A model generated the notes under the pieces. That model was not told the origin of the DNA. It saw only the letters and a list, made by a program, of their open reading frames with translations, and ran no database searches. The translations under genes and the position numbers were made by a program. Positions 1 through 64,000 of a stretch of 64,000 bases of DNA are shown in pieces; positions within the stretch are counted from its first letter, which is position 1, and each line of letters begins with the position of its first letter. The stretch spans positions 63,938,090 to 64,002,089 of the forward strand of contig NC_057711.1 in assembly GCF_004010195.1 (NCBI RefSeq), given 5' to 3'. This stretch comes from Chiloscyllium plagiosum (Eukaryota).

Positions 1-199
1 GAATCTGTGCAAACAGGACACCAAGTGATAATATTCACAGCCGTTCCCCTGCGAAATTAATGGCAGTGTTTGATTCTGTCCCTGAAACAAACTCGGTACT
101 ATCAAAAGCCTTGTAATTAATGGTCAGAACCTGTCAATTATAATGGATTCATATTACCCCTTGCAAGCGGGGCAGACAGAGAGAGAAAAACATCTTTGC

Positions 200-2830
200 T
201 GTTGCAAGACCCTGAATTGAGAGTTCAAAAGGACACGAGAGAGAGAGAGAGACCATTTTAGGTTGTTGGAGCCAGTAGAAAATTAACTCTTAGTGTTTAT
301 CTGCTATGGATTGAATTTAATTGCATTTTGGGACTTTATGATATTGAGTAGCCATTACCGGTTATTAAATACAAACTTTGTAAAAGGTAATATTAGTGAG
401 GCTTTAATTTATTTGCTGTTCTTGCAGACCACTCTACAGATCTTGCAGACTGCTCCACTGTCAATTCTAACTAATCAGATCTTATGTCTTATTTAAATTT
501 GAATCACAACCCTGAAAAGCAAGCATGTTTAATTCGAAGACTAATGAATCAGTTTAAATGCAACCTTATGGTAACTTCTCAGCCTCAGGTACAGAATGAT
601 TCAGTGCTTAAAAAGGAGTCTGCTTCTAGCTTAGAAATTATTCTAAGCCTAACATTGAAGAGATTCTGGCACAATGGACCAGGAAGCCACTTTATGATCA
701 AAAGTTTGCCTTCCTTGCTAAGAAGCCATTTTGTAAAACAATTGTACCTCCCTGTACATGGATGATGTCGCTGTTTTCTGCTCGGATCTGCTGTCCGTGC
801 ACAGAGGCAGGTGCATATGTGACCAGTTTGAACAGGCCTCGGGGGCCAAGGTAAACTGAGGCAAGAGCGAGGCTATGCTCTTCGGGAACTGGGCCGACCA
901 GTACTCGATCCCCTTCACCGTCAGGACCGGCCACCTGAAGGTGCTGGGTATTTGGTTCGGGGGGGCTGGGGTGTGCGCCAAGTCTTGGGAGGAGCGTATC
1001 AGCAAAGTGACGCAGAAACTGAGCAGACGGAAGCTACGGTCACTCTCCATCGCGGGAAAAAAACCTGGTCATCAGGTGTGAGGCACTGTCAATGCTGTTA
1101 TACGTGGCACAGGTTTGGCCTATTCCCAGAACCTATGCCGCAGCAGTCACCCAGGCCAACTTCCATTTTATATGGAGATCAAAGATGGCCAGGGTCCGAA
1201 GGGACTCGATGTATCAAAGCTCTGGGCAACGGGGAAAAATTACACCCAATGCCACCCTCACCCTGATGGCCACCTTTGTGTGTGGCTGCATCAAGCTGTG
1301 CGTGGATCCCCGGTACGCAAACACCAAGTGTCACTACGTACTGAGGTTCTACCTGTCCCCGGTGTTGCGAAGGATGGGCCTGGCCCCGCTGCCGCGGAAT
1401 GCTCCGAGTAGTTGGACTGTTCCGTATCACCTGTCCTTCGTGGAGAAGTTTATGAAGAAAAACACCTTTAACCGCAAGTCCATCAGGAAGTGGTCTGTAC
1501 GTAGTATCCTTGAGACCCTTCGGGAAAAGGAGAGGGCGGATCCTATCGAGCGGTTCCCTGAGCAGACTGTCAAAGTCGTTTAGCAGAATGCCTCATCAGC
1601 AGAACTTTCCAACAAGCACCAAGACATGGCTTGGCTGGTGGTGAGAAGGGCTCTGCCTGTGAGGTCCTTTATGCACGCCTGGACTCTCAGCCGCACCGCA
1701 CGCTGCCCTCGAAGCGGCTGCGGGAGGACGAGACTGTCACACACCTCCTTCTGGAATGTGCCTACGCAGAAGTAGTCTGGAGAGGAATGCAGTGGTGTTT
1801 GTCCCAAGGTTCGTCCCGAGCAGCGCCGTGATGTGGGACTCCGTGCCACTTTATGATCCCCAGGATGCACACAGAGACAAACATCAACTGTGCATGGAGG
1901 ATCATCAACTCGGTGAAGGACGCTCTCTGGACGGTCTGAAACCTGTTGATCTTCCAGCTGAAGGAGTTGACCCCGACTGAATGTTGCAGACTGGCACATT
2001 CCAAGGTCCAGGACTACGTGTTGAGGGACGCGCTGAAGCTTGGGGCAGCTGCTGCCAAGGCGTGGTGGGGAAAGACCACCGTGTAACATCTGCCTGTCTG
2101 AGAAGAACAGGGGGCCCACGCAGTCATTTGGGCTCTGTTGACGCCTCAGCTAAATATATGGATATATGATATATACAGGTCTGTACGTTTATCAATGAAT
2201 GATAAATTCTGATCTCTGTATGCAAATGTATATGTATGTATGGCATGACCAACTGTACAGACCATCAAATTATTTTATGAATAAAGTATATTTTTGAAAT
2301 AAAGAAAATTGTATCTGACATGTGAGCTGTGCAAGGTTACCTTATGAACTCTCCAATTAGCTCAGACTGGTACCTCCTTATGATAAGAGTTTATCTCGCT
2401 AGCAGGTGCCTAACTCGGCTAGGTATGTTTTTCCCACCTGATGAATGGGCCTGTGGGAGTCATTAGTCAAGCGTACACAGACTTGTCAATTAATTTTTCT
2501 TCCTTACGAATTATTGTCTTTCACTGTTATCTGTCTAATTAAGAACATGCAATGTTTCTGTAAACTCTTGTATAAAGGAAGCCACTTTGTATCAGTGCAT
2601 CAGTGCATCGGACTAGCCTGCTGGGACACTTGAAGAGCTGGTACCCTACTCTCCTAGGTTATTAGAACCTAGCTAGTTTAGTTTATAAGTATCAGTGTTA
2701 TGTTGTAACAGTGATGCTATGAGTGAATAAAGGGATGACTAAAATTAAACCAATCTGTTTATAAGAGGTTTTTTATTCCAGATTTCCAAAGAGTACGATC
2801 TCCAGAACGAACCAAGAGGGAGGCTTTACA
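200..2830 (+). mobile_element. Possible LTR-like element interrupted by a Tx1 LINE
   Basis: Sequence on either side of the Tx1 insertion joins continuously. GAAGCCA(C/T)TTT recurs at ~682, ~722 and ~2578. There is a TATA-like TATAAA at ~2571, AATAAA at ~2726 and a ...CTTTACA end at 2830. The left boundary and TSD were not resolved. Confidence 0.35.
747..2306 (+). mobile_element. 5'-truncated Tx1/L1-clade LINE (RT C-terminal half, Cys/His domain, 3' UTR), inactivated
   Basis: Starts at the RT motif SLYMDDVAVFCSD and includes KVLGIWFG and the C-terminal CPRSGC..DETVTHLLLEC. Frameshifts and stops split the ORF. It ends in AATAAA plus an A-rich tail, with TSD AATTGTA at 740-746 and 2307-2313. 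Confidence 0.85.
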
Positions 2831-2989
2831 GGTCTGAGTCCACAAGAGATTGAGAGTGGAATACCAATCATCAGAATCAATGTACAAAATTATTCAAGAT
2901 CAAAAGAAACTTTGCAGAAATAGACTGAACACAAAATAATCAAGTATCGTTAAAAAAACAGTAATTCCAAGATTTAAAACAAAAACTCA

Positions 2990-3118
<129 letters not shown>

Positions 3119-5559
3119 TTAATAAAAAACAAAAAGTTAAAAAAAAGTAAACATTTTCACAACCCATATTACAGGATGCACACAGAATAAAGTATTAGCT
3201 GAGAACCAGACAATTCCTGCTCTGTGTAACTTGTAGTTTAAAAGCAAATCACATGCATATAAAAATATCTGGCAGTATTCTACGTACAATCCTTGGGAAA
3301 TCCTCAATTACGTAAAATGTTCTATATACCTGCAGAACCATTTCAATGAATCTATTGAATGGGCAGAGATTCAAAAAGTCTTTGCACTCTGCAATGCAGT
3401 GCCAATATTTGGATCTGAGCAAGAAATGAAAACAACTCCAAAATACTTAAGTTCTGATTTTTCCAGGGATTGAATGGAAGATTATACTAAAGTGTGTAGA
3501 ATGATTTTATTTCAGCAAAATTATACTTCATTACTGAAAATGTGAATTTCTTCAATGGATTGCAAGGTACTTAATTTCAAAATTTCACATTTTAAAATGT
3601 TAATGCCAGAACTAAAATAAAAACTGACCTACTTAATCATTATTCCATCAAACAATGAACCTCAAGACCTCTGCAGACTTGTCCAATCAGATATATTCTA
3701 CATGTAGATAGCGTAAATTTTCATAATTGCAACTAGATCCAATTGAAACAATACTTAGCTGATAGACATTTACTGCATATTCCTGGATTTTTTTTTTTAA
3801 AACATCTGACCAAACCAAGAGCAATGTACGGTACTGGGCTCAGCTTTCTGGAATTCAAATTCATTATATCAAGGAATAAAGACTTCTTGTCGTTATTCTG
3901 CATTCGTGCTAGCAACCTAAAAGACATTCTAGCTATTTTCAGCTAGGAAATCTATGCTGAGATGTGAAGTCTCAAAAGCTTGAAAGGGATGAAAATACAA
4001 AATCAATGTGGAAGAAAGGTACTGGATTACTAATTGGATATTTGTACTAAATGAGTCAGAATTGATTCAGCCTCTAAAGCTCTTGAATATATGATGGAGT
4101 TCTTCAATTCAATGTTCAGATTAATGCTCCGCAGCATTGTTTTAAAAAAAGCTGTACAAGCTGACAGATGAAAAAAAGGTAGAGTTCTTCATTTTACTTT
4201 ACGATGACAATACTGTATACTGGACGTAACAGCTTTAATACATGCAAGTCATCGACTTAATTATACTGCTAACTCTACACAAATCTTGAATTAACAGAGC
4301 AGTATGCAAAAGTACTTAAATAGATACATGGCACTGACAACTTTAATTGATTCTCAAATACAGATGAAGAACTGGCAGCATCTGTGAAGAGAAAGCAGTG
4401 TTAATGTTTCAAGTCAAGTGACCGCTCTGACCTGAAATATGAACTCTGCTTTCTCTCCACAGATGCTGCCAGACCAGCTGACATTTTCCAGCAATTTTTG
4501 ATTTTGTTTCAGTTTTATAATATTAAAGAACTTGACTTTATTTCATTCATTTCATGGTCAAAGGACATCCCAAGTGTTTCACAGCCAAATGAAATGCTTC
4601 TGCTGTAACACTGTAGTGCAGGATATGTATACAGATAGCATGGTTTCAGAAACTACAGGTTACTAGACCTGCTGTGTTACTCTAGCACACGGTTTTTGTT
4701 TTCAATAATCAGTTAATTTATTTTTAAAAGGGTTGATTGAAAGATAAATGTCAGTGAGGACACTAGAAGAGTGTCTTATTCTTTTGTGACTTCTACTATT
4801 GGTTGCGTACCAGCATATGGTAAATAGGTTTCACATTTCATCAGATGGTGCACTAACTGTACCAAATATCATGCTTTCGGTGCTGGGTAGAGTTGAACCA
4901 CAACCTTGTGACTCAGCTTAGCATTACCACTTTCTTGAGGTTGTCACAAAAACTGTTCTGTCTGGCCTAAATCAGATTTTAGTTCTACAGTAATATGAAG
5001 GACACTGACTGCCCTATGAAGTCAGTCTTTTTTCTAAACTGCCCCTAGTGGTTGAAGTAGAAAGCTCAGCAACAGGTAAACAAGCTCTCATAAGCACTGA
5101 ATACCAGCTTTGTCAGTGGCCACCTTCAGAAAATGTATTCAAAAGGCCAAATCCCAAACATATTCTCTACAATTTACCCAAAGCAAAGAAAATCCATAGA
5201 TAATGCATCCAACTACTGAAAGGAACCAGCCTAATTTTCCTCTCCCTCCCTTCCTTTGGCATCTTCTCAAATGATTCTGAGAAGATGAAGGCTAGTCATT
5301 GTGGAATTAAAAGGCTCATCGCATTCCCCAAAACCTCCTTAATGTAAACGCACAAAGGATAGAATAACACGTGCTTTGTCAACACAAATTGGCTGTAACA
5401 TGATTGACGAATTATGGATGCTGTTCGGATAATGCAAACTTTCTACTGAATGAGGTATAGAGATTTTATATAGTGATTTTCTAAAGCACGAGGTTGCAGA
5501 GGAACAACTGTCACATTATACCAGAAAACCCTGTACAATTAACAAGAAAGTGAACAGAA

Positions 5560-6100
5560 CCAGCCATATGGATATGGTGATTCCATGAGGTTAAATATTA
5601 GGAATGCCACAAACTTTCAACTCCCTAATCTATCCACCATCTACAAGGCACAAGTCAGGAGTGTGATGGAATACTCTTCACCTGCCTGGAAGAGAGCAGC
5701 TCCAAAATATTCAAGCAGCTTGATACCATATTGGTCAAAGCAGCCTGCTTGTTTAGCACCCCATCTATACCTTCTGTATTCATGCAGTCCACTACAGACA
5801 AACAGTGTCAGTGTGTGCCAATTAAAAGACACACTGCCAATAACTCTAATTTCCTTCAAAAACACCTTTCAAATCAATGACTTCCAGCACCTTGAATGCA
5901 GGGGCAGCAGATGCAGAGCATCACTACTGCAAACTCTCCTTCATGCCACATTCAATCCTGATTAAAAACTACAACTCCTTTCCTATCAGTATGGTGGGTA
6001 TCTGACAAAGGACTGCAGTAGCTCACCACCACTTTCTCATGGGCAATTAGGGATGTGCAATAAATGCCAGGCTACCCAACTATCTCCAAGCGAAGAACAA
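5560..6100 (+). mobile_element. Decayed CR1/L2-group LINE 3' fragment
   Basis: LSTIYKAQVRSVMEYSSPAW is a typical CR1/L2 RT C-terminal motif, followed by a 3' tail ...GGGCAATTAGGGATGTGCAATAAATGCC. Confidence 0.65.
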
Positions 6101-6649
6101 ATAAGAAAAAAATTCCATCAGACAAAAGAAATTTAAATTTAGTGATATGAAAAAAATGTCTTCAGCGAGTTAAATGAGACTCAGCAGATAAACAAAACAC
6201 GCTATTGATGATTATGCTATTTTACTGACATCTTCCCTTGACAATTTTTTGTTGTTTCTCCACTTGTCTGGCAACTTTTGTCTGGCATCTTGCTCCTGCC
6301 TTCCACCCAATCACAGACTCTTCCTATTGTTATCATCCCTCCCACTGCCTACTTTTGATTGTATAGATATCTTTAATTTTTCAGTTTGACAACTTGAAAA
6401 AACCTAACTTGCTCCCTCTCCACAGATAAAACCTGAACTGCATTTTTCAGAGTCATGATAGCACGGAGGCAGCCATTCAGTGCATCCTGGCCACATAAAT
6501 CACATCAATACCATTCTCCAACCCTCCCCCCACATCCTTGATCATTTTTCCTTTTTCAATATTCAAAATTTTAAAATTTTAATATTTTATAGCACAAAAG
6601 GCAGCTGGTCTCTCCATTGCGTCTCCATTAGCCAAAAAATGAACTGCCC

Positions 6650-7900
6650 AAGCAAATCCTACATTCTGCAATTGATCCTAAGTTTTTCAGGTGCACATCC
6701 AGCCACCTATTAAAAAGGTTTCAGCCTTTGCTGCCCATTCAGACAGATTTTCAGACCCTGCCACCCTCCAGGTGAACATGTTTTTCCTCATTTCATCTGT
6801 AATTCCTTTACAAATCCCTTGAAGTCTACCCAAATGGGACCCTCCCATCTGCTCTATCTAGGCCTTTCACAGCCTTATGAAATAAAGTCTCTCCTCAAGC
6901 TTTCTCTGTTCCAAGAAAATAACACCAAACTGAGTCTTTCCTCATGGCTGTGATTTTTCCATTCTGGTCGCATCCTCTGTTTGCTAAATGCGATTACATG
7001 TTTTCTGTATTGAGGGAACCATGGCTGCATGCAGTACATAACGCATGATTAATTAATGTTGTATATAGCTTCAGCATACCAGTGTTCCTCTGTCCTTTGC
7101 TTCAGCTGATAAAACAAAGTATTCCAAATACCCTTTTAAATCGCCTCATCAACACATCTATCTTCAGGCCCCTGTGCACATTTGCTCAAAGGTCCCTTAC
7201 TGCCTCAAAACCTCCCTGCATTCCACCAATGAACTGTATAGTCCATTGCTTTTTTTGACTTTTCTGAATACATCACCTCTGACTTCTGGATGAATTCCAT
7301 TTAACACATACCTGCCTACTTGGTCAATCAACTGATATTCACCTGCAGTCGATACCTCACTATCAAAAACGTGGCCAATTTTTGTGCAACCTGCAAATTT
7401 CTTGATCATAGTCCCTGCACCTGCATTCAAGTAATTAATATACACAACAAACTGAAGGGACGCAGGACTAAGTCCTGTGGAACATCACTGGAAGTAGCCT
7501 TTCAGAGGCAACAACACCCATCAATAATTAAACTTTTTTTCCTGCCACCAGGCCAATTTTATCCAGCTTATAATATTCCCTAGCATCCCCAAAAGGCCTT
7601 TTTGTTTAAACAAAACAGACTGCTACTTGGGGCCTTGTCATTGGTCCCACACAAATCCACATAGACTATCACAAGCAGTACCCTCACTAATCCACTTTAT
7701 TACTTCAAGAAATTCAACCAAGTTATACACCACCCTTCCTGAAATCCACGTTGACTGTCCTTGATTAGTCCATGCCTTTTAAATTAAACAATTTATTCTG
7801 TGCTTCAGAATTAGTTTCAATGATTTGCCTACCACAAAGGTTAGACTAAATAACTACAAGCCAGACAGCCTATGAACAAAAAAGTAATAACAGCAGTCCA
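6650..7900 (-). mobile_element. Decayed CR1 LINE RT fragment
   Basis: Minus-strand YINYLNAG...KFAGCTKIG is a degenerate YINDL..KFADDTKIG. Boundaries approximate. Confidence 0.6.
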
Positions 7901-8491
7901 TCAATTCTATGACATACAGTGAGGATCCACAATGCAGTGACAAGTGACCAATTATGATAAGAAAAACCACAAAATAATCAGAGACATAGCCACATCTTCT
8001 GCCTCTACACATTAGCTTTTTTGTTTTTAGTGGTACTCTTACTTTCTCTTACTCAATGAACTGAAAACATCTTTGGGTTCACCTGATTTTTAATTGCCAA
8101 TATTCTTTTACATCCTCTTTGCTTTCCTAAATTCTTTTTTGATTTTAACCCCACACCTTTTATAATGATGCTCAGAACTCCACCCTCTCTTGTTGCTATA
8201 TGCTGGCCAAAAAAAGTTTGTTCCATTTCTATCACATCAACATTCTGCCCGTTAAACTTGAGGGAGTTAAAATAATTCATTATTGTCCTGATGTTTTTCC
8301 ATTTTTCAGAAATTTATCCCCATAATTTGCTCTGCCTCCTGACAGTTTGGTAGTCAAAAAAAGACTTCCAGTACTGTGACAGAATGTTTTTTTTAAAAAG
8401 GTTTTTAACTCAATGCATATGGTCTCCTTTGATGATTTCCAGTATTTTGTTTTTAATTTCACATTTCCAGCATACCCAGTATTTTGCATTA

Positions 8492-8804
8492 CAGGTAGAC
8501 AATCCTTTATCTGAAATCCAAAGCTGTTTTCATTTTTTTCTCCATAACAAGGTTGTTTGGCGTGCAAACATTTTAACGAATTCAACACCCACTTGACCCA
8601 CATCACTCAGCTGTGACGTGGTGGCGTGGCCCAGGACTGGCAGGCGTCAATTCTGTTTCTGTGCTCATAGTAGTCACATGTGCGCCTGCTGCTCAGTAAA
8701 AAATTTTTATTTCAATGTGAAAATGCCATTTATTCCAAAATCCCAAACATTCCAAAATCCGAAAACCAGCTGGCCACAAGGGTTTCGGATCTTTGGTCTA
8801 CCTG
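8492..8804. mobile_element. Tc1/mariner-type (Tigger-like) MITE
   Basis: Terminal inverted repeats CAGGTAGAC...GTCTACCTG flanked by TA on both sides (8490-8491, 8805-8806); non-coding. Confidence 0.8.
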
Positions 8805-10119
8805 TACCTAGTTGGATTTAACAAGTAGTTCTAGGGTTCAAACTAATAATGTTTCTTTTAACAAACGTAGCGTTGCTACAACTCAAACAAAATGCCTCAG
8901 CTCTAAGCTGACAGTAGACAAGCAGAAGGTTGGAAGGACAGGCCAAGCAAAACCCCAGTTATAACATTTAATAATTTTGCAGGATGTACTGGACACAGTG
9001 ATTGAAGTTTTCAGCAGTATCACTTAAGTTCTCAGAGTTGCCTTTCTGAAGCAAAATGGGCATTTTGTTTGAGATTCCCACTGAACACCAATATCCAACT
9101 ATGGAGTTTGGTACACTGGATCATAAGCCAAAACCAATTTTAATTTCTGAAAAGAAAAGGAATTCTACACAGCGCCCGAAAGCAGATTATTTCCCAACCA
9201 ATTACATGGACAGATACTTTTCAATGTGTTAATCGAGGGCAGCATAGACTATTGATTTAGAGCTCTTACGTTGCAGTGGTAGTTTCAATACCTTAGAGCC
9301 AGAAGCCAGGGTTCAAGCCACACTGCAGAGGTGTGTCATAACAGTTGAACAGATTGTTTAAAAAATATCTAGACAAGAGCAGTCAAGGATAAGTGGGACA
9401 GGAACCAAGATAATCTTCTTGCAGAGGCAGAGGCTTGGCTGACTTACTAAATGAGTACTTTACAGGTGACTATATTAGCAATGAGAATTCTACTAATATA
9501 GTAAAAAGAGGAAGCAGTTGTGACACTGAACAGGATAAAAATAGATAAAAAAGGATTAAAATGCCTCAAAGCAGGAATGTCACCTGGTCCAGAGGTGAAG
9601 CAACCTAGATTACCGATAGAAATAAGGTGAAAATTGCAGAGTATCAAACCTTAGTCTTACAATCCTTGGGCATAGGATTGGTGCAACAGATGGAGTACTC
9701 AACTTTACATCACATTCAAAAAGAAAACCGGATAAACCTGGCTATTGGAGGGCAGTCAGCCAAATATCATTTGTGGAGACAATAATCTGGATATATTAAA
9801 TTGCAATTTGAAAACAAAATAGGCTAATAAATGTAGGTCAACAGATTTATTAAAGACGGAATGTGCTCAATCAACATGTCAAGAGTTAAAGTTACAGAGG
9901 AATGATGGCTGCATTACAGCTGATCTCCATGTATTGACTTTTAAAAGGTAGAGTACCCACAACGGACTTGTCAGCAATATTGAAATTCATGGGATTCAAG
10001 GGCTAATAGACATAAAGAACACAAAGACAGTATGAACAAATCCCTCGAGAATGAAAAGGAATGGTGCTCCCCATGGCGCAACACTAGGACAGCCACTACA
10101 ACTATTAATGACTGATACA

Positions 10120-10190
10120 CAGCAGGTCAGGCAGCATCCAGGGAACAGGAGATTCGACGTTTCGGGCACAGGCCCTTCTTCAGGAATGAA
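10120..10190 (-). mobile_element. Short Penelope-type terminal-repeat insertion carrying a minimal hammerhead ribozyme
   Basis: Flanked by an 82-bp direct duplication (10038-10119 / 10191-10272); same family as the other GGAGAAAGTGAGG...CCCTTCTTCAGGAAT copies. Confidence 0.8.
10152..10187 (-). ncRNA. Minimal type I hammerhead ribozyme motif (best-preserved family A copy)
   Basis: Minus strand reads AUUC-CUGAAGA-A-GGGC(CUGU)GCCC-GAAA-CG-UC^GAAU. The core is intact, stem II has 4 bp, stem I is AUUC/GAAU and helix III is palindromic ACGU. Confidence 0.75.
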
Positions 10191-10437
10191 AAATCCCTCG
10201 AGAATGAAAAGGAACGGTGCTCCCCATGGCGCAACACTAGGACAGCCACTACAACTATTAATGACTGATACAATGCATTATTTCAAAGTTTATAAGTGAT
10301 ACAAAACTTGGAAATGAAATAATAAGGACAGAACACAATTTCAGAAGAGCATAGACAGGCTAGTGAAAAGGTCATGTTCATGACAGATGAAACTTAGTTA
10401 GACGAACGTGAGGTGAAACACTTTGGTGGGGAGAATG

Positions 10438-11090
10438 TGTTATGGACCAGGCCAGACCCCCTCAAAACATTTCAAGAAAGTAGCCTGGACCATAACTTTG
10501 CTAGGTATTTTGAGCAGGGGTGAGGTGGATATTCCAGGAGTGATGCACCTGGCCTAGCCACTTGGTTTTAAACAAAACAGAATTTATTTGCAAGATTACT
10601 GAATGAAACAAAAGAGAATAGAATATCTTAGCCTATCCGACAACCCAAAGGATTAACCAAACTTAATGATACTTTTGCATCTACTTGCAACAAATCCCAA
10701 AAACACCTCTAGGTAAAAAGAAAAAGTCAAAGACAGGTCTTACAGGAGAGACGTCAGCGAGAGAGAGAGATTGCAGAGAGGTTCAGCATTGAACACCTTC
10801 TTCCATGCAGCTGTTTCTTTGACCAGCAGCCTCAAAATTGGCTGCCTGCTAAAACCAAACCAAACCAAACCAGAGTAAAGCTGAACTGGGAGAATGGACC
10901 ACTCCCCTTTCATTGTACAGGTGTTTTTTTTATAAAACTTAAAAAGACTTTTGCCTGATGCAGTATCTGTTAGCTCCAATCAAATTCGCCCGAAAGCCCC
11001 TCCAAACTAGACCCCTTACTGGTGTCTTTAGGACCACTGAAAAAAAAACTAAGGACAACATAACCTAGTTAAAGCAGCACCATCGTCACA
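10438..11090 (-). mobile_element. Solo LTR (Gypsy/ERV-type), 653 bp
   Basis: TGTTATG...GTCACA termini with a 4-bp TSD AATG (10434-10437, 11091-11094). TATA-like (~10925-10938) and AATAAA (10583-10588) on the minus strand. Inserted into an old CR1 remnant. Confidence 0.85.
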
Positions 11091-12179
11091 AATGAGAAAA
11101 GACAACATGAACCAAATGGTACCATTTTCAAGCAAGAGGAGATTTGGAGGCATGTTTAAACAGTCAAAACTAAAATTATCAAGGCTGGTTTAAAAGAAGC
11201 ATTTGGAATTCTTAGCTTTAAGAGAGTGTACAGAAGGAAAGAAATTATGCTAAAAATTTATAAATGCTGGAATATGGCATTCAATTCTCAGCATTGGACT
11301 GAGTGCCATAAACAGGCCTGAAAATCTCAGATTATTTGCCAGGATCAAGAGGCTTCAACTATGTGGATAGACTGGAGAAATCAAGATTGTCCTCATCACA
11401 GCATAGGTTTAAGAGGAAATCTAATACAAGTTTCAAAATCATGAAGGGCTTTGCAGTGAAAATAAAGGGAAACTGTTTACAGTAGAAGAGCTGGTAACCA
11501 GGGAACAAAGTTAGATGACTAACAAAAGAACCCAAAGTGACAAAAGCAAACTTGACATATATTATGTTGTTTGTGATCCAAAATGCATACGCAAGCAAAA
11601 ATAAAACCTGCCAATGCCAGCATTAAATACATTCAACGATAGAGATTCTGCAACCCTCTCGGGTAGATAATTCCAAAGATGTACAGTCGCTTGAGTGAAG
11701 AAATGTCCAATCTTGAATGATTGGGCTTTAATCTAAAGACTGACTGTGTATTTTGGATCCTCTGACCCGAGGAAATAATCTATCAGTGTCTACCCTAAGA
11801 CCTTTAGAATCTTGTATACATTAATGAAATCAGTTCTCATTTCTTCTAAACTCCAAAAAAAAGATTCAATTTATTCAGCCTATCATAGGACCTCAGTTTT
11901 ATATATATAAAATTTATACATCTTTTAATATCACGTACACTGGATTTGATGTGTCTTCAAAAGGATTTTATTCATTAAAGTATTTACAACTATTTCTGTG
12001 GCTACGGTGGTTTATTTTCAAACAAAGGAAGAAAGACATCCTGCAGAGTATAGGGATTTTGTTTACGTTGGGAGAGCTTTAGGAGTGAACAGAATAAACA
12101 GTGATGTATGAAGGTTTCAGTTCAAAGAATTAGAATTGTATTTGGATTATGGGTGTTTAAGGAAAACACCCACTGAGTC

Positions 12180-12372
12180 AGATATACAGCACAAAAACAA
12201 ACCCTTTGGTGCAACTTGACCATGCCGACTAGATATCCTAAATAAATCTAGTCCCATTTGCCAGCACCAGGCCCATATCCCTCTATACCCTACCTATTCA
12301 TATACCTATCCAGATGCCTTTTAAATGTTGTTATTGTACCAGCCTCCACCACTTCCTCTGGCAGCTCATTCA
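12180..12372 (-). mobile_element. CR1 (HER1-like) 3' end
   Basis: Reverse complement of the NELPEEVVEAGTI..FKRHLD..3'UTR tail also seen at 20800-21000. Confidence 0.75.
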
Positions 12373-12423
12373 TTTTGCCATTCCTGCATCCAAGTCATGA
12401 ATGTAGATTGTAAATAGTTGGGA

Positions 12424-12574
12424 GTCGACATTTCGGGCATAAGCCCTTCTTCAGGCTTATGCCCAAAACGTCGATTCTCCTGCTCCTCGGATGCTGCCTG
12501 GCCTGCTGTGTTTTTCCAGCACCACATTTTTCAACTCTGGTACTCCTACATCTGCAGTCCTCACTTTCTCCTCC
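12424..12574 (+). mobile_element. Hammerhead-family A short insertion with 5' inversion
   Basis: 16-bp TSD TTGTAAATAGTTGGGA (12408-12423 / 12575-12590); the first ~30 bp is an inverted copy of the ribozyme segment. Confidence 0.8.
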
Positions 12575-12691
12575 TTGTAAATAGTTGGGAACCAAGGACA
12601 GAACCCTGTAGCACCAGTTACAGCTTGCAAACTAGAAAGAGATCCACCTATTCCAACTCACTGCTTTTTGTTGGTTAGCCAATCTTCTACC

Positions 12692-12817
12692 TGAAGAAGG
12701 GCTTATGCCCGAAACGTCAATTCTCCTGCTCCTTGGATGCTGCCTGACCTGCTGCGCTTTTCCAGCAACACATTTTCAGCTCTGATCTCCATCATCTGCA
12801 GTCCTCACTTTCTCCCC
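12692..12817 (+). mobile_element. Hammerhead-family A short insertion
   Basis: CTGAAGAAGGGCTTATGCCCGAAACGTC core; 16-bp TSD TAGCCAATCTTCTACC (12676-12691 / 12818-12833). Confidence 0.85.
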
Positions 12818-14799
12818 TAGCCAATCTTCTACCCAAGCCAGCACATTAACACTAACCACGTGCCATCTTAATTGATGCATTAAGCTCTTGTGCAGCACCT
12901 ACTCATATGTCTCCTTGCAGACTGGATATACATTTACAGGACCCCATTACCTGCTTTGCTCGTTACATCTTCGAAGAACTCTCATGAATTAGTTAAACAT
13001 TATCTACTTTTCAGAAAATCATGTTTACTTTGATGGATTGCATTTTGACTCTCCAAACATCTTGTTGCTACCTCCTTAATAATGGATTCCAATAATTTCC
13101 CAACAACATACATTAAACCAATTTATCTATAATTTCTACTTTCTGCCTCCATCCATTTCCGAATAAGGGCATTACATTAGCATTTTTCCCATGGACTGGA
13201 ACCTACCCACAAACAGGGAATACTGGAATACTATAACCACTGGATCCATTATCTCTGCTGACACTTCATTTAAAGGCCCTAGGAAATCAGCCATCAGGCC
13301 CTGAGAACTTGCATGCCTTTGGTCCCAGTCATTTGTTCAGTACATTTTCCTAGTAATGGTGATTATTTTAAGTTCCTCCTTTCCTCTAATCTCTGCTTAC
13401 CTGTTATTATTGGGATGGTTTCAGTTTGTCTCACCATGAAAGCTGAGGCAAAGTATTGATTTAGTCTCACCGGAATTATGTTCCCCATTATTAACTCCCC
13501 AGTCTCATTGTCCAAGGAATCAACATTCACTTTAGCTATTTTCTTCCTTTACACTTGTTGAAACATTTGCTATCCATCTTGATATTTCGCACTGGTCTTT
13601 AACAATTAACCTTTGTTCTCTTTATTACTCTTTTTAGTAACTTTCAAAGCTTTAAAAGCTTTCAAAACCTCCAGCCAGCCATTACCCTTGGCAATATGGC
13701 ACGTCTTAGGTTTTGCCCTCATGTTATCTTTAACATCCATATTTAGCCATGGATACTTTTCCTCCTTTTACAAACTTGCTTCGTTGCTGGAATATATTGC
13801 AGTTGGAAGGAACTGAATTATCTCCTCAAATGTCTGCTGCTATTCATCAACTATTTTCCTGTTCAGTCTTTCTGCCCTATCCACTGAGGCAGAATCTGAC
13901 TCATGCCAGATTACCTTGAACACCAGAACACTAATATGGAACTCCTATTTCCCTTCCTCAAACTGTTAACACTCATCCCTAGAGGCTATTTTACTACAAG
14001 ATCATTAATTAATCCTATCGCATTACAGAATACTAAATACAAAATAAAATGCTCCCTGTTTCCCCAACATATTATTTCTTGGAGCAATCTCTAATACACG
14101 ATGAATTCTCCAAGGCTAACCTTGCCAAATGTAATTAATCCAGCATATATGCCTATCACCCATGATTACTGTCACATTTTTCTGACAACCTTCCACTGTG
14201 TTTTATACTGTATCTTGGAATATAACTTCTCCCAGGAGTTTATTTTCTTGGCCATTTCATTTTGTTATTTCACCCAGTTGGATTCTACATCTTGATCCTA
14301 CCTTGTGTTTCCTGCAAACTAATGAAAGCATCTGCAGAAGGAAAACATGAGAAACAGCATTCTGATCAGCATATCAACCACCTCAGCAGATTCTGCGTAA
14401 AAAGAACCACTGACCTGCTTTCCCAGATTTAGCAGCGTTCATAACAACCATGCTTTTGTTTCCTGTACACACATCTTTGTCTATGATTGGCTTTATAATG
14501 GGTTCAGAGTTTAACCCAATAGGATTATATGCTAATAATTATAATTGTCTCCATGTAGCTCGAATCCATTTACTTGGAACAGCAATTCTTGTTAGGTACA
14601 GAAATCCTACCTGTCATCTTGGTTTCGAAAATCAGGCAAATTGGAGAATTTTCGTACTTCTACGCAACCTTTAAATATTGGGAATACTCTGGGTTTAGCC
14701 GGGCTTGACTTCCAATGCACCAGCCCAACAACCACTTCCAACACAAGTATATTTTTTTCTTAAATGTGGAGACCAAAATTGTGCACAGTACACCAGATA

Positions 14800-15550
14800 A
14801 AATGGCAAAGGAAATAAACCAGTCTTAATGGTAAGTTCCTGGGGAACGGTGCTGAACAAAGAGACCTTGAAATGCAAGCTCATAGTTCCTTGAAAGTAGA
14901 GTCGCAGGTAGCTAGGATAATGAAGGTGGTGTTTGCTATGCCTTCTTTTAATGGTCACAGCATTGTGCATAGGAATAGGGAGGTCATCTCGCAGCTGTAC
15001 AAGATGTTGGCTAGGCCACTTTTGGAATATTGCATGCAATTCTGGTGTCCTTCCCATCAGAAAGATGTTGTGAAAGGTTCGGAAAAGATTTACAAGGATG
15101 TTACCAGGGTTGGAGGATTTGAACTATAGGGAGAGGCTGAATAGGCTGGGGCTGCTTTCCTGGAGCGTCAGAGGCTGAGGGGCCACCTTAGAGGTTTATA
15201 AAATCATAAGGGGCATGGATAGGATAAACAGACAAAGGTCTTTTCCATAAGGTGAGAAGCCCAGAACTAGAGGGCATAGGTTTAGGATGAGAGGGGTAAG
15301 ATATAAAAGGGACCTAACGGGTAACTTTTTTAGGCAGACCGTGGTGCATGTATAGAATGAGCTGCCAGATAAAGTGGTGGAGGCTGGTACAAATTCCACA
15401 TTTAAATGATATCTGGTTGCGTATATGAATAGGAAGAGTTTAGAAGGATATGGGCCAAGTGCTGGCAAATGGGACTAGATTATATTAGGATATCCAGTTG
15501 GCATGGGCAGGCTGGTCCAAAGGGTCTGTTTCCATGATGTGCGTGACTAT
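14800..15550 (+). mobile_element. CR1 LINE 3' portion (RT C-terminus and 3' UTR)
   Basis: QLYKMLARPLLEYCMQFW motif followed by the conserved CR1 tail. Confidence 0.85.
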
Positions 15551-16563
15551 GTAGTGCTATTAAAATCCTCCACGATTGTATTAAGACTTCATTATATTTT
15601 TACTTGCAAGACACTCTGTAATTAAGGACTAGCCCTTTCTCTTTACGGTCTCTGTACTAATCATTTTCTCGTACTTTGTAATAAAATCCAGATGCCATTT
15701 ACTTTAATTGCTTGTTATACCTCCATGGTATGTGTACCTTGTAAGAGTTCATAGAGTGCAAGTTTTACACTTTTAAAGTGATCTGCTGGTAAACATTCAA
15801 CACAAGTGGTTTCCTTTGGTTTTGCTGCACCGTTCTAATAAATTTCTTCTGCATGCCAATAATTGTTGTGGACCTGCTTTATAAATATTTGGCATAAATT
15901 CCTCAGGTCTATATTCTAAAATGCATTATGATATGAAAGGCACTACCAGGAAGAGCACTTGAAGCAAGTTGAGTGTGCATGGAAAAGTAAATTGGATAAA
16001 TTCTCAAAGGGAAACATTTACAAGACGACAGAAAGAGCAGGGGTGTGATGAGCATGGGGCCAAGGAGAAGGGTCGTGTTCTGCACTGTAATATTGTGTCA
16101 CATAATTCCTACATGATGATTCACAAATATCTCAAGCAAATGTATACCAGTCTATTTGAGTAATTCTAATAGCAAAGTTAACAATTTAGAGATGTCTCAG
16201 AAGGGTCGGACAAACCTAGCCTGAAAATCATGTTGCGATCTTACTGAACAGTCACAGCCTTCGAGAAAATAAGCAACATGAAGTATTTTTTTATTCAAGT
16301 TGCAGCCTTCCGTGCTTGGCAACTTGTAAATTGAAAGAAACATTAGAACGCGCTCCCATACACTAAGCAGCTCACTGTTGTCATCTCAATCGCCCCACCC
16401 AACAAAACGAGCGGTGAGCTGTCAGTTGAAGACCCTGTCCCTACAGTAGGAGTGGCGGAGGGGATATTGCCCCCACTCCCCGGTTTACCCGCCTCCCCAT
16501 GCCCCCGGACATGGCTGGCGGGTCAGGCCGAGTTTACAGACCCCTCTGCAGAGGCCTGCCCGA

Positions 16564-16759
16564 TTCTGGATTAGTGGTGCTGGAAGAGCACAGCAGTTCA
16601 GGCAGCATCCGAGGAACAGCATTCGTCATCCTGATGAAGGGCTTTTGCCCGAAACGTCGATTTTGCTGCTCCACGGATGCTGCCTGAACTGCTGTGCTCT
16701 TCCAGCACCACTGATCCAGAATGTGGTTTCCAGCGTCTGCAGTCATTGTTTTTTACCTG
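16564..16759 (+). mobile_element. Hammerhead-family A insertion with a long internal inverted repeat, in PGGT1B intron 1
   Basis: 13-bp TSD GAGGCCTGCCCGA (16551-16563 / 16760-16772); core CTGATGAAGGGCTTTTGCCCGAAACGTC; 16564-16615 is complementary to 16670-16721. Confidence 0.85.
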
Positions 16760-16825
16760 GAGGCCTGCCCGAGCCCGTCTCGCTTCATCTCCCACCTCCC
16801 AGACCCGATTCGGAGCCCGCCCTTA

Positions 16826-17100
<275 letters not shown>

Positions 17101-19039
17101 AACCAAGTAAAGGCAAGCCCTTACACTCTGCAACGGTTTGCATCCAGTTAGTTAAGTACGAATTGTTACAGAGTTTCAAAATACCGTCACGTTTCTCCAT
17201 GTCAAGGCTACGTTACGTAGTTTAAAAGGAGCAATCGTGGTTGAAATAAACTTCAACAGTTTGGTTAAAAAATGTATGATAATGCCTTCCTTTCCCCTTC
17301 CTAATTCCCGCTTTTTGAACAAATTTTGGAACCGATAAACTGTTCTACAATTAGGAAGGGGAAAGGAAGGCATTATCATATCAAAAAGTAGAGGACCCAG
17401 TGCCGATCCTTGTGGCATTTGTTTTACTATTTATCTCCAACCAATTGGATTCTACATTTTGATCCTCCAAACTGTTATTTTTCCACTATTGTACTGATAC
17501 TGTTCTTTAGAAACAAAAATTCAATTTCCTGTTACTTTCTGACTTTTTCTGAAATGCCAAATACCCTTGAATATTTAGTTCTCAGCCCTGCTCAATTTCA
17601 TATCATATTTATTTATATAATCTATTTTTCTAATCAACCTGTCAGAGATGTTTTTAACACACCTCTTGAACAAGTGCAACTTGGTCTCAGTCCAGGGGCA
17701 AGGACACCACTATTGCACCATAAGAGCCCCTCCTCATTAACTTATTTTGGTGCAATTAATTTATCCATTATAACTCAGAAAGAACCTTTATTGTACTATT
17801 TTTATCAATTTTCACTACTGACCTTGTTGCTGTTTATGCACTCTATCCCTTTCCACATCATTACCTGTATTGCTAATCTGCACGACTGAGTCATCTTCTC
17901 TCAAATTGTACAAATCTCCGTGCATGAACTCTTCCCTCCGCCCACTATTTAATTTAAAGCTTGCCCTCCAGCCCTGGTTGTACAATCTGTCAGTACACCA
18001 GTCCCAGCGTGCTTCAGGTAAACACTGTACCAACTGTTCTCTTCCTCCAGACCCTGATGCTGTGTTTCATGAATTGAAATAGCATTTCACCCATAGCAAT
18101 CTGCATCATCCATTCAAATCTGATTTTATTTACCCTATGACAATTTGCATTATGTTCTGGTATTAATCCAGATATTATTACCTTTGTATTCATGCTTTAA
18201 ATTTAGCTCCCAGGTTTCACATTTCTTCAGCAGAAACCTTTTTTGGTCTTAGTTGTTGGAATGCATGTGGACTGTGATAATTGTGTCCATCCCCTCTCCA
18301 AATTCCACTCCAACCTTGAGAAAAATTCATAATCCTGGAATTTGGTAGGCAACATAATCTTTAGAACCATATTGCAGCTACAGTGAACAGTACTTATTCC
18401 CATTTCTATACTGTCATGTACAACTACATTACTTTATACTCCACCCTATTTTACACGAATGGCTCCTTGCACCAATGTTTTGTGGGCAGTTTGTCCATCC
18501 ACCCTGCAGTCTCAAACTCTTGTCTACAAAAGTTACAGGAAATCAAATCTAATGGACAACTGCAAAGGCTAAAGTTCCTGTGTTGCTAGATCTCGATTCC
18601 CATACCTGTCTTCCTCACCTCCCTGAATATACAGCAACTAAGAGGTGTGAATACCTTCCCAAATTTTGCAAAGCTCAAACTTCAGCTCATCAACTTCAAG
18701 CTGAAGTTCCTTAAGGTGAAGCCACTTAGTACAAATTTGGCTGACATTGTGAATCGCACTACTTTCTACCAGTTCCCACATTACAGCTGGAACACATTAA
18801 CTACTCTTATGTAAAATTTACCTAATTAGGTTGAGTTTTGAAACACTAAATTTTTGTCCATAGTTATACCAAGCAGTTTAACTAGTTTAGCCATACATTT
18901 AATGTAACACAATACTGCTTTTAACTATTACCCATGTTTTAGAGGAATTACATTTTAGCAGTTCAATCACTTACTTATTCCATTAAAGCTTTGAAAACTC
19001 ATCAGCTTGAGGCCGAAGTGAAAAAAGATCAGATGGGAT

Positions 19040-20195
19040 GCCTGGGGAGCTGGTCAATAAGATAAAAAATTGGCTTTAAGGGAGGAGACAAAGAGTGATG
19101 GTCGAGGGTTGCTTTTCAGACAGCAGGCCTGTGACCAGCAGTATACCACAAGGATTAGTGCTGGGTCCATGGCTTTTTGACATTTATATAAATGATTTGG
19201 ATGTGAACGTAGGAGGTATGATTACTAAGTTTGCAGATGACACAAAAGAAATAGGTGGTGTATTGGACAGCGAAGGTGATTATCTCAGAGTACATTGGGA
19301 CCTTGGGCTGAGGAATACCAGATGGAATTTAAATTAGATAAATGTGAGGTGTTGCATTTTGGTAAGGCAAACCAGGGCAGGATGTATACAATTAATGATA
19401 TGGGCTGAAAATGTGTTGCTGGAAAAGCGCAGCAGGTCAGGCAGCATCCAAGGAACAGGATTCCAGCAACACATTTTCAGCTCTGATCTCCAGCATCTGC
19501 AGTCCTCACTTTCTCCTCGAAGAATTAATGATATGGCCCAGGGGAGTGTTGCCCAAAAGAGACCTTGTGGTGCAGGTGCATAGTTTTTTGAAAGTGGACT
19601 TGCAAGTAGACAGGATGGTAAAGGAAGCATTTAGCACACTTGCTGTCATTGATCAGAACTTTATGAGTGTAGGAGTTGGGATACCATACTGCAGCAATAC
19701 AAGACATTTATGAGGTCACTTTTGGAATACTGCATACGATACTGTCACTCTTATATAGGAAGGATGTTGGTAAACTTAAGAGAGTTCAGAAAAGATTTAT
19801 AAGCATATTTGGACTGGAGGGTTTAAGTTATAGGAAGAGGCTGAATAGGCTGGGGCCATTTTCCCGTGGAGCATTGGAGGCTGAGGGGAGACCTTGGAGG
19901 TTTATAAAATCATGAGGGGCATGGATAGAGTGACTAGTCAAGATCTTTCTCTCCAGAGAATGAGAGTCCAAAACTACAGTCATATGTTTAAGGTGAGAGG
20001 GGAAAGATTTAAAAAGGATCTAAGGGGCAACTTTTTTAAGCAGAGGGTGGTGCACGTATCGAATTAGCTGCCAGAAAAGTGGCGGAGGTTGGTACAATTA
20101 CAACATTTAAAAGGTATCTGGATAGGTATATGAATAGGTAGGGTCTAGAGGGTTATGGATCAAATGCGGGCAAATGGTACTAGATCAATTTGGGA
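19040..20195 (+). mobile_element. CR1 LINE RT fragment, decayed
   Basis: [31 protein letters not shown] plus the CR1 3' tail; interrupted at 19404-19522. Confidence 0.85.
19404..19522. mobile_element. Family A short insertion made of two inverted halves (ribozyme core absent)
   Basis: 14-bp TSD AATTAATGATATGG (19390-19403 / 19523-19536). Confidence 0.8.
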
Positions 20196-20507
20196 TTCCA
20201 CTACTCCATGTGTAAATCCCCTCTTTTGGTCGCTACTCAGTCCTCATTCTCTTTTAACTACACTTTTACTGTTTATGTGCCTAAGATGACTTCAGCATTT
20301 CCTTTTGTTAGCTGCTAGTTTTTTCTTATAGTTCTTCTTTTCTTTGCTCATTTTTTCTCACTACACCACCCCCTCCACCCCCAAAACTTTCATTATTACC
20401 ATTGGTTCTCAAGTTGCTCAAGATTTGAACACTTCCATTGAATCTCTATCATCCTCCTCTTCTGGGGAAAACAAACCCAACTTCCCCTATGTTTCCATAT
20501 AACGCAA

Positions 20508-21000
20508 GTTGAAAGGGTTCAGAAAAGATTAACAAGGATGTTGCCAGGGTTGGAGGATTTGAGCTATAGGGAGAGGCTGAACAGGCTGGGGCTGTTTTCC
20601 CTGGAGAATCAGAGGCTGAGGGGTGACCTTTTGGAAGTTTACAAAATTATGAGGGGCATGGATAGGGTAAATAGGCAAAGTCTTTTCCCTGGGGTTGGGG
20701 AGTCCAGAACTAAACGGCATAGGTTTAGGGTGAGAGGGGAAAGATATAAAAGAGACCTAAGGGGCAACTTTTTCACACAGAGTGTGGTACGGGTATGGAA
20801 TGAGCTGCCAGAGGAAGTGGTGGAGGCTGGTACAACTGCAACATTGAAGAGGCATTTGGATGGGTATATGAATAGGAAGTGTTTGGAGGGATATGGGCCG
20901 GGTGCTGGCAGGTGGGTCTAGATTGGGTTGGGATATCTGGTCGGCATGGATGGGTTGGACCGAAGGGTCTGTTTCCATACTCTACATCTCTATGACTCTA
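20508..21000 (+). mobile_element. Young CR1 (HER1-like) 3' end
   Basis: Open frame MLPGLEDLSYRERLNRLGLFSLE..RLRGDL..WNELPEEVVEAG, ending CTCTATGACTCTA. Confidence 0.9.
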
Positions 21001-22191
21001 AGTTCCTAGATCGAGACAATTCTTGTGAATGTTTTGTACGTCCTGTCAAAAGCCTTCATTCCTTCCTAAGATTTAGTTACCAGAATTGGATACAATAATT
21101 CAGTTGAGTCTACACCAGTGTTTTATGTTATATCCCGATTTAGAAGGCCAAGGATTATTTTTTAAAAACTTATTTTCGCGCTGCCCTGCCTTCTTCAATG
21201 ATTGGTGCATATATAAACCCAGGTCTCTTTATTCCTGTGGCACCCATTTTTACAACTGTACCCTTTTCCTTTATTCACTCCAAAAATGCATCACTTCTGG
21301 GTTCTCTGCCAAGATTCTGCCCAATTCATCAGCCTGTCCATGTCCTCTTGCATCTTATCCCTATCCTCCTCTCAATTCACAAGTTGAAAATATTGCCATC
21401 TAAAAATGCTGAAATTGTGCCCTGTACTCCCAGCTTTTAAGACATTATTATAGTTCAAGGAGCAACTAGAGGAACAATGTTGTAGAACTGAAGTAAGTTA
21501 GAGATAGAAACTGCAATGCTGCAAAGAGGTTCAAAAGTAGATTAAAATTTAAAATTGGATCAATAGCTCAAGGCTAGGGCTACCAGATGAATATCAATAT
21601 TGCAGCTTTATTACCCCATATCTCTGCCAAGCCCCTTAGAATATCCACTCTTCTCTCATATCAATTGGTCATTTAAAATATGTACACTTATAGAATTTAT
21701 ATTTATTTTTAGTTCTAACCTGTGTCATAATGTCTTCCTCAGGATATTTTTGTGTTTGAGTGGTGATGTTATTCTTTACCAGCACATACCCTTGTTTCCC
21801 TTTGTATCGATTCTAAAATTATAATAATCTGGAATATTAAATTGTCACTGCTGTCTAAACCCAAGAAATTCGGTCTGAAGAAGGGTCACAGAACTCAAAA
21901 TGTTAACTGTTTTCTCTCCACAGATGCTTCCACACCTGCTGGATTTCTCCTATTTTGTTTTTATCAGTCCAAATCCTAGCTTTAACTATCATGCTGGTCC
22001 AGTTATTAATACTTCTCACTCTCCAATTCTACTTTGATAGCTTTGTGCATTCACACATACACCATCTCCATTTTTTTCTGATCGTTAACATTTATTTCCC
22101 TTCCTAATTTTCAGAAGAATATTTTTGCCATTTTACAACTTGAACTAACTCATCAACTACTTACTTCATTTCCTTTAAAAGCCTTGCACAA

Positions 22192-22197
22192 TTTATT
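22192..22197 (-). terminator. Candidate polyadenylation signal of CCDC112
   Basis: AATAAA on the minus strand ~70 nt after the stop codon. Confidence 0.45.
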
Positions 22198-22264
22198 TAA
22201 TTATACAGACAATATATACTTCTAATGGTCATTACAATTCTTCAAAACTCATGGAATAATACTG

Positions 22265-22295
22265 TTATATCCCTTGCCTCCAAGATGGAATAGCT
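22265..22295 (-). CDS. CCDC112: Coiled-coil domain-containing 112, coding exon 10 (last)
   Basis: tttttcag|A AIPSWRQGI TAA; matches human RAIPTWRQGI. Confidence 0.92.
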
Positions 22296-22411
22296 CTGAA
22301 AAACAATACAGCAAATAAAACGGTTACATATGGAAACAAAGCAAAGCAAATGTTCAAGTTTGTTTTATTTGTTTCATATTAAGAGATTTTTTTCTCATGA
22401 TAATCACTTAC

Positions 22412-22530
22412 CGATGGGGAAGAAATAGCATAGGGACACCACCATTTTGGCCTGTCTCTTTTATGTGTTGCTCCCACCCTTTGGTAGGTTTCAATAGTCT
22501 AGATGGATCTCTTTGTATCTGAGCATCAAT
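22412..22530 (-). CDS. CCDC112: CCDC112 coding exon 9
   Basis: ag|IDAQIQRDPSRLLKPTKGWEQHIKETGQNGGVPMLFLPH CG|gtaagt; matches RDPSRLYKPTKGWE. Confidence 0.95.
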
Positions 22531-23184
22531 CTATGTAAATTTAGAGCATAACAAGAGTTTAATTTGTTAAACCTCTTTCCAAGGGCAACAGACAATTAAT
22601 TCAGAAGCAGTTATCTTTCCCTCTCCAAAAGATGGTATTTGATATTAAGCTATGGCTGTATAGATACTTAACTTGGAAGTAACTTATCTAAATGGCTCTG
22701 CGTGTAAATGAAACTGGGCAGTAGTAAAACTAAGCTTGTCATCATGCTGTCAATCCTTGGTAGTAACTGAAAACAAAAACAATCTAATTTTACCTCTCCT
22801 GAACATCAATTCACTCAGGACCAGTAGTTGAACCTGGGGCCATCCTTAGCCTGTATGGTACAACATCACATTAATACTCATTGAGTCAGAGGCTCAATAA
22901 TACTTAATTTTTATGCAGGATTATATTAAAAAAACTAGCTGAATGGGCATTTTATCTACAAAACAAAGAGTGGATGCCATCGGTTATATACATTTCCCCA
23001 ATCCAAATTCAAGTAGTAGTAGTTTCCTACTGCACTATTTAGGGGGACTTTCAGTGAGTTATGTGATATCAGAATGAAGTAGATAAATTTCAGAATTTTG
23101 TTCATTTGGGAAAATAGAGGCACTCACCTTCATTTTGTTCACCAGCTCAAATTTAACTTCAAGCCAACTCTCTCAGTGTAATTA

Positions 23185-23410
23185 TGGCTACCATTTCCAT
23201 AAGGTTGCCATAGTCCCAGAGGACAATAGGGCGGCTCTCTCACACCAGAACAACAAGTGGTGGCGGTTTAACCTGAGGATGACCACGCTTCGGGCAGGGG
23301 AGAAGTTGAGAAGGAGAGTCCTTCATGGTAACCCCAGCTGCTGTAGGAATTGAACCCATACTGTTGGCATCAGTCTACATTGCAAACCAGCCAATTCAGC
23401 AAATTGACAC
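23185..23410 (-). mobile_element. Old tRNA-derived SINE fragment
   Basis: Minus-strand B-box-like GGTTCAATTCC at ~23346-23357 with a SINE-like body; family not identified. Confidence 0.4.
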
Positions 23411-24645
23411 TATCTCCCTTCTGTAACACATGACAGCATTTAAGAAATGCAAACAGCCATTAAGATCAAATCCTGCCAATTTAAGTTTTCAAATAACATC
23501 TGAAGACTTTTTCTCTTAACTTAGTTAACGTGACTTCTGATCAGGATGCTAATTATAAACCCACCATCAAAACGGGCATTAACAGCCCATCCTTATGCCT
23601 TTGAACTGAATAGCTTAAAAAAGGGCAGTTAAAATTCTGTGCTTCTGGATTCATATGTATGGCAAACCAGGTGAGGATGGCAGGTTTAATTCGCTAAAGG
23701 GCATTAGAGGAGCTTTTACAATAACTGATCATAGTTTCATAGACATCATAACCGAGGTTAGCTTTAAATACCAGATTTAGTAATTAAATTTAAACTGCAT
23801 CAGCAAACATGGTAAAATTTGAGCTGCTGTTGCCAAACAATTAGTCTCAACCTCTGGTTTACTAGCCCAGTGATATTACCGCTATGTCACTACCTCAAAA
23901 ATGACAATTTATATGAGATTTACCAATATTCCCTGCTGAGTACATCTAAATTGCACAATGTTCTCATAGTATTGTTTACCATATCATTTAAAAAGAACCT
24001 CTGGGACGGACAACAGATGCAGGGGAAATTCCACTTTCCTTGATCCAGTTGCTGAAGCAAGTAAAGCACTAGGATTAATAAAATATTAGAACCTCCATGG
24101 CTACAACATCTGCCATAAATTAGAGGAAGATAAATCTGAAGGAAGATATGAAACCTGAATTACAGAAATTATGAAGGCCTGAGGCACAAATTAGCTCAGA
24201 TGGATTGGGAAAATAGATTAAGAGGCAGGACTGTAGATAGGCAATTAACAGTCTTTAAATAAATATTACATGGCTTTCAGCCTCTGTACAATCCTTTAAA
24301 GAGCAAAACCTCAAAAAGGTCAGTTAACCACAAAAACAAAGGAAGTTTAGGATTACTTAAGATTAAATGAAGAGGCCAATAACGTTGCCAGAAATAGCAG
24401 TAAAACAAAGCATTGGGAGCTTTTTGAATATATGAAAGGAGGACCAAGAAACTGACAAAGGACAAGGAAAATAGAACATGAATGCAATCTAGCAAAAGTA
24501 AAATGGACTGTAAAGCCTCTATAGTTACATAAAAAGAAACATTTGGATAAAACAAAACTTGGATCCATTATAAGTAAATTCAGAAAAATTTATAATGGGG
24601 ACTAGAGAAATGGCAGAGAATCTTAATGCTAACTTCACATTTGTT

Positions 24646-25500
24646 TTCACCACCATATTATGATCCCTGCCTCCTAAGTGTTCCCTCATTTTAAGATCTT
24701 TTATAAAGTCTGGCTCATTACATAGCACTAAGTCCAGAATAGCCTGCTCCCTTGTGGGCTCCATCACAAGCTGTTCCAAAAATCGATCCTGTAAGCATTC
24801 CATAAACTCCCTTTCTTTGGATCCACCAGCAATATTACTCACCCAGCAATTTGCATATTGAAGTCCACATGATCAATGTGACCTTGCCTTTCTGACGTGC
24901 CCTACCTATTTCCCGGAACATCTTGCGCGTCCTGGTCCTGACCACTGCTGGGAAGTCTGTACATAACTCCCATTATGGTTTTTTTGCCTTTGTGATTCCT
25001 CAACTCCACCCACACAGACTTCACATCATCTGACCCTATGTCATTCAGTGCCATAAATTTAATTTCATTCTTAACTAACAAGGCAACCTGCCCTCTGCCC
25101 ACCTCCTTGTCTTTTCAATAAGTTGTAAATCCTTGGATGTTTAACTGCCAGTCCTAAAACCCCTTCAATCATGTCTCTGTGATGCCTACCACATCATAAT
25201 CATTCACGATGATTTGTGCCATTAATTCATCTACTTTGTTACGAATACTACGAGCATTCTGGTAGAGCGCCTTAATACTAATTTTTTTATCCTCATGATT
25301 TCCATCATCTCTAGTAATATGTCCTAAGTTATCCTTCCTTTTTGCTTCATTTCTATTCTGCCTTGAGCTTAAACTCTGCAGAATTGCTAACCTGCTGCTT
25401 ATCTTGCTACTTGATTCCATACTCGCTGTTGCTTTCCCTTTCCCTTCCCCCCGACTCACAAGTTTAAAGTCCTAGTGACCACCCTATTTATCCTTTTCGC
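24646..25500 (-). mobile_element. CR1 LINE ORF2 N-terminal apurinic endonuclease fragment
   Basis: IKALYQNARSIRNKVDEL..YDVVGITET, GQVALLVK, PTREQAILDLVLCN..EHLGGRDHNMV. Confidence 0.85.
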
Positions 25501-25988
25501 CATTGCTTTCCAATGCTACGGAAGGACAGAGGTAATTAAACTTGGAAATATTATCCACAAAAACAGACATTGCCATGCTGAAACTCTGTGCAGATTCACT
25601 ACTACATGGTTAATGCACAAGATGGCTCAAATCTGGGCAAGTACTATTACAGTGATAATTCCCTGTCTTAAAATTCATATCTTCAAAACTAAAAACTGTT
25701 GAATTTGAACATTCAAAAACTAGATCAGACTTTTAAGAACCAGTAGAGTTGGTTCTTTACTGGAAGAACCAAAACAGCAGATGTCCATGAGAATGCATTT
25801 TGATTACTAGCTACAAATATACCAGAGTACAGATATTTTAGCTTATTCGCCAGCTTATAAACAAGTAGCAATCTGAACCACCTGAAGCACTGTCCTTTAG
25901 GAAGTTCACGTGAACAAATGGAGTTAATCAAACTGTCTCCCAATCAGCCAGTTGTTTTTACTCATATTAAACACAGTATTTGCCAAAC

Positions 25989-26084
25989 CTTCTCTTTCAG
26001 TTTGGCTAATCGTTTCTCTTGCTCATCCTTCTTCTCTTGCTTCATTCGTTTTTCTGCTAATTTGCTTTCCAACTTTTGAAAATC
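25989..26084 (-). CDS. CCDC112: CCDC112 coding exon 8
   Basis: cag|DFQKLESKLAEKRMKQEKKDEQEKRLAKLKEK|gt, 96 nt. Confidence 0.93.
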
Positions 26085-26400
26085 CTGCATGGTATAAAAA
26101 AGATCTTCATTAATTGCCATATGATTACCTTTACTTCAAACCAAAATTCTAGCTTCCATTTTCTATTTCTTTCATGTAGAAATTGCAAGTGGAACCACTG
26201 TGTACTTGAATGCATGGCTATAAAGCATAAAAAGGCAACATACTTTAGGATTACACTGTAAAACTTCTCTTTAAAATGCAAATTTTTTTCTGTGTTTAAT
26301 AAAAATTAAGTTTTTTTCATATGACTATTGAAAATTAACTATACAAAAATTTCATCTCATTTAGCAATTTCATTTACAAATTACTTTATACAAGACCCAC

Positions 26401-26817
26401 CCGGTCTTGAAATCTGGAGATTTCTTTTGTCACAAGCCACTGCCTTTCCTCTCGTTCAGCTTCCTCTCTCATTTGTGCTTCCAGTTGTAGAAATTCTTCT
26501 TTCTCCTTCTTTTGTTCAGTAAAATCTTTGAGCATTCTTTTGATTTCAAGCCGCCTCTGACTGTCCTTCCTTTGTCTTTTCATTTTCTCTGCTTCTTCTT
26601 TCATTTGTTGTTCTTTCTCAAGAGCAAATTCCAGTTCTTTCTGTTTCTTCCACAATTGAAGCTGAGCTTCTCGCTCTTTTCTCTCTTTCTCAAGCCTAAG
26701 CCGTTTTGCCTTTTCTTTTGCTAGGCGCTCTGCATTTGTCTTCTCTTCCGCTTCTGTTTGCATCTTCAGTAACTTCATTTTCTCATTTTGCTTCTTTGTT
26801 TTCCATTTCTGAATAGC
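26401..26817 (-). CDS. CCDC112: CCDC112 coding exon 7
   Basis: cag|AIQKWKTKKQ...KEISRFQDR|gt, 417 nt, E/K/Q-rich coiled coil. Confidence 0.95.
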
Positions 26818-27289
26818 CTGCAAGGTAAATTCATCAGAGATTCATTTTAACTGTTATGACATTATCTATTTCAGAGGGTACAGATTCAAACTTTGAAAGT
26901 TCAGGGTTAATCTCAAATAATTTAATTTCAAATGCTAGGAGTTACACAAAAGCATTACTGACTCTCTGATGTTGAGTTTCTGCAGAAACAATTTATCACC
27001 ATGTTTCTTCATGTAAAATTGAGAGTGTGGACCTAAAGAATATTCTCATTTATTGAAGCTCTACTTGCTGTTTAGGATGTGATCACAATCTTATTCTTTG
27101 TATTTACTTAAAAAAAACAAAAGGCTACTGATGAGGAGATATAGCTACTTCTACAGAAATGCAGGGCATATTAAATTTTACCAGGAAGAATAATGTAGAA
27201 TGCCAGGGGAACAAAAACATCAGGCTTCTAAATTACATTCTACTCTGTACTTCAAAATGTTCTAACCAAATATTTCTACAAATTCCTAC

Positions 27290-27674
27290 CTCCTTCTGCC
27301 TCTCTTCTAGAAAGAGAAACTCTTGGTACCATTGCACATGTTGCATTACATCCTCACGGGTCCTCCCAACCAAATGCTGCAGAGCTTCTTCAATAAATGA
27401 TGCTTTTCCTTTATGTCTTGTCCAGACTTTAAGAAATTCCTGATGATCAAAATCATCCCAACCACCTTGGCGTCCAGTCTGCTGAAGGTACTTATCAAGT
27501 TCTGTAATTTCAACTAACACATTATCTGGACCAGAGTTAGTTGATATTCCTTTTGCTATAGCGGACTTGGGTATCACGGCTTCTAGTGGAATCAGGGCCC
27601 ACACTTCCATTTTTTTTTCAACAGCTGAAATTTCCTGAGTCGTAGCTTTTTCTTCCTTCAGAAGTTCTTCATAC
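27290..27674 (-). CDS. CCDC112: CCDC112 coding exon 6
   Basis: ag|G YEELLKEEK...YLQQTGRQGGWDDFDHQEFLKVW...FLFLEERQKE|gtagg, 385 nt; matches GGRQGAWDDYDHQNF. Confidence 0.95.
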
Positions 27675-28911
27675 CTTAATTAAAAATGAATAGAAGCACA
27701 TTTAATTATATTTTCAAAGGTTTCTCTGATCACAAATCTAATGTTGCAGGTCAAAAAAAGATACATACAATTAAAGAACTTTTGAATCAAACCAAAACAG
27801 TTGTTTTTGTATGGTTTGCACACCCTCACCCTGAATCCATTCCTGATTGGTAAATCTGACCTTCTTCTAGACAAAGTCCAACTACAGTAATTCAAATGTT
27901 CTGATGCATCATGTCATTATAGATCCCTTTATATTACAATACTAGTAATGCCAGGTCATGTACCTTAAAATGAAAGAAACCAGATTTTGTGATGTCCCAC
28001 TATGCTATGAAATTCACTTCTGAACAAAAGCTACAAGGAAACTGAGTGGGAGGAGAGAATAATAGCATTTTTTTTTCTAGTTTTTCATAAAATATAAAGA
28101 ACAGATTGACATGCTGTTTTTTTTTGCAAATTGAAATTTATTGAGCTTGGAATATTTTTCAGCTTATATTTTAACAGATAGTTTAAAGCACAACAAGCAC
28201 CATTTATTAACATTGGACCCATTAACATTTGGGCAAGTGAAAGATGGCGGATACAAATGCAAATTTCTTTATCAAGTTTTCTGTCCCAGCAGCGAATGAA
28301 GGTATTAAAACAGTGGTGAGTTGGAGCATGTGGGACGGATTCAAATTTCCTCAAAGATAATATCTTACAAGACTCAGTAACAGAAGAGGAGGACGACGAC
28401 AGTGGAGAGGGTTCCTTTATCATCTCAAATTGCTCCCAGCTTTACATTGCAAATTACTAATATTTTAATCGTAACTTTATAACTTGTTCTCTTGAACCAA
28501 CCTAAATTTATAAATTTATAAATGTGCTGTTGGTGTTTTGCCATAGTTCAGTGAAGATAAACAATGACAATAAAGGGTTCAGATAGCTAATTCCTGCTAT
28601 AGCCACTCTTCCTTAAACTCCGAAATCCTAGTAAGTGATAAAGTAGCACCAGAGCTCAATGCAGACACCCAAATTCATTTTTACACTTGTAAGTGTAAGT
28701 TTTTTCTGCATAGATATTAAAAATAAGTTCACAGATCATGATTAAAAAAAGTGCAGTCAGTTCAAGTCTGAAATCTCAGATTCAAAGATTCAGTTTTAAT
28801 TTTCATTGCTTCTGAATTTTACTTTGCTTTTTCAGCATTAACAAATACAGCAACTCAGTCGAAGGTCTGAATTGTTATGGTGCTGAGAAATTTAGATATA
28901 CAAGAACTTAC

Positions 28912-28987
28912 ATCTGCCTTTGTTCTTCTTTAAAGATACTGATTGCGTTTTCAACTTCTTCCATGATTTCCTTCAACTTCTCTATAA
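28912..28987 (-). CDS. CCDC112: CCDC112 coding exon 5
   Basis: cag|TT IEKLKEIMEEVENAISIFKEEQRQ AT|gtaagt, 76 nt. Confidence 0.93.
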
Positions 28988-29667
28988 CTGAGGGCATTAC
29001 ATTTATTAAAGCATTAGTAAATATATGTTACATATATCTCATCGCTGTATAAATCAAATAGTTGTAAAGATGATAGATCTAAAACTATTCAAGCAAATAA
29101 GCATTAGAGGAAATAATACATTTGTACTGCTATGAAATCAGTAATACTAAAATGAAGCTGACCGTCTCCAAGTCAGAAAGGGATAAAATGATGAAGAATC
29201 ATCGCAAAGTCACCATCACTCACCACCTAAAAGCTACAAAGGAGCTTTGTGAACCATAATAACAGAATAAATATATCTTAAATTTCACAGAACTTTGGTA
29301 GTCAAAATGACATGCATTTATTAGAAATTCAGGACTACCAGAGATCATAGATTGGTTTCAGAACTATCTGTGAAGCAGTTTGAGGTTTTGACATTCATGG
29401 CAGTTGTTTTTGTATTGGTGTGTAATTGCATAATCCACTGTGATATGGCTTATAAATTTATGCACAATTAATTCTTCAAATTCACTATCGGTAGACAATG
29501 TGAACATTTAGCAAAATGAAGATTGATATGGATTGTTGAATTGCTTTACTTAACATCACACAAAGTTGTTCAAGTCATTGAGTTGCTTCTCAACTATAAA
29601 TAATTGTCTCTCTGAATTGTTGTCCACAGACCAGAGGATCTCTTTCCCTGCAGTCTCCTGAATTCAT

Positions 29668-29808
29668 TGAGGAGAAAGTGAGGTCTGCAGATGCTGGAGA
29701 TCAGAGCTGAAAATGTGTTGCTGGAAAAGCGCAGCAAGTCAGGCAGCATCCAGGGAACAGGAGAATCGACGTTTCGGGCATAAGCCCTTCTTCAGGAATG
29801 TCCAGAAC
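29668..29808 (-). mobile_element. Hammerhead-family A insertion in CCDC112 intron 4 (sense)
   Basis: 15-bp TSD GTCTCCTGAATTCAT (29653-29667 / 29809-29823); intact core at 29764-29799. Confidence 0.85.
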
Positions 29809-30609
29809 GTCTCCTGAATTCATCTGAGCCTGCCGTTCAGAGCCAGCTCAATCCTACAACATTTTTTGTGCCAAAAACATAACAACCCTTTTCTCACCTA
29901 AAGTAAAATTTTCACAGATAAATCAACATAACAAGAATGTTTCTGAAAACTGAGATGTTAATAAATTGCTTATTCTTAAATGCCTGAAGAATCCAACATT
30001 TATCATGGTTTGGCAAAACACCCATTAGAAAAATATTTTCTTTTCAATAAAGGAATATCAAAAGTAATTAAGAATTTAACCTTTTAAGGAGGGAGGTTAT
30101 GCTGGAACCGTATAAAATGCTGGTTTGGCCGCAACTGGAGTACTAGGCAAAAGTTCTGGTCACCACATTATCGGAAGGATGTGATCTTACTAGAGAAGGT
30201 GCAGAAAGCGAGAGATTTACCAGGTTGATCCCTGGTTCTGGTGGGTCTGAGTTGTAAGGAAAGATTATATTTGCTGGGCCTGTTTGTGTTGGAGTTGTGA
30301 AGGTTGAGATAGAAATGGGGTGGATAGAAAGGCGCTTTTTCCAGTAGTGCAGGGGTCAATGAACAGGGGACATAGATTTAAACTAAGAGGTAGAAGATTA
30401 AGAGTCAAGTTGAGAAATCTTTTCACCCAGAGGATGTTAGGAATCTGGAACTCATTGCCTGATTGAGTTTTGAAAGATTTAAACAATATTTAGATATTCA
30501 CTCCATAGCTATGAGCGAAGAGCTGGAATGTGGGATTAGTGTAGTCAGACCTTTGTTGATCGGACCAGGTATGCGCCAGATTCTGTGCTGCTATTCTTTA
30601 AGAATGTTT

Positions 30610-31390
30610 GCGATTTTTGAGAAGATTTGTAGTTCAGGTTGTAAGTTTGCTCACTGAGCTGGAAGGTTTGTTTTCAGATGTTTTGTCGTCATGCTAGGTA
30701 ACATCATCAGTGAGCCTCCGGTGAAGTGCTGGTGTTATGTCCTGCTTTCTATTTATGTGTCTTGATTTCTTAAGATGGGTGATATCATTTCCGGTTCTTT
30801 TTCTCAGAGGATGGTAGATGGGGTCCAAATCGATGTGTTTATTAATAGAATTCCAGTTAGAATGCCAGGCCTCTAGAAATTCCTGTGTGTGTCTGTTTAG
30901 CTTGTCCAATGATGGCTGTGTTGTCCTAGTCAAAGTGGTGTTCATCCTCGTCTGTGGGTAAAGATACTAGTGATAGTGGGTCATGTCTTTTGGTGGCTAG
31001 TTGGTTTTCATGTATCCTTGTGGCTAGTTTTCTGCCTATGTGTCCAATGTAGTGTTTGTTATAGTTCTTGCAAGGTATTCATTTTGCTGGTTGTTTGTAA
31101 AGGGTCCTTTTGGTTCATTAGCTGCTATTTAAGTGTGTTGGTAGGTTTGTGAGCTACCATGATGCCAAGGGGTCTGAGTAGCCTGGAAGTCATTTCAGAG
31201 ATGTCTTTGATGTAAGGTATTGTGGCTAGAGTTTCTGGGTGTATTGTGTCTATTCCTTTGGTTTTGTTGTTGAGAAATCAGCGGACTGTGTTTATTGGGT
31301 TCTTCCTAAATACACTGTATAGGTATTTTTCTTTAGCTGTTCAGGGTTCCTGGGTACTGCAGTGTGTTGTGGCTATTGAAATAATGTCCT
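30610..31390 (-). mobile_element. Penelope-like element 3' part (GIY-YIG endonuclease and terminal repeat)
   Basis: Minus strand HYIGHIGRKLATRIHENQLATKRHD and EFLEAWHS..SINKHIDLDPIY; degenerate hammerhead at ~30670-30715. Confidence 0.8.
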
Positions 31391-31409
31391 GATGGAGCTC
31401 CATTTGTGG

Positions 31410-32040
31410 GTATTGGGATGATTGCTTCCATTGGGATACCAATACTAAGCAGGAAAAAGGAAGGGAACAGACTCAACACACAGGAAAGGAAAGCCCTAGA
31501 AAAACTCAAAAAAGGCAAAACCATTGTAATCCTACCTGCAGACAAAGGCGCGTGACCATCATTCTAAACAGAATGGAGTACATTGAAAAAGCGAACTCAC
31601 TGCTTGCAGATACTGACACTTAGCAACAGGTGGCAATAGATCTGACCCCACAACTAGAAAACTGTATCAAGTCCACACTGAAAAGGCTTTAGAAATCAAG
31701 ACAATTAAACGAGACAGACTTCCAAAAAATGACACCGGATGGATACAACACACCCCGCTTTTACGGACTACCTAAACTACACAAACGAGGCAGCCCCCCC
31801 CTCAGATCCAAAGACTCACTACCTGGAGCACTGACATACAGACTAGTCAAGGACCCCAGCTACCATCCTCTGACAAAAAGAACCGGAAATAATATCACCC
31901 ACCTTAAGAAACCAAGAGACATAAATAGAAAGCAAAACATAATACCAGCACTTCACCAGAGGCTCACTGATGATGATACCTAGTATGGTGACGAAACATT
32001 TGAAAACAAACCTTCCAGCTCAGTGAGCAAACTTTCAACT
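31410..32040 (+). mobile_element. Penelope-like RT N-terminal fragment joined to an inverted terminal repeat
   Basis: TIVILPADKG and PRFYGLPKLHK are Penelope RT motifs; 31850-32040 is the reverse complement of ~30635-30826. Confidence 0.8.
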
Positions 32041-32534
32041 GGAATTGTTTAAGAGTCTTTCTGTAGAAGAAATGACCAAAATGATTCTGCAATGTTACAC
32101 CATTGCAAACACTGGACTTGGGTGAAACCTCATTAAAAGAGACAGAAGTCTGAATTAACATTCAAACTTCTCAGTACGCAGGATAAGATGAAGTACTGGA
32201 TTGATGCAGTACACTCTGGCTCTAGCTAATTTGACAGTTTATAGAAATGCAACTCTTAACGAGAATGAAGCAAAGAAAGAAATCATCATGACCAAATCAG
32301 CACTAATGTCAGTTGATCCTGATCAGTTATCTAGATTGTTGCAATACTTTCTTGCTAAAGAAATAGAAAATAAAATTTGGCTTACCTGGTCCATGCCTGT
32401 CTTTGTACTCCATAGAAACATCCAACCATTCTCCTTGTACTAAAGGCCTAAAGAATTTCTGCATAGCTTTTGATAGTATGTTATTGATTCACAATCATTG
32501 ATTCACATACATTTTATTTGCATGTTGTACATAC

Positions 32535-32624
32535 ATTCTGGAGTGGGCTTGACATCCATAAGTTGGCTCTGGAATCTCTTCACATTGTGACGTATTTTTG
32601 CAAGCCGTTGTTGAACCTTCATCT
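32535..32624 (-). CDS. CCDC112: CCDC112 coding exon 4
   Basis: cag|AG MKVQQRLAKIRHNVKRFQSQLMDVKPTPE T|gtatgt, 90 nt. Confidence 0.95.
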
Positions 32625-33283
32625 CTGTTAGAAGAAAAATTAAAACAATAAATTATGAATTAAGCTTACAACATCTTGGAAAGCACCTTTCATGTAATAA
32701 AGTCTCTCAAAGGTACTTCAGAGGAATGTTAAAAAGCAAAGTTTGAAATAAAGCCAGGTATTAGAAAATAGAAAAGCATTCAGTCTCAGAAGAGAGGTTA
32801 CCACTTAACACAAGGCATAAAAGTACAGCAGTAATAAGAAAAGAACTCCATGTAGTGCAAAATACATTTTTGGATGGCTCTGGGAGGGGAGCGGGAAAGA
32901 GAGGGGAGGGAGGCAGGGAGGATTAAAGGGGACAGGAAACTCGGAGATTTCAGGGAGAGAGGCAGAGTCCTCCACTCCTGACCCTCTCCTCCCAAATCCA
33001 CTTCTCTCCTTTCCCTCCACCTGTCCCAGGTCCTATACCCCTTGCCCTCTTTTGTAATGCTACAATCAGAGTCAACTTTCCAAACAATCAGCACCCTTCT
33101 GTCCTGATTCATGATTTGTGATCATCTGAAATTTGATATTTTTTCATTTGTTCTGGTGATTGCAAGACAAAAACCTTTTTTCAGCAATATTCAAAATATA
33201 TTTTATTGTTTGTTATATTGGGGAAAACACAAAGGTTGCTAATGACAGCAAAGGAATATCCCCATAAATTCATGAATTCTTAC

Positions 33284-33405
33284 TTTCTGTTTTCCTGTTG
33301 TTAGTCAGTTTCAGCTCCAGCTCTTCAAGTGTGCTATATTCAGCTCTAAACTCATTCCTTTTATTGAAAAGATGAGCATTCTTGTCTTTTTCTAAATTGG
33401 CTATT
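33284..33405 (-). CDS. CCDC112: CCDC112 coding exon 3
   Basis: cag|A IANLEKDKNAHLFNKRNEFRAEYSTLEELELKLTNNRKTE A|gtaag, 122 nt. Confidence 0.95.
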
Positions 33406-33790
33406 CTGGATTGGGAGGAAAAATAAAAAATGTTTAAAATTCTACTTCATTATTTGCAAAGATTTCCCAACTAACAGTGCATTTGCACTACTTCATATTA
33501 AAGTAACTAAAGATAGACATGAGTATTGTGTTTCAGACAGCTAAATTATTTATTCTACAGTTATAATCAACGTGATAATGCAAAAAGTATATTATCTCAA
33601 ACTGAAATGTTAACTGTTTTTCTCCACAAATGTTGCTTGACCTCCTGAGTAGTTCCATCATTGACTGTTTTTTTCAAACGTGAAAGGTTTGAATGCAAGT
33701 GCAACAAGTGATTAGGAAAGCTAGTAAAAACTAATCACTTGATGGGGAATTGAAACAAAAATAACAAGGTCATGCTTCAGTTATAGTGTG

Positions 33791-34549
33791 GAGAAAGTGA
33801 GGTCTGCAGATGCTGGAGATCAGAGCTGGAAATGTGTTGCTGGAAAAGCGCAGCAGGTCAGGCAGCATCCAGGGAACAGGAGAATTGACGTTTCGGGCAT
33901 AAGCCCTTCTTCAGGAATGGGGAAAGTTTGTCCAGCAGGCTAAGATAAAAGGTAGGGAGGAGGGACTTGGGAGAGGGGCGTCGGAAATGTGATAGGTGGG
34001 AAGAGGTCAAGGTGAGGGTGATAGGTCAATGTTACTTGCCTCTTGTCAGCCCAAGCCTGGACATTGTCCACATTTTGGGCATGGGCTACATCAGTGTCTG
34101 AGGAGTCATGAATGACGTTGAAGATTGTGCAGTCATCAGCAAACAGGACTGCAGAACATGGATCAGATCTGTTTGTTGTGGAATCGCTTATCTCTGCATA
34201 TCAATTGTTGCTTATTCTATTTGGCATGCAAGTAGCCCTGTTTTGTAACTTTGCCAGGCTTTACTAGCTTCGCTTATATTCCGAGTGAAGAAAAAGCAGT
34301 GGATGATATACGCTTAAGTGTTGTTGTGCTAGTCAGCTACCTTAACGCTATATATAATTCAGTCAAATCCATCAAATTCAGCACCGCCTTCCTAACCTGA
34401 GATCTTCTTCCCGACCTCTCCGCCCCCACCCCAGTCTGACCTATCACCCTCACCTTGACCTCTTTCCACCTATCACATTTCCGACGCCCCTCTCCCAAGT
34501 CCCTCCTCCCTACCTTTTATCTTAGCCTGCTGGACAAACTTTCCCCATT
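33791..34549. mobile_element. Composite family A insertion: inverted terminal segments around captured DNA
   Basis: 16-bp TSD CTTCAGTTATAGTGTG (33775-33790 / 34550-34565); ~33915-34028 is the reverse complement of ~34437-34549; unrelated middle ~34029-34375. Confidence 0.8.
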
Positions 34550-35480
34550 CTTCAGTTATAGTGTGTTGATACAATCACATCTGGAGCACAGTGTACAGTA
34601 TTGGTTTCCTTATTTAAGGGAGCAGAGAAGAGCAGGACAGATGAGGACACCAAGACAGTCAGCATCACCAAGAATAGGCGAGGGATGACCCCAAGTCAGG
34701 TAGTCAGCAGCATTGAAAGGAGTAGGTGAGGTGAGAATCTCAAGACAGGCATTCAGACAGAGAGCTAGATTCATTAGAGCTGACTGGAATTGGTTTTTGC
34801 TCTGCAACAGAGAAATGAGCTAGCTGTTGGTGAGTAAGCGGTTAAGATCTATTCCATTTTTAAATCTTAACAGGTCAGACAATTGATAAAATTACAATGA
34901 ACTGAGAGTGACAAAAAAGGTTAATCAGGAGGAAGAATTCAGAGTATCAGAGACAGTGAGGAATGTAAAAATTGATAGCAAGTGTTTCAACAGGACTTAA
35001 AAAAAACAGTAAGGACAGTGTTGGTCCTCAAGTGAGAGAATGTAGAGAACAGTAGATAATAAGGAAAAGTCAAGATGAAGTGAATATGCTCATCTTTGTT
35101 AGAGGACAGAAAAAAAATCCAGTAATAACTGCAAATCAGGAGATGGAAGAGAGGAACTTAGCAAAATTACCATCTGAAGAGAAGTACCACTAAGCAAACC
35201 AATGGAACTGCGGGTTAACAAGCCTCACATCCAAATGAACTTCATTTTAGGGTGTGAAAGCAGGTTAGTTGATGCATACCCTACATTCAGGAAAGGTTCC
35301 AACAGACTGTAAAGTATTCAATATAACCCATCTATTCAAGAAGGGAGGAAGGTAGAAAAGAGCAAGTATAGGCCAGTTACCTATTTTAGAATTGATCATG
35401 AAATTATAGCTGCATATCTTGAAAAACTCAAAGTAACTAGGAAAAGCCTGCATCATTTTGTCAAATGATAATGACATTTA

Positions 35481-36124
35481 CAGGCAGTTTCCAGGTTACG
35501 ATGGGTTCCATTCTAGAGTCTGTTCACAAGTTGATTTGTGTATAAGTTGGAACACAAAGCCACCATTTTTAAGAATCAGAAATGTGGGTGTTTAAAATTA
35601 CAACCAGATTGCATTCGTGAATTAGAAAAGATTTACAAGGACGTTGCCAGGATTGGAGGATTTGAGGTATAGGGAGAAGCTGAATAGGCTGGGGCTGTTT
35701 TCCCTGGAACGTCAGAGGCTGAGGGGTACCTTATAAAGGTTTATAAAATCATGGGGGGGCATGGAAAGTATAAACTGACAAGGTCTTTTCCCCGGAGTGG
35801 GGGAGTCCAGAACTAGAGGGCACAGGTTTAGGGTGAGAGGGGAAAGATATAAAAGGGACCTAAGAGGCAATCTTTTCATGCAGAGGGTAGTGCATGTATG
35901 GAATGAACTGCCAGAGGAGGTGGTACAATTGCAGCATTTGAAAGGCATCTGGATGGGTATATGAATAGGAAGGGTTTATAGGGATATGGGCCAAGTGCTG
36001 GCAAATGGGACTAGATTAGGTTAAGATATTTGGTCAGCATGGACGTGCTGGACTGAAGGGTCTGTCTCCATGCTGTATGTCTCTATGACTCTAAGTCGCA
36101 CATTCATAAATCTGAGACCCGCTG
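35481..36124. mobile_element. Possible Tigger-like MITE with a nested CR1 3' end (~35625-36095, +)
   Basis: TA|CAGGCAG...CCGCTG|TA degenerate termini; the inner segment is the CR1 tail ending CTCTATGACTCTA. Confidence 0.5.
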
Positions 36125-37199
36125 TAATCAATTTACTAGACCTCTTTGAAGGAGCATGTGCTATGAATAATTATGAGCATGTATGATTTATTTAAGCTGC
36201 TGCATTGAAGAAAACAAAAGCTCATGGTGTAAAGGGTACCATATCAGAATGAAGAGAAGAATAGAAAGTTGACAGAAGGTAGAGAATGTATTAAACAGTC
36301 TATAATAGGTCTCTGTCTGACAGGATGTGATGAATGGAGTCCCTCGGGATGTGTTGGAATCCTAACATTTTACAATTTACCTCAATGACATAAATGACGG
36401 AGAAGGCACAGTAGCTAAATTCACAGACAATATCAAGAAATATAGGAAAGTACATTGTAAAGGACATACAATGAAGTTGCAGATGAACAATAGATAGGTT
36501 CAGAGAGCGAACAAAAATCTGGCGGATAGAGTAAAACGTGGTGAAATGTGAATTTGGCTGGAAGAACAGAAATACATAGAATATTACTTAGATAAAAACT
36601 GCAAAATTCTGAGGTGCAAAGGGATTAAGTTACAGAAGTATGCAGGTACAGCTTGTAATCAAGAACATTAATGGAATGTTATTCTCACTCATTAGAGCAA
36701 TTGAACATATAAAGCTAGATGTTATGGTTCAGTTCTATAGGACATTGGTTAGACCTCATGACAAATATTGTGTACTGTTTTGGTCTCCTTATTGAAGGTA
36801 AGATGTAAATACATTGGAGGTGGTTTCCTAGACTGATATCTGGAAAGGGTGAGTTGCCTTATAGTTGGATAGGCTGGCCTTGCTTTTACTCAAATTTAGA
36901 AGAACGAGGAACAACTTAATTGAAGTGAATAAGATTATGAATGATCTTGCCAAGGTGAATATGGAAATGATGTTTCCTAACTGGGTAGCTCCTTGTTAGA
37001 CAGGGGAAACAAGGGTTATGGGGGAGCAGGTAGGAATATGGAATTTGAAACATAACTAGATCAGCCATTATCTTAATGAATGAAGAGCAGGATTGAGGAG
37101 TCAAATGGTCTACTTCTGCTCCTATTTCACATATTTGTGTGCTGTAAATACATAGTAAGCACTTTGGAAATGGTTTACTAGACTAATACCTGAAACAGG

Positions 37200-37297
37200 T
37201 AACCTTTCCTGAAGAAGGGCTCATGCCCGAAACGTTGATTCTCCTGCTCCTTGGATGCTGCCTGACCTGCTGCGCTTTTCCAGCAACACATTTTCAG
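37200..37297 (+). mobile_element. Hammerhead-family A short insertion
   Basis: 17-bp TSD CTAATACCTGAAACAGG (37183-37199 / 37298-37314); core CTGAAGAAGGGCTCATGCCCGAAACGTT. Confidence 0.85.
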
Positions 37298-38379
37298 CTA
37301 ATACCTGAAACAGGCAGGTTGTCTAAGGAGGAAAAGTTGGGCAAGCCAGGCTTGGTCCCAAGGGAGCTTGATAAGCTGCGTCTAGGAAAAGATGTTTCCT
37401 CTTTGACAGAAACTAGTATTTGGGGCTCTGTTTAAAAATAAACAGGTTGCTCATTTAAGACAAAGATAATGAAATTTTTCTTTCCCCTCAGAATGTCTTC
37501 GGAACTGTCTTCCTCAAAAGGTGATGGAAGGAGAGTCCTTGCTTTTCAAAGCAGGTGGCAGAAAGATTTTGATAAAGAAGGGATGAAAGGTGATCAAAAG
37601 GTAGGAAAAAAATTGGAGTAATCAGATAAGAAAAATCTTATTGAGTGGTGCAGCAAGCTTGAAAGACCCAGTAACCATTCTTGCACTGAATTCATAAGTT
37701 CATATTTCAGCTTTCCACTTATGCAGTATTTTGCAGTATTTCATTTTATTTAATTCACTTGTGGGATGTGGGCATTGCTGGCATTTGTCTGTCCTTCGTT
37801 GCCCTTGACAAGGTGTGGTCAACTGCCTTCATGAACCACTGCAGTCATGTGCTGTAGGTAGATCCACAATGTTGTCAGGGAGGGAATTGTAAGATTTTGA
37901 ACCAACAACAATAAAAGAGCAGCAATATATTTCCAACTCAGGACTGAGAGTCACTCAGAAGGGAACTTGCAGGTGGTAGCCACCCCACATATTTGCTGCT
38001 CATTATTCTGGGTAGTAATGGTCATGAATTTGAATGGTGCTATCTAAGAATCGTTCTGCAGTGCTCCTATAGAAATACATAGGAACATTATATACATATT
38101 AACTGATAGCTGTTTATTGTAGAGTTACTTAGTAAGTAAGGTAACTTTAGAAGTCAATGAAGTTTAGCTTATTTTAAAGGGTAACACCATTCTGGGAAAG
38201 GTACGCAAGGCTTTGGAATGTCATTAAGCACAGTTCTTATCTTGGTGAAATAATCTAATGTTTTACTACTTTAGTATGAAAATTTTCCCAAACCATTGAG
38301 GCAATTGCTCAACTGAGTGTCTACAACAAGGCAAGGCAGGAAAGGGATGTGCCAAAACATAATGATTAGAACTACGTCA

Positions 38380-40780
38380 GTCTGGGTCTGGAAAAGGAGT
38401 TTAGCAGAAAAGCTGGTTGAGGAACAATGGCAATTTTTAAGAAAATAGTTCATGACATGCAGCAACGATATTTCCCAGTGAAGAAGGCTTCAAGAAAGGA
38501 AATAAGCTGTCCATGGTTAATAAAGGAAGTTGAGGATAAAAAAAAGGAAGAAAACAAACATGCTGTGTGGCAGAAATTAGTGGTAAATCCAAATAATGGG
38601 AAAGTTTTAAAAGCCAACAAAAGATGACCAAAGAAAACAAAAGGGTGAAAATAAACTTTGAGGGCAAATTTGCATGTATAATAAAAACAGAAGGCAAGAA
38701 CTTATTTAAATATGTAAAAAGCAAGAGGCCTCTTAGAGAATGAGGTTAGGGAAATGATGATGGAGAATCAGATAGTACAGGAGTAGAATAAATACTGTGT
38801 CAGTTTTCATGGCAGACACCATTAACAGCAGTCCAAAACTATAAAATAATCAAAGGAACTAAAAGTGTTAAGGGGAGGGATGCAAGGAGGTAAGGAAATA
38901 AACAATAACTATCACCCAACCAAAAAAAACTAATGGGATGAAAGACTGATAAGCTTCTGATTCATCCTGGAATTTGAAAAGGAATAAATAATCTTACAAG
39001 AATCTGTATATTCTGGCAGATTCTCAGAAGAAATTAAAATTGCCAAATTGACATATTTATTTAAAAGAAGACAAAAATTTAGTAATTATAGGGCAGTCAG
39101 CTTAACAGTTGTCTTGAAATAATGTTACACTTTATTTATAAAGGCACAATGATTAGCACTGCTGCCTCACAGCGCCAAGGACCTGGGTTTAATTCCAGAC
39201 TTGGGTGACTGTCTGTGTGGAGTTTGCAGAATCTCACTGTGTCTGTGTGGGTTTCCGCCAGGTGCTCCAGTTCCTCCCACAGTCCAAAGGTTAGGTGCAT
39301 TGGCCATGATAAATTGTCTCTTAGTGTCCAGAGATGTGCAGACTAGGTGGATTAACCATGTAAATTCAGATTATGGGGCTAGGGTGGGGTGCTCTTCTGA
39401 TTGTTGGTGCTGATTCAATGGGCCAAATAGCCTCTTTCTGCACTGTAGGGATTCTACAAAAGATGTAACAACAGAGTATTTAGAAATACACAATTTGATT
39501 TAGCAGAGTCAGCATTGCTTCATGAATGGGAACTCCTGGGAGAAAGAGAAGACTGCAGATGCTGGATATCAGAATCAAAAAGCGTGGTGCTGGAAAAGCA
39601 CAGCAGGTCAGGCAGCATTCAAAGAAAGTCAATGTCTTGAGCATAAGCTCTTCATCAGGGAGGGGAAGTGCTGCCTGACAAATTTGCTAGAATTTTTTGA
39701 GGAAGGAACAAGCAAGACAGTTAAAGGAGACGTAATGGATATAAAATATTTGGATTTCTAAAACAAATTTGATAAAAATACCACATGTTAGGCTATTAAT
39801 TACAGGGCATGGTGTTGGTCACCTTGGATAGAGGGCTGGCTAACTAGTTAGAATATGGGGGGGCATTTTTAGAACAGCAATCTGTAAGTAGGAGTGCCAA
39901 AAGGATCATCGTGGGGCCACAATTACTTACAATATACACTAATAATCAGGATGAGGAAATTGAATGTTGCAGATTGACAAAAATAATTGGGAAGCCAAGT
40001 GCTGAGTATGACACAGAGAGTCTGCAGAGGGATATATACATATTACGCAAGTGGGCAACAACTTAGCAGATGAAATATAACATGGGAAAATGTGCTATTA
40101 ATCACTTTGGCAGGACAAATAGAGGAGCTAAATATTTTTAAAATAGAGAAAGACTACAAAAAGTTATGAAGAGGGATTTGGGAGACCTTGTTCATAAATG
40201 AGAAAAAGCTAGCAGATACATTCAGCAGGAAATATGGAAGACAAGTAGAACGTTGGCCTATATTTCAACGCAATTGGAGTATAAAATGGGGCGATTTTGC
40301 TAAAATAAACAAGATCGTATACTAAGCACAGCTTGAATTCTGATGATAGTTTTTGTCCCCTTATCACAAAAGGGATATATTAGCATCGGAAGCAGTCCAG
40401 AGAAGATAAACTAAGTTGATGTCAGGTGGGGGGACTGTTTTATAAGGAGAGCTTGGGCCTGTACCCATTATCATTTATTGAAACATTCAAGATTGTTAGA
40501 GACATAGACAGGGTAAGTCCTGAGAAGCTGTTTCTCCTTCTGGGAAAGTCTAGGACTAGAGTCAGAATAAGGTTACACATTTTGACAAAGATTAAGGAAT
40601 TTCTTCCTTCAGACAGTAGTGAATCTGAGGATTCTTTACCACAGAGGGCTGTTGAAGTTCAGTCAATAAGTATATTCAAGGCTAAGATGGACACATTTTT
40701 AATCAGTAAAGGAACAAGGAGAACAAGGCAAACAAATGGAGTTAAAGGTGATTAGATCAGCCACGATTTCATTGAGTTTC
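38380..40780 (+). mobile_element. Long decayed CR1 ORF2 remnant with nested SINE and family A copy
   Basis: CCLTNLLEFFEE..DIKYLDF and later CR1 motifs in colinear order; interrupted at 39145-39455 and ~39538-39660. Confidence 0.7.
39145..39455 (+). mobile_element. tRNA-derived V-SINE (HE1-like)
   Basis: TTAGCACTGCTGCCTCACAGCGCC..GGGTTTAATTCC head and V-domain GTGGAGTTTGCA..GGGTTTCC..CTCCCACAGTCCAAAG. Confidence 0.85.
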
Positions 40781-40954
40781 CTAGTTATTTTCATTCATTT
40801 TATGAGAGGTGAAGTTAGAAGGATAGCTTTCAGCCAGCACATACACTGCGGGCCGAAAGGCTCTATTTATGGTCATGGCTTTTGAACAGCACAGCGCAGC
40901 ACTGTGTGCCAGGCTGGAGGTGAAGGTGAAGGTGAAGGAGTTACTGACACTCAC

Positions 40955-41079
40955 TGGAGCCACAGTTTGCGGAGCTCCCGGCTGAAGGCGGCCTTCCTGC
41001 CCGAGTCCCTGCGCTCAGGGATGAGAACCTGCAACCGCTGCCCCAACACTGAGTCCGGCTTCCGACCGCAATCGCCAGC
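40955..41079 (-). CDS. CCDC112: CCDC112 coding exon 2
   Basis: cag|AGDCGRKPDSVLGQRLQVLIPERRDSGRKAAFSRELRKLWL CA|gtgagt, 125 nt. Phases 0/2 fit the neighbouring exons, and RKAAFSRELRKLWLQ aligns with human KKAEFVRTAEKFKNQ. Confidence 0.8.
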
Positions 41080-41163
41080 CTGTCGTACAGAGAGAATTTA
41101 ACCACAGCCTTTAAACGAGAAACTTCACACCGAATGCAAACAGCAGAAAGAGTGACTCCTCAC

Positions 41164-41190
41164 CATCGTCGCTGTTACTATGGTTGCCAT
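41164..41190 (-). CDS. CCDC112: CCDC112 coding exon 1
   Basis: aagATGG Kozak context, MATIVTATM|gtgagg, similar to the human MAALTTVVV start. The ten exons sum to 1488 nt = 495 aa plus stop. Confidence 0.7.
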
Positions 41191-41208
41191 CTTTGTCAAC
41201 AAAGTGCT

Positions 41209-41455
41209 GGGTGTACGCAGACGCAGCATGACCCAAACGGCCGGGGTTTACGCAGACGCAGAATGACCCAAACGGCCGGGGTTTACGCAGACGCAGACGC
41301 AGAATGACCTAAACAGCACGGGTGTGCGCAGATGTAGCATAACCCACCGGGCCCGGGTGTGCGCAGACGCAGAACGATTCACCGGGTTTGGGCGTGCTCA
41401 GACGCACAATGATTCACCGGGCTCGGGCGTGCGCCGACGCAGACTGACACCCAGG
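41209..41455. repeat. ~35-bp CpG-rich minisatellite (about 7 diverging units) in the bidirectional promoter
   Basis: Unit GGGTGTACGCAGACGCAGCATGACCCAAACGGCCG repeated in tandem with progressive divergence. Confidence 0.85.
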
Positions 41456-41501
41456 TACACTTATACCAAGAAGAGTGAATGCGCAGGTGCAAACACTCTG
41501 T

Positions 41502-41517
41502 CCGCTAGATGGCGCTG
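41502..41517 (+). promoter_or_regulatory. Candidate CTCF site
   Basis: CCGCTAGATGGCGCTG closely matches the CTCF core CCRSYAGRKGGCRS. Confidence 0.6.
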
Positions 41518-41879
41518 GAATTGCAGCAAAGGCACCGGCATCTCAGCAAAAAAACAACTTTGCAAAGCAAACATATGCAAGCAGAGTGCTGCAAGCTGGC
41601 ACAACTCCTACTGTAAATTTCTATCGACCCCCGCCTACTCACCAAACTCCTTCCTTTCATTCTGCACGCAGATATAGCAGATGTTGTAGAAGTTTTCCGC
41701 AAACGAAGTTGCTGTGTTGCAGAACGTCCATTGATTCATGAACTTTATGCATAATTGATAAAGAGGTATTAGGACTGTGGATTCTGCAAAATAAGCTTTT
41801 AGGCATGTTGACAACATGCAAATGAATATTCTGTTGGGAGTTAGCCACGTGGTGCAAGGAGTTTGCAGATTTCAGCAAA

Positions 41880-42285
41880 ATGGCAGAACAGCAGCAGAGG
41901 AGACAGAGATTGCCCAAATTCAGCTCAGATGAGCTGGAAGTATTGATTGCGGAGGTGACTGCGCATAAGGATCAACTTTTCAGTCGTGCCCACAGACTGT
42001 CACAGGGAGAGCGTGACAAGATATGGCAAGATATCACTGCCAAGGTCAACGCAGTCTCACAGGTCAAACGGTCTGTAAAGGCCATCAAGACCCGTTGGGA
42101 TGACCTTATGCGGCGCACTAAAGAAGTTGCCCATTTGGCACGAGAGGCACGTCAAATTCAAGTAGAACCCTCTGGAGCAGAAGATCTAATCCCAGAGGAA
42201 TGGAGGGTCCATCAGGTCATGCATCCTCAGTCTATACTTTGGATGGGTGGACTGGATCCTGCGGACTTTCCTTACTGGAGGGCAA
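41880..42285 (+). CDS. Myb/SANT-like DNA-binding (NAIF1/MSANTD-type, Harbinger-related) protein, coding exon 1
   Basis: aaaATGG start; RLPKFSSDELEVLIAEV..LF..KIWQDITAKVNAVSQVKRSVKAIKTRWDDL fits the Myb_DNA-bind_5 pattern; strong donor GCA A|gtaagt (phase 1). Confidence 0.9.
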
Positions 42286-43654
42286 GTAAGTGTTTCCCTT
42301 CAATGAATTCGTCATGCTTCTAAATATCATTTAATTTTCATTCTGTTTGTAACTAATGGACATTATAGAGAGATTAAATTATCATTTGAAATAATATTTT
42401 GCTTCACTTTGGGAGGTACTGATGGATATTTTCTAACCAACCTGTTCAGAGATGTTTTTAAGCACCTCTGGAGCAAGTGGGATTTGAATCAGACCTCCTA
42501 GCTCAGAGGTATGGACACTACCTCTGCATCATTGCTAAATATCATCAGATTCATAAAACAGAACCCCAGGCTACTGTTCTGGAGATATTGATTTGAATCG
42601 CACCAGATGATGGTGAAATTTGAATTCAATAGAACCTGGATTAAAAGCCTGCCAGGTAGTCATCAGAAAAGCCACTGTCAATTGTTGTAAAACTCATCTG
42701 GTTTAGCAACGTCCTTAAGGTTAGGAAATCTGCCACCTTATCTGGGCTGACTCTGGCAGCCTAAGCCATTCAGTTGTATCAGACCACTCCAACATCTCAA
42801 GAAAGGAATGGAAGTTCTCTCCGTGTGGTGCAGATTCGATGAGCCGATGGGCTCTTTCTGCCCTGCAGGAATTCTCTGATTCTATAACAGCACTGTGTCC
42901 CCACATACCATGGACAGCAACTGTTCCAGAAGGCAGACCACCAACACCTCGCCCAAGGCAGTAAGGGATGGGCAATAAATGGTAGCCGAGACAACGATGC
43001 CCATATCTCAAGAATAAACAAAACAAAATGCAAGTCCATTGGGACTGTTAAGTTACTTTTTGTGTAAAAAAACTCACCAGGAGATAGTTATGAAATGTGC
43101 GCTTCCTTTTTCCACGTTACAGTAATGACTACACTTCAGGAAGTAATTCACTATCTGTAAAGTGCTTTGGGATGTCCTGAGTTCATTGAGATGCTTCATA
43201 CAAATAAAAGTTTTTTTCTGAATTCATGGTCTAGACATTCATGTATTGGCTGGGCCAAATGACCCTTTTGTATGTTGTACTTGTATGTGCCAAAGTTCAG
43301 ATATGAATTGACTGTTTAAATAATGAAAAAAAAAACTAAAAAATATATTCCCACACCAACCGGCATGATAAAAAGCATAAGGGCTCAGAATCCATATTCA
43401 CACCTGGAATGACAGGTTAAAAAAAAACACATTCAGTTAAAATGAACTACTTCTGTCAGGTATTTCCAGACATAATATGAAAAGTAATGCCTCTTTAACC
43501 TCTTGTTTACTGGAGTAAGAGCTTGGCCCAGTCCAGTCAAGCTGTAGTAAATGGATCCATTTCCTGATTCTTTTGTCCTTTCAGTTTCTTGGTCATTGGC
43601 TTCTTGTTGAGATCAGAATTTACAGTGCAATTGGAAGAAACATCTTTTCCCCTT

Positions 43655-43992
43655 TTTTTTAGAATTCCTACAGAGTGGAAACAGGCTCTTCGGCTCAACA
43701 GGTCTACACTGACTCTCCGAAGAGTCTCCCACCCAAACCCATTACTCTATATTTACCCCTGACTAATGCACCTAGCTTACACATCCCTGAATACTTTGGG
43801 CAATTTAGCATAGCCAATTCACCTAACCTACACACCTTTGGATTGTGAGAGGAAACTGGAGCACCCAGAGGAAACCCACGCAGACATGGGGAGAATGTGC
43901 GAACTCCACAGATGGTCACCCAAGGCTGAAATCGAACCCGGGCCCTTGATGCTGTGAGGCAGCAGTGCTAACCAAAGCCACCATGCTGCCCA
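43655..43992 (-). mobile_element. tRNA-derived V-SINE (HE1-like)
   Basis: Same head, V-domain and CR1-like tail as 53233-53560. Confidence 0.85.
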
Positions 43993-44384
43993 TACGACTG
44001 CCTGTAAATTTTTCAACTGTAGCCCAATCAGATTTAGTGTGATTTGGTGCAGTCTAAAAGCTCACTCCCCTCTGTCCAAACAGTAGGCTTTCATCCTAAT
44101 CTGAGGGGAGTAAGGCCTACTGTTTGGATGTGAGTGATCTCAATTTGCATAACAGACATCTGAATGGCTCCTGAATGAGTTCAGTTGTCAGCAGTTTGTT
44201 TTGAACCTGATCTTGGCATTCTTCACCAAGGCTGTATTTTATGATTTTTGATTTGATTTATTTTTGTCACAAGTACCGAAATACAGTGAAAGGTTTTGTT
44301 TTGTCTGATAACCAGACAAATCAGACTTTACATAAGTATATCAGGGTAATAGAACAGAATGCAGAATATATTTTTACAGCTACA

Positions 44385-44700
44385 GAGAATCATGGAAACC
44401 CTAGAGTGTGGAAGCAGGCCATTCAGCCCATTAAGTCCACACCAACGCTCTGAAGAGCATCCCACCCAGATCCACTCTGATGCCCTATCCCTGTAACCTT
44501 GCATTTCCCATGGCTAATCCACCTAACCTACACATCTCTGGACACTGTGGGTAATTTAGCGTGACCAATCCATCTAACTTGCACATCTTTGGACTGTGGG
44601 AGGAAACCAGAAAGCATGGACACGGTGAAAATGTCATCCAAAGGTACCAAGGGTAGAATCAAACCTGGGTCCCAGCTAATCGCTGAGCCACCATACTGTC
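44385..44700 (-). mobile_element. V-SINE (HE1-like), more decayed
   Basis: Contains CACATCTTTGGACTGTGGGAGGAAACC and a tail homologous to the other copies. Confidence 0.75.
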
Positions 44701-46962
44701 CTTTGAGAAGGTGCAGAGGAAGATCAACTATGATATATGAGAGTTCTGTTCAGAAGTCTGATAACAGCCAAATCTGTTGTTGCGCATATTCAAAGTTTTG
44801 TATCTTTTACCCGATGGAGAGGGACAGAAAAAAGTATAACCGGGGTGGGGGGGGAACTTTGATTATGTTGGCTGCTTTCCCGAGGCAGCGGTCTTAGGCA
44901 GAGCAGATGCCTTGTCAAACTGTGATACATCCAAAATGATTTGGAGGTGCTGGTGTTGGACTGGGGTGGACAAAGTTAATTTAAATCACACAACACCAGG
45001 TTAGAGTGCAACAGATTTGTTTGGAGTGTTCCGAAAATTAGTACTTCCAAATAAACCTGTTGGACTATAAGCTAGTGTTGTGTGATTTTTAACTTTGTAT
45101 ATCTAGTTAGATTGCTTTCTAAGGTGGGCGTAAGAGTCATTGTGCACTTACTGAATTCCCTTAGCCTTCTGAGGAAGTAGAAGCGGTGGTGTGCTTACTT
45201 GACTGTAGCATCAATGTGGATGGACCAGGACAGATTGTTGCTGATATTTACTCCCAGGAACTTGAAGCCCTTGACCACCTCCATCTCAGCACCATTGATA
45301 CAGACAGGGTTGTGTCCTAAATGCACCTCAAGTCACTGTTTTGTTTTCTCAGTGAGCGCAACACTATACTTGGATCATGAATTTCCCTTGAATTGAGACT
45401 TTTCATGTGATCCTTATAATTATGAGGATGGAGACACTCCCAGCACATCCATCTCGGGTGGAATAAAACATAGGCTTGGGAAATGAAAAATCAAATTGCA
45501 GAGGGCTCTCCCACAATTTCATGTTTAAGTAGAGCTTTGAGATAGCTGAGAAAGCCACTATATAACCTGGGTTTGTCTATAAATGTACATAATGTCAAAA
45601 AAAACAAGAATGGAAATATACAGATATAGTAAATATGTGAAAAACATATTTATTTTTCAATTTGTCAATACCTTACTACAGCCTGGACTTGTGCATTAAA
45701 CGGCACTGAAAAATATTGGGGAGTTAGCAGTGGTAAAAGTCTTCTTTTGTTGCTTAGTGTGCAATTTTAAGACAAGGGCAATACAACCTGCCATCTCCTC
45801 AATGTAGCTAAGACTTCTATCTGGGTTTTCCTGCTGCAATCTCACGTCCGAGAATCTTTCGACAGCTTTTACTGCTTCAGCTCTGGAATACTGGCAGGTG
45901 GGCATTTATCAGGGTCTAACTCCACACCCTCACCATAATGCCATGACTTGAATTGGCCCAGCTATCCATCACTGCAGCTGTATTGCTATGGCCCTGGCTC
46001 TTTGCCAGTGTGATTCCTATTGCCTGCAGAGTTGGGAATGTTCTCTGCCGCAGCTGGTAGAGCCACCCTGCTTGGATCAGATGGTTAGGATCACATGGTT
46101 ATATTACCTTGTGTACATAGGTTTGATTAACGTGAAACTACCAGTCTGAAATTATTAGATTTCTTATTCTGCTGTGAGAATGGCTGACAACTTTATCACA
46201 GTCGGAGTTTCAGGTTATCTGGATTTGACTCATGATTTCACTCTACACTGACCCAATGCACCAGTACCTCTCCTATTGTTTTACTTTGATATATGCGGAG
46301 CTGAATCCATATCTAAATGAGATTTCTGTTCATACGGATTCATTGTGTACATCAGAATTAGGCGCAGCAGGATCAGTTCAGATATGGAGCATGCTGTGGA
46401 GTCAATTGATGATCTTAGTTTCTGTTACTGGATTGCCAGTCTTAATGTGCTTCTGTAAAAAAAGATTTGGCATGCAACTACCATATCAGGACTTGGTCAC
46501 ACAGTTCCCAGCCAGCTTTCCAGTGTAATACTGAGGCACTGCTACACTCCGAGAGCTGCTATCTTTTGATGAAATGTTAAACCATCGTCTTGACAGTTCA
46601 TTTGGATGGTCAAGATCCTTGGCACATTTTTAATCGATATTCAAATTAGTATCACTGTCATTTATCTCATTATTGGGATATCTGGCACAAAGCAACTGCT
46701 ACTTTTACATAAATCACACTTCTAAAGTATAGTGAACTTATATGGAATGTTTTAATTTGATTGGGGTGCCAAATTAATTCAAATATCATATAGATGTGGT
46801 AATATTGATTTAAAAGTGGAAAGTCTATCCTCTCCCCATGTTGTTCTTACATTATTGTAGTGCCCTATATCATCCTCAGCTCATCCCAAACTGTTGCGCA
46901 TTAGATTCTGTTTGAAGTGTGAGTGGTTGAAGGAGATAACATCAACTTTAAAGTTAAAATAT

Positions 46963-47330
46963 TGATCAATCCATGAAACAGAAATTGAAAGATAATACTT
47001 CCTCGCAGATTTAAAATCAGAGTGGTCCTAACAAAATGCAAGGCTGGATTTTATGGAGGAAACAGTTCCAAAGATAAAGAACTGCTTCAAAGCTGAATAC
47101 TAAATCAGAAGCGATACAAATGATGGGTATATGAATAGGAAGGGTTTCGAGAGATATGGGCAAAGTGCTGGCAAAGGGGACTAGATTAGTTTAGGATATC
47201 TGGTAGGCATGGATGAGTTGGACTGAAGAGTACATCTGTCATAGAGCTGTACATCTCTATGACTTTTAAGTTACTGCACTACTAAATTTAATAGGTTCTA
47301 TAGCTGATTATGTTAAATCACCGGAAGATA
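46963..47330 (+). mobile_element. Gypsy gag N-terminal fragment (inverted copy), interrupted by a CR1 tail
   Basis: GWILWRKQFQR*RTASKLNTKSEA [CR1 tail ~47123-47268] VTALLNLIG; reverse-complement homologue of 48500-48605 plus 49238-49373. Confidence 0.7.
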
Positions 47331-47399
47331 AGGGTAGGTAGAGACACTCAAGAGCAGCAGCCGTTGACAACAGCAAACATGCCCAAGCACTATTCATTT

Positions 47400-49373
47400 G
47401 GTTTGGTCACTTTTTGTCATTTCCTGAAGTTGTTTCTCAACTTGATTTATTAAGAATCTTTAGAAGAATAACGAAGAATCTTTCCTTAACAATATGTTGT
47501 ATTCATTACTGAGTTTGCCTGATTCTGTGAGCAATTTTTGATAGTCTGTCTCAAAGAAACTTTTCTCCTTATGGTGATGTAGGTTTTGAAGAAGATTGAA
47601 GACACAGTATGCTTTCTTGCTCAATAGTCTGGTTTCCTTACTTTCAATGATTGATGCATTCTCTACTATCTGACATCCTTTATGTTGTAAGATTAATTGC
47701 AGGTTATAACTTTTTTTAAAGCCTTAGCATTTGTTTGAATAATCCAGTCATACTTACCCCTGTATCAAGCTTAAATTGAGTACGATATCCAGTGACATAA
47801 ATAAATTCAGTCTTTTTGATAATGGTGGATCTTCTGTATGCTATAGGAATGCTTTGAGTACCTATTCCAATGGAGTTATATCTTCACATGAGGGTTTCTC
47901 TTTTAATGGAGATGGCTGATCTAGTGTATTAAGATCTTTATGTTAGTACGTCCACTGTTCTGGAACTTGTTTCAGACCCTACACATCTTTTGGAAGTTAC
48001 CCTTTTTTTAACAGATGCAATACACTTTGTCACAGCTGAACACTGCTTTTACCCTGTCAGGCGTTTTATGTCCCACCACACTAACACTGACTCGAAGCAT
48101 TTGATCTCATGCTTATTTTTTTTGTTGACTTGTCATATATCTGTTTAGAGTGTGTGTGTGATGTTAATAGGTTCTGTTCTTCTTATGTGGCGAGGTTGTT
48201 TTTTTCCTGTGAGGAGTTTTCTGTGATTTTCCCTCGTGTCTGCTTCATAGTCTCTGTGTGGTTTGCACAGTTAGATCTCCTTTGGTCTGTAATCTGTCTG
48301 ACAAAGACTGACCAAGTGTTCCTCCAGGAATTGTGACCTTTATGAACTTGGTCTGCAAGGTTCCATGTACACAGGTTTCAACTAACTTGGAGTGGTCACT
48401 CATGAAATTGTCTCTGAAATCCATCTTGCCTGTTGAAAAATTGTATTTGTTCTCAAGTAAAAGTATTGTCAAAGTTTTTATAACATAATCAAATCTTCTG
48501 GTGATTTATTACATCATCAACTGTAGGACCTATTAAATATAGTGGTGTAGTAACTTGTTCTGCTTCGGAGTTAGTGTTCAGCTTTGAAGCAGTTCTTTAT
48601 CTTAGTTAAAAATCACACAACACCAGATTATAGTCCAACAGGTTTAATTGGAAGCACACTAGCTTTCAGAGCGACGCTCCTTCATCAGGTGATAGTGGAG
48701 GGCTCAATCCTAACACAGAATTTATAGCAAAAATTTACAGTGTGATGTAACTGAAATTATACATTGAAAAATTGATTGTCAGTTAAGCCTTTCATCTGTT
48801 AGAATACATTGATAGTTTCACTTCTTTCATGTNNNNNNNNNNNNNNNNNNNNNNNNNNNNNNNNNNNNNNNNNNNNNNNNNNNNNNNNNNNNNNNNNNNN
48901 NNNNNNNNNNNNNNNNNNNNNNNNNNNNNNNNNNNNNNNNNNNNNNNNNNNNNNNNNNNNNNNNNNNNNNNNNNNNNNNNNNNNNNNNNNNNNNNNNNNN
49001 NNNNNNNNNNNNNNNNNNNNNNNNNNNNNNNNNNNNNNNNNNNNNNNNNNNNNNNNNNNNNNNNNNNNNNNNNNNNNNNNNNNNNNNNNNNNNNNNNNNN
49101 NNNNNNNNNNNTTTAAAAAAGTTGCATTCTCGGGTTAGCTGTTAACAATGGTGTTAGCTAGACAATATGTTGAAGGTGTTAGCCCCCTGTGTTCTCTGTC
49201 TATGCCATGATGTTTAGATTGATTCTAATCTAAAAAATTCTTTATCTTAGGAACTGTATCCTCCAAAAATTCCAATCTTGGGTTTTACTAGGAGCTCTCT
49301 GATTTTGAATTTGCTAGGAAATGTTATTTTTTAATTTCTCCTTTAATGGATTGACAAATATTCTGACTTTAAA
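47400..49373 (-). mobile_element. Decayed Gypsy LTR-retrotransposon gag-protease region
   Basis: In order on the minus strand: DWNFWRIQFLR*RTASKL..EQVTTPLYLIG, DNFMSD..SLSDRLQTKGDLT, zinc-knuckle remnant KGNFQKMCR and aspartic protease FKLDTGVS (~47750-47790). Confidence 0.8.
48606..49237 (-). mobile_element. Penelope 3'-terminal fragment with family B hammerhead (contains gap 48833-49111)
   Basis: TSD TTCTTTATCTTAG (48593-48605 / 49238-49250); near-identical to 60103-60470; ribozyme motif at 48657-48691. Confidence 0.85.
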
Positions 49374-50903
49374 GGTATGCAATATTTGTTTATAATTAAA
49401 TATTCTATCTGCTTGCCTTCTTATATTTAGGAATACAGTTTATTTGAATCACTGTAAACTTTGCTAGTGATGTGTGTCATTTTTCACCAGTCTTTGTTAT
49501 TTCAATTTCACAGTTGAACTGTATCAAATTCCTCTAATAAAGCTTGAAATTGTATTTACTGGGTATTCTACAGTGATCCTACTGGGTATTCTACAGTTTA
49601 TGCATCCGCTGCAGCCGGTGTGGCCTCCTCTATATTGGGGAGACAGGCCGCCCTGTTCTAGATTTTAAATTTTATTTTCTTGAAAAGGTCAAGTATTTTT
49701 AAATGGTGTGGCAATATTCTCCTAATAAAGCTTTTACAATTCTTTTAAATGTTTTAAAAGTTGTGGAAACTTTTAAATACATTTCTTAGTAGTGTTATTA
49801 TACCCTTCCTTATTTCAGGATTCAAAATGAAGGAATCCTGCTTCTTTTGTTTCTTTTTGGGAAGTTTCACGTCTTTTTGAACAAAATGGAGGGTACATGT
49901 CATTTTCTATTTTTGGGGTGATTGGCGCATTTTTCCCCTGACAAAATAGTATATTCATACTTGTTCCACTATTAAATATGTTCTGCATTTTTCCTTGCTA
50001 CTGACGTGCTTTATTCATCCTAATTGTCTTTTGCAGTGACTTGGAAGGTGAATTTTTTTGATGGTTCAAAGGAATTGATATATGTTCACTTTTACATTTC
50101 GTAAACCATTGTACCAAAAAATCGGTTACATTGTTGCAGAAGATAATGGTCGTGATAAGGGGTTAACATTCATATTACACCAGTCCCACCCATTCAACTG
50201 ATGGTTGAGACAGGGACAAGATATAGGTGTAACAGCTCTCAGTGGTCCTCATAATTAGGCAATAAACCTTCTTGTTATCTAAGAACAGTACCTCTCTTGT
50301 AGATACTCTTCACTAATTGCCAGATAGGCTCAAGATAAAGCAAAGAAAAAGGAGAATTGGTGTCAGTAACTTATTCCAAACAACCCTTAGGCAGTTGGTA
50401 GAGGTTGCAAATTCCAGAAGATACCTGGTGTCATCATCTTGGAAAATACCACAATGATAATGTTTCAGAATGTATACTGTTTGAACAAAAGGTTGTTTAA
50501 CTGACTAATTTGTTTATAACCTTTAAAAGGACAGTGTTGCTGTGGACTGTTGATCTTGCTCAATATTTTCCATTGTTTATATTAAAAAAAGATTGCAATG
50601 GTATAATGTGTTGCCAGTTGCACCTGAGGCCAAGAAAGTGTGTATTTTTATTTGAATTGCTGCTACAGACATTTCACTGATGGCCAACTCAGTAATTTCT
50701 GTAAATAATTTGGAGCGTGCTGTTCAATTCATCAAGTCAGCTCAAAACTGCCCATAATGCAATATAATTCAAATTTTAATACCATTTAAAATGATTAGTA
50801 GGTTTGAAGTTTTAAAACACATTATAGGGACCTTACTGATGGAAAACAGTGTTTGTCGGTTCTTGTGATTTAATACAGTAACCTCTAATTGTATTTTTTC
50901 CAG

Positions 50904-51589
50904 TAAAGGAAGAAGGAGGATCCTATGCAGAAGAAGCTGGTCCATCGAGAGAACAACTCATTTGCAATGAGGATGGAGCAAGAAGTTGGACACCATCCTC
51001 AGAATCTCCAACTAACCCTAATATGCCACCCTCACTATCAGAGACATACGTTTCTCACAGGGATGCATGCCCACCGCCCAATGCCAAATTAGTGAATGAA
51101 TTTGAAAGGCAACTGCTTGAATCTCAAAACCAGCAGACTGTACTCTTGAGAGATTTTTGGGTAGAATTCCAGCCCCTTATGCGGGATCTCATACAGGCAA
51201 CCCGGGAGTTAGCTCATGAAACTCACTTAGTAGCTGAGCATACCCATCAGGTGGCCCAGCAGACAAAGGGAGTGGCTGAGAACACCAGAGAATTGGTGCT
51301 GCAAAACCAGCAGTTACTCCTTCACACCCAGGAAATGGCACAAAACATCTCAGAGATGCATCTGTCCTTGCAGCGGCATTTCTCCCACACATCCCTTGAG
51401 CCACCAAGGCTCATGAGGTCCATGCTCGAACAACCAATCCACAAAACAAGTTCAGAAGGCCACTCTCCCATACACCCTCCTCAGCCCCAGAGTCTAGGAT
51501 CTTCTACAGTGCAGCAATCAGAAGCACTTTGTTTTGCATTAACAAGGAGGAAGTCTAGGACCCCCGAAAAGAAAAGACGATTAGTCTGA
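50904..51589 (+). CDS. Myb/SANT-like protein, coding exon 2 (coiled coil and basic tail); spliced product 363 aa
   Basis: ttttttccag|TA AAG GAA: phase matches the exon 1 donor and the frame is open for 686 nt to TGA. Heptad repeat and C-terminal RRKSRTPEKKRRLV; AATAAA at 51722-51727. Confidence 0.8.
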
Positions 51590-51721
51590 GGGAGACATGT
51601 GACATAGACTACAATGTGTCAAACAAAGATGTTTAATTCTTTACTGTATATATTTTAAAAATATTTTGTTATATTTTTGATTGCAACGTGTTGTTCAACT
51701 TTTTTTCTATGTATATGTCAA

Positions 51722-51727
51722 AATAAA
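51722..51727 (+). terminator. Candidate polyadenylation signal of the Myb/SANT gene
   Basis: AATAAA ~130 nt after the stop, followed by GT/T-rich sequence. Confidence 0.6.
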
Positions 51728-52049
51728 ACATCATTTGTTAGTTTTGTTTCAACCGTTTTTAAAGAATCTGACATAGAGCAGCATTGTGCCAAATCTGCAT
51801 GACAGGAAAAGTTTGATTTGTATTTACACTATCTTCATCCCTTCTAGGTGGCACACATTACATTATTGGATGATAGGACTAGCAATAGGTAGTTATCATG
51901 AAAAGCTAGGACACTGTTTAGTTCTTACCATTTTAAATTTGTTCACACGACATAGGTGTCATTGGGTAGGCCAGCATTTGTCTCCCATTCCCATTGTTAC
52001 CAAAGCTCTGGCCTGTGCCTCTATTCGTGCAACAAAGAAAAAAACTTCC

Positions 52050-53060
52050 CTCATGTTACTGAAAATGATATCGTAGAGTGCAGTCCAGTGTTTTGTTTCA
52101 CATAACTCTTTGAAGTTCTGGGCAGCAGCCCTCTCCTCGGCAGCCAGTAGGAGGTTGGCACATCCTCGTTGAATCCCCACTCTTCAGGCTGCCATGTGTT
52201 GTGTGAATCACCTGATGTCACTTCCTTACCAGCCTTTTCTAATTCCCTCAGGTGAAATAATCTGAATTGAGCAAGGAGTTTGAGCTGGAGAAGGAACAGA
52301 GAATAATGGGAAAAGAAGTTTGAGCAGTGCTGATGGATAGTTTCGGATCCAAGTTGATCTCCACTCTCACTCCTTCATCCTCGTTCTCCTTTGTTCCCCA
52401 TCATTGTTGTTTGCATGAGATAGTTGTGTCCCTATTGTCCTCATCACTATCTTTTCCCAACTGTGCCACCATGCTTACCTCACCCCATTGCTGATCGATC
52501 TACAGGAAAGAAGATATTAGCTGAGAATGGGATTGAAGCTTAAGGGGCTCACTCTGCCTCCATCCATTTCCCAGTATCCCTGAACAGGAAGCATGCAATT
52601 GCAATATGTTTCAGTATATGTGGACCTTGTCTACCAAAAGGACACAGGAGAGGTATCATTGCCTTCAGAAATGCTAATTTAGTTTGTTAGGTTACTTTTC
52701 AGTTTTATTGTGGTAATCCTTTCAAAAGGGGTCACATATTACAATCAATGGAAGTATAACAGCTAGAAGGTTATGGTGTTTCACAGGGAAGTCACAATAA
52801 GTGTGTTCAACCAGTAACTCAGGCAACAGCAATATACTTTTCGATCTGATCATCTGTGAGGAAGCAGCAGAGAACCTCCCAGTGACTAATCTATTTTAAA
52901 CATTTCTCCTGAACAGACAACATTAACACCAAGTTGAAGTCTTTTGGAAATGGTGTCTGGTATGGGCAGAGGTTAGGCTTTGTGGCTTTCCCATCAAATC
53001 CCAGCAAACTGAGTTAATCAATAATTCACTTTAATTGCGACAACATGTTTTTTAGAAGCC
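52050..53060 (-). pseudogene. Possible highly eroded Harbinger/HARBI1-like transposase fossil
   Basis: Short colinear motif remnants in different frames: LSVQEK (52903-52920), VTGRF, VA*VT, DFP, SIDC (52741-52752), KG-H (52710-52722), H-N-MAA*RVG (~52175-52211). Needs several frameshifts; speculative. Confidence 0.25.
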
Positions 53061-53232
53061 TTTATAATCAAGATCTCTTAGATATGTCGCCAATTAATAA
53101 GACAGGAATCAAGGCAGAAAAAATTGGATTGAATTTTTCAAAAAGTTTTCTTTCACTCCTCTAACTCTGACGTGAGTCAAATTTAAATCTTCTCTCACTT
53201 GCACCTTCACATAGAACCCTTTCTCCCTATCT

Positions 53233-53560
53233 AGATTAGATTAGATTACATTACATTACATTACATTACAGTGTGGAAACAGGCCCTTTGGCCCAACAAG
53301 TCCACACCGACCCGCCGAAGCGAAACCCACCCATACCGCGACAGTTACCCCTTACCTAACACTACGGGCAATTTAGCATGGCCAATTCACCTGACCTGCA
53401 CATCTTTGGACTGTGGGAGGAAACCGGAGCACCCGGAGGAAACCCACGCAGACACGGGGAGAACGTGCAAACTCCACACAGTCAGTCGCCTGAGGTGGGA
53501 ATTGAACCCCGGTCTCTGGCGCTGTGAGGCAGCAGTGCTAACCACTGTGCCACCGTGCCG
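53233..53560 (-). mobile_element. Young tRNA-derived V-SINE (HE1-like), full length
   Basis: A box TGGCACAGTGG, B box GGTTCAATTCC, V-domain and a (TGTAA)n(TCTAA)n tail. Confidence 0.9.
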
Positions 53561-53640
53561 CTCACTTGGACAGCACTAATCACTTTTTGATCCCACCCTC
53601 CAGCCAACTGTCACTTGATGCCAAGCTGAGATAAACAATT

Positions 53641-53803
53641 AGGCAGAAGTGGGTACTGCAGATGCTGGAGATTAGAGTGGTGCTGGAAAATCACAGCAGG
53701 TCAGGCCCTCATTCCTGATGAAGGGCTTTTGCCCGAATTGTCGATTTTCCTGCTCCTCGGATGCTGCCTGACCTGCTGTGCTTTTCCAGCACTACTCTAA
53801 TCT
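53641..53803. mobile_element. Family A insertion with an inverted 5' half
   Basis: 14-bp TSD TGAGA(T/C)AAACAATT (53627-53640 / 53804-53817); core mutated (GAATTGTC). Confidence 0.8.
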
Positions 53804-54086
53804 TGAGACAAACAATTGCCAACTCACAAGCAGATAAGGTTTGGAAGTTGAAATTGTCCAGGCCTCACATTGAGAGGTCAAGGTTCAGCATTTGCCTGAA
53901 CAAACATTGCGTGTCTGTTTTCTACTTGTGGTTAAAAAGGGGCTTGTGTACACTTTGGTGGGACTAATGGTTGACCAAATGCTAAGTAGCTGTTGGCCCT
54001 CAGACAGCTATACTCTTCAAATGCAAAAGGAGCTATGGGGATGTCAGTTCCCAGTCATGATCCCATGCACTTTGAAGAGTTAGTTA

Positions 54087-54180
54087 TTCCTGATGAAGGG
54101 CTTTTGCTCGAAACGTCGATTTTACTGCTCCTTGGATGCTGCCTGAACTGCTGTGCTTTTCCAGAACCACTAATCCAGAA
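54087..54180 (+). mobile_element. Hammerhead-family A short insertion
   Basis: 12-bp TSD AAGAGTTAGTTA (54075-54086 / 54181-54192); CTGATGAAGGGCTTTTGCTCGAAACGTC. Confidence 0.85.
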
Positions 54181-56232
54181 AAGAGTTAGTTAAAGTCTAT
54201 TTGTTAATTTCAAAATGAGAAATTTGCTGTTGCCCTTAGAAGAAATGGTAGGATAGTTCCTCGTTACCTTGATCAACTCATTGAACATTTTCCAGCGCTT
54301 GGATTGAAGACACAAGGAAACTGCAAGGTAGGCTGAGTGAATGTCCAAAAATTGGCAGAGGGAGTTTAATATAGGAAAGTGAGAGATTATACACTTGGTC
54401 AGGAGAAAAAGTGAGCCCAGTGCCAGTGCCTTCTCTTGGCATAAGTAGTCTTGTTATCCATCTCAGTTCCATGGAAACAAAACAGTCTACCTGTCCGAAA
54501 TAGAGCAAAATACTGCAGATGTTGGAGATCTAAAATAAAAACAGCAAGTTCCAGTTCTGGCAGCATCTGTGGAGAGAGAAATAGAGCTCATATTTCGAGT
54601 CCGATATGACTCTTACTTGGAACTCCATTCTCTCCCTGTCCTGGTTACTCTTCCAAACTTGTGATGTTTATTTCAACTGACCGTTTTGTGACCCTATTCC
54701 TTCTATAGTTCTCCTGTGTTAGACATTCTTAGAAAATGGCACAAAACAGTTATGTCACATGCTATCAAGCCGACTGAGCCAAACAATCTTTTTCTACTTT
54801 TCTGCTTGTGCCCAGCCTGTTGCTGCAATCTTCAACTGCATTTTTGAACTGTAAATTGTAATGTAATTTACAAGGAGACTACTATTGTTTATGTAGGTTT
54901 TAAGCCAAGTGTTGCTTTTTCATATACTTGAGCAGGTCAGCAATATTCTACTTTAAATATCTCTCCACACCAGCCAATATGTACCAGTGGGGTAACCTCG
55001 CAAGAATAGAAGGGAGGACATAAGGAATCTCAAGGGGTGTAGATATCTTGAGTGAGTGGGCTAAGACTTGGCAGATGGAGCATAAGAAGGTGAGATCTTA
55101 CACATTGGCAGGAAGAATCAAAGCCTGGCTATTGTTTAACTGGAGAGAAATTGTAAAAGAAAAGTGTAGTGCAGAGGGATGTGGGTGTTAGTATGCAGGT
55201 GCAGCATGTAATTTAAAAGACAAATGAGATTTTGGCCATTATTGCTCAGACTTTGGGGTTTAAAAATAGAGAAATCTTGTTATAACAGTACTGGTGTACA
55301 CTTGGAGTAATATGTACAGTTTTAATCCTCGTATTTAAGGAAGGACATGTTGGTATTGGCAGCTTTCAAAAGAGATTCATTAGATGATTCGTTAGTTGAA
55401 GCAATTGATTTGTCAAGAATACCTAATCAGGTTAGGTCTTTGTTCATTAGAGTATAGATGAATGAGGGAGTAATCTCATTGACATGTAGAAGAGTTTGAG
55501 AGGCCCTGACAGCATAAATGTTGAAAAGATGTTTCCACCAATTGGGAAATCTTGAACTTGGGACATAGTTACAGATAAAGGAGACACTGAGATGTGCAGG
55601 AATTCCTTCTCCCAGAAGACAATGATGATAGTCTGGAAATCTGTACTCCAAGAAATTGATAGATTTTAAAAATATTAAGGAGTTAAGGGCAATGAGGAGC
55701 TGGCACAATGGAAGAGCTGAGACGGGCAAATCAGCCATGATCTGGTTGAATGGTGGGGCAGGTTTGAGGGACCGAATGGCCTACCTTTGCTCCTATTTCT
55801 GACATTTTTATATTTATAAGCCAATTTTCTTTTTCCTGTCATCTATTTTTCCATGTGGATGCAAGGTCAGGTTTCCTAAACTGAACCTGTCTCATTTGTC
55901 ATTTTTTTAACACAGAGGGTGGTTCATGTATGGAATGAACTTCCTGAGGAAGTGGTGAATGTGGGTACAGTTACAATGTTTAAAAGATATTTGGGTAAGT
56001 ACATGAACAGGAGAAGTTGGATTGATATGGGCCAGGAGCAGGCAGGTAGGACTGATTTGGTTTGGGATTATGATTGGCATGGTTGAAGCAAAGGACCTGT
56101 TTTTGTTCTATTTAAATCTATATCCATTTAAGCCTTCCCTGTCCAGGTACCTATCAACTGCAGGTAGTCTCCAGAGAAGCAGCCATGGAGGGGTCTCTGG
56201 AAATGGACCTGGTTTTCTGAAGCTGGACAGGC

Positions 56233-56560
56233 AGGCAGGTGCTGGAAACCAGATTCTGGATTAGTGGTGCTGGAAGAGCACAGCAATTCAGGCAGCATCC
56301 GAGAAGCAGTAAAATCGATGTTTCGGGCAAAAGCCCTTAATCAGGAATAAAGGCAGAAAGCCTGAAGTCTGGAGAGATAAGCTAGAGGAGGGTNNNNNNN
56401 NNNNNNNNNNNNNNNNNNNNNNNNNNNNNNNNNNNNNNNAGTGGGAGGGGGAGTTGAAATGTTGGGCCACAGGGCGGTGTGGTTGATTGGTGCGGGTGTT
56501 CCGGAGATGTTCCCTAAAGCGCTCTGCTGGGAGAAGTCCAGTCTCCCCAGTGTAGAGGCC
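56233..56560 (-). mobile_element. Longer family A copy extending into Penelope-like coding sequence (gap 56394-56439)
   Basis: The terminal repeat is preceded on the minus strand by YTGETG and TNQPHRPVAQHFNSPSH, a GIY-YIG-like remnant; this links family A to a Penelope element. Confidence 0.7.
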
Positions 56561-58579
56561 CTAGTGAGGGGATGAGGGAGGGTCATTGTGGAAGAAAGAT
56601 GCAGCTGCACCTCCCTTCAATTCTGGTAGAATACCAACGGCAGATAGATGTGACATTTAGTCAGCAAGTTAAGAACCCCAGTGAATCAGGGGTGTGGTGG
56701 TGGGAGTGTGATGTGGAATGAGTAGAGTGATGTGGAGAATCAATCGAGAATGTAATAGCTGTCCACTCTACACCATCCCTTTGGATTACACACCTCTCCC
56801 CTCCCTTTCCAACTTCCAAACTGCTTACACTGTGTGCTCATGAAGAGGCAAAAGAGCTTTTCATAGAGGTGAACACAGACTGTTTTCACCTAATTGGTAA
56901 GGATAGTTTTCATCTTCACCATTCATTATCAATATGATCAAATTTGCATGCAGAGTAGTAGTACAGTCATTAGTCTGAGTTGTACACATTTGTGTACTGT
57001 AAATTGTAAAACTGGCAAGATGAAAATTTAAGAAAGTTAGGCTGCAAATTTTAATTTGCACCAAGGACTATTTCAGTATTAATGTTATCAAAATTAATAT
57101 CTGCGCACATTTTACCACTTTACATGGTCTCAAAAATAACCTAGAAACCCCATTTATTATATTTGTGGTGAGCGCATAAGCAACTCTGCCTATTCTGAGT
57201 TGCTTGAAACAGAAGGTAGTCCTTTTTCTAGGTGTGTTTATTCAAAAACAAGTCTCTGGCTAGGCCACTTCAAAGGACATTATGAATGAGCAGACAGTGT
57301 ATGGAGAAGCAGATTATACAGGCCAGGATCAGTGTGTTTCTTTCCTTGAAGCACATTAAGAAATCCATTGTTTTATTTTGTGACAATATAGCAGATTTCA
57401 TGTCAGTTTTCTTGGATTATGTCACAAATTATTTGATTTTGCACAGTGGAGTTTGAAGTCAGGGTATTGAGGTTAGTAACTAGTATTATAGTCAGTGTAC
57501 TACCGTATGACTCAAAATGGAGGTGAATTGTCAGAGTTTCCATGAAAAAGACAAACTACTATTGCTTTAATGTAAAGCAAAAACTGAAAGTGCTGGAAAA
57601 ATTCAGAAGGTCTGGCAGTATCTGTGGAGAGAGAAACACAGTTAATTAACCTTTCAATTCATCTACCTTTATGTGCCTGTCGCGTTCCCAGCTGCCTTCT
57701 CCCTGGCTGCACCTCCCTCCCATTTATCTCTCAGCCCGCTTGGGCCACGGGCTTCATTCCGGGGGTGGCTTGTGCTCGAAGCGTGGATGCTCCTGATCCC
57801 TATTCTAACCCCATCTTCAGCTTCCTTTTCGCTTGTATTGCGCGCATGTGTCTTACAAAGGTGGTTTCTCTGTTCTCACGGCTGGAGGTTGCAAGGCAAT
57901 AGATTGAAACCTTGTAACTCCAAATTAGTGGGGTTTTTTTAGATTTAATTTCTATAGGAACTTCTCAGAACTGACCAAGAGTCTATTTAATGTCCTCTTT
58001 CCAAGTTCAGTTTCTAGTTTGGCTCCAGGGACAGTCCTGAAAGAACAGGATGAAGAGTAACTTAAGAGCATATCATTTTGAATGCTTCTCCAGGTTAACT
58101 GGAGACTGTTGTTAGGGTTGGTAACAAGACATATGGTGTATTGGTTTTGTTAGGAGAGGGATTGAGTTTCGGAGCCACGAGGTCATGCTGCAGCTGTACA
58201 AAACTCTGGTGCGGCTGCAAAGGGTGTAGAGGAGATTTACTAGGTATGGGAGGGAAGGTCTCACGAGGAAAGGCTAAGGGAACTGAGGCCATTTTCGTTA
58301 GAGAGAAGAAGAGTGAGAGGTGACTTAATTGAGACATGTAAGATAATCAGAGGGTTAGATTGGGTGCACAGTGATGGTGGTGATGACTAGCATGAGGGGG
58401 GCATAGCTTTAAATTGATAGATATAGGACAGATGTCAGATGTAGTTTCTTTACTCAGAGAGTTGTAGGGACATGGGACATATTGTCCGCAACAGTATTAT
58501 ACTCGTCAACTTGAAGGGCAATTAAATGGTCATTGGATAAACATATAGATCATAATGGAATAGTGTGTGATAGATAGGA

Positions 58580-59548
58580 GTCATAGAGTCATAGTGATGT
58601 ACAGCATGGAAACAGACCCTTCGGTCCAACCTGTCCATGCCAATCAGATATCCCAACCCAATCTAGTCCAACCTACCAGCACCCGGCCCATATCCCTCCA
58701 AACCCTTCCTATTCATATACCCATCCAAATGCCTCTTAAATGTTGCAATTGTACCAGCCTCCACCACATCATCTGGCAGCTCATTCCCCAATGCTGGCAA
58801 CATCCTTGTAAATCTTTTCTGAACCCTTTCAAGTTTCACAACATCTTTCCGATAGAAAGGAGACCAGAACTGCACACAATATTCCAACAGTAGCCTAACC
58901 AATGTCCTGTACAGCTGCAACATGACCTCCCAACTCCTGTACTCAATATTCTGACCAAAAAAGGAAAACATACCAAACGCCTTCTTCACTATCCTATCTA
59001 CCTGTGACTCCACTTTCAAGGAGTTATGAACCTGCGCTCCAAGGCCCCTTTGTTCAGCAACACTCCCTAGGACATTACCATTAAGTGCATAAGTCCTGCT
59101 AAGATTTGCTTTCCCAAATTGCAGCACCTCTCATTTATCTGAATTAAACTCCATCTGCCACTTCTCAGCCCATTGGATCTGGTCAAGATCCTGTTGTAAT
59201 CTGAAGTAACTCTCTTTGCTGTCCACTACACCTCCAATTTTGGTGTCATCTGCAAACTTACTAACTGTGTCTCTTATGCTCGCATCCATATCATTTATGT
59301 AAATGACAAAAAGTAGAGGACCCAGCACAGATCCTTGTGGCACTCCACTGGTCACAGGCCTCCAGTCTGAAAAACAACCCTCCACCACCACCCTCTGTCT
59401 TCTACCTTTGAGCCAGTTCTGTATCCAAATGGCTAGTTCCCCCTGTATTCCATGAGATCTAACCTTGCTAATCAGTCTCCCATGGGGAACCTTGTCGAAC
59501 GCCTTACTGAAGTCCATATAGATCACATCTACCGCTCTGCCCTCATCA
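58580..59548 (-). mobile_element. CR1 LINE RT region to 3' end, with internal deletion
   Basis: YMDFSKAFDKVPH..SGVPQGSVLGPLLFVIYINDM..KFADDTK; QLYRTLVRLLLEYCVQFW; RMLPALG|NELP junction marks the deletion. Confidence 0.92.
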
Positions 59549-60067
59549 ATCGGTGGGTATGGAATTTTGTGTCGGGAATCGGTTGTCAGTGTTCACTTTC
59601 CTTCGGTGCTGGAGATTATTTCCTCGAATTCCAGAAGCAGCATTTAATGTTTTATAGGCTGTTGCATTGCTTTGGAACTTTGGCAAAAAAAAGTCAAAAC
59701 ACCAGCAGTTTTAAAAGGGAGAACAACAGACAAAGGAAGCACATGGTGTGGTCAGTGCAGGAGAGAGAGAGAGAGAGAGGGGGGGGGGGAGAGAGAACCT
59801 GCACAGTTACTGCCTTTGCTGTTTGAATCTGTGTATCGCTGGACATCGGAGTGCATGTGGGAAAATTAACAAACCATGAAATTCACAACTAATCTTGGAG
59901 GAACTGTTAGGCTAAGTTCACAGCACAGAATCAGATAAGTTAAGCATTGTTTTAAGTGTGGCCTACAGAGAATCTGTAGAGTGGGTTCTTTCTTGATTAT
60001 ATGTTTTTTGGAGATATGTCTTTTGATTAAACTTAAAATATAAGCCATAACTATTAATTTAACCTGG

Positions 60068-61720
60068 TTTGGAGATGCCAGTGTTGAACTGGGGTGTACA
60101 AAGTTAAAAAATCACACAACACCAGGTTATAGTCCAACAGGTTTAATTGGAAGCACACTAGCTTTCGGAGCAACGCTCCTTCATCAGGTGATAGTGGAGG
60201 GCTCAATCCTAACACAGAATGTTTAGCAAAAATTTACAGTGTGATGTAACTGAAATTATACATTGAAAAATTGATTGTCTGTTAAGCCTTTCATCTGTTA
60301 GAATATAGTGATAGTTTCACTTCTTTCATGTGTAAATCACAAAACCTTTTTTTTTAAGTTGCATTCTCAGGTTAGCTGTTAACAATGGTGATAGCTAGAC
60401 AATATGTTGAAGGTGTTAGCCTCCTGTGTTCTCTGTCTATGCCATGATGTTTAGATTGATTCTAATGTAAAAAGTGAGATAACAGTTTTACATAAATTCA
60501 TGCAGTTCTTGAGCTCAGAGTTCTACATGAATGCATGCAGTTTTTGAGCAAAGTACAATGTAACTCTGCAAGTACAAATTCACCGCACAAAATATATGTG
60601 TGCATGTGGGTCTTGTCTGTGTGTGTGTGTCTGACTGGGGTGGGGGTTGTGAGTGTGAGAAAGTGTGTGTGTGTGTTTGTAGTGAGTGCAGAGTGTCTTA
60701 AGTCTGTGAGGGCGTGCATGTGTGAGTGTGGGAGTGTGTGTGTCTATAAGGGTGTATGTGGGTGTCTGTGTGCGCATCTGTGTGTACTGTGTCCGTGTGT
60801 GTGTGTAGGAATATCTGTGTGTGTGTGTAGTGCAATGGTGATTACCTGTAATGTGACATGAACCCAAGGTCCCGGTTGAGGCCCTCCCTATGGGTACCGA
60901 ACTTAGCTATCAGCCTCCGCTCGGCCACTTTTCTCTGCTGCCTGTCCCGAAGTCTAACTTGGAGCATGGTCACCCAAAGGTCTGAGGGTTAATGTCCTGG
61001 ACCACTGAAGTGTTTCCCAACTGGGAGGGAATCCTCCTGTCTGTTGATTGTTGTGCAGTGCCCATTCATCCATTGTCGTAGCCTTTGCTCGGTTTCCCCA
61101 AAGTACCATGCCTCCGGGCATCCTTGCCTGCAACGTTGGCTGGGTCACATGAGTACCTGCCATGTACAAGGTGGGAGGTGTTCCCATGCGTAATAGTAGT
61201 ATCTATGTCCACAATCTGACACGTCTTGCAGCGTCCACCGTGACAGGGTTGTATGGAATTGTCCTGAGAGCCGGGCAGTTTGCTACAAACAATGATCTGT
61301 TTGAGGTTTGGTGGCAAGTAGTGGAGGTGTGGGGAAGGTCTTGATGAGGTGCGCATCCTCATTGATAATGTAGGTCACGAAGAACATGGCGTAATTTTTC
61401 AGCTCCTGGGAAGTACTGAACAACGAAGGGTACCCTGTCAGTTGCAGCCCGTATCTGTCTCCTGAGGAGGTCATTACGGTTCCTTGCTGTGTCACGTCGG
61501 AACTGGCGGTCGATGAATTGAGCATCATACCCCGTTCTTGTGAGGGCATCCCTGAGTACTTCCAGGTGTCCGTCACATTCCTCCTCACCTGAGTAGATCC
61601 GGTGTAGGGCTTGTCCATAGGGAATGGCTGTTTTAATATGTTTTGGGTGGAAGCTGGAGAAGTGTAGCATTGTGAGGTTGTGTGTGGGTTTGCGGTAGAG
61701 TGTGGTGCTGAGGTGTCCAT
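60068..61720 (-). mobile_element. 5'-truncated Penelope element (RT thumb, GIY-YIG, (CA)-rich UTR, hammerhead terminal repeat)
   Basis: LHFSSFHPKHIKTAIPYGQALH, PCHGGRCKTC, AWYFGETEQRLRQRMNGH; flanking CCTGG duplication (60063-60067 / 61721-61725). Confidence 0.9.
60156..60190 (-). ncRNA. Minimal hammerhead ribozyme motif, family B
   Basis: CAC-CUGAUGA-A-GGAGC(GUU)GCUCC-GAAA-GC-UA^GUG: intact core, 5-bp stem II, stem I CAC/GUG, palindromic AGCU. Confidence 0.75.
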
Positions 61721-61973
61721 CCTGGGGCAGTATTTGTAGAGGAATAAGACGGTGTTATTTTCTGGGTCTGTAGATTGTGAAGGAGCAAAAATGGCCTTTA
61801 ATAGAGTGATATGTACTTCTTGTCAGATGTGGGAGTTTAAACAGAGTTTATGGGTTACTGTGAATTATATCTGCCATAAATGCTGTTGGCTGCGAATCTT
61901 ATCAGATCGAATGGATCGGTTGGAGAGACAGTTAGAAGCAATGAGGAATTTTCAACAGCAACAGTATGTGATG

Positions 61974-63528
61974 CAGGTACAGCAGGTAGTAAAGAAGGTT
62001 AATAGCATGCTGGCCTTCATAACAAGAGGGATTGAGTATAGAAGCAAAGAGGTTCTTCTGCAGCTGTACAGGGCCCTGGTGAGACCACACTTGGAATATT
62101 GTGTGCAGTTCTGGTCTCCAAATTTGAGGAAAGACATTCTGGCTATTGAGGGAGTGCAGCGTAGGTTCACAAGGTCAATTCCTGGAATGGTGGGACTACC
62201 TTACGCTGAANNNNNNNNNNNNNNNNNNNNNNNNNNNNNNNNNNNNNNNNNNNNNNNNNNNNNNNNNNNNNNNNNNNNNNNNNNNNNNNNNNNNNNNNNN
62301 NNNNNNNNNNNNNNNNNNNNNNNNNNNNNNNNNNNNNNNNNNNNNNNNNNNNNNNNNNNNNNNNNNNNNNNNNNNNNNNNNNNNNNNNNNNNNNNNNNNN
62401 NNNNNNNNNNNNNNNNNNNNNNNNNNNNNNNNNNNNNNNNNNNNNNNNNNNNNNNNNNNNNNNNNNNNNNNNNNNNNNNNNNNNNNNNNNNNNNNNNNNN
62501 NNNNNNNNNNNNNNNNNNNNNNNNNNNNNNNNNNNNNNNNNNNNNNNNNNNNNNNNNNNNNNNNNNNNNNNNNNNNNNNNNNNNNNNNNNNNNNNNNNNN
62601 NNNNNNNNNNNNNNNNNNNNNNNNNNNNNNNNNNNNNNNNNNNNNNNNNNNNNNNNNNNNNNNNNNNNNNNNNNNNNNNNNNNNNNNNNNNNNNNNNNNN
62701 NNNNNNNNNNNNNNNNNNNNNNNNNNNNNNNNNNNNNNNNNNNNNNNNNNNNNNNNNNNNNNNNNNNNNNNNNNNNNNNNNNNNNNNNNNNNNNNNNNNN
62801 NNNNNNNNNNNNNNNNNNNNNNNNNNNNNNNNNNNNNNNNNNNNNNNNNNNNNNNNNNNNNNNNNNNNNNNNNNNNNNNNNNNNNNNNNNNNNNNNNNNN
62901 NNNNNNNNNNNNNNNNNNNNNNNNNNNNNNNNNNNNNNNNNNNNNNNNNNNNNNNNNNNNNNNNNNNNNNNNNNNNNNNNNNNNNNNNNNNNNNNNNNNN
63001 NNNNNNNNNNNNNNNNNNNNNNNNNNGTTTCCTGGATGCTGCCTGACCTGCTGTGCTGTTCCAGCAATAAAGTTTCAACTTTGATCTCCAGCATCTGCAG
63101 ACCTCACTTTCTCCCCTTGTATACCCTTGAGTTTAGAAGACTGAGAGGGGATCTGATTGAGACATATAAGATTATTTAAGGATTGGACACTCTGGAGGCA
63201 GGAAACATGTTTCCGCTGATGGGTGACTGCTGAACCAGAGGACATAGCTTAAAAATACAGGGTAGACCATTTAGGACAGAGATGAAGAGAAACTTCTTCA
63301 CCCAGAGAGTAGTGGCTGTTGGAATGCTCTGCCCCAGAGGGCAGTGGAGGCCCAGTCTCTGGATTCATTTAAGAAAGAGTTGGATAGAGCTCTCAAGGAT
63401 AGTGGAATCAAGGGTCATGGAGGTAAGGCAGGAACAGGATACTGATTAAGGATAATCAGCCATGATCATATTGAATGGCGGTGCAGGCTCGAAGGGCAGA
63501 ATGGCCTACTCCTACACCTATTGTCTAT
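61974..63528 (+). mobile_element. CR1 3' fragment nested in CR1 ORF1 (spans gap 62211-63026 and a family A piece at 63027-63115)
   Basis: LQLYRALVRPHLEYCVQFWSP; tail CCTATTGTCTAT; TSD TGTGATG (61967-61973 / 63529-63535). Confidence 0.85.
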
Positions 63529-64000
63529 TGTGATGGATGGCAGTTATAGGAAGGGGGAAAGTCTCAGATACAGTCACATAGATGGGTTAACTCCAGGAAA
63601 GAGAAGCAAGGTAGACAGCGAGTGCAAGAGTCTTTTGTGGATTATACCCATTTCAAACAGGTATGCTGTTTTGGAAAATGTAGGGGGTGATGGATTCTCA
63701 GGGGAACGTAGCAAGAACAGTCAGGTTTCTGGTATTGAGACTGGCTGTAATGAAATGAGGGGCACGTCTGGTTCAAAGAGATCAATTGTGTTCGGGGATT
63801 CTCTAGTCTGAGGTACAGACATACGTTTCTGTGCCAGAAGCAAAATGATGTGTTGCTTCCCTGGTGCCATGATCAAGGATGTCTCAAAGAGGATGCAGAA
63901 TGTTCTCACGGGGGAGAGGGACCAGCAAGAGGTCATTGTCCACATTGGAACCAACAACATAGGAAGGGAAAAGGCTGAGACTCTGAAGGGAGATTACAGG

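Follow-up and report, generated by a model that had tools for sequence, protein, structure and literature searches.

A 64-kb stretch of the Chiloscyllium plagiosum genome (hereafter the window) is scattered with short repeats that carry a hammerhead-like motif, which raises the question of what these repeats are and what defines their ends. Positions in the repeat are numbered with q1 at window position 12690; the core nucleotide C3 is then q2, and the predicted cut falls between q29 and q30. Sequence comparison within the 64-kb window located the family at 13 of the 13 places given in a preliminary description, that is about 12 recognisable copies and a piece at 63027, and the measured density of one copy per 4.8 kb agrees with the value of about one per 5 kb proposed there. 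In 132 random 10-kb loci of the C. plagiosum genome the density was one per 7.7 kb (164 insertions over 1.27 Mb, with sister subfamilies counted in). The copies and related pieces in the window are the following:

4372..4495, no strand assigned: older related family, head-to-head arms, degenerate core
10120..10189, minus strand: pLTR piece q-4..65 of the CUGU-loop subfamily, core intact, without 3′ end; 82-bp duplication in the flanks
12422..12574, no strand assigned: head-to-head insertion of a minus arm (q1..34) and a forward arm (q10..126); TSD of 16 bp
12690..12817, plus strand: simple copy q1..126 with tail, core intact; TSD of about 14-16 bp
16563..16759, no strand assigned: head-to-head insertion of a sister subfamily with CUGAUGA and a UUUU loop, core at 16631 intact; TSD of 13 bp
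19404..19516, no strand assigned: head-to-head q35..91 and q71..126, without hammerhead core; TSD of 14 bp
21872..21950, plus strand: older related family, partial core
29668..29800, minus strand: simple copy q-3..126, core intact, 5′ junction with 8-nt filler; TSD of 15 bp
33790..34553, no strand assigned: composite insertion (764 bp); TSD of about 15-17 bp
33790-34025: minus arm q-109..126 of this composite
34026-34358: foreign filler of 333 nt in this composite
34359-34550: inverted arm q-190..1 of this composite
37206..37299, plus strand: simple tail-less copy q-1..92, UCAU loop, C17 changed to U; TSD of 17 bp
39539..39662, minus strand: sister subfamily, stem II compensated (GAGC/GCUC), GAAA mutated; no TSD found
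53641..53803, no strand assigned: head-to-head, sister subfamily, A15.1 mutated; TSD of 14 bp with one mismatch
54086..54180, plus strand: tail-less copy starting at q-2, sister subfamily, core intact; TSD of 12 bp
56233..56393, minus strand: long sister-subfamily copy (G8 mutated) with upstream spacer, entering the N gap 56394-56439
56441..56560, minus strand: piece coding for the C-terminal part of a GIY-YIG endonuclease, 77% identity to the protein of locus L067 (see below)
63027..63117, plus strand: 3′ piece q39..126, 5′ side lost to an N gap
near 33602-33656, 54512-54623 and 57575-57646: more pieces of the older related family

The clean TSDs described earlier are present as duplications of 12-17 bp around nine of the 13 copies, but the copy at 10120 has an 82-bp flanking duplication, those at 56233 and 63027 meet gaps, and a search of the flanks of the 39538 copy found none. 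The size of 70-200 bp given for most copies does not hold for the composite at 33791 or for the 56233 copy, which extends over the N gap into endonuclease-coding DNA. The five older relatives match a related family.

The hammerhead motif itself was recognized as the combination of CUGANGA and GAAA with a paired stem II in eight of the 13 window copies (seven strict descriptor matches and the copy at 54090), and GAAA-CGUC was also kept in six. The 19404 copy lacks the core, and those at 39538, 53641 and 56233 have core substitutions. Because 105 descriptor matches were obtained in the 132 random loci and the window versus 2-5 in each of five shuffles, the motif is not a chance occurrence, and the predicted minimal hammerhead stands. 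The sequence has the features of the minimal type I class, which are a conserved core, stem II, a bulged base and a palindromic helix III. An Rfam scan gave no hammerhead match at E values up to 5, and its miRNA matches were rejected as fold-back artefacts of inverted arms.

The helix III palindrome and the stems are kept across families. Stem II differs between subfamilies and families (73 matches with GGGC/GCCC versus four with GAGC/GCUC), as does helix III (ACGU versus AGCU) together with stem I, although these changes represent few independent events. No covariation was seen among the copies of one subfamily, and the loop variants, which had been taken as a structure-like conservation pattern, are subfamily markers common to many copies rather than copy-level covariation. 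In minimum-energy folds of single copies stem II was retained and the hammerhead fold was absent, while a computed dimer pairs through the helix III palindrome, which concerns pairing alone and is no proof of catalysis. A 2017 study by Lunse et al. reportedly deals with dimeric PLE hammerheads. The core columns had fewer mismatches than the body columns (1.8% versus 3.8%), but this was not ascribed to selection, because the core is A-rich, the body carries subfamily variants, and the core CpGs decay (10%, with G12 and C17 affected). Three further candidates were rejected from sequence, because their helices are unable to form or the ends lie elsewhere: a type III hammerhead, a splice acceptor near q-24, and cleavage at the UC preceding q-2, where neither helix III nor stem I can form.

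The proposed link to Penelope was confirmed at locus L067, elsewhere in the genome, where a 561-aa open frame containing RT together with a GIY-YIG domain at its C-terminus is followed by the same 126 nt of family sequence, 95% identical to the copy at 12690..12817. This frame matched Pfam RVT_1 with an E value of 1.4e-8 and GIY-YIG with 5e-4, which is below the curated cut-off, although the GIY-YIG motif is present. In the window, the endonuclease-coding piece at 56441..56560 lies on the same strand as the 56233 copy and upstream of it. At locus L055 a tandem junction is followed by the start of the next ORF, consistent with a pLTR formed by partial tandem arrangement, in which the module lies between the endonuclease end of one unit and the ORF start of the next, about 160 nt past the core as estimated from broken copies. 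As judged from these arrangements, what is repeated is the pLTR, the terminal module of a Penelope-like element (PLE) that is autonomous and resident in this genome. The linker between RT and endonuclease reads C-x4-C-x2-C, and a CX2-5CxxC linker is a mark of Neptune and Nematis (PMC8557442); this motif, rather than an RT tree, points to an element of the Neptune type.

The other ends of the copies also fit a PLE. The 3′ ends of 92 arms fell mainly at q126 (45 arms) and at q84-94 (32 arms), that is at two places (near q92 and near q126) separated by 34 nt, which delimit a 34-nt tail. Head-to-head insertions made up 39 of the 164, and in the pairs with at least 88% identity a tailed arm was joined to a tail-less one 15 times, two tailed or two tail-less arms never, and eight pairs were unclassified. 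TSDs of 10-21 bp flanked 25 of 46 short insertions versus none of 46 controls. A tail at one end, within the 30-40 bp described for endonuclease-containing (EN+) PLEs, and an adjacent inverted copy are thus both present, and both the head-to-head arms and the tail are features already known from Penelope elements.

The 5′ ends were compared in 83 arms, nine of the 92 being dropped for an N or a locus edge at the 5′ end; the dropped arms were probably mostly long, so that long copies are under-counted, and five rows of the 83-arm set, starting at q91-97, are tail-only matches. The data showed that 46 of these arms start in q-10..+10, within 10 nt of the 5′ edge of the core, as had been noticed for several copies, while none starts in q-81..-11 or at the cut site (q26..33). 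With this pile-up at the core edge, and not at the cut site, random 5′ truncation, which the preliminary description had named as the alternative, fails as well. The ends are spread over about q-10..+8 rather than fixed at one base, and the upstream empty zone is not absolute: in a larger set that was partly selected, 8 long-arm ends out of 51 fell in q-81..-41.

The base at q-3, which precedes an A four bases upstream of the core, was then counted in exact 30-mers genome-wide. The parental C was found 17449 times, G 3955, A 1854 and T 747 times; hence 27% were non-parental, and 60% of those were G, compared with 51 non-parental among 2227 (2.3%, seven of them G) in a spacer control. At q-5, used as another control, G was found in 13 of the first 100 matches listed. 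Among the first 100 matches listed and scored by eye, the CUGU subfamily had G43, A46 and T11 at q-3, with 18 of the 46 A in palindromic junctions, and the older family had G37, A26 and T37; the CUGAUGA/UUUU sister group showed no excess of G over A (22 versus 23 among the first 100 matches listed). The excess of A over T at q-3 is only partly explained by palindromic junctions. In 30 inspected G loci, the target site or the partner arm frequently matches the G as well (microhomology); one of the 30 was a C-to-G change in a long copy.

We consider it probable that the repeats are 95-130 bp pLTR copies made mostly as run-off cDNAs by internal priming on a capped RNA that starts at q-2. The RT would begin synthesis at two internal sites close to the 5′ end of the element's likely capped RNA and copy no further than the start of this RNA, which would lie four bases ahead of the core. 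The putative transcription start, q-2, is the A of what we take to be an initiator-like motif. The extra G would be the copied cap, and it likely marks a capped RNA start rather than a ribozyme cut. Both target strands would prime cDNA, and the cDNAs would join by microhomology; long copies might arise when tandem or read-through RNA is primed in a pLTR further downstream, and the short ones would be dead ends. Cleavage by the hammerhead would take place only in a dimer, and it would not set the copy ends. For an anole PLE, priming in vitro occurred internally at two sites, both strands were extended, and hammerhead cleavage was not needed (PMC11167929); in L1 and SVA, a G without template is the sign of a capped template (PMC4859970). 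In raw poly(A) single-cell reads the pLTR was covered on both strands, with 87-94% of reads continuing into flanks that differ and no pile-up of starts or ends reported, and a second run gave no reads over it; this coverage looks like genomic copies being transcribed passively, and it bears on neither start nor cleavage.

It is unlikely, though deserving of weight, that the copies are ordinary 5′-truncated PLE 3′ ends, formed when the RT stalls past the hammerhead at an RNA structure or protein and adds a non-templated C, without any RNA end. The spread of the ends across about 18 nt, the existence of long copies extending beyond the site (at 19 of 30 C-class loci) and the description of PLEs as heavily 5′-truncated (PMC8557442) would fit such stalling, as would the G at 18 of 47 junctions (38%) of long truncated arms, compared with 60% at q-3 (p=0.003). 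However, non-parental bases make up 27% at q-3 and 2.3% in the spacer, the G excess is position-specific (G at 13% at q-5), and the stop is located 5′ of stem II, by which point the hairpin has been copied.

The preliminary description had favored an independent retrozyme-like family, and a non-autonomous retrozyme- or SINE-like lineage with its own master copies, moved in trans by Penelope, now seems highly improbable. Short arms outnumber long ones in random loci (53 versus 22), they have TSDs and a defined 5′ end, a short copy would retain an internal promoter, if such exists, and PLE-derived retrozymes occur in vertebrates including one chondrichthyan (bioRxiv 10.64898/2026.07.22.740005). 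Yet short and long arms have the same diagnostic haplotypes, by which a separate lineage is largely refuted; only four same-strand neighbor pairs within 600 nt were present among 162 core-bearing arms, head-to-tail tandem arrays were absent from the sample of about 1.3 Mb, with rare arrays possible elsewhere in the genome, and the core CpGs decay. Such a family is therefore unsupported. In addition, no arm ends at the cut site, and short copies lack the sequence past q126 that would be needed downstream of the priming sites if the anole data can be transferred.

More doubtful still is a nick of the DNA intermediate by the endonuclease at the ATT just before the core; q-2..0 is ATT, and the endonuclease of the anole PLE has a preference for an ATT motif within that element's pLTR (PMC11167929), but the G is left unexplained, and the older family has AGT at equal spacing and still G above A. 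That self-cleavage produces the template 5′ end is barely credible: the motif fits a minimal dimeric hammerhead with conserved palindrome and stems, but none of the 83 arms starts in q26..33, the copies retain the entire core upstream of the cut, and a cut before q-2 would have neither helix III nor stem I.

The ribozyme and the element type are already known, and the family itself is ordinary; the value of capped run-off copies would lie in a genomic record of PLE copying, that is of the RNA start, the uncleaved template and the priming sites used as a coordinated pair. We also lean slightly toward the reading that the commonest product of this PLE is a strong-stop-like cDNA, formed by two-site, both-strand priming near the capped mRNA 5′ end with a run-off of 95-130 nt and the cap copied into G. 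If true, tens to hundreds of thousands of micro-insertions would record transcription start in DNA, the hammerhead would sit at the very 5′ end of the element RNA, and the minimal hammerheads that stand alone in animal genomes would for the most part be products of 5′ run-off rather than 3′ ends left by truncation, which would account for the thousands of them per genome. No earlier account of capped, 5′-defined short PLE copies was found in a search that left Repbase, Dfam and most subscription literature outside.

The accessible descriptions of EN+ Neptune-clade PLEs (PMC8557442; PMC3846280) share with this element the RT with C-terminal GIY-YIG, the CxxC linker, the hammerhead pLTR, partial tandems, an adjacent inverted copy, the 30-40 bp tail and TSDs, and ascribe such short copies to 5′ truncation or to solo pLTRs left by recombination or deletion; here, in contrast, most are micro-insertions that consist of the pLTR only, have a defined 5′ end and are preceded by a G. 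The green anole element Poseidon_Ac (PAc; PMC11167929) likewise has a tail bounded by two internal RT start sites and a hammerhead at the pLTR-ORF junction with no sign that cleavage defines the template, but it belongs to a different clade, its ORF begins in stem II, and its accessible description takes up neither 5′ junctions nor a cap. The minimal type I hammerheads of metazoan PLEs (PMC4209133) agree with the present motif in the core (CUGANGA and GAAA), the unpaired base that precedes stem II, G10.1-C11.1, palindromic 15.2-16.2 and the short stem I, and are also mostly single motifs with some opposite-strand pairs; in the present, predicted motif stem I has 2-4 bp and stem II 4 bp, compared with a stem II of 7-8 bp in Schistosoma. 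Non-LTR retrozymes (PMC7229834; bioRxiv 10.64898/2026.07.22.740005) are similarly short, non-coding, PLE-related and of type I, but form head-to-tail tandem units that give circular RNAs, whereas the copies here are single or head-to-head and end at PLE priming sites. The supplements of this preprint may list the family. Full-length L1 and SVA copies (PMC4859970) also have an extra 5′-junction G, read as copied cap; it occurs there on kilobase 3′-primed copies rather than on ones of 95-130 bp, and their inversions are ascribed to twin priming, whereas the two inverted arms here overlap in sequence.

Family sequence was found at all 13 places where the preliminary description had located repeat copies. 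Numbering takes the copy at window 12690 as q1; core C3 is then q2, and cleavage is predicted between q29 and q30. CUGANGA, a 4-bp stem II and GAAA were retained in eight of the 13 copies, CGUC after GAAA was additionally present in six, and target-site duplications (TSDs) of 12–17 bp accompanied nine. When 132 evenly spaced 10-kb loci and the window were scanned with a simple hammerhead descriptor, 105 hits resulted, versus 2–5 in shuffles, and no Rfam model matched the motif. Related insertions numbered 164 in 1.27 Mb of random loci, or one per 7.7 kb, and exact 30-mers for one subfamily alone occurred 24,005 times genome-wide. The copy at 10120, which is without its 3′ end, has an 82-bp direct duplication at its flanks (10038–10119 and 10191–10272), well beyond the usual 12–17 bp. 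The two arms of the 33791 insertion enclose, within one TSD, 333 nt of foreign filler (34026–34358) with a short LINE-RT-like reading, which was either captured during insertion or inserted later.

Several close copies extend upstream into one common spacer and then into endonuclease-coding DNA. At L067, a locus elsewhere in the genome, a 561-aa open frame with reverse transcriptase (RT) and GIY-YIG domains ends ~160 nt ahead of a repeat copy 95% identical to window 12690–12815. The nearest named relatives of this frame are from carpet sharks, which makes a host from that group probable. The linker of its protein is C-x4-C-x2-C, a type described as a mark of Neptune/Nematis (PMC8557442). In the window, a piece coding for the endonuclease C terminus (56441–56560) lies upstream of the 56233 copy. 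The tandem junction at another locus, L055, contains in order the endonuclease end, the spacer, q1–126, the 5′ region and the N terminus of the next ORF. This junction, together with the endonuclease context at L067 and in the window, therefore identifies the repeat module as the pLTR, the terminal module of a Penelope-like element (PLE), which both terminates genomic copies and precedes the ORF. A lone PLE endonuclease fragment was also seen at 49577–49652.

The suggestion that the short copies form an independent family was not upheld; short (53) and long (22) arms share subfamily variants at similar frequencies. In these arms the CpG positions of the repeat, including G12 and C17, were 10% changed. 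The loop variants are subfamily markers, and compensated changes were found only between subfamilies and between families, as expected for selection on master elements. Unlike retrozymes, which are described as tandem units (PMC7229834; bioRxiv 10.64898/2026.07.22.740005), the repeat has only four close same-strand pairs among 162 arms. Solitary minimal hammerheads have already been reported in thousands per genome, with truncated PLEs as their probable source (PMC4209133).

The 3′ ends fell at q126 in 45 of 92 arms and at q84–94 in 32, the difference being a 34-nt tail. Head-to-head insertions, with two inverted arms, made up 39 of the 164, and among pairs of at least 88% identity 15 joined a tailed to a tail-less arm, none joined like with like, and eight were unclassed. 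A tail and an inverted copy have been described for PLEs (PMC8557442; PMC3846280). With an anole element in vitro, priming started from two internal sites that delimit the tail, both strands were extended, and hammerhead cleavage was unnecessary (PMC11167929). Elsewhere in the genome (L178, ~1–400), a sister subfamily forms a fold-back that is nearly perfect and reaches ~q165 on both arms. In another insertion (L146, ~7350–7520, minus strand), q135–190 is joined to q-7..91, apparently within one TSD, which suggests that copying, on reaching the 5′ end of the RNA, jumped to a template position back in the 5′ region. Comparable go-back joints occur in contigs of sequencing runs, two of them with G before q-2.

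A clean 5′ end was available for 83 arms; 46 of them began in q-10..+10, and none in q-81..-11 or in q26..33. A few ends do lie in q-81..-41 in a larger set that was partly selected, so this clustering is a strong peak rather than an absolute wall. Position q-2 is the A of an initiator-like motif. The motif is retained at equal spacing in the older family, and its four bases double as the stem I 5′ strand. For Drosophila Penelope, a promoter that is internal, TATA-less and equipped with Inr and DPE has been described (PMC2377424).

The repeat copies give a useful mechanistic clue. The element RNA would start about four bases ahead of the hammerhead core; the protein would bind near the ORF start and nick both target strands ~15 bp apart, and cDNA synthesis would be primed at q92 and q126. 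Synthesis begun in the first pLTR would lead to run-off at the capped end after 95–130 nt. A single cDNA would yield a simple copy and two cDNAs a head-to-head copy joined by microhomology, while long copies would require a downstream pLTR within tandem or read-through RNA. We regard this scheme, from start site and cap through nicking, priming, run-off and joining, as fairly probable.

The base before q-2, C in the parent, was C in 17449, G in 3955, A in 1854 and T in 747 exact whole-genome counts. A non-parental base was thus present in 27%, versus 2.3% for a comparable spacer C, and G made up 60% of non-parental bases, compared with 13 of 100 at q-5. In L1 and SVA, untemplated 5′ G is interpreted as a copied cap (PMC4859970). 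The main rival to capped run-off is an RT stall with addition of a non-templated base. By-eye tallies of the first 100 matches listed, the source also of the q-5 figure, gave G43 A46 T11 in the CUGU subfamily (18 A rows lying in palindromic junctions), G37 A26 T37 in the older family, and G22 A23 C55 in the UUUU sister group, where the G excess was not replicated. Of 47 junctions of long truncated arms, 18 carry G, so the G bias is partly general. Inspection of 30 G loci showed that the target site or partner arm often had a matching G; at others the G fitted neither, and one was a point change.

The window also contains other repeats, as follows.
48608–48832, 60107–60331, 44974–45094 and 60863–61712: second hammerhead-core family, helix III palindrome AGCU
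31967–31996 (+) and 30672–30710 (-): third hammerhead-core family, stem II of 6–7 bp
41174–41441: tandem array with a period of 35 bp
17275–17380: inverted repeat with perfect 32-bp arms and a spacer of 42 bp
14962–15560, 19662–20265, 20521–21003, 35624–36096 and 47091–47266: further dispersed repeat in several copies, which we take to be CR1-type LINE 3′ ends

Upstream of the 60187 core of the second hammerhead-core family, distant PLE coding remains were seen on the matching strand.

Follow-up and report, generated by a model that had tools for sequence, protein, structure and literature searches.

The Myb-like ORF2 protein of active Harbinger/PIF transposons is reported in PMC9179366 to bind the ends of the element and to import the transposase, and the same study found no Harbinger elements in the elephant shark. 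A class of vertebrate genes derived from such Myb-like genes is already established. In PMC9392472, PRDM11 and TSNARE1 are given as putatively Harbinger-derived, and NAIF1 and MSANTD1–4 have several features in common with the gene described here: a single copy, a trihelix domain, negative selection, expression, presence in cartilaginous fish and no transposon ends. The published list of vertebrate Harbinger-derived genes started from human proteins; therefore, genes confined to non-mammalian lineages were beyond its reach.

The Myb gene described here, which would add to this class, lies in a window of 64,000 nt (the whole stretch of DNA that was analysed) from the shark Chiloscyllium plagiosum. 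NAIF1 and MSANTD1–4 are not among its best matches (no true member was met among our own hits and the 30 clusters looked up of 150 listed), and the shark gene differs from them in its separate locus, its distinctive Thr/Leu-Val/Ala heptad coil and in having full-length orthologues that were found only in cartilaginous fish. It does not appear in the examined text of PMC9392472, and the literature search found no paper on it. Active Harbinger/PIF Myb-like ORF2 proteins belong to the same Pfam family and share the trihelix, but the shark gene has no inverted ends or transposase, exists in one copy and is kept in sharks, rays and chimaera. The best explanation, to which we give a probability of about 0.7, is a spliced single-copy gene of cartilaginous fish, likely a domesticated Harbinger Myb-like gene and likely encoding a nuclear DNA-binding adaptor.

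Gene structure, splicing and copy number

The coding sequence is composed of two exons of 406 and 686 nt (Table 1), which join in phase 1 into 1092 nt encoding 363 aa and a stop. The start codon has A at −3 and G at +4, the donor reads AA followed by GTAAGT, the acceptor reads CCAG before TA and is preceded by a pyrimidine tract, and the poly(A) signal is the sole AATAAA within 1 kb 3′ of the stop; all of these elements, including the Kozak start and the uninterrupted frame claimed in the initial annotation, were found again on the sequence. The intron had been described there as full of old insertions, and matches in other fetched loci assign at least 21% of it (a lower bound) to repeats, versus 0% of the exons and the promoter.

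Table 1. Features of the Myb gene and its upstream flank (window positions).
Feature	Position	Strand	Remarks
CpG-rich stretch	41000..41879	.	likely promoter, presumably common to the opposite-strand neighbour
Candidate first coding exon of the neighbour (putative CCDC112)	41190-41164	-	ATG, 9 codons, GTGAGG donor
35-bp tandem array	41209-41448		inside the CpG-rich stretch
Coding exon 1	41880..42285	+	Myb/SANT-like domain and conserved tail; 135 codons + 1 nt; end backed by contig loose ends
Myb/SANT-like trihelix domain (PF13873), residues 10-82	41907..42125	+	profile match E 3.6e-18
Intron	42286..50903	+	phase-1, GT-AG, 8618 nt; contains repeat copies and an assembly gap of 279 nt
Coding exon 2	50904..51589	+	encodes the linker, the coiled-coil helix and the basic tail, and ends in the stop
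Predicted long helix, residues 195-294	51080..51379	+	heptads a=Thr/Asn, d=Leu/Val/Met, e=Ala
Basic C-terminal tail	51545..51586	+	likely nuclear localisation signal, by pattern
Poly(A) signal AATAAA	51722..51727	+	sequence motif, predicted

The exact junction 42285/50904, proposed earlier as a check, is present in contigs of 2/2 runs (X1 and X3), which stem from related organisms and whose RNA status was guessed by the tool; the contigs begin on the window at 50904, and their loose letters are identical to the final 30 nt of exon 1. One read of the raw RNA run X14 and no read of raw run X15 falls on the 3′ end of the gene. The splice junction and the orthologues rule out an artefact or a chance ORF, and an ORF of such make-up stays stop-free after 10% random substitution in 15/2000 trials.

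Searches of the shark's own genome with exon 1 returned the exon itself and one 47% paralogue among 76 candidates, and those with exon 2 returned only itself among 55 candidates. Searching the window with the six intact transposase-like ORFs of this genome gave no match at E<0.95, and no pair of inverted repeats encloses both exons among the 25 longest of 84 arm pairs at 40800-53500; the flanking repeats sought were of 25-50 bp, and the ends of an old element could have decayed. A recent transposon copy is ruled out by the single locus per exon, the lack of a nearby transposase and the lack of enclosing inverted repeats. The Myb gene is a real, spliced, single-copy host gene; clear orthology to a named gene, many copies flanked by terminal inverted repeats and the want of a spliced transcript, which the initial annotation had named as grounds against its reading, did not clearly emerge.

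The upstream neighbour has features of the CCDC148 family (score 0.90; family on 23% of members). Exons of the prenyltransferase-beta type follow on the same strand, and the two neighbours are thus putatively CCDC112 and PGGT1B, as named previously. CpG o/e reaches 0.8-1.0 at 41001-41800, and the candidate first exon of the neighbour within this CpG-rich stretch, 690 bp from the Myb ATG, makes a head-to-head layout of the two genes a candidate arrangement. Downstream, the 25 longest non-repeat ORFs in 150 kb include no recognisable neighbour gene.

The predicted protein and its conservation

The profile check proposed in the initial annotation gave a clear PF13873 match, with F14, W49 and W73 as the conserved aromatic residues of the Myb domain. 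The model of this domain contains three helices (pLDDT 82-97 per block of ten, residues 11-90), and the model of the full-length protein is poor (pLDDT 49). The best fold matches are Zeste, Sap1 and GT-1. A Foldseek search returned nothing at E<=0.001, the first match being the DNA-binding domain of Zeste (E 0.018, TM 0.73 by target), and the second fold comparison placed Zeste (Z 8.1, rmsd 2.8 over 73 residues) level with Sap1. The Drosophila Zeste domain (PDB 5cqq) is the best structural match with DNA bound; its identity to the shark domain is 20-25%, and the common fold does not reveal the target sequence. The product is thus a predicted DNA-binding protein, according to the modelled fold. 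For the coil, a PDB sequence search revealed only the designed coiled-coil peptides CC-Type2-(TaId) (E 0.005), which is a likeness of pattern and not kinship.

Full-length orthologues (n=10) of 359-371 aa and 65-91% identity were found in sharks, rays and chimaera. Constraint along the protein is modular: the invariant columns in these 10 sequences number 55/90 in the Myb domain, 58/95 in the coil formed by the long helix, 12/60 in the linker and 4/63 in the tail, all four among the last 8 columns where the basic stretch lies. Exon 2 differs from its counterpart in run X3 by 6 replacement and 8 silent changes, and the resulting pN/pS of 0.22 (one pair, 14 differences), together with conservation as far as chimaera, bears out the purifying selection proposed earlier. 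The gene is not a lineage-specific novelty in the narrow sense suggested before, because the orthologue is present in chimaera, with 65% identity to the shark protein. The description "unnamed" holds in part: RefSeq already predicts the gene, as uncharacterized, but NCBI gives the orthologues of Stegostoma and Rhincodon the zebrafish placeholder name si:ch211-261d7.3.

Relatives in other vertebrates

The nearest relatives are the Myb module of the amniote PRDM11 locus, the LIN37-fused Myb of coelacanth and the fish gene si:ch211-261d7.3, on which no paper was found. Relatives are named as fusions with host genes that differ by lineage (PRDM11, LIN37, TSNARE1, VRK3, POLR3F, a CARD protein), and some of these may be annotation read-throughs; in the bird locus L115, a PRDM11 exon precedes the Myb module by 6.7 kb. 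The shark, bird and fish genes have a common two-exon plan, and on DNA all three (bird L115, teleost L116) have the same phase-1 intron, 121-126 codons past the Phe that comes first in the Myb domain. The PRDM11 module does not lie beside CCDC112/PGGT1B, and the fish gene, from indirect evidence, probably does not either. Among the matches listed, the best non-shark ones are PRDM11-locus modules of birds and a marsupial, and the family has therefore not been lost in mammals, contrary to one of the origins considered initially.

The name given by NCBI to the two shark orthologues could reflect true orthology with ray-finned si:ch211-261d7.3, a single gene of the jawed-vertebrate ancestor having moved in one lineage and been lost in tetrapods. 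The zebrafish protein has the Myb gene as its best match in the shark genome (E 3.9e-13), the Myb-core identity is 50%, the intron phase is the same, and both proteins are one residue short in the Myb loop, a state found, among 65 measurable domains, only in four shark copies, the reedfish si:ch211-261d7.3 copy and one unrelated protein; the tree joining the two is 2.5 log units above the free tree (p-AU 0.64). However, the similarity is limited to the Myb domain, and the alignment of si:ch211-261d7.3 reaches into the coil with the VRK3-fused Myb of reedfish instead; the fish protein has a different coil without the F-x-R-Q-L-L start, about 90-125 additional aa at the N terminus and probably another chromosome context, as a different zebrafish gene from the same BAC lies beside trypsin on chr16 (25.2 Mb), an indirect position, and pggt1b lies on chr8 (0.41 Mb). 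We consider such orthology unlikely. A location of the zebrafish gene near lin37 is unsupported, lin37 being on chr15.

Orthology with the lobe-finned module, known from the amniote PRDM11 locus and the LIN37 fusion of coelacanth, would imply a relocation and its continued presence in mammals; it is quite unlikely in our view, even though this module gives the best non-shark matches listed (E 1.5e-31 and 1.6e-29), with 58% Myb-core identity, alignment into the coil and an intron of the same phase and place, the bird protein finds the Myb gene as its best match in the shark genome, and the joining tree has p-AU 0.52. Shark PRDM11 lies on another contig (C16, 62.0 Mb) without a Myb domain in the 200 kb around it, the bird module matches the TSNARE1 modules of lungfish and frog as well as it does the shark gene, and those modules group first with the bird module (support 89/86). 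The PRDM11, LIN37 and TSNARE1 modules all share the F-x-R-Q-L-L coil start with the shark protein, but this motif is found widely among relatives and is therefore probably ancestral. The PRDM11 and LIN37 modules also have a similar basic tail; all three lie in or are fused to host genes elsewhere, whereas the shark gene appears free-standing, its Myb loop is one residue shorter, and the overall identity is about 30%. Duplication of the C21 paralogue is the least favoured origin (p-AU 0.12). The 100-column trees reject neither candidate sister group of the shark gene, which may therefore also descend directly from a single old gene that later changed place.

The Harbinger connection and a proposed origin

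A Harbinger origin of the shark Myb gene is likely, judging from its family and pattern. Decayed Harbinger transposases are abundant in the genome, where 150/150 scored candidates qualify, the majority of them interrupted by stops. The genome also has six intact HARBI1-like ORFs and a Myb-like repeat whose copies are dispersed and decayed. The decayed Myb-like copies belong to another tree branch (L022) and have no DNA in common with the Myb gene, transposase remnants lie within about 5 kb of 0/20 Myb loci (control 1/35) and nowhere in the window, and these shark searches turned up no Harbinger element with a Myb of the same subfamily. Of the domesticated Harbinger Myb gene claimed initially, the spliced, single-copy, constrained gene of the right Myb/SANT family stands, and its direct descent from a Harbinger element is putative.

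That no transposon relative was identified in the shark searches would also agree with an old host family of Zeste-like Myb/SANT transcription factors spread by duplication with no transposon step, as would a fold closest to Zeste, Sap1 and GT-1 and weak matches in clam and springtail proteins. A mobile cassette accounts better for the scattered lineage-specific positions and for modules that were repeatedly fused behind exons of genes unrelated to one another, and many close relatives come from salamanders, where Myb-bearing Harbingers expanded; we regard spread of a host family as very improbable.

Under the preferred reading, a domesticated Harbinger gene, the two-exon Myb-coil cassettes would be one family, mobile in early jawed vertebrates, of which one copy would have inserted next to the promoter of CCDC112 before sharks and chimaera diverged, shed the transposase and the element ends and come under the control of that promoter, sister copies becoming fixed at other places in other lineages. 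The trihelix domain would recognise a DNA site in the manner of Zeste, nuclear import would depend on the basic tail, and the Thr/Leu/Ala coil may oligomerise the protein or dock a partner, most plausibly an intact HARBI1-like protein of the shark genome or a chromatin complex, the outcome being a transcriptional or chromatin regulator.

A broader proposal, which we advance tentatively and at somewhat below even odds, is that one cassette family was captured independently at eight or more jawed-vertebrate loci (beside CCDC112 and an alpha-galactosidase-family gene in sharks, and at PRDM11, LIN37, POLR3F, TSNARE1, VRK3, a CARD gene and si:ch211-261d7.3), and that sharks retain about a dozen Myb-like and six HARBI1-like genes, all intact, as an undescribed toolkit whose members may pair as host chromatin regulators. 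If the scattered positions do reflect repeated capture, this would be a tractable case of one transposon gene tamed many times, and it would help to place the Myb module that lies, so far unexplained, within human PRDM11 and TSNARE1. The Myb gene and its paralogue suggest that cartilaginous fish keep their own members of the Harbinger-derived class.

Many unnamed or salamander relatives could be element-borne. MYPOP proteins have lower scores and form their own group in one tree, and frog MYPOP falls within the same weak 14-row group in another.

Gene structure, splicing and constraint

The Myb/SANT gene is real; RefSeq already carries it as an uncharacterized prediction, and the literature search found no publication on it. 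Joined translation of its two coding exons (1092 nt) gives 363 residues with a single stop at the end; the intron is 8618 nt long. The exon coordinates proposed in the initial annotation proved exact, and the ORF, splice sites and poly(A) signal agree as well.

Positions of the gene parts, the paralogue and neighbouring features (window coordinates unless a contig is named)
Feature	Position	Strand	Remarks
Coding exon 1	41880–42285	+	GTAAGT donor
Coding exon 2	50904–51589	+	pyrimidine-rich CAG acceptor
Poly(A) signal AATAAA	51722	+	
Paralogous two-exon Myb-coil gene, phase-1 intron	G000:C21:46529813–46534697		loci L002, L055, L058
Tandem array between two start codons	41209–41448		35-bp CpG-rich unit × 6.7
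CTCF-like motif	41502–41515		after the 35-bp array
Inverted repeat inside the intron	46946–47330 + 48493–49374		
Prenyltransferase match (L105)	G000:C2:63891805–63895014		

Four sequencing runs were compared against window positions 50600–52000. The contig of run X1 (99% or more alike) starts exactly at 50904, as does that of run X3 (15 differing letters in 687), and the unaligned 5′ letters of both are the final 30 nt of exon 1; the predicted junction 42285/50904 is therefore carried by these contigs, and the spliced form is present in two related organisms. X1 and X3 are classed as RNA by guess only, but their spliced contigs fit RNA, since the shark genome holds no intronless copy of the gene. 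In the raw single-cell RNA runs (2% and 6% of the X14/X15 pair sampled), one X14 read fell on the 3′ end of the gene, and X15 gave none in that interval.

The genome search with exon 2 returned itself alone (55 candidates scored), and that with exon 1 itself and one paralogue on contig C21 (47% over 95 aa; 76 candidates scored). This paralogue has the same two-exon plan with a longer exon 1, lies near alpha-galactosidase-family exons, is kept in other cartilaginous fish (P0014–P0021, P0064) and is a candidate second domesticated gene. A protein search gave 10 orthologues of 359–371 aa in sharks, rays and the elephant shark, 65–91% identical to the joined 363-residue protein; a skate isoform comprises the exon 2 part only. 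Closeness to Rhincodon and Stegostoma places the genome among the carpet sharks. Conservation is modular: the Myb part has 55 invariant columns of 90 and the coil 58 of 95, against 12 of 60 for the linker and 4 of 63 for the tail. The purifying selection supposed from the intact ORF is borne out by exon 2, which differs from X3 by 8 silent and 6 replacement changes (pN/pS 0.22, a single pair).

Relatives in other vertebrates and orthology

The profile search covered 1.84 billion representatives and gave 732 hits; 150 were listed and 30 proteins looked up by name. Among those listed, the top non-shark matches were the Myb module carried by PRDM11 isoforms of birds and a marsupial, a module annotated also as free-standing 321–337-aa proteins, and, from the coelacanth, a protein bearing the name of a LIN37 isoform. 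Other named relatives are TSNARE1 (frog), VRK3 (reedfish), POLR3F (coelacanth), an axolotl CARD protein (domain match) and many salamander proteins; a conserved ray-finned fish relative is si:ch211-261d7.3, which PMC7486121 shows to be expressed in zebrafish. In P0172, P0053, P0061, P0096 and P0036, the Myb-coil module stands behind N-terminal exons of LIN37, VRK3, POLR3F, the CARD protein and TSNARE1; these fusions are either real captures or read-through models. In the DNA of the bird PRDM11 locus (L115), the module lies 6.7 kb behind a PRDM11 exon; there, as in a teleost locus (L116), the Myb exon ends with a phase-1 donor, and the codons from the first Myb Phe to the donor number about 126 (L115), 123 (L116) and 121 (shark gene).

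Searched with the bird module or with the zebrafish si:ch211-261d7.3 protein, the shark genome gives the Myb/SANT gene as best match in each case, which can explain why NCBI labels two shark orthologues si:ch211-261d7.3. In a quick tree of 150 domains, the shark gene falls within a group of 18 rows together with fish, lobe-finned and VRK3 modules (support 90); a careful tree of 27 rows, with 17 of 44 rows left out as redundant or distant, gave it no single sister. AU tests (20 rows) rejected none of the groupings of shark with fish (p 0.64), with PRDM11/LIN37 (p 0.52) or with the paralogue (p 0.12). Orthology with fish si:ch211-261d7.3 agrees with a one-residue loop deletion common to both genes and rare among the 65 of 150 domains measurable; however, the fish coil differs from the shark coil and is closer to the reedfish VRK3 module, and PMC5690287 puts a zebrafish gene of the same BAC on chr16 (where the BAC name would place si:ch211-261d7.3) and pggt1b on chr8. 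The lobe-finned PRDM11/LIN37 module, another candidate orthologue, scores higher as a relative, but shark PRDM11 lies on contig C16 with no Myb within 200 kb around it. Family positions differ by lineage, and fusion behind exons of unrelated genes is repeated; most simply, the modules would thus be separate insertions of one mobile cassette, a pattern of repeated capture that deserves more attention if confirmed.

Three PR/SET exons lie within 120 kb at C16:61.88–62.01 Mb (L070, L076, L078), namely PRDM11 and two divergent neighbours, and further PR/SET exon pairs are found on C47.

Probable Harbinger connection and proposed role of the protein

A present-day transposon was ruled out for the Myb/SANT gene, which is present in one copy, with no transposase remnant in the window and, among the 25 longest of 84 arm pairs, no inverted repeats enclosing it. 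The shark genome shows past Harbinger activity: all 150 candidates scored, out of 1321 in the PF13359 search, match this transposase family, mostly with stops. No transposase was found within about 5 kb of any of 20 Myb-like loci (0/20), decayed repeat copies included, so the probable Harbinger origin of the gene rests on family knowledge. Passages of PMC9392472 derive NAIF1 and MSANTD1–4 from Harbinger Myb-like genes and give PRDM11, TSNARE1, MYPOP and ZSCAN20 as putative cases; excerpts of PMC9179366 and PMC5741667 report, respectively, that no Harbinger elements were found in the elephant shark and that Myb-bearing ones expanded in the newt.

Six stop-free HARBI1-like transposase ORFs (L035–L040, 374–566 aa) stand amid decayed copies; five are 43–57% alike, and they may be several domesticated transposases in place of the one described. 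The PF13873 search gave 28 matches, the best 12 stop-free; ten further stop-free exons (L007, L008, L011–L018) include a related pair, L011 and L012, and L007, which we take to resemble MSANTD4. A dispersed, decayed Myb-like repeat family (L117, L119, L121, L122, L127, L130, L132; copies 68–83% alike on DNA) is perhaps a Myb-only non-autonomous element.

PF13873 covers residues 10–82 of the protein (E 3.6e-18), in line with its initial assignment as Myb/SANT. The domain model (50-row alignment) has three helices (pLDDT 82–97 per block), and its closest folds are the DNA-binding domains of Zeste (Z 8.1), Sap1 (Z 8.2) and GT-1 (Z 7.1), scores near the range where a merely common arrangement is possible; Pfam agrees independently. 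Residues 195–294 are predicted, with low confidence, as one helix, whose eight heptad repeats have Thr/Asn at a, Leu/Val/Met at d and Ala/Val at e in 10/10 orthologues. The C-terminus is basic, and the exon junction is straddled by an I-K-E-E motif, presumably a SUMO consensus.

The protein is probably (at roughly 0.7) a nuclear adaptor: its predicted trihelix would bind a DNA site, the basic C-terminal tail would import it into the nucleus and the coil would oligomerise it or bind a partner, all steps that we infer. The analogy of NAIF1, and of plant cases that PMC9392472 cites, suggests a chromatin complex or a protein of the HARBI1-like kind as the best partner candidates; excerpts describe NAIF1 as binding DNA and HARBI1 (PMC9392472), and a Harbinger element's Myb protein as importing the transposase and binding the element ends (PMC9179366).

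Neighbourhood of the gene

A candidate first exon on the opposite strand lies 690 bp from the Myb/SANT ATG, and the stretch between is CpG-rich; it contains the tandem array and a motif that we liken to a CTCF site. Prenyltransferase exons follow further along the opposite strand; the match at L105 sits within an open frame of 449 aa that contains two similar hits, which is atypical of a short exon and may reflect tandem repetition of exon sequence or an effect of the assembly. The human 5q22 list excerpted from PMC10379344 has 33 genes, CCDC112 and PGGT1B among them, and names no Myb/SANT gene.

The old inverted repeat inside the intron (~240 bp per arm, pieces 81–93% alike), both arms of which are split by a later insertion, had no match among the other fetched loci and may be the fossil of a long-ended DNA transposon. 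Fragments resembling a decayed endogenous retrovirus, presumably gag-like and pol-like, were found at L144–L145, some 80 kb beyond the window on its downstream side.
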